In this document: in pieces, positions 1 through 57,903 of the stretch
How the letters are laid out: each line of letters starts with the position of its first letter
Numbering within the stretch: position 1 is the stretch's first letter
DNA from: Psammoneis japonica
Taxonomy: Eukaryota
Length of the DNA stretch: 57,903 nt
Assembly: GCA_008632985.1 (NCBI GenBank)
Contig: QPGO01000242.1
Coordinates: forward strand, 62,001 to 119,903
Direction of reading: 5' to 3'
Notes under the pieces: generated by a model
What the model saw: only the letters and a program-made list of their open reading frames with translations
The model's database searches: none
Told to the model about the DNA's origin: nothing
Made by a program: the position numbers and the translations under genes

Positions 1-819
1 TGTCACCACGAGGAGGTGAGCTGACTCATGCTGGGGTCATTGCACACAAGTGAGATGGTGACGGGGTTCCTGTTGGCACTGGGAACGACTTGAGGACATG
101 CGACGTGGAATTCCCTGACGGATCCACCGACTCCCATGCTGCTGACACAATTGCAGAGAACCCATTCACTCAGATCGACTCTGAAGGGAATGCCCGCCAG
201 ATCATGAAGGAAACAGTCGATCACTGACGTGATGCCCATTGCAGTGTGCATGCAGACAAAAGGTTGTTTTTGTCATGACCTTTGTGACATTTAAATTGCA
301 GCACGTCGCCGTGATGCATTGGCTCTTGTCAGCAGCTGCACACTGCACTCCTCCCCATGTGTCACGCGTCCATGCGGCTCTTTGCTGACGTGCACTGACA
401 CTGCACGGTTTTGGTGGAACAGTGTGGGTGCGTGCGAAGGAACACACAGAACTGCACAGAGTTTTGCACGTTCGACAGTGATCAACGTTGCTGCAGACAA
501 CTCCCACTCAGGGTTTCGAACCCCTGGCCTCCTGCCCAATGGTTGCGATGAACCACTCCGCCAAAAATTCATGATGCAGCATGCATGCAGACAAAAGGTT
601 GTTTTGTCACAACCTTTGTGACATTTAAATTGCAGCACGTTGCTGTGATGCATCAACTCTCATTGGCAGCTGCACATTGCACCGTGCTGCAACGGCCAAT
701 GACGGGTGCACAACGACCAAGACTGGCAGGCATGCTCATGGGAGGACGACTGAAGGCTGGGACCTGCAAGCAGAGTGGAAGGATGGGACTGCATCCTGGG
801 TTCCTCTCAAGGATTTGAA
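1..819 (+). pseudogene. Ty1/copia (CoDi-like) pol fragment between integrase and RT, interrupted by a TRIM at 240-681
   Basis: Reads PRGGE...CDVEFPDGS...IAENPFTQIDSEG...VDH, then GWDLQAEWKDGTASWVPLKDLK, typical of diatom copia pol; inverted copy at 36401-37219; truncated by satellite at ~820. Confidence 0.85.
240..681 (-). mobile_element. TRIM-like non-autonomous LTR element (LTRs 240-347 and 575-681)
   Basis: Two ~108-bp direct repeats with TGCA...TGCA ends; 4-bp TSD CCAT (236-239)/CCGT (682-685); purine tract GGGGAGGAG on minus strand abutting the LTR (348-356); interrupts copia reading frame. Confidence 0.85.
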
Positions 820-2885
820 GTCAAAGAAAACAAACACGTCTTTTCAAGGAAAACAAACGCATCATTTCAAGGAAAACAAACACGCGGTTTCAAGCAAAAC
901 AAACACATGGTTTCAAGGAAAACAAACATGTCTTTTCAAGGAAAACAAATGTGTTGTTTCAAGAAAAACAAATGTGTGTTTTCAAGGAAAACAAACATGT
1001 GGTTTCCAGGAAAGCAAACATGTCGTTTCATGGAAAAGAAGCATGTCCATTCAAAGAAAACAAACACGTCTTTTCAAGGAAAACAAACGTGTCTTTTCAA
1101 GGAAAACAAACGTGTTGTTTCAAGGAAAACAAACGTGTTGTTTCAAGGAAAACAAACATGTTTTTTCAAGGAAAACAAACATGTCTTTTCAAGGAAAACA
1201 AATGTGTTGTTTCAGGGAAAACAAACATGTGGTTTCAGAGAAAACAAACATGTGTTTTCAAGGAAAACAAACATGTCGTTTCAAGAAAAACAAACGTGTC
1301 GTTTCAAAGAAAACAAACATGTCTTTTCAAGGAAAACAAACGTGTCTTTTCAAGGAAAACAAACGTGTTGCTTCAGGGAAAACAAACATGTTGTTTGAAG
1401 ACAAACATGTTGTTTCAAAGAAAACAAACACATCTTTTCAAGGAAAACAAACGAGTCGTTTCAAGAAAAACAAACGTGTCGTTTCAAGGAAAACAAACAC
1501 ATCTTTTCAAAGAAAGCCAAGGTGTCATTTCATGAAAAACAAACATGTGGTTTCAAGGAAAACAAACATGTCTTTTCAAGGAAAACAAACATGTCTTTTC
1601 AAGGAAAACAAACATGTCGTTTCAAGGAAAACAAACATGTCTTTTCAGAGAAAACAAACGTGTCATTTCAAGAAAAACAAACATGTCGTTTCAAGGAAAA
1701 CAGACATGTCTTGAAAACAAACATGTCGTTTCAAGGAAAACAAACATGCGTTTTCAAGGAAAACAAACATGTCGTTTCAAGGAAAACAAACATGTTGTTT
1801 CAAGGAAAACAAACATGTGTTTTCAAGGAAAACAAACATGTGGTTTCAAAGAAAGCAAACATGTCGTTTCATGGAAAACAAGCATGTCTTTTCAAAGAAA
1901 ACAAACAAGTCTTTTCAAGGAAAACAAACGTGTCTTTTCAAGGAAAACAAACGTGTCATTTCAAGGAAAACAAGCGTGTCTTTTCAAGGAAAACAAACAT
2001 GTTTTTTCAAGGAAAACAAACATGTCTTTTCAAGGAAAACAAATTTTCAGAGAAAACCAAGGTGTCATTTCATGAAAAACAAACATGTGGTTTCAAGGAA
2101 AACAAACGTGTCATTTCAAGGAAAACAAACATGTTTTTTCAAGGAAAACAAACATGTCTTTTCAAGGAAAACAAATGTGTTGTTTCAGGGAAAACAAACA
2201 TGTGGTTTCAGAGAAAACAAACATGTCTTTTCAAGGAAATAAACATGTTGTTTCAAGAAAAACAAGCATGTCGTTTCAAAGAAAACAAACATGTCTTTTC
2301 AAGGAAAACAAACGTGTCTTTTCAAGGAAAACAAACATGTCGTTTCAGGGAAAAGTTCAAAGACAAACATGTTGTTTCAAAGAAAACAAACACATCTTTT
2401 CAAGGAAAACAAACGCGTCGTTTCAAGAAAAACAAACGTGTCGTTTAAAGGAAAACAAACACATCTTTTCAGAGAAAACCAAGGTGTCATTTCAAGAAAA
2501 ACAAACATGTGGTTTCAAGGAAAACAAACGTGTCTTTTCAAGGAAAACAAACATGTCTTTTCAAGGAAAACAAACATGTCTTTTCAAGGAAAACAAGCAC
2601 GTTGTTTCAAGGAAAACAAACATGTCTTTTCAAAGAAAACAAACGTGTCATTTCAACGAAAACAAGTGTGTCTTTTCAAGGAAAACAAGTGTGTCTTTTC
2701 AAGGAAAACAAACATGTCGTTTCAAGGAAAACAAACGTGTCGTTTCAAGAAAAACAAACATGTCGTTTCAAGGAAAGCAAACATCTTGTTTCAAAGAAAA
2801 CAAATCAAGGAAAACAAACATGTGGTTTCAAGGAAAACAAACATGTCTTTTCAAGGAAAACATGTTTGTTTTCCTTGAAAGGACA
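820..2885 (+). repeat. 23-bp satellite array
   Basis: Tandem TTTCAAGGAAAACAAACATGTC(T/G); 23-aa periodic ORFs equal 3 units; polarity flips at ~2861. Confidence 0.97.
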
Positions 2886-2889
2886 TGTT

Positions 2890-4105
2890 CAGTTGGACAA
2901 ATGCTGTGTGACGATGCTGTGCACAACACATGCCTGAATGTGTGTGCGGAGAAGGGGCTCAACAGCTGGCTGAGTGGCAACTTCTTTGCCTCTTGGGTTG
3001 TTGAGAACCTCCTGCACTCGCCAGGACAGTGTGCAGTGTTCTGAGTGGTTGCGAGTCTTTGTGCTTCCTGAGGTCGTTGGCTTGAATCAGCCTCAAATCC
3101 AAGCCTCCTTTTTTTCTCAGCCTGCCCCTTTCCAACCCCATCCGGGGTGGGCGGCTGGGCTTCGAGCCTGCTCCTCCCTTGGCTGGATGCGCCACATGGC
3201 ACTGGCCCATCCTGCCCAACATGGGGAGTGCATGGTCAAATTCGTGAGTCCTCCGTGCGGATGCGCCACATGGTGACAACCCATCCTGCGACGAGAGGGA
3301 GAGTTGGACAAATGCTGTGTGACGATGCTGCGCACAACACACGCCCAAATGTGTGCGTGGAGAAGGGACTCAACAGCCAGCCGAGTGGCAACTTCTTTGC
3401 CTCTTGGGTTGTTGAGAACCTCCTGCACTCGCCAGGACAGTGTGCAGCGTTCTGACTGGTTGTGAGTCTCTGGCCTCAAATCCAAGCCTCCTTTTCTTTC
3501 TCGGCTGGGCTTCGAACCCACTCCTCCCTTGGCCAGATGCGCCACATGGCACCAACCCATCCTGCCTGACAGATGGAGTGCATGGTCTAATTCGCAAGTC
3601 CGCTGTGCAGATGCACCACATGGCAACAACCCATCCTGTGATGAGAGGGAGAGTTGGACAAATGCTGTGTGATGATGCTGTGCACAACACACGCATCAGA
3701 GTGCGCGAAATGCCAAAAATGTGTGGATTTGCATGATGACAATTTGTCAAAATGTTGCAAAAAATTGTTGTCGCACAATGACGCTCCAACCTCTGGTTGC
3801 AAGTTTGCTGTGCCAATGTCATGACAACTTGTTGAGAATGCCATTTTTCACTGTGCCCACATCGCCATTTCTGCCTCCACCTTGTTGCCATGTGCCAATC
3901 CATGATTGCACTGCCACACAATCCTTGGTTTGTCAATTTTTGCAAACAGGGGTGTGATCACAGAACCGCTTGCGTGCCTGCTTGTTCCTTCGTTTGCTGC
4001 CAGCGACAGTGTCTGGGCCAAGCGGATCCCATGTCGGCACAATCGGGATGTCTTTCTTTTCATTCTTGTCACGGCTTGACTTTTTTCTGCCTTGCTTTTT
4101 CCTCT
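2890..4105. repeat. Unclassified dispersed repeat (family X) with internal ~350-410-bp tandem duplication
   Basis: AGTTGGACAAATGCTGTGTGAYGATGCTG recurs at ~2891, 3302, 3652; further copies at ~16800-17657 (inverted), 40235-40615 (inverted), 42262-42830, 52935-54210. Confidence 0.8.
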
Positions 4106-4162
4106 TAAACTTGCCTTTTTGCCGCCTTTTTTGCCCATTCCTCCCAAGTTCCTGGCCAATTT

Positions 4163-5215
4163 GAGGAAAACAAACGTGTCGTTTCAAGGAAAACAAACAC
4201 GTGGTTTCAAGGAAAACAAACATGTCGTTTAAAGAAAAACAAACATGTTGTTTCAAAGAAAACAAACATGTCTTTTCAAGGAAAACAAGCACGTCGTTTC
4301 AAGGAAAACAAACGCATTGTTTCAAGGAAAACAAGCGTGTCTTTTCAGAGAAAACAAACATGTCTTTTCAAGAAAAACAAACATGTTCAAATGTGGGTGC
4401 AGCTGAAGCACAAAACAACTCATCTTGTGTGGCCCACAAACTCTTGGCGGTGGTGGGTTTTGACCGCCAGACATCAAACAAGGAGTTGCTCAATTGTGGG
4501 CGCTGCTCAAGCATTCCAGAGGCATCACACACCTTCATCTGGGAGAGGGTCAACCCCACAAATTGCTGCACATTGCAGTCTCATGGATCCAACTGCACTT
4601 GGGGACAGGCGCAAGCTTCTTGTGGGGCGCAGATGCTGTTCTCCTGCACATGGAATCCTGTTGGTTTGCTTCTGTCAGTGCGCTCTTGCACAGAATTCAA
4701 GGCACACTCATGTTGTTTCAAGAAAAACAAACACGTCATTTCAAAAAAAAATGTCATGGGAAAACAAGCGTGTCTTTTGAAGGAAAACAAACGCGTCGTT
4801 TCAAAGAAAACAAACATGTTGCTTCAAAGTCATCTCAACAAACATGTCGTTTCAAGGAAAACAAACACGTCTTTTCAAGGAAAACAAACGTGTGTTTTCA
4901 AGGAAAACAAACATGTGGTTTCAAGGAAAACAAACACGTGGTTTCAAGGAGAACAAACATGTCGTTTCAAGGAAAACAAGCGTGTCTTTTCAAGGAAAAC
5001 AATTGTGTCTTTTCAAGGAAAACAAACGTGTCGTTTCAGGGAAAACAAACATGTGGTTTCAAGGAAAACAAACATGTCTTTTCAAGGAAAACAAACATGT
5101 GTTTTCAAGAAAAACAAACGTGCTGTTTCAGGGAAAACAAACATGTCGTTTCAAGGAAAACAAACATGTTGTTTCAAGGAAAACAAGCGTGTCTTTTCAA
5201 GGAAAACAAGCGTGC
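4163..5215 (+). repeat. 23-bp satellite arrays flanking a LINE fragment (~4388-4712)
   Basis: Satellite units; insert translates LLHIAVSWIQLHLGTGASFLW, homologous to LINE ~7620-7810. Confidence 0.9.
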
Positions 5216-5599
5216 CATGCCCACCATCACATCGGCGCTGCAACACCAACAGAGCCACATTGATGTTGTTGCATTCGCCGCTGTGGCAGAACTGCCATGG
5301 TGGGTGATGCCTTCCATTGTCCAACTCATTTTTGGCTCCATTCATGTGCTTGCTGTCGATGCTGCTGCTTCTGCTGCTGCAATTTGACCACGTTCATGCC
5401 GTTGATGTTGTTGCCACTGTTTGAGACATCGCAGCTGTGAATGTGCTTTGAATTGCAGAAGGGGGGTGCGGAAGAGATGCAGGTGAGCTTGTTTTCAGCA
5501 TCAAAGCAAGTTGCGTTGCTGTCTCTTCCATTGCCATTTGTTGCTCAACACCCAAACCTCTGCATGCGCACTGGCTCATGTTCTTTTCTTGCGTCAGAG

Positions 5600-8500
5600 T
5601 TCATTGAGATTGCCGCTGAAGTCGCGCGAGAGAGTCAGAAACACCGTGAAGAAGAAAGAGATGCACGGATCACAGAACTTGAGCCAGAATGCACGAAACA
5701 GTCGAAGGTGAAAGCCCGAATGCTGCGAAACCAACGCTGCGCCGAAGAAACCAAACGAGTCTTTCAGAAAATCAACGCGTGCAAAAAGTCAGAAGACTCC
5801 AGCGTACGAACTGTTCAAATTCCAGCAGATCCTCGAGATGATCCAAAGACATGTGAGAATTGGATGACGACAGATGCTCCAGACGACGTCGAATCTGCAC
5901 TTCAGCACCGCAATCAACGCCATTTTGGGCAGGCACACGGAACTCCTCCCACGGTTCCTGTCTTTCAGTGGATCTCGGATGTGAAGGAGATGCCATCATG
6001 GCTGACCTGATCTCAGACAGTGAGTGCAAACGGAACAACTGAGCCGGGCTGCATCATTGCTGATCCAGCATCTCCGACGACGCACACCCCCAGCAGCTCC
6101 TGGTGCCCTTTCTCCTGAAGCCCTGCGGTCAAAGATTGCATTGTGGTCTGAATCTACCTCTGCATCATTGAAATCGGGGATTCATTTGGGGCATTGGAAA
6201 GCTGTGCATGCTCCTCATTCTCATGCATCTGATTGCAACGACGACGGGAATCCATCCAAGCGGAAAGAACTGCTGGATTCGGCTCAACAGACTCTTGTGG
6301 CAACGCGGCTCAACTTGATCAATTGCACTCTGAAGTGGGGCTGCTCGTACGAATGGTGGAAAGACATTGTGAATGTGATGATTTTCAAAGAACCAGGCAA
6401 CAACAAGATTCACAGATTGCAAGTGATTCATGTTTACGAGGCAGATTTCCAATTGATTGCAAGCGTCAAGTGGCAAGAGTTGGCTCAACATGTGGAGCAC
6501 CGTCGCATGTGCAACCCAGGGATCTGCGGATGCAGATCATTCCTCTCCGCTCAAACACCAGTGTTTCTTGAAAATCCAATGATGGAGATTTCACGCGCAT
6601 CCAGGAAGACTTCGCCAACCAGCAACGACGATTGCACTTCTTGCCACGACAGGAACATTCCAGCAATTGTCGGATTGTGTGCGAAGAGTGATGGCATGCA
6701 TGAAAGAGCAGTCAAAGTCAACATGGCGACTTTGCATCATGCGCGCCACTGGTTGCGCACTCTTCTGGGACTCGCCCAATGATGTTGTTCTCATTCCTCT
6801 GAGTGTCCTTTGTGTGGAACAGGACAAGGCAGTGGAAATTCTCCCTGGCACTGGAGCACTCTGTGCAGCAGACTCTTTGATGTTTTTGACGCAGAAGCTG
6901 TCGGATCACATTTCGAAACCCCGGACGGACAGTTTTGCATTTGAGTTTTCAACCGAGGACATGTCGATGACACTTCCAAGCAAGTGAACGACTTTAGAGC
7001 CAGCCCTCAGCCTTCTGCTTTCGAGTTGTCTCAATCTCTACAATCGGACTGCCAGTTGTGGTGTGATCCACTGGATGCGGCCGGGCACAAACCAGAATTG
7101 CCAAAATGTTCTTTCCACGCCATCAAGTGGGACTTCACGGAATGTGGCGAACCATGCATCCGCCCTCACCACGATGACATCGAAGTGGAAATCTTTTCTG
7201 CAGATCGTTCTGCTTCCAGGTGCAGCATGCAACTGTCTGCATGTGCGCCTCACAAAACCTTGGGACACTGCATGGCTCCGACAGGCACACAGAAGACTCA
7301 ACTGAAGAAGTTGCTCCACAAGAGCGATGCAGTCTCCCCATTTCTCCAATCATGTCCTTTGGACAGAAGAGAAACATGGCGGTGCCATTGTGCTTGTCAT
7401 TTATCTTTGATGACATGCGCGCTGGCAAATTCAAACTTCCTCCCCAAAGAACTCCAACAGGTCCAACAGAAGGCCATGTGGACGATTTTTGCCAAATGCG
7501 GACACAACAGGAACACCAAACAAGCAATCTTGTGTGGACCGCAATCCCTCGGAGGAGGCGGGTTTCGATCACTGGACGTCAAGCAAGGAGTGGCCCAACT
7601 GCAACAATCGTTGAAGCACTCGAGAGGGGTCAAACACTTGCAGCTCGGGGAGGACCAACCGCACAAGCTTCTTCACATCGCCGCAGCGTGGATCCAACTG
7701 AACTTGGGAACTGGCGAGAGTTTCTTGTGGGACGTCGACACCGCATTGCCTCATGTGGAATCTAGATGGTTTGCATCTGTTGGGCTGTTTTTACAGCAGA
7801 TCAAAGGCCGGGTGTTTCTGTGCCACAACGGGGTCCTTCCACTTCAACGAGACAACGACCAGTGCTTGATGGATGTTGCTTTGCATTCCCAGTCCTTTGC
7901 CGCACGAGAGATCCAGTGGCCAAACTGTTGCCATCTGCACCTGAAAGTCTTGTCTGTTTCAGATGTTGCTCTGTCAGATGGAATGACGCTGGATGGGTCA
8001 AAAGCACAAGGGGAACCGTCATTGCAGAGCAGTGTTGGTGCACTCAACAACATCGAGCAGTGCAAGCCATGCCAGCGAGCATGGAAAGTCTGGAAGAAAT
8101 TTTGTTCAGCCCTGTGCCATCCGAAGTCACTGCGCTTGAAGGAACCCCCAGGAGATTGGCTTCTGCCACCATCCCAGATGAGAGTGCAGTCAACTGCGTG
8201 CTTTTCTCCATCCGAGGAACACTTGCATGTGCGCTCTCCAACCGGTTGTGACACATTTCAAGCAAACAGGACCATTGCTGATTCTGTCAGAGAGATGGAG
8301 ACTGCACCACATCCTTCCAATTCTTCTTGTCCAGTTGAGGTGTCTGCCATCAAGGACGGACGATGGCATTTTGAGATCCCGCGCACTTCATCAACCGCTC
8401 TCCACTCTCCGACCACTCCAGATTCCTTTCTGTCGCATCTTCAGGGACTCGACAAGTGGGAATCTGTGCCATTTGAAGACTTGGTCTTTCATGTTTCTCC

Positions 8501-10096
8501 ACGAACAGTGGCCCGACACTTTCTTTCGTCTCATCTCACCGCAGGCAGTGATGGATCGGTCCAAGAAGGAGCCACCTTTGGGTGGACCATTGCCATGGAT
8601 GGTGCACCACCAGTGGATTGTGCAGGGCCAGTTTTGGGAAGACTCCGTCCTCTCACCATGCAGAAGCTTGCGGCATTCCATCCATTGCAAGATTCATCTG
8701 CCGGCTGTGCGAATGCTGCCGCGTTGCCGTTCCTTTGGATGCAGTGATTCATTGTGATGACAAAGCACTGGTTGACTGTTTGTCTGAATTGACTCCCATC
8801 CTGCCGGTGAGTGATCCCGAGAACGACGCATGCGAACAACACGACTTTCACATTTGCTGCCATGGGGCCAACACTGTCGCTCCGGATTGGGACATTTTGA
8901 ATGAGATCCTCCACACCCAGCAAGCTTTGACGCAACTGTCGGATGCAGCCGATCTCGCTCTGCCTCCAGTGCGATGGGTAAAAGGACATCAAGACAGGCA
9001 ATCTCCCGTCCACTCATTGCCGTTAAATGCCAGAGTTAACATCCGAGCGGACAAATTGGCAGGAGCTTGCCAAGGACATTGCCTGCACGACACGAATCAG
9101 GTCAAGCACCTGCCACATTGCCACTTGCATCTGGAGATTGACGGGGGTGCAATCACGACGAATTACAAGAAACAAATTCGGTGCGCTGCTGCTGCTCCTG
9201 AATTGATGCAACATGTTGTCGAACGGAACAAATGGGATCCTTCAGTGGTTGACCTTGTTGACTGGAATGCTCGCGCGGTTCTGGTGAAACGTCACTCACA
9301 ACAGCATGTTGACACAGTCAAACTGGTCCATGACTTGCTGCCGACTGACAAGATCGCAAATCAACACAACCCAGTTCGACCGCACCAATGCATCACATGT
9401 GAGCATCCGATGGAAGACAGGGACCACATGCTTCGGTGTCCAAACAATGAACAGTGGCGAAGGAAGTTCCTGCAGGGTCTTTGATGCTGCTGCGACAAGA
9501 TCGACGCTGTGCCTGCCATCCGAGACTTCCTCCTGGACATGCTTCAAGCCTGGTTTGATGACAAAATGACGTGCTTCAACAATGTGGACTGTTGATGCAA
9601 GGAACTTTGGTGAGCTCAATTGGGTGTTGGTTGGAGACAGGTTTTCAATGGCAGATGCTCGCACATGTGGAATCTTTTGCAATCCAGACACCTGCGTGAT
9701 TCTGGCATTCTACGACAATGTCAGGAAGAAAACAAACAGCCACCAGATTGGATGGTTCAGATCGGGTCTTTCATGTGGAGGTGCTGGTGGGAACTTTGGG
9801 AAGAGCACAACAAGTTGGTTCACGGGCACGATGTTGATTCTTGGAAATCATCTCAACAGAGGAAGGCGGAAGCCAAACTGACGGCGACATGCAACAAACG
9901 ACAAGAATGCTTGGCGAAGGACAGAGGTGCATTGCTGGATTCGGTCGAAGAACAACTGTCATTTTCAACAACGAGGATCCAAAACTGGATCTCTGTGGTC
10001 CGTCCAAGACTAAAATGCAGCCTGAAAGAAGCCAAACGACCAGCAAAAAGCGGCGCTTGCGCCATTTGCAGCTGTCTTCGTTGGGCGCCCTTCTAA
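5600..10096 (+). pseudogene. Non-LTR retrotransposon (LINE, Ambal-like) ORF2: RT, RNase H and C-terminal Cys/His motif; 5'-truncated and frameshifted
   Basis: Motifs RNQRHFGQAHGTP, SGIHLGHWKA, KEPGNNKIHRLQVIHVYEAD, TSCHDR, CGTGQGSGNSP (~6813), HVDD (6960-6971), HKTLGH, RNase H SDGS...HCDD...WVKGHQD...NIRADKLA, CITC...EDRDHMLRC; 5' boundary approximate. Confidence 0.9.
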
Positions 10097-10237
10097 TGGG
10101 GGCACCGAAACCGGCCAATTGCACCACATTTCTGCCGCATCCTCCGCAGGGTGCACTGGAAGTGTGGGTTGGCCGGCGCCGGTGTTGCTGGGCAAAGGTG
10201 CAATGGCACTTAAAATTGGGGTTTGGTTTTTTTTTGG

Positions 10238-10470
10238 TCTCAAGCAGTGTCATCTTGAGCAGCATTGCCTTGAGCGTCATCGTCTCAAGTGGTGAATTGC
10301 AGTGTCTCGAGTGCTCAACATCCAGTCTTGAGTGGCAGGCGCCATCTTGAGTGGGGCCCCTGGCAAATTTTGTCTTGATTGGCTCTGTGCTGTCTCGAGC
10401 GGCAAACATCCAATGTCCAATCTAACGTGGCATCATCTCGCGCAGCATCCACCTGGCCTCAAGTGGTGTC
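10238..10470. repeat. Degenerate minisatellite (TCTCGAGTGG/TCTTGAGTGG/TCTCAAGTGG core), left part
   Basis: Irregular recurrence of the core; continues at 12720-12965 beyond the hAT insertion. Confidence 0.65.
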
Positions 10471-12719
10471 CTCAGCTGCACTTTCCCCGGGAATTCCCAG
10501 GGAATTCCCCGGGAACACCCCAATTTCCGTGCTCATCTCGTGGGAATCCAAATTCCCGGGGAATCTGTCATGGCGTCAGCAATTCACATGCTCGCGCACA
10601 GCCTGGTGTAAATCACACATGGGAATTCCCCGTCTGGCTCCCCTTTGTCAGGAGCAGCGGACAGACACCATCTCTCCGTTTGCTGCTTGCCAAAACACTC
10701 CACACAAAAAGCAGCGCCATGGCAGATGACGACGACAGCACCCCACTGGGGGCCACGATCAACTTTGCCACAGGAGGCATGAACTCTGCTTCAGCATCGG
10801 CTGCTGTTGCAGCTGCATCGTCTCTTTCCAGATCTGCGCATGATGGCAGTGCTGGTGCCGATGCCGATGCCTCCTCTGCACAAGTGGAGGAGCTTGGAGC
10901 CATTTCGAGCATCTGGAACGATGAGTGCGTTGAGAAGACAACTCGCAACAACAGCAATGGATGGTTGTGCAAGTGGCGCAACACTCATTTCTCAGACAGA
11001 AATGCTGCAAAGGCTCTCGCACATTTGTGCAGAATGAAGGGGCAGCACGTCAAAGGCTGCAAGGCAAAGATGAGCAACGAGCACCAGGCAAGGCATCAAA
11101 GCATGTGGCAGCAGTGCACCGACAAAAAAGAGGCAAAAAAGCGGACAGCAGAGGGAGTGAAGACTTGCATGGAAGAAGGCCAAGCTGCTGCTGTGAAAGA
11201 GTTGCAATCCCGCAAGAAGCAATGCTTTTGCTTCGCGAAGCACCAATCAAAAACAAGACATGGTGACTCGCTCAAATGAGGCTGCACTTCAGATGGCGAT
11301 TGCTGACCTGTGTCATGCTGAAGGCCTTCCATTCAACTTGGCTCAGAAGCCGAGGTTCTGGCGCTGCTTGACTTTAGCAAAGTGCGTTGGCAACGACTTC
11401 AAGGCGCCCACACGCAATGAAATTGGAGGCCCGCTTCTGGACATAAAATGCAGACGCTGCACGGCACAGAATGAGCAGAAATTGCTTGCTGAATCGAGCG
11501 CGTTCGGCATTTCTCTCCTCGGAGATGGGGCGACAGTCAAGCGGATGCCATTGGTCAACGTTCTTGCACATGCGGCATCCACTGCACCGATGGTGCTGGA
11601 GATGCATGATTGCACTCAACACATGGCGGAAGGAGGGAAAAAAGATGCGCCACACATTGCTGACATTTTCTTGCCACACTTTGTTGATTTGGATCCTTGC
11701 AAGGATGTTGTCGACTCAGCATTCTTTGACGGTGCAAAGAATGTGGCATGCCGGGTCACCTCAAAACTTCTGGGGATCGGTCCTGCCGAACGATCTTGGG
11801 GTGATGTGGAGCACCTCAAGAGCAATGAGCGGTCCCATCTGAGCGCTGACTTGACGGAAAAACAATCGATCATCCATTCAACGGCTCGGCTTGACAAAGC
11901 ACGCATCAAGTGCAACGAGGAGTCAAAACACAGTCATGATGGATGGGGAGATGACGACATTGGCTTTGACCTTGGATTGGAGAGGTTTGGCGTGGATGCC
12001 GCAGAATTAAAACTTCCACCAAAGCAGCTCTTGATCCCAAAGAACAACGACAGCGTCGCTGAGGCAAAGCTGTTGGAGAAGTGCCGCTCAATGGTCTTCT
12101 GTGATGTCAGCTGCAAAATCACTTGCACCATTGTGGACAACAACCTCGAATTTCAAAAGGGTGGAGGTGGTGGGTGGTGCGCAATTGGAGTGCCGCCCGA
12201 GTGCGATGGAAGCATTGAAAGGCTTCTTGAGCCACACCTCATTGACGAAAATCTCATTGACATGATCGCAGAAACGGCTCAGCCAAGTGAATCAAATGTT
12301 GAGTTGATGAAGCAAGTGGAAGAAAATGAGGATGCGGAGTCAAGCAGCTCTGGCGACAGCAGCGAGCAAACATCTTAGAAACACATGCAACCAGCAAGAA
12401 GCAGTGGCAGAAAGCAGGTGTGAGGAGCAAGTTTACAACTGAAATGCACCATGATCATCCTGGTGACCGCATTGATGTGTGGTGGTTCTTGCATCAACAA
12501 ACACACCACGCAAGGTCTGTGCTGCAAGCTGCGAGCCATTCCCACTTTTCACGAGCTGTTCCCGCTTTTTGTTCAAATCTGGCTCCCCTCCCACGCCCTT
12601 TCGGGGAGCGTCTCCGCCCAAATTCCCGGGGAATCCCGGGGAATTCCCAAGCAATTCCCCATTGTTCCCCATTCCCCTGCCATCAAGGGGAACTTCAAAA
12701 AGGGGAAAGCGCAGCTAAG
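10471..12719 (+). mobile_element. hAT DNA transposon, internally deleted
   Basis: 18-bp TIRs CTCAGCTGCACTTTCCCC (10471-10488) / GGGGAAAGCGCAGCTAAG (12702-12719); perfect 8-bp TSD GTGGTGTC (10463-10470, 12720-12727); subterminal GGGAATTCCC repeats at both ends. Confidence 0.93.
10719..12378 (+). pseudogene. hAT transposase remnant (BED-like finger, N-terminal catalytic region, C-terminal dimerisation region)
   Basis: WLCKW...NAAKALAH...C; MAIAD..H; GDGATV; GGKKDA; FFDGAKNV fused directly to ACRVTSKLLGIGPAERSWG; frameshift near 11260. Confidence 0.85.
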
Positions 12720-12965
12720 GTGGTGTCATCTCGTCTCAAATGGCGGCCCAGTCTTGAGTGGAATCATCTCGAGTGGCAAATGTCATCTCGACGGGCACAG
12801 CACTGTGCTGTCTCCAGCAGCAAATGCAGCATCTGGTCTTGAGTGGTGTCGTCTCGAGCGGCAAATTTCTTGTCTCAAGTGGTGATGTGCCGGCATCATC
12901 TTGAGTGTTGTCGTCCGCTGAAGTCTTGAGTGGCATCATCTGGTCTGGAGTGGTGTCATCTCTGG
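12720..12965. repeat. Degenerate minisatellite, right part
   Basis: Same core as 10238-10470. Confidence 0.65.
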
Positions 12966-13422
12966 CAGCGAACATCCAGAGTCTCCAGCAGTGTCCAGCA
13001 GAGTTGGCGGCAGTTTCACCACAAGATGAATCCCAGCACAATCTTCTGACAGCTGCTCCAAAGCATGTTGCGATGGATCCAGAAGCGCGGCTTGTCTTTC
13101 ATTGGTGCCAAATAAAACTCTGACAACAAGCAATGGCCAGCTGTGAGGGAACATGCAATGCCAGCAAGGACACTCCCACACAACAGAGCAACAGCTTTGT
13201 GCTGCACTCTGACCCAGTTGCTTGATGTCCCGCCAGTTTCTGCCAGCGGGATTGGCGCGCACTCTTCAGAGCAAGGATGCACTGCAACAATGTGGTTGCT
13301 GACAACAACTTGTTCAATGTTGTGGAGAAAAATGGAGTGGCTGGCTGTCTCAACATGACCCAAATGACAGCTGTGCTGTCGAACAGCAACACTCCTCTCA
13401 TCATTGCTGTGAAAAGATCAAG

Positions 13423-13878
13423 ATGTCATCTCCAGCACCACCGGCAAAGAAGAGAAAGAAAAATGAGACTGTTGAGCCAATGAGCCCAAGACTTCAGGCA
13501 GCGTTGAAGAGAGCAGGCACGCAGGCAGCGCGTGGTGCACTGAAATCAGAAGTGGAGAAGGTGGCTGGAAATGATCTCTTTCCACAGGTGAAGTTTCTCA
13601 GTCTGTCAGAGTTGGCAAGCAATGGGAGCATCTCAATGTTTGTCAAGAAACAGATTGCTGGTGGCAACATGAACACTTCAAATTGGTCAGGAGCTTGGGA
13701 GGAATGGGCAAAAAAGGCGGCAAAAAGGCAAGTTGACAATCACAGAAACACGGCGTCTTGGGCTGTTGGGGCGGAGGCAATGGCCCGCAAGTTGGGTGGC
13801 CAATGTGTGTGATTCGAGAGTTGCGTGTGTCTCACAAGAAGATGACAGCGATGCTCCATCTGCACAGGCATTGTCACC
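13423..13878 (+). pseudogene. Multi-copy unknown ORF fragment with basic NLS-like motif (PPAKKRKK)
   Basis: Same frame stays open in copies at ~16340-16800 (+), 42830-43320 (-), 45275-45693 (-), 54210-54650 (-); family not recognised. Confidence 0.5.
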
Positions 13879-14659
13879 AAGAAAACAAGCATGTCTTTTC
13901 AAGGAAAACAAACATGTCTTTTCAAGGAAAACAAACATGTCGTTTTAAGGAAAACAAACATGTCGTTTCAAGGAAAACAAACGTGTGTTTTCAAGGAAAA
14001 CAAACATGTCATTTCAAGGAAAACAAGCGTGTCATTTCAAGGAAAACAAACATGTCTTTTCAAGGAAAACAAACATGTCGTCTCAAGGGAAACAAACATG
14101 TCTTTTCAAGGAAAACAAATGTGTGTTTCTAAGGAAAACAAACATTTCTTTTCAACGAAAAAAAACATGTCGTTTCAAGGAAAACAAACATGTGTTTTCA
14201 AGAAAAACAAACATGTGGTTTCAAAGAAACCAAACTTGTCGTTTCAGGGAAAACAAACATGTCGTTTCAAGGAAAACAAACATGTCATTTCACGGAAAAC
14301 AAACATGTCGTTTCAACAAAAACAAACACGTTGTTTCAACAAAAACAAACATGTCATTTCAAGGAAAACAAACATGTTTTTTTTTAAGAAAAACAAACAT
14401 GTCTTCATTTCAAAGGAAAACAAACATGTCTTTTCATGAAAAACAAACACGTCATTTCAAGGAAAACAGACATGTCTTTTCAAGGGAAACAAACATGTTG
14501 CTTCAAGGAAAACAAACACTCCTTTCCAGGAAAACAAACATGTTGTTTCAAGGAAAACAAACAAGTCATTTCAAGGAAAACAAACGTGTCTTTTCAAGAA
14601 TGACAAACATGTCATTTCAAGAAAAACAAACATGTCTTTTCAATGAAAACAAACGTGTT
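13878..14659 (+). repeat. 23-bp satellite array
   Basis: Tandem units. Confidence 0.96.
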
Positions 14660-15042
14660 GCGTTCCAGCCCTGGGCGGGACTTCGTGCGACATTGGGCCC
14701 GCAGAATTCTGCGTGCGAGCTCCGCAGCACGAGAATTTAATCAATGGATGTGTTTGTCTTCAACATCAAACAAACGGCCAAGTTTGTGGCACAATCATGC
14801 CTCTTGCCACTCAACGTTTTTGCAAATGCACCTGCCCTGCACAATTCTTAAGACATTGTAGAATCGCGCTGCAACAAAAAATGTCAAAAGTTGTTGGATG
14901 GATCGCTCAACAAGTGCACCATAAAATGACACAAAATGTCAAAAAAACACGCAGAAATCTACGTGCTCGACATGCGACGTGATTCAAAAAACTGTCGATG
15001 TCACAGTTCAGCAGTGCGAGGTCCCACCTGGACCTGGAACGC
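14660..15042. mobile_element. MITE-like element with imperfect ~29-bp TIRs, embedded in satellite
   Basis: Left GCGTTCCAGCCCTGGGCGGGACTTCGTGC vs reverse complement of right end GCGTTCCAGGTCCAGGTGGGACCTCGCAC; TSD unresolved; partial or related copies at 38010-38160, 47062-47250, 55948-56243. Confidence 0.6.
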
Positions 15043-15219
15043 GTCAAACATGTCGTTTAAAGGAAAACAAACATGTTGTTTCAAAGAAAACAAATGTGTC
15101 TTTTCAAGGAAAACAAACATGTCTTTTCAAGGAAGGAAAACAAACGCGTTGTTTCAAGGAAAACAAACATGTCTTTTTGACAAAAACAAACATGTCTTTT
15201 CAAGAAAAACAAACAACTT

Positions 15220-15540
15220 GGAGCACGCCAAGAAAGCCTTGATGACAGTTGGCCGTTTTGGCATTTAACTCAGGCGAGCCATCCAGTTCAGGCCTGTTTC
15301 CCAAGCTCAAGGGCGTCGACGCATTTGTCGGAAGACACCTGTCAATTTGCTTGAGCTCCAACTCAACATCAGCCAATGCCCATTTGACTCAAAGGTCAGA
15401 GGACATGGCCCAGCATGCCTTGCTTTCCAAGTCAGACAACTGGCACTTTCTGATCTGGGTGCCCAAGCGCTCCTCCGGCTCGCGAACACTTCTGTCCGTG
15501 AGCGTGCACCCAGTGCTCACTCAACCCATGATCTTGAAGT
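15220..15540 (-). pseudogene. Copia reverse transcriptase C-terminal fragment
   Basis: Inverted sister of 55452-55770 (EP..LGTQIRK...WAMSSD...RPELD...CHQG). Confidence 0.8.
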
Positions 15541-16338
15541 TGCGGACCCCTGCCTGGGCGTCACTCTGAGGGTGTTCTTGGCGGCCATCAGACCAATGCT
15601 CCACCTCTTGGAGAGCATCTCCAGCATGACAGTTGATGCACGACTCAAGGTCAACAGTGCATGCACCCCTTTCCACTTGGCACAATCCAGGTGGATGTCC
15701 AGATTGTTCCGTTCATGTGGCCGGTCTCCCCCAGTGTCATTGTGAGATGCACTGGCCTGAGCAGCCAAGCAGCGATGAAGAGAATCATCATCATTTGCAC
15801 CCACAATGACGCTCTCATTGTGGTGGGATGTCTGACACGAACAAGCCGAAGCAATGCACCTGGTTGCACTCATCATTGTCAGCTGTCCACCGGACTTTGA
15901 CGGTCCTTGGCACACACTGACGCATGCGCGCTCTTCCTCCTTTTGCGCCATGGCATCAGCAGAAGGTTCCCATCCAAAGGATGGTGTCAGTTCCAGCCGG
16001 GGGAGGTTCTCCATGTCCTCCTGAGTCAGCTGGGTGTGAGTCAAAGACCAAAGCAACACCTTGCGCGTGCAAATGCACCCTGATTTTCAAGTCAAGGAAA
16101 ACAACAGAGTGCGCGCTGTTGGGATCAAACTGGCGAGGGGTGTCGTGGACAGTCAGCTCACTTGCTCACAGTTGGCTGGGGCACAGCAGGGTGTCAGTCA
16201 TTCTTTCCCTGAAAAACACAGCCTCGTGGGCTGGCAGTGGGCGTGGCTGTCCATTGGCTGGATCAACCCACATGGCAGCAGCCACGCAAATGGGGACATT
16301 CCTCATTGGCGCACACTCTTCGGAGCAAGGATGCACTG
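15540..16338 (-). pseudogene. Copia protease-to-pre-integrase fragment, second diverged variant
   Basis: WVDPANGQP...LLCPSQL, LELTPSFGWEP, LSKRWSIGL..AKNTLRVT; sisters at 54650-55450, 46095-46375, 39985-40165. Confidence 0.8.
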
Positions 16339-17656
16339 CAGCCCGAGACTTCAGGCAGTGTTGAAGAGAACGGGCATGCAGGCAGCGCATGGTGCACTGA
16401 AACCAGAAGAGGAGAAGGTGGCTGGAAATGATCTCTTTTCACAGGTGAAGTTTCTCAGCCCGTCAGAATTGGCAAGCAATGGGAGCGTCTCAATGTTTGT
16501 CAAGAAACAGATTGCTGGTGGCAACATGGACACTTCAAACTGGTCAGGAACTTGGGAGGAATGGGCAAAAAAGGTGGCAAAAAGGCAAGTTGACAATCTC
16601 AGAAACATGATGTGTTCGGCTGTTGGGGCGGAGGCAATGGCCCGCAAGTTGGGTGACCAATGTGTGTGACTCGAGAGTTGCGCGCATCTCACAAGAAGAT
16701 GACGGTGATGCTTTGTCTGTGCAGGCGTTGTCACCAAGGAAGAGGGAAAGGAAAAAGAAAAGAAACTCAAGGCGGCAGTCAAGAGGAAAAAGCAAGGCAG
16801 GAAAAAGTCAAGCCATGACAAGAATGAAAAGAAAGACACCCCGATTGTGCCGACATGGGATCCGCCCAGCCTGGACACTGTCGCCGGCAGCAAATGAAGG
16901 AACAAGCAGGCACGCAAGCGGTTCTGTGATCACACCCCTGTTTGCAAAAATTGACAAACCAAGGATTGTGTGGCAATGCAATCACAGATTGGCACATGGC
17001 AACAAGGTGGAGGCAGAAATGGCGATGTGGGCACAGTGAAAAATGGCACACATGATTTTCAACGAGTTGTTGTGACATTGGCGCAGCAAACTTGCAACCA
17101 GAGGTTGGCCTGTCATTGTGCGACAACAATTTTTTGCAACATTTTGACAAATTGTCATCATGCAAATCCACACATTTTTAACATTTCGTGCACTCTGATG
17201 CGTGTGTTGTGCACAGCATCATCACACAGCATTTGTCCAACTCTCCCTCTCATTGCAGGATGGGTTGTCGCCATGTGGCGCATCTGCACAGTGGACTTGC
17301 GAATTTGACCATGCACTCCCTCTGTCAGGCAGGATGGGTTGGTGCCATGTGGCGCATCCGGCCAAGGGAGGAGTGGGTTCGAAGCCCAGCCGCCCACCCC
17401 GGATGGGGTTGGAAAGGGGCAGGCCGAGAAAGAAAAGGAGGCTTGGATTTGAGGCCAATTCGAGCCAGCGACCTCAGGAAGCGCAAAGACTCACAACCAC
17501 TCAGAACACTGCACACTGTCCTGGTGAGTGCAGGAGGTTCTCAACAACCCAAGAGGCAAAGAAGTTGCCACTCAGCCAGCTGTTGGGCCCCTTCACCGCA
17601 CACACATTCAGGCATGTGTTGTGCACAGCATCATCACACAGCATTTGTCCAACTGA

Positions 17657-18610
17657 ACATGTCCTTTCAAGGAAAACAAGCATGTTTTCCTTGAAAAGAC
17701 ATGTTTGTTTTCCTTAAAAAGACATGTTTGTTTTCAGGACATGTTTGTTTTCATTGAAAAGACATGTTTGTTTTCCTTGAAACCACACGTTCATTTTCCT
17801 TGAAACAACACATTTGTTTTCCTTGAAAAGACACATTTTTTTTCCTTGAAACAACACGTTTGTTTTCCTTGAAAAGACATGTTTGTTTTCCTTGAAATGA
17901 CGTGTTTGTTTTCCTTGAAAAGACGTGTTTGTTTTCCCTGAAAAGACACATTTGTTTTCCTTGAAAACACATGTTTGTTTTCCTTGAAACAACGTGCTTG
18001 TTTTCCTTGAAAAGACATGTTTGTTTTCCTTAAAAAGACATGTTTGTTTTCAAGACATGTTTGTTTTCATTGAAAAGACATGTTTGTTTTCCTTGAAACC
18101 ACATGTTTGTTTTCCTTGAAATGACACGTTTGTTTTCCTTGAAAAGACACATTTTTTTTCCTTGAAACGACATGTTTGTTTTCCTTGAAAAGACATGTTT
18201 GTTTTCCTTGAAACGACATGTTTGTTTTCCTTGAAAAGACATGTTTGTTTTCCTTGAAAAGACTTTTGTTTTCTTGAAACACACATTTTTCTTGAAATGA
18301 CACGTTTGTTTTCTCTGAAAAGACATGTTTGTTTTCAAGACATGTTTGTTTTCCTTGAAACCACATGCTTGTTTTCCTTGAAACGACATGTTTGTTTTCC
18401 TTGAAAAGACATGTTTGTTTTCCTTGAAATGACGTGTTTGTTTGTCTTGAAAAGACACGCTTGTTTTCTTTGGAACAACATGTTTGTTTTCTTTGAAACG
18501 ACGTGTTTGTTTTCCTTTAAAAGACACGCTTGTTTTCCTTGAAAGAACATGTTTGTTTTCCTTAATTGACATTTTTTTTGAAATGACACGTTTGTCTTTC
18601 TTAAAACAAC
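17657..18610 (-). repeat. 23-bp satellite array (inverted)
   Basis: Reverse-complement units. Confidence 0.96.
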
Positions 18611-19270
18611 ATGAGTTTGCCTTGAATTCTGCACAAGAACGCACTGACGGAAGCAAACCAACACGATTCCATGTGCAGGAGAACAGCATCTGCACCCCAC
18701 AAGAAGCTCACGCCTGTCCCCAAGTTCAGTTGGATCCATGAGACTGCAATGTGCAGCAATTTGTGGGATTGATCCTCTCCCAGATGAAAATGTGTGACAC
18801 CTCTGGAATGCTTGAGCAGCACCCGCAATTGAGCAACTCCTTTTTTGATGTCTGGCGGTCAAAACCTGCCACCGCCAAGAGCTTGCGGGCCACACAAGAT
18901 GAGCTAATTTGTGTTTCAGCTGCGCCCACATTTGACAATGTGACCCGCGCTGCTCTCTGTTCAGCGGCAAGCAACTGTTTGGTGAGAAAGGTCCAGCCAG
19001 GGAGAACACAGGTCATCAAGGAGAGATGACGTGCACGGCAGCATCTCCATGGTTCCACATGATCATGTCAACAAGATCAAAGGAAAAGAGCTGTTGCTCT
19101 TGTGTCAGAGTTTCTTCAACTGAGTCCTCTGGGTGCCAATTGGAGCCAAGCATTGTCTGAGGGTTTTGTGCGGAGCACAAGCTGAGAGTTGAGTGCCAGA
19201 GCGGGACTTGAGCCTGTCTGCAAGTTTTGGCGGCGCTGCTCCATGCCTGCTTTTGCTTGGTTTGAGGTGG
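18605..19270 (-). pseudogene. Diverged LINE ORF2 fragment (homologous to ~7200-7810)
   Basis: QLSACAPHKTL...TQLKKL; LLHIAVSWIQLNLGTG; sisters at 30210-30600, 43325-43595, 44285-44622, 51405-52070. Confidence 0.8.
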
Positions 19271-19514
19271 GGTGTTTGTTTTCCTTGAAAAGACACGTTT
19301 GTTTTCCTTGAAATGACGTGCTTGTTTTCCCTGAAACGACGTGTTTGTTTTCTTTGAAATGACATGTTTGTTTTCCTTGAAATGACATGTTTGTTTTCCT
19401 TGAAAACACGTGTTTGTTTTCCTTGAAACGACATGTTTGTTTTCCTTGAAAAGACATTTTTTTTCCCTTGAAACGACATGTTTGTTTTCCTTGAAAAGAC
19501 ATGTTTGTTTTCAC

Positions 19515-22500
19515 CAATCAAAGAGAGAGAGGGAAGAGATGTCGGGTGTTGAACCTGTCACCTCCTCTTCTGGGACTCGTCCTCCCATGTCTGACACACT
19601 GGCTGCAATCATGCGTCGGATGTCACATGCCCATTTGGCGCTGTGGGACCAAAGTCGTCTGTGAGCACCAGTCCAGCGCAGAGTCACACGGGCTCTTTTC
19701 TTCAACTCACAAAATGGATGCCTCGGCCAGGTTCTGCCAGGGGCTGCATGGAGTGGACACCTCCTGGTGCATCCTGTGTTCCTTGCAGATCTCTTTGGTC
19801 TGGCCTTCCGCCATTTCCGGCGCGCCATCCGACACAAGGACCTGCGGTGTGCCAACGTCATGCACAAATGACATGACGGCATCTGGGTGGTCCTGTTTCC
19901 TCTTCCAAGGATGGAACCTGTCACACCCTCTTCCGTTGGCAAGTGCGCTTCCTCCCATCTTGCCATGTTTCAATTTGACCTTTGAAAACATCTGGTCAGA
20001 GTGTGGTCGTCCCTTGACAGCAGGGAACTTGAGCCAAGGGGCTTTCTTCCAGACTTTCCATTCAGATGGTGTGCAGACATTGCGGACCCCTGCCTGGGTC
20101 ATCACTCTGATGGTGTTCTCAGCAGCCGTCAGGCCAATGTTCCACCTTTTAGAGAGTGTCTCGGGCGTGACAGTTGATGCACGACTCAAGGTCGACAGTG
20201 CATGCACCCGTTTCCGCTCAGCACAATCCAGGTGGACATCCAGGTCATGCCGGTCGTGTGGCCCGTCTCCCTTGGTGTCATTGTGGGAGACATTCACCTG
20301 AGCAACCATGCAGCGATGCAATGAATTGTCGTCATCAGCGTCCACAATGACGCTCTCGTCATGACAGGACATTTGGTGTGAATGGGTGGAAGCAACACAC
20401 CTGGTCACATTCATTGTCGTTGACCATCCGCCCGACTTTGCTGATCCTTGGCGCACACTGGCACATGCGCGCGCTTCCTCCTTTTGCGCCATGGCATCAG
20501 CAGAAGGCTCCCATCTCGGGGGTGATGTGAGTTCCAGCCGGGAGAGGTTCTCCAGATCCTCATTTGTTGGCTCGTGTGAATCAAAGACAGAGGCAACGCC
20601 TCTTGTTCGCAGCGGCACCCTGATCTTCAAGTCAGGGAAAACAACGGAGTGCACGCCAGTCGGATCAAACTGGCAAGGGGTGTCGTGGACAATCAGCCCA
20701 TTTGCTCGCAGTTGGTTGGGGCACAGAAGGGTGTTGGTCATCTTGTCCCCAAAAAACATGGCCTCGTGGACTGGCAGCAAGCACGGTTGTCCATCAGTTG
20801 GATCAACCCACACGGCAGCAGCCGTGCAAACAGGAGTGTTCTCCATTGGCGCGTGCTCTTCGGAGTGGGGGTGCACCACGACAGTTCTGTCGATGTCAGA
20901 GCACATCACAAAATTGGACCCAACAGCACACGTGTCAGCGTGCGAGTCTAAATCAGTGGTGGCTTCATCATCTGAATTTCCAGCAGATGACAAAGAGACA
21001 CACACATCCTTTGAGAATCACCCAGACAAACAAACAGTGCCAGCAGGTTTGGCGACATTTGGTTCTGTGCCTTTCAGTGCTGGCACAACTGTTCATTCCT
21101 CATTCTGAGGTTTCTCATGTGTGCTGCATCCAAACTGGGTGCCTGCATTGGCGGCAGGTTTGCCAGGCTCGTCGGAGTCTTTCGGTGCATCAGCAGGTTG
21201 AGCACTCTGGTCGGAGATGCCCTTCAGAAAGTCAGAGACCTTCTTGGTCTCGGCCACCAGTTCATCAAGCTCAGACAAGTCGTTGTGAGCCTTTTGATGA
21301 CGCTGAGTGTGCTGGTCAAATGCAAATCGACCCCGTCCAGTGCACTTCGCGGCAGCAATCTGTGCATGAGCATGGTTCTTTTGGGTGGTGGCGGCAGCTG
21401 ATCCTTCCGCCTGCCTCTCAAGTGCAAAGAAAGCAGTGCGACCATCGCGGCTGCGATTGGAAGGTTTGACAAAAGCCCATCCGGGCCCCCCCATCACTGA
21501 CTTCTTCAGGAGATCATGCAGTCGTTGCCTGTCCTGTGCATGCTGAGCGCCCGCAAGGCGGGTGGCAGCAATGAGGTCCTCGTCAATGGCAGCGCAGGTG
21601 GCAGCCAACATCTCGGCGGTGACTTCCTCATGTTCCCCAGCTGGACAGATGAGGGGAACTCCGGTGACGGTGCTGCGGTGGTGGCGCAGTTCAGTCTCCA
21701 GCAACTCTTGGAAGGTGGGCCAGTTGTGTGGGTTCTTGAGCTCCACGGCCGTTTTGGCAGCCAATTCGTCGTCCGAGTCGGCGGACTTGAATTGCTCCAG
21801 TTCCATCAGACGTGCCGCCCATGTTCCAACAACGTCGCCAGCGAAGAGAGCAGCGGTCGGCTGTTGGTTCCGGGCTCTGCGGCAGTCAATCCATGCGTGC
21901 AGTGCCTTGAGCTTTTGATTCACCAGGTGTGGAAAGCGGACTTGAGGGCTGGCAGCAGCACCCACGCTTTTCATGGTGCCCTTCGTCATGTCGGCAATTT
22001 CAGTCAAAGGGACCTGCTCCAGGTCCTCGACAGCAGTGAAGCCTTGACGGGCCATGTGGGTGCGCGTCTGTGCACTGTGCCCACAACGCGCAAGACAGGT
22101 GGCAAAGGCTGCAGCAGCGGCCATGGCGCATCAGCAGTTGTTCGCATTTCGATGCGCGAGCATCCACTTGTGTGAGTGGAGGAAAGTGAGAAAAATGCAT
22201 GGCTCTCGTGCCGATTTGGTGGTTTCTGCTTGGCAAACCCATGAGCAGGCGGTGTTGCTCCCAAGCAACAATGTCCAACAGACATGCGTCCACATGTGCA
22301 GTGTCCAAACAATTTGATGATGCACTTTGATTGATGACATGTGTGTGGTCAAATGACAGACAGTGCACAAATCATTGTGTCGTCTTCATCACAAATGTTT
22401 GCGTGTCTCATCCGACATGTTCCATCCACATGATCAAACATTTCGTGTGATGACGTCATGTCTGATGGATCACAGCTCTGGTCTCCAAGAGCATGTTGTT

Positions 22501-22851
22501 CATGTCCATGAATGTTGACACACACAAAGGACTCAGCAATTGCGCGAGCAACCATGGGACCAACATGGCGCTTGCCACAAAAATCAATTGATCGCAACGA
22601 TGCCGTCACACCATTTGCAATGCCCATTCCAGGCGATGAACATCACAGCGCACTGGCTCTGACAAAGTGACCAAATGCCGCCATGATGGCTGAGAATTGG
22701 GTGCAAGACAAGACAGAGTGTTGAGCAGCATCGGCAGGTTCTAGAATTGTGAGATGTTGCGCCATTGGGGCCGCTGATCAAGCAACAGTGAACCAATCGC
22801 TGACAGCACACAAACCGCCTGTGTTTGTGACAGCACATCAGCATTTGTTCA
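19515..22851 (-). mobile_element. Ty1/copia (CoDi-like) 5' half, copy A: LTR, gag, protease, integrase
   Basis: gag 22124-21093 (GVPL, GPGWAFVK, DGR, ETKKVSDFLKGI); protease DLDSHADTC; integrase SDQMF...LVSDG...SPWQNLAE...TPDIS..FDW; LTR start TGAACAAATGCTG. Confidence 0.92.
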
Positions 22852-22972
22852 AAACGACATGTTTGTTTTCCTTGAAACAACATGTTTGTTTTCAATGAAA
22901 AGACATGTTTGTTTTCAATGAAAAGACACATTTGTTTTCCTTGAAATGACATGTTTGTTTTCCTTGAAACGA

Positions 22973-23512
22973 TTTGATGATGCACTTTGATTGATGAGAT
23001 GTGTGCGGTCAAATGACAGACAGTGCACAAATCATTGTGTTGTCTTCGCCACGAATGTTTGCGTGTCTCAGCCAACATGTTCCATCCACATGATCAAACA
23101 TTTTGTGTGATGACGTCATGTCTGACGGATCACAGCTCTGGTCTCCAAGAGCATGTTGTTCATGTCCATGAATGTTGGCACACACAAAGGACTCAGCAAT
23201 TGCGTGAGCAACCATGGGACCAACATGGCGCTTGCCACAAAAATCAATTGATCGCAATGATGCCGTCAGACTGTTTGCAATGCCAGTTCCAGGCGATGAA
23301 CATCACAGCGCACTGGCTCTGACAAAGCAACCAAAATGCCACCATGATGGCTGAGAATTGGGTGCAAGACAAGACAGAGTGTTGAGCAGCATCAGCAGGT
23401 TCTAGAATTGTGAGATGTTGCGCCATTGGGGCCACTGATCAAGCAACAGTGAACCAATCGCCAACAGCACACAAACTGCCTGTGTTTGTGACAGCACATC
23501 AGCATTTGTTCA
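22973..23512 (-). repeat. Additional copia LTR copy between satellite blocks
   Basis: Near-identical to ~22312-22851; a truncated LTR 5' piece also lies at ~24047-24151. Confidence 0.8.
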
Positions 23513-24452
23513 AAACAACATGTTTGTTTTCCTTGAAACAACATGTTTGTTTTCAATGAAAAGACACGCTTGTTTTCCTTGAAAAGACACATTTGTTTTC
23601 CTTGAAATGATGTGTTTGTTTTCCTCGAAACGACATGTTTGTTTTCCTTGAAAAGACATGTTTGTTTTCAAAACATGTTTGGTTTCCTTGAAAAGACATG
23701 TTTGTTTTCCCTGAAACCACACGCATGTTTTCCTTGAAAACACATGTTTGTTTTCATTGAAAAGACGTGTTTGATTTCCTTGAAACGACAAGTTTGTTTT
23801 CCTTGAAAACACATGTTTGTTTTCCTTGAAATGACATGTTTGTTTTCCTTGAAACGACATGTTTGTTTTCCTTAAAAAAACATGTTTGTTTTCCTTGAAA
23901 CAACATGTTTGTTTTCCTTGAAACGACATGTTTGTTTTCCTTGAAACCACATGTTTGTTTTCCTTGAAAACACATGTTTGTTTTCCTGGAAACGACATGT
24001 TTGTTTTCATTGAAAAGACATGTTTGATTTCCTTGAAACGACATGTTTGTGAGATGTTGTGCCATTGGGGCCACTGATCAAGCAACAGTGAACCAATCGC
24101 CAACAGCACACAAACTGCCTGTGTTTGTGACAGCACATCAGCATTTGTTCAAAACGACATGTTTGTTTTCCTTGAAACAACATGCTTGTTTTCAATGAAA
24201 AGACACGCTTGTTTTCCTTGAAAAGACACATTTGTTTTCCTTGAAATGACATGTTTGTTTTCCTTGAAACGACATGTTTGTTTTCCTTGAAAAGACATGT
24301 TTGTTTTCAAAACATGTTTGGTTTCCTTGAAAAGACATGTTTGTTTTCCCTGAAACCACACGTTTGTTTTCCTTGAAAACACGTGTTTGTTTTCATTGAA
24401 AAGACGTGTTTGATTTCCTTGAAACGACAAGTTTGTTTTCCTTGAAAACACA
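23513..24452 (-). repeat. 23-bp satellite array (inverted) containing an LTR fragment
   Basis: Tandem units up to the assembly gap. Confidence 0.93.
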
Positions 24453-24940
24453 NNNNNNNNNNNNNNNNNNNNNNNNNNNNNNNNNNNNNNNNNNNNNNNN
24501 NNNNNNNNNNNNNNNNNNNNNNNNNNNNNNNNNNNNNNNNNNNNNNNNNNNNNNNNNNNNNNNNNNNNNNNNNNNNNNNNNNNNNNNNNNNNNNNNNNNN
24601 NNNNNNNNNNNNNNNNNNNNNNNNNNNNNNNNNNNNNNNNNNNNNNNNNNNNNNNNNNNNNNNNNNNNNNNNNNNNNNNNNNNNNNNNNNNNNNNNNNNN
24701 NNNNNNNNNNNNNNNNNNNNNNNNNNNNNNNNNNNNNNNNNNNNNNNNNNNNNNNNNNNNNNNNNNNNNNNNNNNNNNNNNNNNNNNNNNNNNNNNNNNN
24801 NNNNNNNNNNNNNNNNNNNNNNNNNNNNNNNNNNNNNNNNNNNNNNNNNNNNNNNNNNNNNNNNNNNNNNNNNNNNNNNNNNNNNNNNNNNNNNNNNNNN
24901 NNNNNNNNNNNNNNNNNNNNNNNNNNNNNNNNNNNNNNNN
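24453..24940. other. Assembly gap (488 N)
   Basis: Run of N. Confidence 1.
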
Positions 24941-25793
24941 CAAACATGTCTTTTCAATGAAAACAAACGTGTCGTTTGAAGGAAAACAAACACGTGTTTT
25001 CAAGGAAAACAAACATTTGGTTTCAAGGAAAACAAACACGTCATTTCAAGGAAAGCAAACATGTTGTTTCAAGGAAAACAAACATGTCTTTTTAAGGAAA
25101 ACAAACATGTGGTTTCAAGGAAAACAAACGTGTCATTTCAAGGAAAACAAACATGTGGTTTCAAAGAAAACAAACTTGACATTTCAAGAAAAACAAACAT
25201 GTCTTTTCAATGAAAACAAACATGTGTTTTCAAGGAAAACAAACATGTGGTTTCAGGGAAAACAAACATGTCTTTTCAAGGAAACCAAACATGTCTTGAA
25301 AACAAACATGTCTTTTCAAGGAAAACAAACATGTCGTTTCCAGGAAAACAAACATGTGTTTTCAAGGAAAACAAACATGTGGTTTCAAGGAAAACAAACA
25401 TGTCGTTTCAAGGAAAACAAACATGTTGTTTCAAGGAAAACAAACATGTCTTTTTAAGGAAAACAAACATGTCGTTTCAAGGAAAACAAACGTGTCATTT
25501 CAAGGAAAACAAACTTGTCGTTTCAAGGAAATCAAACACGTCTTTTCAATGAAAACAAACATGTGTTTTCAAGGAAAACAAACGTGTGGTTTCAGGGAAA
25601 ACAAACATGTCTTTTCAAGGAAACCAAACATGTTTTGAAAACAAACATGTCTTTTCAAGGAAAACAAACATGTCGTTTCAAGGAAAACAAACATGTCATT
25701 TCAAGGAAAACAAATGTGTCTTTTCAAGGAAAACAAGCGTGTCTTTTCATTGAAAACAAACATGTTGTTTCAAGGAAAACAAACATGTCGTTT
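24941..25793 (+). repeat. 23-bp satellite array
   Basis: Tandem units. Confidence 0.96.
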
Positions 25794-28700
25794 TGAACAA
25801 ATGCTGATGTGCTGTCACAAACACAGGCAGTTTGTGTGCTGTTGGCGATTGGTTCACTGTTGCTTGATCAGTGGCCCCAATGGCGCAACATCTCACAATT
25901 CTAGAACCTGCTGATGCTGCTCAACACTCTGTCTTGTCTTGCACCCAATTCTCAGCCATCATGGTGGCATTTTGGTTGCTTTGTCAGAGCCAGTGCGCTG
26001 TGATGTTCATTGCCTGGAACGGGCATTGCAAACAGTCTGACGGCATCATTGCGATCAATTGATTTTTGTGGCAAGCGCCATGTTGGTCCCATGGTTGCTC
26101 GCGCAATTGCTGAGTCCTTTGTGTGTGCCAACATTCATGGACATGAACAACATGCTCTTGGAGACCAGAGCTGTGATCCGTCAGACATGACGTCATCACA
26201 CAAAATGTTTGATCATGTGGATGGAACATGTTGGCTGAGACACGCAAACATTCGTGGAGAAGACAACACAATGATTTGTGCACTGTCTGTCATTTGACCG
26301 CACACATCTCATCAATCAAAGTGCATCATCAAATTGTTTGGACGCTGCACATGTGGATGCATGTCTGTTGGACATTGTTGCTTGGGGGCAACACCGCCTG
26401 CTCATGGGCTCGCCAAGCAGAAACCGCCAAATCGGCATGAGAGCCATGCATTTTTCTCACTTTCCTCCACTCACACAAGTGGACGCTCACGCATCGAAAC
26501 GCGAGCAACTGCTGATGCGCCATGGCCGCTGCTGCAGCCTTTGCCGCCTGTCTTGCGCGTTGTGGGCACAGTGCACAGACGCGCACCCACATGGCCCGTC
26601 AAGGCTTCACTGCTGTCGAGGACCTGGAGCAGGTCCCTTTGACTGAAATTGCTGACATGACGAAGGGCACCATGAAAAGCATGGGTGCCGCTGCCAGCCC
26701 TCAAGTCCACTTTCCACACCTGGCAAATCGAAAGCTCAAGGCACTGCACGCATGGATTGACTGCCGCAGAGCCCGGAACCAACAGCCGACCGCTGCTCTC
26801 TTCGCTGGCGACGTTGTTGGAACATGGGCAGCACGTCTGATGGAACTGGAGCAATTCAAGTCCGCCGACTCGGACGACGAATTGGCTGCCAAAACGGCCG
26901 TGGAGCTCAAGAACCCACACAACTGGCCCACCTTCCAAGAGTTGCTGGAGACCGAACTGCGCCACCACCGCAGATCAATCAAAGTGCATCATCAAATTGT
27001 TTGGACGCTGCACATGTGGATGCATGTCTGTTGGACATTGTTGCTTGGGGGCAACACCGCCTGCTCATGGGCTCGCCAAGCAGAAACCGCCAAATCGGCA
27101 TGAGAGCCATGCATTTTTCTCACTTTCCTCCACTCACACAAGTGGACGCTCACGCATCGAAACGCGAGCAACTGCTGATGCGCCATGGCCGCTGCTGCAG
27201 CCTTTGCCGCCTGTCTTGCGTGTTGTGGGCACAGTGCACAGACGCGCACCCACATGGCCCGTCAAGGCTTCACTGCTGTCGAGGACCTGGAGCAGGTCCC
27301 TTTGACTGAAATTGCTGACATGACAAAGGGCACCATGAAAAGCATGGGTGCCGCTGCCAGCCCTCAAGTCCACTTTCCACACCTGGCAAATCGAAAGCTC
27401 AAGGCACTGCACGCATCGATTGACTGCCGCAGAGCCCGGAACCAACAGCCGACCGCTGCTCTCTTCGCTGGCGACGTTGTTGGAACATGGGCGGCACGTC
27501 TGATGGAACTGGAGCAATTCAAGTCCACCGACTCGGACGACGAATTGGCTGCCAAAACGGCCGTGGAGCTCAAGAACCCACACAACTGGCCCACCTTCCA
27601 AGAGTTGCTGGAGACCGAACTGTGCCACCACCGCAGCACCGTCGCCGGAGTTCCCCTCATCTGTCCAGCTGGGGAACATGAGGAAGTCACCGCCGAGATG
27701 TTGGCTGCCACCTGCGCTGCCATTGACGAGGACCTCATTGCTGCCACCCACCTTGCGGGCGCTCAGCATGCGCAGGACAGGCAATGACTGCATGATCTCC
27801 TGAAGAAGTCAGTGATGGGGGGGCCTGGATGGGCTTTTGTCAAACCTTCCAATCGCAGCTGCCATGGTCGCACTGCTTTCTTTGCACTTGAGAGGCAGGC
27901 GGAAGGATCAGCTGCCGCCACCACCCAAAAGAACTGTGCTCATGCACAGATTGCTGCCGCGAAGTGCACCGGACGGGGTCGATTTGCATTTGACCAGCAC
28001 ATTCAGCGTCATCAAAAGGCTCACAACGACTTGTCTGAGCTTGATGAACTGGTGGCCGAGACCAAGAAGGTCTCTGACTTTCTGAAGGGCATCTCCGACC
28101 AGAGTGCTCTTGACGACCCCGAGTGAGAGCAAGTCCAAAAGCTCTGCAATGCCAAGAAGGCCAAAAAGAAATGCAAAGCTGCTGCTGTGTCCTTGGAAGC
28201 TGAGTCGGTCGATGCCGAAACTCGCGCTGTAAAGAAAGCGGCTGTTGCCGAGCCTGCTGCTCAACCTGCTGATGCGCCGAAAGACTCCGACGAGCCTGAT
28301 GAACCTGCCGCCAATGCAGGCACCCAGCTTGGATGCAGCGCACATGAGAAACCTCAGAATGAGGAGTGAACAGTTGCGCCAGCACTGAAAGGCACAGAGC
28401 CGAATGTCGCTAAACCTGCTGGCACTGTTTGTTTGTCTGGGTGATTCTCAAAGGATGTGTGTGTCTCTTTGTCATCTGCTGGAAATTCAGATGACGAAGC
28501 CACCACTGATTTAGACTCGCACGCTGACACGTGTGCTGTTGGGTCCAATTTTGTGATGTGCTCTGACATCGACAGAACTGTCGTGGTGCACCCCCACTCT
28601 GAAGAGCGCGCGCCAATGGAAAACACTCCTGTTTGCGCGGCTGCTGCCATGTGGGTTGATCCAACTGATGGACAACCGCGCTTGCTGCCAGTCCACGAGG

Positions 28701-29946
28701 CCATGTTTTTTGGGGACAAGATGACCAGCACCCTTCTGTGCCCCAACCAACTGCGAGCAAATGGGCTGATTGTCCACGACACCCCTTGCTAGTTTGATCC
28801 GACTGGCGCGCACTCCATTGCTTTCCCTGACTTGAAGATCAGGGTGCCGCTGCGAACAAGAGGTGTTGCTTCTGTCTTTGATTCACACGAGCCAACAAAT
28901 GAGGATCTGGAGAACCTCCCCCGGCTGGAACTCACATCACCCCCAAGATGGGAGCCTTCTGCTGATGCCATGGCGCAAAAGGAGGAAGCGCGTGCATGTG
29001 CCAGTGTGCGCCAAGGATCAGCAAAGTCGGGCGGATGGTCGACGACAATGAATGTGACCAGGTGTGTTGCTTCCACCCATTCACACCAAATGTCCTGTCA
29101 TGACAAGAGCGTCATTGTGGACACTGATGATGACAATTCATTGCATTGCCCCATGGTTGCTCAGGTGAGTGTCTCCCACAACGACACCAAGGGAGACGAG
29201 CCACACAACCGGCATGACCTGGATGTCCACCTGGATTGTGCCGAGCGGAAACGGGTGCATGCACTGTCGACCTTGAGTCGTGCATCAACTGTCACGCCCG
29301 AGACACTCTCTAAAAGGTGGGACATTGGCCTGGCGGCTGCTGAGAACACCATCAGAGTGATGACCCAGGCAGGGGTCCGCAATGTCTGCACACCATCCGA
29401 ACGGAAAGTCCGGAAGAAAGCCCCTTGGCTCAAGTTCCCTGCTGTCAAGGGATGACTCTGCTCCGACCAGATGTTTTCAAAGGTCAAATCGACGCATGGC
29501 AAGATGGGAGGAAGCGCACTTGCCAACGGAAGAGGGTGTGACAGGCTCCATCCTTGGAAGAGGAAACAGGACACCCAGATGCCGTCATGTCATTTGTGCA
29601 TGACATTGGCACACTGCAGGTCCTTGTGTCGGATGGCGCGCTGGAAATGGCGGAAGGCCAGACCAAGGAGATCTGCAAGGAATGCAGGACGCACCAGGAG
29701 GTGTCCACTCCATGAAACCCCTGGCAGAACCTGGCTGAGGCATCCATTCGTGAGTTGAAGAAAAGAGTCCGTGTGACTCTGCGCTGGACTGGCGCTCACA
29801 GACGACTTTGGTCCCACAGCGCCAAATGGACATTTGACATCCGACGCATGATTGCAGCCAGTGTGTCAGACATGGGAGGACGAGTCCCAGAAGAGGAGGT
29901 GACAGGTTCAACACCCGACATCTCTTCCCTCTCTCTCTTTGATTGG
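25794..29946 (+). mobile_element. Ty1/copia 5' half, copy B, with 663-bp tandem duplication of leader and gag start
   Basis: LTR start TGAACAAATG at 25794; gag ATGs at 26522 and 27185; protease from ~28457; integrase ends FDW at ~29946; several premature stops. Confidence 0.92.
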
Positions 29947-30604
29947 TGAAAACAAACATGTCTTTTCAAGGAAAACAAACACGTCATTTCAAGGGAAAAA
30001 AATGTCTTTTCAAGGAAAACAAACATGTCGTTTCAAGGAAAACAAACGTGTGTTTTCAAGGAAAACAAACATGTCTTTTCAATGAAAACAAACATGTCAT
30101 TTCAAGGAAAACAAACATGTCATTTCAAAGAAAACAAACACATCATTTCAGGGACAACAAGCGTGTCATTTCAAGGAAAACAAACGTGTCTTTTCAAGGA
30201 AAACAAACACCCCACCTCAAACCAAGCAAAAGCAGGCATGGAGCAGCGCCGCCAAAACTTGCAGACAGGCTCAAGCCCCGCTCTGGCACTCAACTCTCAG
30301 CTTGTGCTCCGCACAAAACCCTCAGACAATGCTTGGCTCCAGCTGGCACCCAGAGGACTCAGTTGAAGAAACTCTGACACAAGAGCAACAGCTCTTTTCC
30401 TTTGATCTTGTTGACATGATCATGTGGAACCATGGAGATGCTGCCGTGCACGTCATCTCTCCTTGATGACCTGTGTTCTCCCTGGCTGGACCTTTCTCAC
30501 CAAACAGTTGCTCGCCGCTGAACAGAGAGCAGTGCGGGTCACATTGTCAAATGTGGGCGCAGCTGAAACACAAGTTGGCTCATCTTGTGTGGCCCGCAAG
30601 GCTT

Positions 30605-31045
30605 GAGACCAAAAAAAAAAACAAACCCCAATTTTAAGTGCCGCTGCACCTTTGCCCAGCAACACCGGCACCGGCCAACCCACACTTCCAGTGCACCCTG
30701 CAGAGGATGCGGCAGAAATGTGGCGCAGTTGGCCGGTTTCGGAGACAGCTGCAAATGGCGCAAGTGCCACTTTTTGCCAGTCGTTTGGCTTCTTTCAGGC
30801 TGTCTTTTAGTCTTGGACGGACCACAGAGATCCAGTTTTGGATCCTCGTTGTTGAAAATGACAGTTGTTCTTCGACCGAATCCAGCAATGCGCCTCTGTC
30901 CTTCGCCAAGCATTCTTGTCGTTTGTTGCATGTCGCCGTCAGTTTGGCTTCCGCCTTCCTCTGTTGAGATGATTTCCAAGAATCAACATCGTGCCCGTGA
31001 ACCAACTTGTTGTGCTCTTCCCAAAGTTCCCACCAGCACCTCTGC
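30605..31045 (-). pseudogene. LINE 3' end fragment (copy of ~9778-10243)
   Basis: RCWWELWEEHNKLVHGHD...; a shorter copy at ~44008-44283 (+). Confidence 0.85.
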
Positions 31046-34000
31046 CATGTTTGTTTTCCTTGAAACCACATGTTTGTTTTCCTTGAAACCACATGTTTGT
31101 TTTCCTTGAAAACACATGTTTGTTTTCCTTGAAACGACATGTTTGTTTTCATTGAAAAGACATGTTTGATTTCCTTGAAACGACATGTTTGTTTTCCTTG
31201 AAACCACATGTTTGTTTTCCTTGAAACAACCTGTTTGTTTTCCTTGAAATGGCGTGTTTGTTTTCCTTGAAACAACATGTTTGTTTTCCTTGAAAACACA
31301 CATTTGTTTTCCTTGAAACAACATGATTGTTTTCCTTGAAATGGCATGTTTGTTTTCTTTGAAACGACGTGTTTGTTTTCCTTGAAACGACATGTTTGTT
31401 TTCATTGAAAAGACATGTTTGATTTCCATGAAACGACATGTTTGTTTTCCTTGAAACACATGTTTGTTTTCCTTGAAAAGACACATTTGTTTTCCTTGAA
31501 ACAACATGTTTGTTTTCCTTGAAATGGCATGTTTGTTTTCCTTGAAACGACATGTTTGTTTTCCTTGAAACCACATGTTTGTTTTCCTTGAAACAACATG
31601 TTTGTTTTCCTTGAAATGACATGTTTGTTTTCCTTGAAACCACATGTTTGTTTTTCTTGAAATGACACCTTGGTTTTCTCTGAAAAGATGTGTTTGTTTT
31701 CCTTGAAACGACATGTTTGATTTCCTTGAAACGACATGTTTGTTTTCCTTGAAACAACATGTTTGTTTTCCTTGAAAAGACACATTTGTTTTCCTTGAAA
31801 CAACATGTTTGTTTTCCTTGAAACGACACGTTTGTTTTCCTTGAAACAACATGATTGTTTTCCTTGAAATGGCATGTTTGTTTTCTTTGAAACGACGTGT
31901 TTATTTTCCTTCAAACGACACGTTTGTTTTCATTGAAAAGACATGTTTGATTTCCTTGAAACAACATGTTTGTTTTCCTTGAAACGACGTGTTTTTTTTT
32001 TCCTTGAAAAGACACACTTGTTTTCCTTGAAACAACATGTTTGTTTTCCTTGAAATGGCGTGTTTGTTTTCCTTGGCACAGCATTTGTCCAACTGAACAT
32101 GTCCTTTCAAGGAAAACAAAAATGTTTTCCCTGAAAAGACACGCTTGTTTTCCTTGAAAAGACATGTTTGTTTTCCTTGAAACCACATGTTTGTTTTCCT
32201 TTAAATGACATGTTTGTTTTCCTTGAAAAGACATGTTTGATTTCTTTGAAACAACATGTTTGTTTTTCTTGAAAAGACATGTTTGTTTTCCTTGAAACCA
32301 CATGTTCGTTTTCCTTGAAATGACACGTTTGTTTTCTGTGAAAAGACACGCTTGTTTTCCTTGAAAAGACATGTTTGTTTTCCTTGAAAAGACATGCTTG
32401 TTTTCCATGAAACGACATGTTTGTTTTCCTTGAAACCAAACGCTTGTTTTTCTTGAAAACACATGTTTGTTTTTCTTGAAACGACATGTTTGTTTTCCTT
32501 GAAATGACATGTTTGTTTTCATTGAAAAGACACCTTTGTTTTCTCTGAAAAGACATGCTTGTTTTCCGTGAAACGACATGTTTGTTTTCCTTGAAACCAC
32601 ATGTTTGTTTTCCTTGAAACCACGTGTTTGTTTTCCCTGACAATGCATGTTTGCTTTCCTTGAAATGACATGTTTGTTTTCCTTGAAACAACACGTTTGT
32701 TTTCCTTGAAACGACATGTTTGTTTTCCTTGAAACCACATGTTTGTTTTCCTTGAAAAGACACACTTGTTTTCTCTGAAATGACACGTTTGTTTTCTGTG
32801 AAAAGACACGATTGTTTTCCTTGAAACGACATGTTTGTTTTCCTTGAAAAGACATGTTTTTTTTCCTTGAAAAGACATGTTTGTTTTCCTTGAAATGACA
32901 CATTTGTTTTCCTTGAAACCACATGTTTGTTTTTCTTGAAATGACACCTTGGTTTTCTCTGAAAAGATGTGTTTGATTTCCTTGAGACGACACATTTGTT
33001 TTTCTTGAAACGACACGTTTGTTTTCCTTGAAAAGATGTGTTTGTTTTCTTTGAAACAACATGTTTGTCTTTGAATGACATGTTTGTTTTCCCTGAAACA
33101 ACACGTTTGTTTTCCTTGAAAAGACACGTTTGTTTTCCTTGAAAACGCATGTTTGTTTTCTTTGAAACGACATGTTTGTTTTTCTTGAAACGACATGTTT
33201 GTTTTCCTTGAAAAGACATGTTTGTTTTCTCTGAAACCACATGTTTGTTTTCCCCGAAACAACACATTTGTTTTCCTTGAAATCACATGTTTGTTTTTCT
33301 TGAAAACACATGTTTGTTTTCCTTGAAACGACATGTTTGTTTTCCTTGAAATGACATGTTTGTTTTCCTTGAAACGACATGTTTGTTTCTTTGAAAAGAC
33401 ACGCTTGTTTTCCATGAAACGACACGCTTGCTTTCTTTGAAACCACGTGTTTGTTTTCCTTGAAATGACGTGTTTGTTTTCCTTGAAATGACATGTTTGT
33501 TTTCCTTGAAATGACGTGTTTGTTTTCCTTGAAAAGACATGTTTGTTTTCCTTGAAAAGACATTTTTTCCCTTGAAGCAACATGTTTGTTTTCCTTGAAA
33601 CGACATGTTTGTTTTCCTTGAAAAGACATGTTTGTTTTCAAGACATGTTTGTTTTCCTTGAAACCACATGTTTGTTTTCCTTGAAACAACGTGTTTGTTT
33701 TCCTTGAAAAGACATGTTTGTTTTCCTTGAAAAGACATGTTTGTTTTCCTTGAAACCACATGTTTGCTTTCCTTGAAACCACATGTTTGTTTTCCTTGAA
33801 ACAACGTGCTTGTTTTCCTTGAAAAGACATGTTTGTTTTCATTAAAATGACACATTTGTTTTCTCTGAAAAGACATGTTTGTTTTCCCTGAAACGACATG
33901 TTTGTTTTCCTTGAAAAGACATTTTTGTTTTCCTTGAAAAGACATGTTTGTTTTCCTTGAAATGACACGTTTGTTTTCCTTGAAACCACATGTTTGTTTT

Positions 34001-36400
34001 TCTTGAAATGACACCTTGGTTTTCTCTGAAAAGATGTGTTTGTTTTCCTTGAAACGACGCGTTTGTTTTCTTTGAAACGACACATTTGTTTTCCTTGAAA
34101 AGACACGTTTGTTTTCCTTGAAAAGACATGTTTGTTTCATTTGAAATGACATGTTTGTTTTTCTTGAAACGACATGTTTGTTTTCCCTGAAACAACACAT
34201 TTGTTTTCCTTGAAAAGACATGTTTGTTTTCCTTGAAACAACACGTTTGTTTTCCTTGAAAAGACCTGCTTGTTTTCCTTGAAAAGACATGCTTGTTTTC
34301 CATGAAACAACATGTTTGCTTTCCTTGAGACCACATGTTTGTTTTCCTTGAAAACACATTTGTTTTCCTTGAAACGACACATTTGTTTTCCTTGAAAAGA
34401 CATGATTTGTTCCCTTGAAAAGACACGCTTGTTTTCCTTGAAACCACATGTTTGTTTTCCTTGAAACGTCACATTTGTTTTCCTTGAAAAGACATGTTTG
34501 TTTTCTTTGAAACGACATGTTTGTTTTTCTTGAAAAGACATGTTTGTTTTCCTTAAAACCACACATTTGTTTTCCCTGAAATGACACGTTTGTTTTGTTT
34601 TCCTTGAAAAGACATGTTTGTTTTCTTTGAAACAACATGTTTGTTTTCCTTGAAACGACATGTTTGTTTCCTTTGAAATGACGCATTTGTTTTCCTTGAA
34701 AAAACATGTTTGTTTTTCTTGAAATGACATGATTTTTTTCCTTGAAAAGCCATGTTTGTTTTCCTTGAAACGTCACGTTTGTTTTCTTTGAAAAGACATG
34801 TTTGTTTTCTTTGAAATGACATGTTTGTTTTTCTTGAAACGACATGTTTGTTTTCCTTGAAAAGACATGTTTGTTTTCTCTGAAACCACATGTTTGTTTT
34901 CCCTGAAACAACACATTTGTTTTCCTTGAAAAGACACGTTTGTTTTCCTTGAAAAGACGTGTTTGTTTTCCTTGAAAAGACATGCTTGTTTTCCATGAAA
35001 CTGCACGTTTGCTTTCCTTGAAACCACATGTTTGTTTTCCTTGAAACCACATGTTTTCCTTGAAAATGCATGTTTGCTTTCCTTGAAATGACACGTTTGT
35101 TTTCCTTGAAACGACACGTTTGTTTTCCCTGAAACAACATGTTTGTTTTCCTTGAAAAGACATGTTTGTTTTCCTTGAAAAGACACGTTTGTTTTCCTTG
35201 AAACGACACATTTGTTTTCCTTGAAAACGCATGTTTGTTTTCCTTGAAACGACATGTTTGTTTTCAAGACATGTCTGTTTTCCTTGAAACGACATGTTTG
35301 TTTTTCTTGAAATGACACGCTTGTTTTCTTTGAAAAGACATGTTTGTTTTCCTTGAAACGACATGTTTGTTTTCCTTGAAAAGACATGTTTGTTTTCCTT
35401 GAAAAGACATGTTTGTTTTCCTTGAAAAGACATGTTTGTTTTCCTTGAAACCACACGTTTGTTTTTCTTGAAATGACACCTTGGTTTTCTCTGAAAAGAT
35501 GTGTTTGTTTTCCTTGAAACGACGCGTTTGTTTTTCTTGAAACGACACGTTTGTTTTCCTTGAAAAGATGTGTTTGTTTTCTTTGAAACAACATGTTTGT
35601 CTTTGAACGACATGTTTGTTTTCCCTGAAACAACACGCAAAACCACATGTTTGTTTTCCCTGAAACGACACGTTTGTTTTGTTTTCCTTGAAAAGACATG
35701 CTTGTTTTCCATGAAACTGCATGTTTGCTTTCCTTGAAACCACGTGTTTGTTTTCCTTGAAACCACATGTTTTCCTTGAAAATGCATGTTTGCTTTCCTT
35801 GAAATGACACGTTTGTTTTCCCTGAAACGACACGTTTGTTTTCCCTGAAACGACACGTTTGTTTTCCCTGAAACGACACATTTGTTTTCCTTGAAAAGAC
35901 ACGTTTGTTTTCCTTGAAAAGACATGTTTGTTTTCTTTGAAACGACATGTTTGTTTTTCTTGAAACGACATGTTTGTTTTCCTTGAAAAGACGTGTTTGT
36001 TTTCTCTGAAACCACATGTTTGTTTTCCCTGAAACAACACATTTGTTTTCCTTGAAAAGACATGTTTGTTTTCCTTGAAAAGACGTGTTTGTTTTCCTTG
36101 AAAAGACATGTTTTTTTTCCTTGAAACGACACGTTTGTTTTCCTTGAAAAGACACATTTGTTTTCCTTGAAAAGACATGTTTGTTTTCCATGAAACGACG
36201 TGTTTGCTTTCCTGGAAACCACGTGTTTGTTTTCCTTGAAAACACACATTTGTTTTCCTTGAAACAACACGTTTGTTTTCCTTGAAAAGACATGTTTGTT
36301 TTCCTTGAAACCATGTGTTTGTTTTCCTTGAAACCGCGCGTTTGTTTTCCTTGAAATGACACGTTTGTTTTCCTTGAAAAGACATGTTTGTTTTCTTTGA
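31046..36400 (-). repeat. Longest 23-bp satellite array (~5.3 kb, inverted)
   Basis: Continuous units, with a short family-X junction at ~32075-32125. Confidence 0.98.
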
Positions 36401-36539
36401 CTTCAAATCCTTGAGAGGAACCCAGGATGCAGTCCCATCCTTCCATTCGACTGGCAGGTTCCAGCCTGCAGTCATCCTCCCAGGAGCACGCCTGCCAGTC
36501 TTGGTCATTGTGCGCCCGTCATTGGCCGTTGCAGCATGG

Positions 36540-36980
36540 TGCAATGTGCAGCTGCCAATGAGAGTTGATGCATCATGGCAACGTGCTGCAATTTAAATGT
36601 CACAAAGGTCGTGACAAAAACAACCTTTTGTCTGCATGCATGCTGCATCATGAATTTTTGGCGGAGTGGTTCATCGCAACCATTGGGCAGGAGGCCAGGG
36701 GTTCGAAACCCTGAGCGGGAGTTGTCCGCAGCAACGTTGATCACTGTCGAACGCGCAAAACTCTGTGCAGTTCTGTGTGTTCCTTCGCACACACCCACAC
36801 TGTTCCGCCAAAACCGTGCAGTGTCAGCGCACGTCAGCCAAGTGCCGCATGGACGCGCGACACATGGGGAGGAGTGCAGTGCGCAGCTGCTGACAAGAGC
36901 CAATGCATCACGGCGACGTGCTGCAATTTGTGTCACAAAGGTTGTGACAAAAACAACCTTTTGTCTGCATGCACACTGCA
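36540..36980 (+). mobile_element. TRIM-like element, second copy
   Basis: 5' LTR 36540-36647, PPT GGGGAGGAG 36866-36874, 3' LTR 36875-36980, TSD ATGG/ACGG. Confidence 0.85.
36659..36710 (+). promoter_or_regulatory. Candidate Pol III type-2 promoter (A box and B box) inside the TRIM
   Basis: TGGCGGAGTGG (36659-36669) and GGTTCGAAACC (36700-36710) match tRNA A/B-box consensus at tRNA-like spacing; the TGG motif could instead be a PBS. Confidence 0.5.
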
Positions 36981-38239
36981 ACGGGCATCACATCAGTGAT
37001 TGACTGTTTCCTTCATGATCTGGCGGGCATTCCCTTCAGAGTCGATCTGAGTGAATGGGTTCTCTGCAATTGTGTCAGCAGCATGGGAGTCGGTGGATCC
37101 GTCAGGGAATTCCACGTCGCATGTCCTCAAGTCGTTCCCAGTGCCAACAGGAACCCCGTCACCATCTCACTTGTGTGCAATGACCCCAGCATGAGTCAGC
37201 TCGCCTCCTCGTGGTGACATGACTTGAGCTGTGAGACATTCATCCAGCCCTTCCAGGGTGTGCTCATCAGCTTCCGGTTTGGAAGCGTCGGGTTCCACAG
37301 GTTCAACGGCATCGTCCCATTCATCCATGAAGTCATCAGGGAGTTCAGGGAAGTCAGCGCTGGCATCCTTTTCCGGGGCGCTGAGCCGTTTGATCAAAGC
37401 TTGGTCGACCAATGCAAGATCCGTCTGGATCACCGGAGTTTTAAGGTCATCCTCCGGCATGGCCCACACATCCTTCCGAATGATGGGTTTGCCTGATTCG
37501 GGCAAAACAATGAATGCCATTTCGTCAGCGCAGTTGTCAGCTGCGCCAAGCCAATGGCCAACGCACTTTTTTTTGTGTGGGAACTCCACCACAGGCACGC
37601 AGCAATGCACAGGTTGATGCCAATCAAAGAGAGAGAGGGAAGAGATGTCGGGTGTTGAACCTGTCACCTCCTCTTCTGGGACTCGTCCTCCCACATCTGA
37701 CACACTGGCTGCAATCATGCATCAGATGTCACATGTCCATTTGGCGCTGTGGGACCAAAGTCGTCTGTGAGCGCCAGTCCAGCACAGAGTCACACGGACT
37801 CTTTTCTTCAACTCACGAATGGATGCCTCGGCCAGGTTCTGCCAGGGGCTGCATGGAGTGGACACCTCCTGGTGCGTCCTGCATTCCCTGCAGATCTCCT
37901 TGGTCTGGCCTTCCGCCATTTCCAGCGCACCATCCAACACAAGGACCTGCGGTGCGCCAACGTCATGCACAAATGACATGACGGCATCTGGGTGGTCCTG
38001 TTTGCTGAAAAGTGACATCGACAGTTTTTTGAATCGCGTCGTGTGTCGCGCACGCACATTTCTGCGTGACTGTGGCAAAATTTTGTGTGATTTTACAGCG
38101 CAATTGTCAGGCCATGCATTGACCAACTTTTGACATTTTTTTCTTCTGCGCCGTTCTCGCTCCTTGAAAAGACATGTTTGTTTTTTTTGAAACCACGTGT
38201 TTGTTTTCCTTGAAACGACATGTTTGTTTTCCTTGAAAA

Positions 38240-38483
38240 NNNNNNNNNNNNNNNNNNNNNNNNNNNNNNNNNNNNNNNNNNNNNNNNNNNNNNNNNNNNN
38301 NNNNNNNNNNNNNNNNNNNNNNNNNNNNNNNNNNNNNNNNNNNNNNNNNNNNNNNNNNNNNNNNNNNNNNNNNNNNNNNNNNNNNNNNNNNNNNNNNNNN
38401 NNNNNNNNNNNNNNNNNNNNNNNNNNNNNNNNNNNNNNNNNNNNNNNNNNNNNNNNNNNNNNNNNNNNNNNNNNNNNNNNNNN
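38240..38483. other. Assembly gap (244 N)
   Basis: Run of N. Confidence 1.
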
Positions 38484-39050
38484 TTTCAAGGAAAACAAAC
38501 ATGTCGTTTCAAAGAAAACAAACATGTCTTTTCAAGGAAAACAAACATGTCTTTTCAAGGAAAACAAACATTTTGTTTCAAAGAAAACAAACATGTCTTT
38601 TTAATGAAAACAAACATGTCGTTTCAAGGAAAACAAACGTGTCATTTTAATGAAAACAAACATGTGGTTTCAAGGAAAACAAACATGTGGTTTCAAGGAA
38701 AACAAACATGTCGTTTCAAGGAAAACAAACATGTCATTTCAAAGAAAACAAACATGCCATTTCAAGGAAAACAATCATGTTGTTTCAAGGAAAACAATTG
38801 TGTGTTGTCAAGGAAAACAAACATGTCGTTTCAAGGAAAACAAACATGCCATTTCAAGGAAAACAAACATGTTGTTTCAAGGAAAACAAATGTGTCTTTT
38901 CAAGGAAAACAAACATGTCTTTTCTGGGAAAACAAACACGTTGTTTCAAGGAAAACAAATGTGTCTTTTCAAGGAAAACAAACATGTCGTTTCAAAGAAA
39001 ACAAACATGTCTTTTCAATGAAAACAATCAAGTCGTTTCAAGGAAAACAA
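38484..39050 (+). repeat. 23-bp satellite array
   Basis: Tandem units. Confidence 0.96.
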
Positions 39051-39985
39051 ATGTTGTGCTGCTGGGGCCGCTGATTGAGCAACAGCGAGCCAATCGCCAA
39101 TGGCACACAAGCTGCCTGTGTTCGTGACAGCACATCAGCATTCATTCAGTCCCCTTGAGCTGACGCTGGCTCCTCTTGGGTCAGATCGACAGACAAATGC
39201 AACCTGATGCTGCCCCACTCCAGGGCAGCAGCCACATTTTGGAGGTGGGAAGTGCCGCACCTGCGCGGCAAACCCGTTTGGTTTGTCCCCTTTTGGGGCT
39301 CGCCACAGGACGTGACTTGTGATTTCCCGGAGCTTCGGTCCAGCCAACAACTTGGTCAGCGCGTCTGCCAGATTCGTGTGCCCGTCTTCCCAAGCAATGC
39401 GCGCTGTTCCAGCGGCTTGTGCCTTGCGAGTCCTGTGACAGGTGGCTGCATTGTGCTTCTTCTTCAAAGTGGACTCCGGTTTGGTTGAGTTCTTGAAGAC
39501 AGCTTCATTGTCGCAGAAAACATCAGTGGCCCCATCCATGGGGATTCTGAGCATCCGAAGCTTGCAGCGCAAGGCTTCGATTTGCTCCACTGCAGTCTTC
39601 ACAGCCAGGAACTCCGACCCAAAAGCAGAGGACTCTGCGGCATTCTGCTGCTTGGAGCAATGCAAGATGGGTGCTCGTTGGACAAATGTCAGGATCCCAG
39701 TGTGGGACCTGCGCGTCACACGGCATCCGGCGCGATCAGCGTCGACAAAGCAAGCAGTGGTCACGCTGTGCCCGCGTGCCTCCGGCACATTCGGCCACAT
39801 TGGCTCAGCCGCGCCAGGGCGACATTCTCGCCAATCACACTTGGCAAAGCAACTCTCATCAAAGATGGGCTCAGTGTCGTCGAACATTGGCGCAGACTCA
39901 GAGCGAGCCTCCAAGCATGCAAAGATGTGGAGCACCTCGTCCAGGTGTCCAACTCATGGTGCCGCCAAGCAGGAGGACATGAGGG
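39051..39985 (-). mobile_element. Copia 3' end: RT tail, RNase H, PPT and start of 3' LTR
   Basis: FVDAD.AGCRVTRRSHTG, FGSEF, FCDNEAV, PESTLKKKHN, NLADALTK; PPT TCAAGGGGAC (39158-39149) then TGAATGAATGCTG (from 39148), matching the LTR upstream of gag. Confidence 0.92.
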
Positions 39986-40614
39986 GTGGACGTCCAGATT
40001 GTTCCGTTCATGTGGCCGGTCTCCCCCAATGTCATTGTGAGAGACACTGGCCTGAGCAGCCAAGCAGCGATGCAGCCGGACTTTGACAGTCCTTGGCACA
40101 CACTGGCGCATGCGCGCTCTTCCTCATTTTGCACCATGGCATCAGCAGAAGGTTCCCATCCAAGGGATGTTTGTTTTCCTTGAAATGACACATTTGTTTT
40201 CCTTGAAACCACGTGCTTGTTTTCCTTGAAATGCAAACCCACACATTTTCAACATTTCGCGCACTCTGGTGCATGTGTTGTGCACAGCATCATCACACAG
40301 CATTTGCCCAACTCTCCCGCTCATCGCAGGATGGGTTGTCTCCATGTGGCGCATCTGCACAGCGGAATTGCAAATTTGACCATGCACTCCCTCTGTCAGG
40401 CAGGATGGGTTGGTGCCATGTGGCGCACCCGGCCAAGGGAGGAGTGGGTTCGAAGCCCAGCCGCCCACCCCAGATGGGGTTGGAAAGGGGCAAGCCGAGA
40501 AAGAAAAGGAGGCTTTGATTTGAGGCCAATTCGAGCCAGCACCCTCAGGAAGTGCAGCGCACATTCAGGCATGTGTTGTGCACAGCATCGTTGCACAGCA
40601 TTTGTCCAACTGAG

Positions 40615-42262
40615 CATGTCTTTTCAAGGAAAACAAACATGTTTTCCTTGAAAAGACACGCTTGTTTTCCTTGAAAAGACGTGCTTGTTTTCCTTGAAAC
40701 CACATGTTTGTTTTCCTTGAAAAGACATGTTTGTTTTCCTTGAAAAGACACGTTTGTTTTCCTTGAAACCACGTGTTTGTTTTCCTTGAAACGACATGTT
40801 TGTTTTCCTTGAAACGACATGTTTGTTTTCAAGACATGCCTGTTTTCCTTGAAACGACATGTTTGTTTTCATTGAAAAGACACACTTGTTTTCCCTGAAA
40901 AGACATGTTTGTTTTCCTTGAAACGACACGATTGCTTTTCTTGAAATGACATGTTTGTTTTCCTTGAAACGACATGTTTGTTTTCCTTGAAACCACATGT
41001 TTGTTTTCTTTGAAATGACATGTTTGTTTTCCTTGAAAAGACATGTTTGTTTTCCTTGAAATGAGGCATTTGTTTTCCTTGAAACGACATGTTTGTTTCA
41101 ATTGAAAAGACGTGTTTGTTTTCCTTGAAACAACACGTTTGTTTTCTTTGAAACGACGTGTTTGTTTTCCTTGAAATGACACGTTTGTTTTCCTTGAAAT
41201 GACATGCTTGTTTTCTGTGAAACGACATGTTTGTTTTCCTTGAAACGACATGTTTGTTTTCCTTGAAACGACACGTTTGTTTTCAAGTTTGTTTTCAAAG
41301 AAAACAAACACATGGTTTCAAGGAAAACAAACATTTTGTTTCAGGGAAAACAAACATGTCTTTTCAAGAAAAAAAACATGTCTTTTCAAGGAAAACAAAC
41401 ATGTTTTTTCAAAGAAAACAAATGTGTCTTTTCAAGGAAAACAAATGTGTTATTTTGGGGAAAACAAACATGTGGTTTCAGGGAAAACAATCATGTCTTT
41501 TCAAGGAAAACAAACGTGCATTTTCAAGAAAAACAAACATGTCATTTCAAAGAAAACAAACATGTCTCTTCAAGGAAAACAAACGTGTCGTTTCAAGGAA
41601 AACAAACATGTGGTTTCAAGGAAAACAAATGTGTGGTTTCAAAGAAAACAAACATGTCTTTTCAAAGAAGAAAACATTTCTTTTCAAAGAAAACAAACAT
41701 GTCATTTCAAGGAAAACAAACATGTCTTTTCAAGGAAAACAAACATGTCTTTTCAAGGAAAACAAACATGTCATTTCAAGGAAAACAAACATGTTGTTTC
41801 GAGGAAAACAAACATGTGTTTTCAAGGAAAACCAACACGTGGTTTCAAGGAAAACAAACATGTCGTTTCATGGAAAACAAACGTGTTGTTTCAAGGAAAA
41901 CAAACATGTTTTTTCAAGGAAAACAAACATGTCATTTTAAGGAAAACAAGCATGTGTTTTCAAGGAAAACAGACATGTTGTTTCAAGGAAAACAAACACA
42001 TTGTTTCATGGAAAACAAACATGTCATTTCAAGGAAAACAAACATGTCTTTTCATGGAAAACAAACACGTGGTTTCAAGGAAAAGAAACATGTGTTTTCA
42101 AGGAAAACAAAGGTGTCTTTTCAAGGAAAGCAAACATGTCATTTCAAGGAAAACAAACATGAACAAACATGTGGTTTCAAGGAAAACAGACATGTCGTTT
42201 CAGGGAAAACAAGCATGTCTTTTCAAGGAAAACGAACATGTCTTTTCAAGGAAAACAAGCAT
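40615..42262. repeat. 23-bp satellite, inverted block then forward block (switch ~41285)
   Basis: Tandem units in both orientations. Confidence 0.96.
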
Positions 42263-43589
42263 GGCACCAACCCATCCTGCCTGACAGAGGGAGTGCATGG
42301 TCAAACTCGCAAGTCCGCTGCGCAGATGCACCACATGGCGACAACCCATCCTGCGATGAGAGGGAGAGTTGGACAAATGCTGTGCGATGATGCTGTGCAC
42401 AACACACGCATCAGAGTGCACGAAACGTTAAAAATGTGTTGATTTGCATGATGGCAATTTGTCAAAATGTTGCAAAAAATTGTTGTCGCACAATGACAGG
42501 CCAACCTCTGGTTGCAAGTTTGCTGTGCCAATGTCGCGACAACTTGTTGAGAATCATGTGTGCCATTTTTCACTGTGCCCACATCGCCATTTCTGCCTCC
42601 ACCTTGTTGCCATGTGCCAACCCATGATTGCGTTGCCGCGCAATCCTTGGTTTGTCATTTTTTGCAAACAGGGGTGTCATCACAGAACCACTTGCATGCC
42701 TGCTTGTTCCTTCGTTTGCTGCCAGCGACAGTGTCTGGGCCAAGCAGATCCCATGTCGGCACAATCGGGATGTCTTTCTTTTCGTCAATGTCGCGGCTTG
42801 ACTTTTTCCTGCCTTGCTTTTTCCTCTTGACTGTCGCCTTGAGTTTCTTTTCTTTTTCCTTTCCCTCTTCCTTGGCGACAACGCCTGCACAGACAAAGCA
42901 TTGCCGTCATCTTTTTGTGAGATGTGCGCAACTCTCGAGTCACACACATTGGTCACCCAACTTGCGGGCCAATGCCTCCGCCCCAACAGCCAAACACACC
43001 GTGCTTCTGAGATTGTCAACTTGCCTTTTTGCCACCTCTTTTGCCCATTCCTCCCAAGTTCCTGACCAATTTGAAGTGTCCATGTTGCCACCAGCAATCT
43101 GTTTCTTGACAAACATTGAGACGCTCAAGTTGCTTGCCAACTCTGATGGACTGAGAAACTTCACCTGTGAAAAGAGATCATTTCCAGCCACCTTCTCCAC
43201 TTCTGGTTTCAGTGCACCATGCGCTGCCTGCGCGCCCACTCTCTTCAACACTGCCTGAAGTCTCAGGCTCATTGGCTCAACATTCTCATTTTTCTTTCTC
43301 TTCTTTGCCGGTGGTGCTGGATTGGCGGCGGCAGGTTTTGACCGCCAGACACCAAAAAAGGAGTTGCTCAATTGCGGGTGCTGCTCAAGCACTCCAGAGG
43401 TGTCACACATTTTCATCTGGGAGAGGATCAACCCCAAAAATTGCTGCACATTGCAGTCTCATGGATCCAACTGAACTTGGGGACAGGCGTGAGCTTCTTG
43501 TGGTGTGCAGATGCTGTTCTCCTGCACATGGAATCATGTTGGTTTGCTTCCGTCAGTGCGTTCTTGCGCAGAATTCAAGGCAAACTCAT

Positions 43590-44007
43590 GTTGTTTTAAG
43601 AAAGACAAACGTGTCATTTCAAAAAAAATGTCAATTCAAGGAAAACAAATGAAAACAAACATGTCTTTTCAAGGAAAACAAACATTTCGTTTCAATGAAA
43701 ACAAACATGTCGTTTCAAGGAAAATGAACACGTCGTTTCAAAGAAAACAAACGTGCCATTTCAAGGAAAACAAACGCGTTGTTTCAAGGAAAACAAATGT
43801 GTGCATTCAAGGAAAACAAACATGTCGTTTCAAGGAAAACAAACATGCCATTTCAAGGAAAACAAACATGTTGTTTCAAGGACAACAAGTGTGTCTTTTC
43901 AAGGAAAACAAACATGTGGTTTCAAGGAAAACAAACACGTCATTTCAAGGAAATCAAACATGTCTTTTCAATGAAAACAAACATGTCGTTTCAAGGAAAA
44001 CAAACAT
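43590..44007 (+). repeat. 23-bp satellite array
   Basis: Tandem units. Confidence 0.94.
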
Positions 44008-44865
44008 GGCAGAGGTGCTGGTGGGAACTTTGGGAAGAGCACAGCAAGTTGGTTCATGGGCACAATGTTGATTCTTGGAAATCATCTCAACAGAGGAAGG
44101 CGGAAGCCAAACTGACGGCGACATGCAACAAATGACAAGAATGCTTGGCGAAGGACAGAGGCGCATTGCTGGATTCGGTCGAAGAACAACTGTCATTTTC
44201 AACATCGAGGGTCCAAAGCTGGATCTCTGTGGTCCGTCCAAGACTAAAAGACAGCCTGAAAGAAGCCAAACGACTGGCAAAAATTGACAATGTGACCCGT
44301 GCTGCTCTCTGTTCAGCGGCGAGCAACTGTTTGGTGAGAAAGGTCCAGCCAGGGAGAACACAGGTCATCAAGGAGAGATGGCATGCACGGCAGCATCTCC
44401 ATGGTTCCACATGATCATGTCAACAAGATCAAAGGAAAAGAGCTGTTGCTCTTGTGTCAGAGTTTGTTCAACTGAGTCCTCTGGGTGCCAACTGGAGCCA
44501 AGCATTGTCTGAGGGTTTTGTGCGGAGCACAAGCTGAGAGCTGAGTGCCAGAGCGGGACTTGAGCCTGTCTGCAAGTTTTGGCGGCGCTGCTCTGTGCCT
44601 GCTTTTGCTTGGTTTGAGGTGGGGTGTTTGTTTTCCTTGAAAAGACACGTTTGTTTTCCTTGAAATGACGCGCTTGTTTTCCCTGAAACAACGTGTTTGT
44701 TTTCTTTGAAATGACATGTTTGTTTTCCTTGAAATGACATGTTTGTTTTCATTGAAAAGACATTTTTGTTTTCCTTGAAACGACATGTTTGTTTTCCTTG
44801 AAAAGACATTTTTTTCCCCTTGAAACGACATGTTTGTTTTCCTTGAAAAGACATGTTTGTTTTCA

Positions 44866-45274
44866 CCAATCAAAGAGAGAGAGGGAAGAGATGTCGGGTG
44901 TTGAACCTGTCACCTCCTCTTCTGGGACTCGTCCTCCCATGTCTGACACACTGGCTGCAATCATGCGTCGGATGTCACATGTCCATTTGGCGCTGTGGGA
45001 CCAAAGTCGTCTGTGAGCGCCAGTCCAGCGCAGAGTCACACGGGCTCTTTTCTTCAACTCACGAATGGATGCCTCGGCCAGGTTCTGCCAGGGGCTGCAT
45101 GGAGTGGACACCTCCTGGTGCATCCTGCATTCCCTGCAGATCTCCTTGGTCTGGCCTTCCGCCATTTCCGGTGTGCCATCCGACACAAGGACCTGCGGTG
45201 TGCCAACGTCATGCACAAATGACATGACGGCATCTGGGTGGTCCTGTTTCCTCTTCCAAGGATGGAACCTGTCA
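44866..45274 (-). pseudogene. Copia integrase fragment
   Basis: DRFHPWKRKQDHPDA...SPWQNLAE...FDW, with the same satellite junction as copies A-C. Confidence 0.88.
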
Positions 45275-45712
45275 TCTCCTTGCGAGATGCACGCAACTCT
45301 CGACTCACACACATTGGTCACCCAACTTGCGGGCCATTGCCTCTGCCCCAACAGCCGAACACACCGTGTTTCTGAGATTGTCAACTTGCCTTTTTGCCGC
45401 CTCTTTTGCCCATTCCTCCCAAGTTCCTGACCAATTTGAAGTGTCCATGTTGCCACCAGCAATCTGTTTCTTGACAAACATTGAGACGCTCCCATTGCTT
45501 GCCAACTCTGATGGACTGAGAAACTTCACCTGTGAAAAGAGATCATTTCCAGCCACCTTCTCCACTTCTGGTTTCAGTGCACCACGTGCTGCCTGCGTGC
45601 CCATTCTCTTCAACACTGCCTGAAGTCTCAGGCTCATTGGCTCAACAGTCTCATTTTTCTTTCTCTTCTTTGCCGGTGGTGCTGGAGACGACATCTTGAT
45701 CTTTTCACAGCA

Positions 45713-45972
45713 GGCCTGTTCCAGCTCCAGGTGCTCCGCGTGGGTTCGATTCCCATCATTTGGAAATTTGTGCATTTGGCGCAATTGACTTTTTCCAAAT
45801 CCGTTTTTTGGCAAATCAAAGGGTGAGTGTGCACTTTGCATGCATTTTCGGGTGTACACTCACCTTTCGATTTTCGAAACGATCAAAATTGAAGGAGTCA
45901 ATTGCGCTAAACTGCGCAGAAAATCGGCCTCTCGCATGATGAAAAGCAGAGCACCTGGAGCTGGAACAGGCC
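45713..45972. mobile_element. 260-bp MITE with perfect 24-bp TIRs and 4-bp TSD
   Basis: GGCCTGTTCCAGCTCCAGGTGCTC (45713-45736) and its reverse complement (45949-45972); TSD AGCA (45709-45712, 45973-45976); empty site at ~13405. Confidence 0.92.
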
Positions 45973-46439
45973 AGCAACAATGAGAGGAGCATTGCTGCTC
46001 GACAGTGCAGCCGTCATTTGGGTCATGTTGAGACAGCCAGCCACTCCATTTTTCTCCACAACATTGAACAAATTGTTGTCAGCAACCACGCTGCTGCAGT
46101 GCATCCTTGCTCCAAAGAGTGCGCGCCAATGAGGAATGTCCCCATTTGCATGGCTGCTGCCATGTGGGTTGATCCAGCCAATGGACAGCCACGCCCACTG
46201 CCAGCCCACAAGGCTGTGTTTTTCAGGGAAAGAATGACTGACACCCTGCTGTGCCCCAGCCAACTGTGAGCAAGTGAGCTGACTGTCCACGACACCCCTC
46301 GCCAGTTTGACCCCAACAGCGCGCACTCTGTTGTTTTCCCTGACTTGAAAATCAGGGTGCTTCTGCGCGCGCAAGGTGAGTTGAGTGCCAGAGCGGGACT
46401 TGGGCCTGTCTGCAGAGAAGACTTCAATGTCAAGGTCAA

Positions 46440-47669
46440 ACAAACATGTCTTGACAACAAACATGTCGTTTCAAGGAAAACAAACATGTCGCTTCAAGAA
46501 AAATTGGCTTTTCAAGGAAAACAACACGGCGTTTCAAGGAAAACAAACATGTGGTTTCAATGAAAACAACCATGTCTTTTCTGGGAAAACAAATGTGTTG
46601 TTTCAAAGAAAACAAACATGTCTTTTCAAGGAAAACAAACATTTCGTTTCAAGGAAAACAAACATGTCTTTTCAAGGAAAACAAACGTGTCGTTTCAAGG
46701 AAAACAAACATGTCTTTTCAACGAAAACAAACGTGTCATTTCAAAGAAAACAAACATGTGGTTTCAAGGAAAACAAACATGTCTTTTCAAGGAAAACAAA
46801 CATGTCTTTTCAAGGAAAACAAATGTGTCATTTCAAGAAAAACAATCGCGTCATTTCAAGGAAAACAAACATGTCTTTTCAGGGAAAACAAACATGTCTT
46901 TTCAATGAAAACAAACATGTCGTTTCAAGGAAAACAAACATGTCTTGAAAACAAACATGTCTTTTCAAGGAAAACAAACATGTCATTTCAAGGAAAACAA
47001 ACATGTCGTTTCAAGGGGGAAAAAAATGTGGTTTCAAAAAAACCAAACATGTCTTTTCAAGGAGCGAGAATGGCGTAGAAGAAAAAAATGTCAAAAGTTG
47101 ATCAATGCATGGCCTGACAATTGCGCTGTAAAATCACACAAAATTTCACCACAGTCACGCAGAAATGTGCACACGCAACACACGACGCGATTCAAAAAAC
47201 TGTCGATGTCACAGTTCAGCAGTGTGAGGTCCCACCTAGACCTGGAACGCGTCTGTCGTTTCAAGGAAAACAAATGTGTGTTTTCAAGGAAAACAAACAT
47301 GTCGTTTCAAGGAAAACAAACACGCCATTTCAAGGAAAACAAACATGTGGTTTCAAGGAAAACAAACATGTGGTTTCAAGGAAAACAAACATGTCGTTTC
47401 AAGGAAATCCAACATGTCTTTTCAATGAAAACAAACACATTGTTTCAAGGAAAACAAACATGTCTTTTCAAGGAAAACAAACACGTGGTTTCAGGGAAAA
47501 CAAACATGTCTTTTCAAGGAAACCAAACATGTCTTGAAAACAAACATGTCTTTTCAAGGAAAACAAACATGTCATTTCAAGGAAAGCAAGTGTGTCTTTT
47601 CAAGGAAAACAAACATGTCTTTTCATTGAAAACAAACATGTTGTTTCAAGGAAAACAAACATGTTGTTT
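46440..47669 (+). repeat. 23-bp satellite arrays with a MITE-like fragment at ~47062-47250
   Basis: Tandem units. Confidence 0.93.
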
Positions 47670-50600
47670 TGAACAAATGCTGATGTGCTGTCACAAGCAC
47701 AGGCAGTTTGTGTGCTGTTGGCGATTGGTTCACTGTTGCTTGATCAGCGGCCCCAATGGCGCAACATCTCACAATTCTAGAACCCGCTGATGCTGCTCAA
47801 CACTCTGTCTTGTCTTGCACCTAATTCTCAGCCATCATGGTGGCATTTGGTCACTTTGTCAGAGCCAGCGCGCTGTGATGTTCGTCGCCTGGAACGGGCA
47901 TTGCAAACGGTGTGACGGCATCGTTGTGATCAATTGATTTTTGTGGCAAGCGCCATGTTGGTCCCATGGTTGCTCGCGCAATTGCTGAGTCCTTTGTGTG
48001 TGTCAACATTCATGGACATGAGCAACATGCTCTTGGAGACCAGAGCTGTGATCCGTCAGACATGACGTCATCACACGAAATGTTTGATCATGTGGATGGA
48101 ACATGTCGGCTGAGACACGCAAACATTTGTGATGAAGACAACACAATGATTTGTGCACTGTCTGTCATTTGACCACACACATCTCATCAATCAAAGTGCA
48201 TCATCAAATTGTTTGGATGCCGCACATGCCAATGCATGTCTGTTGGACATTGTCGCTTGGGGGCAACACCGCCTGCTCATGGGTTCGCCAAGCAGAAACC
48301 GCCAAATCGGCACGAGAGCCATGCATTTTTCTCACTTTCCTCCACTCACACAAGTGGATGCTCACGCATCGAAACGCAAACAACTGCTGATGCGCCATGG
48401 CCGCTGCTGCAGCCTTTGCCGCCTGTCTTGCGCATTGTGGGCACAGTGCACAGACGTGCACCCACATGGCCCGCCAAGGCTTCACTGCTGTCGAGGACCT
48501 GGAGCAGGTCCCTTTGACTGAAATTGCCGACATGACGAAGGGCACCATGAAAAGCGTGGGTGCCGCTGCCAGCCCTCAAGTCCGCTTTCCACACCTGGCG
48601 AATCGAAAGCTCAAGGCACTGCGCGCATGGATTGACTGCCGCAGAGCCCGGAGCCAACAGCCGACCGCTGCTCTCTTCACTGGCGACGTTGTTGGAACAT
48701 GGGCGGCACGTCTGATGGAACTGGAGCAATTCAAGTCCGCCAACTCGGACAACGAATTGGCTGCCAAAACGGCCGTGGAGATCAAGAACCCACACAACTG
48801 GCCCACCTTCCAAGAGTTGCTGGAGACCGAACTGCGCCACCACCGCAGCACCGTCGCCGAAGTTCCCCTCATCTGCCCAGCTGGGGAACATGAGGAAGTC
48901 ACCGCCGAGATGTTGGCTGCCACCTGCGCTGCCATTGACGAGGACCTCATTGCTGCCACCCACCTTGCGGGCGCTCAGCGTGCACAGGACAGGCAATGAC
49001 TGCATGATCTCCTGAAGAAGTCAGTGATGGGGGGGCCCGGATGGGCTTTTGTCAAACCTTCCAATCGCAGCCGCAATGGTCGCACTGCTTTCTTTGCACT
49101 TGAGAGGCAGGCGGAAGGATCAGCTGCCGCCACCACCCAAAAGAGCCGTGCTCATGCACAGATTGCTGCCGCGAAGTGCACCGGACGGGGTCAATTTGCA
49201 TTTGACCAGCACATTCAGCGTCATCAAAAGGCTCACAACGACTTGTCTGAGCTTGATGAAAAAAACAGGTGGCCGAGACCAAGAAGGTCTCTGACTTTCT
49301 GAAGGGCATCTCCGACCGGAGTGCTCTTGACGGTCCCGAGTGAGAGCAAGTCCAAAAGCTCCGCGACGCCAAGAAGGCCAAAAAGAAATGCAAAGCTGCT
49401 GCTGTGTCCTTGGAAGCTGAGTCGGTCGATGCCAAAACTCTCGCTGTAAAGAAAGCGGCTGTTGCCAAGCCTGCTGCTCAACCTGCTGATGCGCCGAAAG
49501 ACTCCGGCGAGCCTGACAAACCTGCCGCCAATGCAGGCACCCAGTTTGGATGCAGCGCACATGAGAAACCTCAGAATGAGGAACGAACAGTTGCGCCAGC
49601 ACTGAAGGCACAGAGCCAAATGTTGCTGAACCTGCTGGCACTGTTTGTTTGTCCGGGTGATTCTCAAAGGATGTGCGTGTCTCTTTGTCATCTGCTGGAA
49701 ATTCAGATGACGAAGCCACCACTGATTTAGACTCGCACGCTGACACGTGTGCTGTTGGGTCCAATTTTGTGATGTGCTCTGACATCGACAGAACTGTCGT
49801 GGTGCACCCCCGCTCCGAAGAGCACGCGCCAATGGAAAACACTCCTGTTTGCACGGCTGCTGCCGTGTGGGTTGATCCAACTGATGGACAACCGTGCTTT
49901 CTGCCAGTCCACGAGGCCATGTTTTTTGGGGACAAGATGACCAACACCCTTCTGTGCCCCAACCAACTGCAAGCAAATGGGCTGATTGTCCACGACACCC
50001 CTTGCCAGTTTGATCCAACTGGTGCGCACTCCATTGCTTTCCCTGACTTGAAGATCAGGGTGCCACTGCAAACAAGAGGCATTGCTTCTGTCTTTGATTC
50101 ACACGAGCCAACAAATGAGGATCTGGAGAACCTCCCCCAGCTGGAACTCACATCACCCCCGAGATGGGAGCCTTCTGCTGATGCCATGGTGCAAAAGGAG
50201 GAAGCGCGTGCATGTGCCAGTGTGCGCCAAGGATCAGCAAAGTCGGGCGGATGGTCGACGACAATGAATGTGACCAGGTGTGTTGCTTCCATTCATTCAC
50301 ACCAAATGTCCTGTCATGATGAGAGTGTCATTTTGGACACTGATGACAACAATTCATTGCATCGCCGCATGGTTGCTCAGGTGAATGTCTCCCACAACGA
50401 CACCAAGGGAGACGGGCCACACAACCGGCATGACCTGGATGTCCACCTGGATTGTGCCGAGCAGAAACGGGTGCATGCACTGTCGACCTTGAGTCGTGCA
50501 TCAACTGTCACGCCCAAGACACTCTCTAAAAGGTGGAACATTGGCCTGACGGCAGCTGAGAACACCATCAGAGTGATTGCCCAGGCAGGGGTCCGCAATG

Positions 50601-51163
50601 TCTGCACACCATCCGAATGGAAAGTCCGGAAGAAAGCCCCTTGGCTCAAGTTCCCTGCTGTCAAGGGACGACTCCACTCCGACCAGATGTTTTCAAAGGT
50701 CAAATTGACACATGGCAAGATGGGAGGAAGCGCACTTGCCAACGGAAGAGAGTGTGACAGGTTCCATCCTTGGAAGAGGAAACAGGACCACCCAGATGCC
50801 GTCATGTCATTTGTGCATGACGTTGGCACACCGCAGGTCCTTGTGTCGGATGGCGTGCCGGAAATGGCGGAAGGCCAGAGCAAGGAGATCTGCAAGGAAT
50901 GCAGGATGCACCAGGAGGTGTCCACTCCATGCAGCCCCTGGCAGAACCTGGCCGAGGCATCCATTCGTGAGTTGAAGAAAAGAGTCCGTGTGACTCTGCA
51001 CTGGACTGGCGCTCACAGACGACTTTGGTCCCACAGCGCCAAATGGGCATGTGACATCCAACGCATGATTGCAGCCAGTGTGTCAGACATGGGAGGACAA
51101 GTCCCAGAAGAGGAGGTGACAGGTTCAACACCCGACATCTCTTCCCTCTCTCTCTTTGATTGG
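47670..51163 (+). mobile_element. Ty1/copia 5' half, copy C (open 497-aa protease-integrase frame 49673-51166)
   Basis: LTR start 47670; gag ATG 48397; DLDSHADTC; D,D,E region SDQ/SDG/AE; no Tyr in 497 aa. Confidence 0.92.
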
Positions 51164-52064
51164 TGAAAACAAACGTGTCTTTTCAAGGAAAACAAACATG
51201 TCGTTTCAAGGGGAAAAAATGTCTTTTCAAGGAAAACAAGCGTGTGTTTTCAAGGAAAACAAGCGTGTGTTTTCAAGGAAAACAAACATGTCATTTCAAG
51301 GAAAACAAACATGTCATTTCAAAGAAAACAAACACGTCGTTTCAGGGAAAACAAGCACATCATTTCAAGGAAAACAAACGTGTCTTTTCAAGGAAAACAA
51401 ACACCCCACCTCAAACCAAGCAAAAGCAGGCATGGAGCAGCGCCGCCAAAACTTGCAGACAGGCTCAAGTCCCACTCTGGCACTCAACTCTCAGCTTGTG
51501 CTCCGCACAAAACCCTCAGACAATGCTTGGCTCCAGCTGGCACCCAGAGGACTCAGTTGAAGAAACTCTGACACAAAAGCAACAGCTCTTTTCCTTTGAT
51601 CTTGTTGACATGATCATGTGGAACCATGGAGATGCTGCCGTGCATGCCATCTCTCCTTGATGACCTGTGTTCTCCCTGGCTGGACCTTTCTCACCAAACA
51701 GTTGCTCGCCACTGAACAGAGAGCAGCGCGGGTCACATTGTCAAATGTGGGCGCAGCTGAAACACAAATCAGCTCATCTTGTGTGGCCCGCAAGCTCTTG
51801 GTGGTGGCAGGTTTTGACCGCCAGACATCAAAAAAGGAGTTGCTCAATTGCGGGTGCTGCTCAAGCATTCCAGAGGTGTCACACATTTTCGTCTGGGAGA
51901 GGATCAACCCCAAAAATTGCTGCACATTGCAGTCTCATGGATCCAACTGAACTTGGGGACAGGCGCGAGCTTCTTGTGGGGCGCAGATGCTGTTCTCCTG
52001 CACATGGAATTGTGTTGGTTTGCTTCCGTCAGTGCACTCTTGCACAGAATTCAAGGCAAACTCA

Positions 52065-52930
52065 TGTTGTTTTAGGAAAGACAGATGTGTCATTTCAAAA
52101 AAAATGTCAATTCAAGGAAAACAAATGTGTTCTTTCAAGGAAAACAAGCGTGTCTTTTAAAGGAAAACAAACACGTCGTTTCAAAGAAAACAAGCATGTT
52201 GTTCCAAAGAAAACAAGCGTGTCTTTTCAAGACAAACAAACACGTCATTTCAAGGAAAACAAACATGTCTTTTCAAGGAAAACAAACATGTCGTTTCAAG
52301 GAAAACAAGCATGTGGTTTCAAGGAAAACAAACATGTCTTGAAAACAAACATGTCTTTTCAGAGAAAACAAACATGTCATTTCAAGAACAACTGTGTCGT
52401 TTCAAGGAAAACAAACACGTCTTTTCAAAGAAAACAAACATGTCATTTCAAGGAAAAAAATGTGTCTTTTCAAGGAAAACAAACGTGTCATTTCAAGGAA
52501 AACAATCATGAGGTTTCAAGGAAAACAAACATGTCTTTTCAATGAAAACAAACATGTCTTGAAAACAAACAAGTCTTTTTAAGGAAAACAAACATGTCTT
52601 TTCAAGGAAAACAAGCACGTTGTTTCAAGGAAAACAAACATGTGTTTTCAAGGAAAACAAGTGTGTCTTTTCAGGGAAAACAAACACGTCTTTTCAAGGA
52701 AAACAAACGTGTCGTTTCAAGGAAAACAAATGTGTCGTTTCAAGGGGAAAAAATGTGTCTTTTCAAGGAAAACAAACGTGTTGTTTCAAGGAAAACGAAC
52801 ATGTGGTTTCAAGGAAAACAAACATGTCTTTTCAATGAAAACAAAGATGTCCTGAAAACAAACATGTCTTTTTAAGGAAAACAAACATGTCTTTTCAAGG
52901 AAAACGTGCTTGTTTTCCTTGAAAGGCCAT
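52065..52930 (+). repeat. 23-bp satellite array
   Basis: Tandem units; polarity flip at ~52905. Confidence 0.96.
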
Positions 52931-55451
52931 GTTCAGTTGGACAAATGCTGTGTGTTGATGCTGTGCACAACACATGCCTGAATGTGTGTGCGGAGAAGGG
53001 GCTCAACAGCTGGCTGAGTGGCAACTTCTTTGCCTCTTGGGTTGTTGAGAACCTCCTGCACTCGCCAGGACAGTGTGCAGTGTTCTGAGTGGTTGTGAGT
53101 CTTCGCGCTTCCTGAGGTTGCTGGCTTGAATCGGCCTCAAATCCAAGCCTCCTTTTCTTTCTCAGCCTGCCCCTTTCTAACCCCATCCGGGGTGGGCGGC
53201 TGGGCTTCGAGCCCGCTCCTCCCTTGGCCGGATGCGCCACATGGTGCTGGCCCATCCTGCCCAACATGGGGAGTGCAAGGTCAAATTCGTGAGTCCTCCG
53301 TGCGGATGCGCCACATGGTGACAACCCATCCTGCAACGAGAGGGAGAGTTGGACAAATGCTGTGTGACGATGCTGTGCACAACACACGCCCAAATGTGTG
53401 CGCGGAGAAGGGACTCAACAGCCAGCCGAGTGGCAACTTCTTTGCCTCTTGGGTTGTTGAGAACCTCCTGCACTCGCCAGGACAGTGTGCAGCATTCTGA
53501 GTGGTTGTGAGTCTTTGCGCTTCCTGAGGTCGCTGGCTCAAACTGGCCTCAAATCCAAGCCTCCTTTTCTTTCTCGGCCTGCCCCTTTCCAACCCCATCC
53601 GGGGTGGGCGGCTGGGCTTCGAACCCACTCCTCCCTTGGCCGGATGCGCCACATGGCGCCAACCCATCCTGCCTGACAGAGGGAGTGCATGGTCAAATTC
53701 GCAAGTCCACTGTGCACATGTGCCACATGGCGACAACCCATCCTGCAATGAGAGGGAGAGTTGGACAAATGCTGTGTGATGATGCTGTGCACAACACACG
53801 CATCAGAGTGCACGAAATGTTAAAAATGTGTGGATTTGCATGATGACAATTTGTCAAAATGTTGCAAAAAATTGTTGTCGCACAATGACAGGCCAACCTC
53901 TGGTTGCAAGTTTGCTGTGCCAATGTCACAACAACATGTGCGCCATTTTTCGCTGTGTCCACATCGCCATTTCTGCCTCCACCTTGTCGCCATGTGCCAA
54001 TCTGTGATTGCATTGCCGCACAATCCTTGGTTTGTCAATTTTTGCAAACAGGGGTGTGATCACAGAACTGCTTGCATGCCTGCTTGTTCCTTCATTTGCT
54101 GCCGGTGACAGTGTCTGGGCTGGGCGGATCCCATGTCGGCACAATCGGGATGTCTTTCTTTTCATTCTTGTCATGGCTTGACTTTTTCCTGCCTTGCTTT
54201 TTCCTCTTGACTGCCGCCTTGAGTTTCTTTTCTTTTTCCTTTCCCTCTTCCTTGGTGACAACGCCTGCACAGACAAAGCATCACCGTCATCTTCTTGTGA
54301 GATGCGCGCAACTCTCGAGTCACACACATTGGTCACCCAACTTGCGGGCCATTGCCTCCGCCCCAACAGCCGAACACACCGTGTTTCTGAGATTGTCAAC
54401 TTGCCTTTTTGCCACCTTTTTTGCCCATTCCTTCCAAGTTCCTGACCAATTTGAAGTGTCCATGTTGCCACCAGCAATCTGTTTCGTGACAAACATTGAG
54501 ATGCTCCCATTGCTTGCCAATTCTGACGGGCTGAGAAACTTCACCTGTGGAAAGAGATCATTTCCAGCCACCTTCTCCTCTTCTGGTTTCAGCGCACCAT
54601 GCGCTGCCTGCGTGCCCGTTCTCTTCAACACTGCCTGAAGTCTCGGGCTGCAGTGCATCCTTGTTCCAAAGAGTGCGCGCCAATGAGGAATGTCCCCATT
54701 TTTGCGTGGCTGCTGCCATGTGGGTTGATCCAGCCAATGGACAGCCACGCCCACTGCCAGCCCACGAGGCTGTGTTTTTTCAGGGAAAGAATGACTGACA
54801 CCTTGCTGTGCCCCAGCCAACTGTGAGCAAGTGAGCTGACTGTCCACAATGCCCCTCGCCAGTTTGATCCCAACAGCGCGCACTCTGTTGTTTTCCTTGA
54901 CTTGAAAATCAGGGTGCATTTGCGTGCGCAAGGTGTTGCTTTGGTCTTTGACTCACACGAGCTGACTCAGGAGGACATGGAGAACCTCCCTCGGCTGGAA
55001 CTGACGCCATCCCTTGGATGGGAACCTTCTGCTGATGCCATGGCGCAAAAGGAGGAAGAGCGCACATGCGTCAGTGTGTGCCAAGGACCGTCAAAGTCCG
55101 GTGGACAGCTGACAATGATGAGTGCAACCAGGTGCATTGCTTCGGCTTGTTCGTGTCAGACATCCCATCACAATGAGAGCGTCATTGTGGGTGCAAATGA
55201 CGATGATTCTCTGCATCGCTGCTTGGCTGCTCAGGCCAGTGCATCTCACAATGACACTGGGGGAGACCGGCCACATGAACGGAACAATCTGGACGTCCAC
55301 CTGGATTGTGCCAAGTGGAAAGGGGTGCGTGCACTGTTGACCTTGAGTCGTGCATCGACTGTCACACCGGAGATGCTCTCCAAGAGGTGGAACATTGGTC
55401 TGACGGCTGCCAAGAACACCCTCAGAGTGACGCCCTGCAGGGGTCCGCAAC

Positions 55452-55770
55452 TTCAAGATCATGGGTTGAGTGAGCACTGGGTGCATGCTCACGGACAGAA
55501 GTGTTCGCGAGCCGGAGGAGTGCTTGGGCACCCAGATCAGAAAGTGCCAGTTGTCTGACTTGGAAAGCAAGGCACGCTGGGCCATGTCCTCTGACCTTTG
55601 AGTCAAATGGGCATTGGCTGATGTTGAGTTGGAGCTCAAGCAAATTGACAGGTGTCTTCCGACAAATGCGTCGACGCCCTTGAGCTTGGGAAACAGGCCT
55701 GAACTGGATGGCTTGAAAGAGTTAAATGCCAAAACGGCCAACTGTCATCAAGGCTTTCTTGGCGTGCTCC
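55452..55770 (+). pseudogene. Copia reverse transcriptase C-terminal fragment
   Basis: Hand translation SVREPEECLGTQIRKCQL...WAMSSDL*VK...TPLSLGNRPELD...ANCHQGFLGVL matches CoDi RT (EP..YLG, WAMSS..YVK, YRPELD, YYQ.LIGVL). Confidence 0.85.
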
Positions 55771-56244
55771 AAGTTGTTTGTTTTTCTTGAAAAGACATGT
55801 TTGTTTTTGTCAAAAAGACATGTTTGTTTTCCTTGAAACAACGCGTTTGTTTTCCTTCCTTGAAAAGACATGTTTGTTTTCCTTGAAAAGACACGTTTGT
55901 TTTCTTTGAAACAACATGTTTGTTCTCCTTTAAACCACATGTTTGACGCGTTCCAGGTCCAGGTGGGACCTTGCACTGCTGAACTGTGACATCGACAGTT
56001 TTTTGAATCACGTCGCATGTCGCGCACGTAGATTTCTACGTGATTTTTTTGACATTTTGTGTCATTTTACGGTGCACTTGTTGAGCGATCCATCCAACAA
56101 CTTTTGACATTTTTTGTCACAGCGCGATTCTACAATGTCTTAAGAATCGTGCAGGGCAGGTGCATTTGCAAAAACGTTGAGTGGCAAGAGGCATGATTGT
56201 GCCACAAACTTGGCCGTTTGTTTGATGTTGAAGACAAACACATT

Positions 56245-57593
56245 GAAAGACCTGATCTGAACCGTCCAATCTGGTGGCTGTTTGTTTTCTTCCTGACATT
56301 GTCGTAGAATGCCAGAATCGCGCAGGTGTCCGGATTGCAAAAGATTCCACATGTGCGAGCATCTGCCGTTGAAAACCTGTCTCCAACCAACATCCAATTG
56401 AGCTCACCAAAGTTCCTTGCATCAACAGTCCACATTGTTGAAGCACGTCATTTCGTCATCAAACCAGGCTTGAAGCATGTCCAGGAGGAAGTCTCGGAGA
56501 GCAGGCACAGCGTCGATCTTGTTGCAGCAGCATCAAAGACCCTGCAGGAACTTCCTTCTCCACTGTTCATTGTTTGGACACCAAAGCATGTGGTCCCTGT
56601 CTTCCATCGGATGCTCACATGTGATGCGCTGGTGCGGTCGAACTGGGTTGTGTTGATTTGCGATCTTGTCAGTCGGCAGCAAGTCATGGACCAGTTTGAC
56701 TGTGTCAACATGCTGTTGTGAGTGACGTTTCACCAGAACCGCGTGAGCATTCCAGTTGACAAGGTCAACCACTGAAGGATCCATTTGTTCCGTTCGACAA
56801 CATGTTGCATCAATTCAGGAGCAGCGGCAGCGCGCCGAATTTGTTTCTTGCAATTCGTTGTGATTGCACCCTCGTCGATCTCCAGATGTGAGAGGCAATG
56901 TGGCAGGTGCTTGACCTGATTTGTGTCGTGCAGGCAATGTCCTTGGCAAGCTCCTGCCAATTTGTCCGCTCGGATGTCAACTCTGGCATTTGACGGCAAT
57001 GAGTGGATGGGAGATTGCCTGTCTTGATGTCCTTTTGCCCATCGCACTGGAGGCAGAGCGAGATTGGCTGCACCCGACAGTTGCGTCAAAGCTTGCTGGG
57101 TGTGGAGGATCTCATTCAAAATGTCCCAATCTGCAGCAACAGTGTTGGCCCCATGGCAGCGAATGTGAAAGTCGTGTTGCTCGCATGCGTCGTTCTCGGG
57201 ATCACTCACCGGCAGGATGGGAGTCAATTCAGACAAACAGTCAACCAGTGCTTTGTCATCGCAATGAATCACTGCATCCAAAGGAATGGCAACGCGGCAG
57301 CATTTGCACAGCCAGCAGATGAATCTTGCAATGGATGGAATGCCGCAAGCTTCTGCGTGGTGAGAGGACGGAGTCTTCCCAAAAACTGGCCCTGCACAAT
57401 CCACTGGTGGCGCGCCATCCATGGCAATGGTCCACCCAAAGGTGGCTCCTTCTTGGACCGATCCATCACTGCCTGCGGCGAGATGAGACGAAACAAAGTG
57501 CAGAACCACTGTTCGTGGAGAAACATGAAAGACCAAGTCTTCAAAGGCACAGATTCCCACTTGTCGAGTCCCTGAAGATGCGACAGAAAGGAA
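56245..57593 (-). pseudogene. LINE RNase H and C-terminal fragment (copy of ~8423-9772)
   Basis: AGSDGSVQEGATFGW, WAKGHQD, CITCEHPMEDRDH. Confidence 0.9.
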
Positions 57594-57903
57594 TGTTTGT
57601 TTTCCTTGAAAGACACGTTTGTTTTCCTTGAAGAGACATGTTTGTTTTCTTTGAAATGACGTGTTTGTTTTTCTTGAAAATGCACGTTTGTTTTCCTTGA
57701 AAAGACATGATTGTTTTCCTTGAAACCACATGTTTGTTTTCCCTGAAATGACGCATTTGTTTTCCTTGAAAAGACACGTTGTTTCTTTAAAAAACATGTT
57801 TGTTTTCCTTGAAAAGACATGTTTGTTTTCTTGAAAACGTGTTTGTTTTCCCTTGAAACCACGTGTTTTTGTTTCTTTGAAACAACTTGAAAAACAAACG
57901 TGT
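57593..57903 (-). repeat. 23-bp satellite array (inverted), running to the window edge
   Basis: Tandem units. Confidence 0.95.

What the first reader, a model, noticed from the sequence alone, without database searches (positions are those of the whole stretch)
1..57903. Window-wide erasure of TpA: candidate 'reverse-RIP' repeat-hypermutation system (TA->TG/CA)
Seen: TpA is almost absent (by eye, 2 in 19501-22140 and about 40 in the first 15 kb, where base composition predicts many hundreds). The TE-derived ORFs of 587, 497, 372, 343 and 266 aa contain no Tyr. Known: these families have conserved Tyr, and here they read His/Cys/Arg: LINE RT YVDD->HVDD (6960-6971), YGTGQG->CGTGQG, SCYDR->SCHDR; copia PYSPWQN->PCSPWQN, LRYKLR->LRCKLR, YYQG->CHQG (55743-55748, adjacent TAT TAT resolved as TGT CAT). 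Leu->Pro/Ser, Ile->Thr/Met and Val->Ala fit the same rule. Inference: a process converts A:T to G:C at TpA on both strands in repeats, the mirror image of fungal RIP (CpA->TpA), and destroys TE catalytic sites. Candidate mechanisms are a TadA/ADAT-like DNA adenine deaminase, deamination of methylated adenine, or Pol eta-type WA->WG errors during repair of methylated chromatin. I do not know of a published description, but a literature search is needed.
Basis: partly seen in the sequence, partly recalled or inferred. Interest (0 to 1): 0.95.

Follow-up and report, generated by a model that had tools for sequence, protein, structure and literature searches.

The report
TpA-erased transposon and satellite block
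A 58-kb stretch of dead transposons and satellite DNA has had about 97% of its TA dinucleotides turned into TG or CA, the end state of a TA-specific DNA hypermutation that one 2026 preprint has so far described, in one alga.

Summary
The window has 104 TpA where about 4,000 are expected (o/e 0.03), and every 2-kb bin has 0-9. CpA and TpG are raised to o/e about 1.6; no other dinucleotide is depleted except CpG (0.66).

The window is a mosaic with no recognisable host gene:
- a 23-bp satellite (about 31% of the bases);
- a 5'-truncated LINE;
- three copies of a copia-like GAG-PR-IN remnant;
- a probable hAT remnant;
- further transposon fragments.

At 25 tyrosine columns conserved in intact relatives, the window has 12 Cys, 9 His, 3 others and 1 Tyr. 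Both directions occur within one ORF, and a DNA transposon and the satellite are affected too, so the change was made in DNA and not through RNA editing.

Duplicated copies share almost all TG/CA outcomes and differ mainly by CpG decay. The erasure therefore came first and duplication followed; a few sites (CA/TA/TG across three copies) show it continued.

The process is in print: a 2026 bioRxiv preprint measured TpA->TpG/CpA hypermutation in viral inserts of Bigelowiella natans. The "unpublished" claim is therefore outdated, and "repeat-induced" is not shown. New here are the near-complete erasure, the transposon and satellite targets, and the transposons' nearest named relatives being diatom proteins.

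The parts
1..57903 (.). Whole window: TpA-erased block of satellite arrays and dead transposons. No host gene was recognised and neither edge of the erased zone is in the window.
   Evidence: TA 104 against about 4,020 expected; 0-9 per 2-kb bin. Pfam scans of 151 stop-to-stop ORFs gave only low-complexity hits and one weak rve hit.
5483..10045 (+). 5'-truncated non-LTR (LINE) retrotransposon remnant: RT, RNase H and zf-RVT parts, with in-frame TGA stops. Holds HVDD, CGTGQG and SCHDR.
   Evidence: tblastn to P0059 residues 395-1918. 217 relatives, about 2000 aa, carrying PF03372/PF00078/PF00075/PF13966; best identity 44%. 17 conserved Tyr columns: 10 C, 4 H, 1 A, 1 V, 1 Y. TA 15 of 274 expected.
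10332..12378 (+). Probable hAT-type DNA transposon remnant (BED-like finger plus transposase-like ORFs P0055 and P0056). Lowest read depth in the stretch that was laid.
   Evidence: Atlas leads of 0.78-0.81 to DUF659/Dimer_Tnp_hAT/zf-BED clusters, lead level only. Motif likeness is recalled. No Pfam hit. Word depth about 180 against about 1000 for the LINE. TA 6 of 114 expected.
19451..22055 (-). Copia-like GAG / protease-like / integrase remnant, copy A (ORF P0003 = 19707-21017).
   Evidence: 41 homologues, best 46% identity, E 6e-113. Weak rve hit. tblastn map. 8 conserved Tyr columns: 5 H, 2 C, 1 F, 0 Y. TA 2 of 130 expected.
27254..30015 (+). Copia-like remnant, copy B. Carries in-frame stops and one frameshift relative to copy A.
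   Evidence: TA 5 of 138 expected.
48466..51184 (+). Copia-like remnant, copy C, 96.3% identical to copy A over the ORF.
   Evidence: A versus C: 16 synonymous and 29 non-synonymous codon differences, which is neutral.
31046..36400 (-). Largest array (about 235 units) of the 23-bp satellite. Further arrays lie at 821-2804, 4164-4386, 4759-5209, 13881-14658, 17683-18563, 19273-19512, 23513-24447, 24941-25794, 29948-30209, 38484-39051, 40640-41284, 41292-42263, 43651-44008, 44625-44864, 46456-47669, 51165-51403, 52100-52905 and 57586-57882, in both orientations.
   Evidence: TRF. 707 units found; the consensus has no TA. The satellite covers 18,227 bases, 31% of the window. Word depth up to about 183,000 in run X1.
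14748..21204 (.). Segment duplicated in inverted orientation at 56243-49475 (92.5-96.5% identity). Also 26974-30600 is like 48186-51794 (95%), and 18882-21204 is like 30600-28258 (95%).
   Evidence: Self-BLAST. Differences between copies: CG/CA 137, CG/TG 106, TA/TG 5, TA/CA 3, TG-versus-CA doubles 27, transversions 55.
15547..16336 (-). Fragment of a second, more distant copia-like family (31-40% identity to P0004). Its counterparts are at 54653-55444(+) and 46021-46449(+).
   Evidence: tblastn; blastn at 78% to copy A.
36978..38039 (-). Integrase C-terminal fragment of the copia-like family. Another lies at 44803-45282(-).
   Evidence: tblastn to P0016 and P0004, 47-55% identity.
56293..57545 (-). 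LINE fragment (RNase H / C-terminal part). Smaller LINE fragments lie at 4389-4715(+), 18607-19203(-), 30781-31035(-), 43321-43593(+), 44019-44273(+) and 51455-52069(+).
   Evidence: tblastn to P0059 and P0054.
52935..53801 (.). 412-bp tandem repeat, 2.1 copies. It is also TpA-erased.
   Evidence: TRF. TA 1 of 39 expected.

Best explanation
The window is a heterochromatin-like block of dead transposons and a 23-bp satellite. A process acting on the DNA itself has driven it almost to completion in one direction: TpA changes to TpG or to CpA, that is, an A:T->G:C transition at the A of TpA on either strand. This is the same kind of hypermutation that a mutation-accumulation experiment measured in integrated viral DNA of Bigelowiella natans.

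Inferred order of events:
1. Transposons with a normal TA content inserted.
2. Nearly all of their TpA was converted. This destroyed Tyr codons and the TAA/TAG stops, and with them the transposon proteins.
3. The already erased DNA was copied by segmental duplication, and the TA-free satellite expanded.
4. CpG decay, most simply read as deamination of 5-methylcytosine, became the main source of new differences, while the few remaining or newly made TpA kept being converted.

The most likely chemistry (inferred, not shown) is enzymatic deamination of adenine to hypoxanthine in TpA of silenced or foreign chromatin, by an ADAT2/TadA-like deaminase, read as G at the next replication. Targeting seems to follow chromatin state or foreignness and not copy number. 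TpA flanked as ATA/TAT appears to be the best substrate.
For: Shown:
- Only TA is erased, with CA and TG raised in compensation.
- All classes of sequence are hit alike: LINE, copia-like, probable hAT, satellite and unclassified spacers.
- Polarity from intact relatives. Of 25 conserved Tyr columns, 12 are Cys, 9 His, 3 other and 1 Tyr, while 69% of other conserved columns are kept. All 267 database proteins collected from then on have a median Tyr of 3.5%.
- Both outcomes occur within one ORF (sense TG 12, sense CA 9; binomial p 0.66), and DNA that is never reverse-transcribed is affected too. So this is not RNA editing and not a strand-wise library conversion.
- In the three-way alignment of paralogues, 2 sites read CA, TA and TG in the three copies and 1 site reads CA, CA, TA. 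Invariant sites number 216 CA, 207 TG and 2 TA, and 70 sites show CpG decay. Erasure therefore largely preceded duplication and continued afterwards.
- The copies evolve neutrally: 16 synonymous against 29 non-synonymous differences (random expectation 33% synonymous), and copy B has stops and a frameshift.
- Logan contigs of run X1 reproduce the sequence. Of 9274 contigs laid, 2260 are at 99% or more and 3028 at 95-99%. Of the 40 best-supported differences listed (309 more were not shown), none puts a TA where the window has CA or TG. 23 are window TG/CA against contig CG, and 2 are window TA against contig TG.
- Context: 4 surviving TA among 3317 xTAy/xCAy/xTGy sites with x=A or y=T, against 71 among 4741 other sites (Fisher p 2e-12).

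From the literature (Results, Discussion, Introduction and Methods part 1 of 10.64898/2026.01.13.699255 were read):
- 231 of 302 new mutations fell in two viral inserts.
- All of the A->G and T->C mutations there, 230 of the 231, fell on TpA.
- 324 CDS are TpA-depleted and enriched for RT, endonuclease-RT and DDE domains.
- The authors propose an ADAT2 homologue as the candidate enzyme.

My arithmetic on their numbers, 211/(6169 x 3132), gives about 1.1e-5 per TpA per generation, so 97% erasure would take about 3e5 generations. That is fast enough to precede CpG decay.
Against: - No host gene and no border of the erased zone lie in the window, and no genome is held. That the erasure is local, and not genome-wide, is inferred and not shown here.
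- Most TG/CA outcomes are shared by the copies, so for most sites the conversion cannot be placed at this locus.
- No mutation rate was measured for this organism.
- Only one sample's runs hold the sequence. Run X1 may be the source of the assembly, so it is not independent support.
- The TG-versus-CA differences between copies (27) can also arise from one CpG decaying in two directions.
- The ATA/TAT rule could reflect how new TpA arise and not how they are removed.
- Nothing in the sequence tells adenine deamination from thymine oxidation.
- The organism is not known. If it is B. natans, this is the published case.
Confidence: 0.8

Rival explanations
1. Same process and same targets, but the chemistry starts on thymine. 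A TET/JBP-type dioxygenase hydroxylates T in TpA of silenced repeats to 5hmU, and on to 5-formyluracil. Mispairing with G, or error-prone repair of the modified base, then gives T->C, which on the other strand reads as A->G.
For: The duplex signature (TA->CA or TG) is identical for T->C and A->G, so fit equally well. A passage in PMC11572971 says that in the dinoflagellate C. cohnii thymine is preferentially replaced by 5hmU in the dinucleotides TA and TC, and that 5hmU marks and silences transposable elements. That 5-formyluracil is mutagenic is recalled knowledge.
Against: TC is not depleted (o/e 1.05) and CC is not raised (0.85), so a TA-and-TC preference is not seen. Base-resolution mapping in Breviolum minutum found no sequence motif for 5hmU (figure-legend passage). 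No evidence on modified bases exists for this organism.
Confidence: 0.12
2. By-product of replication or repair, not a dedicated system. Error-prone synthesis (Pol eta-type WA->WG), or a repair bias specific to heterochromatin, slowly removes TpA.
For: The block looks like heterochromatin: satellite, dead transposons and strong CpG decay.
Against: Here AA is 1.19 and AG 0.95 outside the satellite, and only TA is lost. An o/e of 0.03 needs a loss rate far above the gain rate. In the published case the rate is 1000-fold above background and is switched on in only 11 of 15 lines, which fits a regulated activity better.
Confidence: 0.05
3. Native composition. These transposon families and the satellite are TA-free by adaptation, for example to escape a TA-directed nuclease or the hypermutation itself, and may still be active.
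For: The copies share the same TG/CA outcomes, and the satellite consensus is uniformly TA-free (CA 656, TG 7 and TA 18 at unit position 2-3).
Against: - Conserved tyrosines in RT motifs are replaced.
- The LINE carries in-frame TGA stops.
- Copy B has stops and a frameshift, and copies A and C differ neutrally.
- The LINE is 5'-truncated and the copia-like copies lack the RT part.
- Unrelated element classes and the spacers all share the state.
Confidence: 0.02
4. Artefact: a base-calling error at a modified base, or a conversion library, made TA read as TG or CA.
For: Such extreme dinucleotide loss is what chemical or enzymatic conversion libraries produce. Only one sample holds the sequence.
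Against: - A conversion acts strand-wise and would give all-TG or all-CA reads. Here His and Cys replacements are interleaved in the same ORF.
- The copies carry fixed, shared outcomes plus ordinary CpG decay, frameshifts and stops.
- k-mer contigs of a run with word depths of 150 to 183,000 reproduce the sequence.
- Contigs of a sister run (X2) of the same sample carry ordinary TA-rich sequence in their loose ends: 7 TA by eye in the 120 letters of its four listed loose ends, which have no TA at all in two of the four.
Confidence: 0.01

Closest known systems
TpA->TpG/CpA hypermutation of integrated viral DNA in Bigelowiella natans (Mettrop et al., bioRxiv 10.64898/2026.01.13.699255, 2026)
   Same: The dinucleotide rule is identical: only TpA is hit, giving TpG or CpA according to strand. 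CpA+TpG are enriched where TpA is lost. Non-host DNA is the target. In that genome the TpA-poor CDS are enriched for RT, endonuclease-RT and DDE domains, the same classes as here.
   Different: - Degree: TA o/e is 0.03 over 58 kb here. Their NCLDV insert has Rho 0.45 and their cluster cut-off is 0.43 or less.
- Targets: here a LINE, copia-like remnants, a probable hAT and a 23-bp satellite. No viral gene was recognised.
- Relatives: the only named relatives of the LINE are from the diatom Fragilaria crotonensis, and no protein above 48% identity exists among 1.84 billion representatives. The organism is unknown and may not be B. natans.
- No rate was measured here.
- The main text I read gives no flanking-base preference. 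Its supplements could not be opened.
Repeat-induced point mutation (RIP) of ascomycete fungi
   Same: Transposons are inactivated by dinucleotide-specific transitions that leave a strong dinucleotide skew and many amino-acid and stop changes. The preprint's authors draw the same comparison.
   Different: The direction is opposite: RIP is C:G->T:A, mostly at CpA, and creates TpA. RIP needs duplicated sequence and acts before meiosis (recalled). Here dependence on duplication is not shown, and a low-depth element is erased alike.
CpG decay through deamination of 5-methylcytosine in methylated repeats
   Same: It is also present in this window: CG o/e is 0.60-0.66. CG/TG and CG/CA sites make up 243 of the 443 difference sites between paralogues tallied (70 sites in the three-way alignment) and 28 of 40 listed differences from the run's contigs.
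   Different: It removes CpG, not TpA, and it raises AT content. It cannot explain the loss of TA. Methylation itself was not measured.
ADAR (A->I) and APOBEC editing of retroelement or viral nucleic acids
   Same: Enzymatic deamination as a defence. ADAR favours a U 5' of the edited A (as cited in the preprint).
   Different: Those act on RNA or on single-stranded cDNA, mark one strand, and reach the genome only through reverse transcription. Here both directions occur in one ORF, and a DNA transposon, the satellite and spacers are hit too.
5-hydroxymethyluracil marking of transposons in dinoflagellates (PMC11572971)
   Same: A DNA base modification placed on repeats that silences transposons, with a reported preference for T in TA and TC.
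   Different: It is an epigenetic mark and is not reported to be mutagenic. TC is untouched here. No evidence on the modification exists for this organism.

Membership tests
TpA-specific A:T->G:C hypermutation (B. natans type) | Loss confined to the TpA dinucleotide | tested here: met
   TA o/e is 0.03. Outside the satellite all dinucleotides other than TA, CA, TG and CG lie at 0.85-1.19.
TpA-specific A:T->G:C hypermutation (B. natans type) | Products are TpG and CpA (transitions on either strand) | tested here: met
   CA 1.59-1.63 and TG 1.62-1.66. 21 of 25 conserved Tyr columns read His or Cys. Paralogous sites read CA/TA/TG.
TpA-specific A:T->G:C hypermutation (B. natans type) | Confined to foreign or selfish DNA while host genes keep a normal TpA content | not testable with these tools
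   All recognisable coding remnants are transposons. No host gene or border lies in the window, and no genome is held.
TpA-specific A:T->G:C hypermutation (B. natans type) | Measured, ongoing, locally raised mutation rate | tested here: inconclusive
   Only indirect evidence: 3 sites with a TA still present in one of three paralogues, and 2 window TA read as TG in the run's contigs.
TpA-specific A:T->G:C hypermutation (B. natans type) | Host is Bigelowiella natans or a chlorarachniophyte | tested here: inconclusive
   The only named relatives of the LINE are from a diatom. The Atlas's nearest clusters for the copia-like ORF are mostly Bacillariophyta, on very few records. No near-identical protein is in public collections. 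The run's organism is coded.
Fungal RIP | C:G->T:A transitions (CpA->TpA), leaving an excess of TpA | tested here: not met
   The opposite is seen: TpA is almost absent and CpA/TpG are in excess.
Fungal RIP | Triggered by sequence duplication | tested here: inconclusive
   The low-depth element is erased like the high-copy ones. The copies were erased before duplication. The copy number at the time of erasure is unknown.
ADAR-type RNA editing fixed by retrotransposition | A->G on the transcript strand only, and in retroelements only | tested here: not met
   Sense-strand TG 12 against CA 9 at Tyr codons. The probable hAT, the satellite and the spacers are erased too.
Pol eta-type WA->WG mutagenesis | Both AA and TA lose A to G | tested here: not met
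AA o/e 1.19 and AG 0.95 outside the satellite.
non-LTR (LINE) retrotransposon | RT with the family's conserved blocks, joined to an APE endonuclease, RNase H and zf-RVT in full-length relatives | tested here: met
   217 relatives, best E 5e-105, carrying PF03372, PF00078, PF00075 and PF13966. The window's copy aligns to residues 395-1918 of P0059, so the endonuclease part is missing. Pfam itself does not score the mutated ORFs.
Ty1/copia-like LTR retrotransposon | GAG, aspartic protease, integrase, RT and RNase H between LTRs | tested here: inconclusive
   Only the GAG-like, protease-like and integrase parts map. The rve hit is below Pfam's cut-off, and is so in intact relatives too. LTRs and the RT part were not sought.

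The most novel reading that the evidence does not exclude
The window comes from an organism other than Bigelowiella natans; its transposons' named and Atlas relatives are diatom. On that reading the TpA-erasing DNA editor is not a chlorarachniophyte oddity aimed at giant-virus inserts. It would be a wider genome defence, perhaps SAR-wide, that runs to completion over transposon and satellite heterochromatin, acts faster than CpG decay, and prefers TpA in ATA/TAT. Tyr-poor LINE ORFs with the same His/Cys replacements in unrelated metagenome and Logan assemblies (P0227, P0299, P0251) would then be traces of it in further organisms.
Probability: 0.4. Interest if true: 0.85.

Novelty: new member of a known kind. 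Interest (0 to 1): 0.68.

Why it matters
RIP was long the only known system that destroys selfish DNA by directed point mutation in the germ line of a cell. A second system with the opposite chemistry (A:T->G:C at TpA) has just been reported from one alga, on viral inserts that are only half erased.

This window adds several things:
- It shows the end state: about 97% of TpA gone over at least 58 kb, every tyrosine codon and two of the three stop codons removed, and transposon proteins dead.
- It shows that ordinary retrotransposons, a probable DNA transposon and a satellite are targets.
- It gives a relative timing: erasure first, then duplication, then CpG decay.
- It gives a possible substrate preference (ATA/TAT) against which candidate enzymes can be tested.

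If the host is not B. natans, the system is more widespread than reported. A natural DNA adenine editor specific for double-stranded TpA would also be of technical interest.

There is a practical point for annotation. Such blocks defeat Pfam-based transposon annotation and produce long false ORFs.

Tried and rejected
- The whole genome was not available, so the contrast between repeats and genes could not be computed.
- Pfam scans of 151 stop-to-stop ORFs gave only low-complexity matches (LbR_Ice_bind and the like, from the satellite) and one weak rve hit. They were of no use for annotation. Homology searches with the ORFs worked instead.
- P0002 (600 aa) in the word-indexed search found 1 protein. 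The RT region read through with X found 217.
- The satellite core pattern in metagenome contigs gave 53 loci with one match each and none in tandem. Their TA o/e is 0.38-0.96. I read these as chance matches, so the satellite was not found in that collection.
- Earlier-findings look-ups returned nothing on this genome or on look-alikes. The phage items returned by words do not bear on this case.
- Cluster look-ups gave no organism names.
- No RNA holder was listed among the runs, so nothing can be said about expression.
- Runs X2 and X3 of the same sample hold next to none of the stretch's words.
- Read laying cannot give raw reads here, only contigs, so allele fractions and rare TA-bearing reads could not be examined.
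- Strand bias of TG against CA (for example CA 1.82 and TG 1.37 in copia-like copy A) was considered as a sign of processive one-strand action. I rejected it: the bias follows the sense strand of the element in all three copies, the Tyr codons there go the other way (5 His, 2 Cys), and it looks like native codon composition.
- Literature searches that found no other description of TpA erasure. One search failed on a term's syntax and was not repeated. PMC9258296 (passages) was irrelevant.
- The bioRxiv supplements of the key preprint are closed. Its tables of mutated sites and of TpA-poor clusters and CDS could bear on flanking preference and on whether elements like these occur in B. natans.

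Full report
**Observation.** The window (57,903 nt; 732 N in two runs, 24453-24940 and 38240-38483) has 104 TpA where base composition predicts about 4,020, an o/e of 0.03. CpA is at 1.59, TpG at 1.62 and CpG at 0.66. Each of the 29 bins of 2 kb holds 0-9 TpA. As a consequence, the + strand has TAA 67, TAG 19 and TGA 1333, and only 3 TAT and 15 TAC. Tyrosine codons and two of the three stop codons are nearly absent in all frames, and long open frames abound on both strands (66 of 200 aa or more). With the satellite masked, the remaining 38,959 nt (GC 52.9%) show TA 0.03, CA 1.63, TG 1.66 and CG 0.60, and every other dinucleotide lies between 0.85 and 1.19. The signature is clean: TpA is lost, CpA and TpG are gained, and ordinary CpG depletion sits on top of that.

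**What the window contains.**
- A 23-bp satellite forms at least 19 arrays in both orientations. I found 707 units, and the satellite covers 18,227 nt, 31% of the window.
- Between the arrays lie transposon remnants (tblastn map).
- One is a non-LTR retrotransposon at 5483-10045(+). It aligns to residues 395-1918 of intact proteins of about 2000 aa that carry the endonuclease (PF03372), RT, RNase H and zf-RVT domains. There are 217 relatives, the best at 44% identity and E 5e-105. The window's copy is therefore 5'-truncated, and it has in-frame TGA stops.
- Three copies of a copia-like GAG / protease-like / integrase remnant lie at 22055-19451(-), 27254-30015(+) and 48466-51184(+). This family has 41 relatives, the best at 46% identity and E 6e-113.
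- There are fragments of a second copia-like family and of the LINE.
- At 10332-12378 lies a probable hAT-type remnant. This rests on language-model leads of 0.78-0.81 to DUF659/Dimer_Tnp_hAT/zf-BED clusters, which is lead level only, and on motif likeness that I recall.
- Pfam hardly recognises any of this, and no host gene was recognised.
- Each of these parts, and the unclassified spacers, has a TpA o/e between 0.00 and 0.055.

**Polarity.** I aligned the window's ORFs with intact relatives.
- In the copia-like ORF, the 8 columns where relatives agree on Tyr read 5 His, 2 Cys, 1 Phe and 0 Tyr.
- In the LINE, 17 such columns read 10 Cys, 4 His, 1 Ala, 1 Val and 1 Tyr.
- Together 21 of 25 columns are His or Cys and 1 is kept, while 69% of the other conserved columns are kept.
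- The 267 database proteins collected from then on have a median Tyr of 3.5%; the window's ORFs have 0-0.8%.
- YGTGQG->CGTGQG, SCYDR->SCHDR and PYSPWQN->PCSPWQN are confirmed.
- For HVDD, the two closest relatives and one other have GYVDD, but 10 of 13 aligned relatives have GFVDD.
- Many other replacements fit TA->TG or CA across codon borders, such as Thr->Ala and Lys->Glu after a codon ending in T.
- CGG->TGG (Arg->Trp) changes show CpG decay as well.

**The change was made in DNA.** Sense-strand TG (Tyr->Cys, 12) and sense-strand CA (Tyr->His, 9) are interleaved in the same ORFs (binomial p 0.66). A probable DNA transposon, the satellite and the spacers are affected like the retroelements. 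This excludes editing of a transcript fixed by reverse transcription. It also excludes a strand-wise conversion artefact.

**Read evidence.**
- Contigs (Logan) of one public run, X1, reproduce the stretch 5401-18000. Of 9274 contigs laid, 2260 are at 99% identity or more and 3028 at 95-99%.
- Of the 40 best-supported differences listed (309 more were not shown), none puts TA where the window has CA or TG. 23 are window TG/CA against contig CG, 5 are the reverse, and 2 are window TA against contig TG.
- X1 may be the sample the assembly came from, so this argues against a base-calling artefact but is not independent biology.
- Word depth is about 180 over 10441-12960, about 1000 over the LINE, and up to about 183,000 over the satellite.

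**Timing.**
- Large parts of the window are duplicated at 92-96.5% identity. The copies differ mainly at CpG: CG/CA 137 and CG/TG 106. TA/TG differences number 5, TA/CA 3, TG-versus-CA double differences 27, and transversions 55.
- In a three-way alignment of 2,352 columns, 216 CA and 207 TG are invariant and 70 sites show CpG decay. Only a handful of sites bear on TpA: 2 sites read CA, TA and TG in the three copies, 1 reads CA, CA, TA, and 3 mix CA and TG. Those last 3 could also come from one CpG decaying both ways.
- Nearly all TpA had therefore been converted before the block was duplicated. The few left then resolved independently in each copy, which directly shows TA as the ancestral state and both outcomes.
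- After duplication the copies evolved neutrally. Copies A and C differ at 13, 15 and 20 sites in codon positions 1, 2 and 3, with 16 synonymous and 29 non-synonymous codon changes against a random expectation of 33% synonymous. Copy B has stops and a frameshift.
- The satellite has one fixed outcome at each position (for example CA 656, TA 18, TG 7 at unit position 2-3). It therefore expanded from a unit that was already TA-free.

**Context of the survivors.** Outside the satellite, 75 TpA survive. Among xTAy, xCAy and xTGy sites with x=A or y=T there are 4 survivors in 3317. Among the rest there are 71 in 4741, with TTAA the most frequent (18) (Fisher p 2e-12). Either ATA/TAT is the best substrate, or new TpA arise less often there. 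The outcome is not biased (the TG share is 0.43-0.54 in those contexts), so I cannot assign the effect to one strand. The main text of the preprint gives no flanking preference.

**Literature.** Eight full-text searches found one description of such a process: Mettrop et al., bioRxiv 10.64898/2026.01.13.699255, dated 2026-04-14. I read the abstract, Introduction, Results, Discussion and part 1 of the Methods; the supplements are closed.
- In a mutation-accumulation experiment with Bigelowiella natans, 231 of 302 new single-nucleotide mutations fell in an integrated NCLDV region (186 kb, single copy) and a virophage region (25 kb).
- The rates were about 6e-7 per site per generation.
- All of the A->G and T->C mutations there, 230 of the 231, fell on TpA.
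- Hypermutation was seen in 11 of 15 lines.
- The authors also found 324 CDS with almost no TpA, enriched for RT, endonuclease-RT and DDE domains, and 124 clusters of TpA-poor 1-kb windows.
- They propose an ADAT2 homologue as the candidate adenine deaminase.
- From their numbers I compute about 1.1e-5 per TpA per generation, so about 3e5 generations would reach the 3% left here (my arithmetic). That fits erasure preceding CpG decay.

**Which organism.** This is unknown.
- No genome is held, the run's organism is coded, and cluster look-ups gave no names.
- The only named relatives of the LINE among the best 120 hits are four proteins of the diatom Fragilaria crotonensis, at 36-40% identity.
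- The nearest Atlas clusters of the copia-like ORF are eukaryotic, with Bacillariophyta the commonest phylum, on 1-6 records.
- Among 1.84 billion representatives, nothing exceeds 48% identity to the RT.
- I take this as a weak indication (about 0.4-0.6) that the host is not B. natans. It is not proof.

**Same signature elsewhere.** Three relatives from ENA and Logan assemblies are Tyr-poor (P0227 0.56%, P0299 0.50%, P0251 1.5%). They carry His or Cys at conserved Tyr columns: 5 of 10, 4 of 8 and 5 of 9 columns respectively. These are possible erased LINEs in other data. Their DNA could not be fetched.

**Mechanism.**
- Shown: the dinucleotide rule, the polarity, action on DNA and on both strands, the targets, and the order relative to duplication and CpG decay.
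- Inferred: an enzyme that deaminates adenine in TpA of silenced or foreign chromatin (my preferred reading, following the preprint), with targeting by chromatin state or foreignness and not by copy number.
- Rival chemistry: oxidation of thymine at TpA. 5hmU prefers TA and TC in a dinoflagellate and marks transposons (passage in PMC11572971). Against this, TC is untouched here, and no motif for 5hmU was found in Breviolum (passage in PMC11071213).
- Pol eta-type WA->WG is disfavoured because AA is not depleted.
- Native TA-free composition is disfavoured by the dead, neutrally evolving copies.
- An artefact is disfavoured by the interleaved outcomes and by the run's contigs.

**Verdict.** It is outdated about novelty and unproven about repeat dependence. 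The window is best filed as a new, far more complete example of the recently reported TpA hypermutation, centred on transposons and satellite DNA, possibly in a second lineage.

Noticed in passing
window 821-2804, 31046-36400 and 17 further arrays: A 23-bp satellite makes up about 31% of the window, lies in both orientations, and reaches a word depth of about 183,000 in run X1 against about 180 for the lowest-depth part. It is a candidate centromeric or pericentromeric satellite. It was not found in tandem in the metagenome contig collection.
   Followed up: partly
satellite unit positions 15-18: The CATG core of the satellite unit varies as CGTG (position 16 is G in 180 of 707 units), CACG (position 17 is C in 98) and TGTG (56). 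This is either decay of an older CpG-bearing core or A:T->G:C changes at the ApT of CATG. The polarity could not be set.
   Followed up: no
window-wide; paralogue pairs listed: CpG sites are by far the most changeable sites after duplication: 243 of the differences between copies, 70 of 119 CpG sites in the three-way alignment, and 10 of 15 differences between the window and the run's contigs in the low-depth part 10441-12960. This suggests dense CpG methylation of the block; methylation was not measured.
   Followed up: partly
non-satellite part of the window: Surviving TpA avoid ATA/TAT (4 of 3317 sites against 71 of 4741, p 2e-12). TTAA is the commonest survivor.
   Followed up: partly
proteins P0227, P0299 (ENA assemblies) and P0251 (Logan assembly): These relatives of the LINE RT from other public assemblies are Tyr-poor and carry His or Cys at conserved Tyr columns. 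They may be TpA-erased LINEs in other organisms or samples.
   Followed up: partly
window 24453-24940 and 38240-38483: Two runs of N, 488 and 244 long (the second exactly half the first), both lie inside or beside satellite arrays. They are either assembly gaps or withheld stretches.
   Followed up: no
window 52935-53801: A 412-bp unit is repeated 2.1 times at 90% identity. It belongs to no family I recognised and is also TpA-erased.
   Followed up: no
run X2, loose ends beside 14999-15045 and 17526-17654: Contigs of a sister run of the same sample match short pieces of the repeat at about 90% identity and continue into ordinary TA-rich sequence. Their listed changes lean towards window C or G against contig T or A (8 of 10). 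They could be unerased relatives of the repeat, or unrelated DNA.
   Followed up: no
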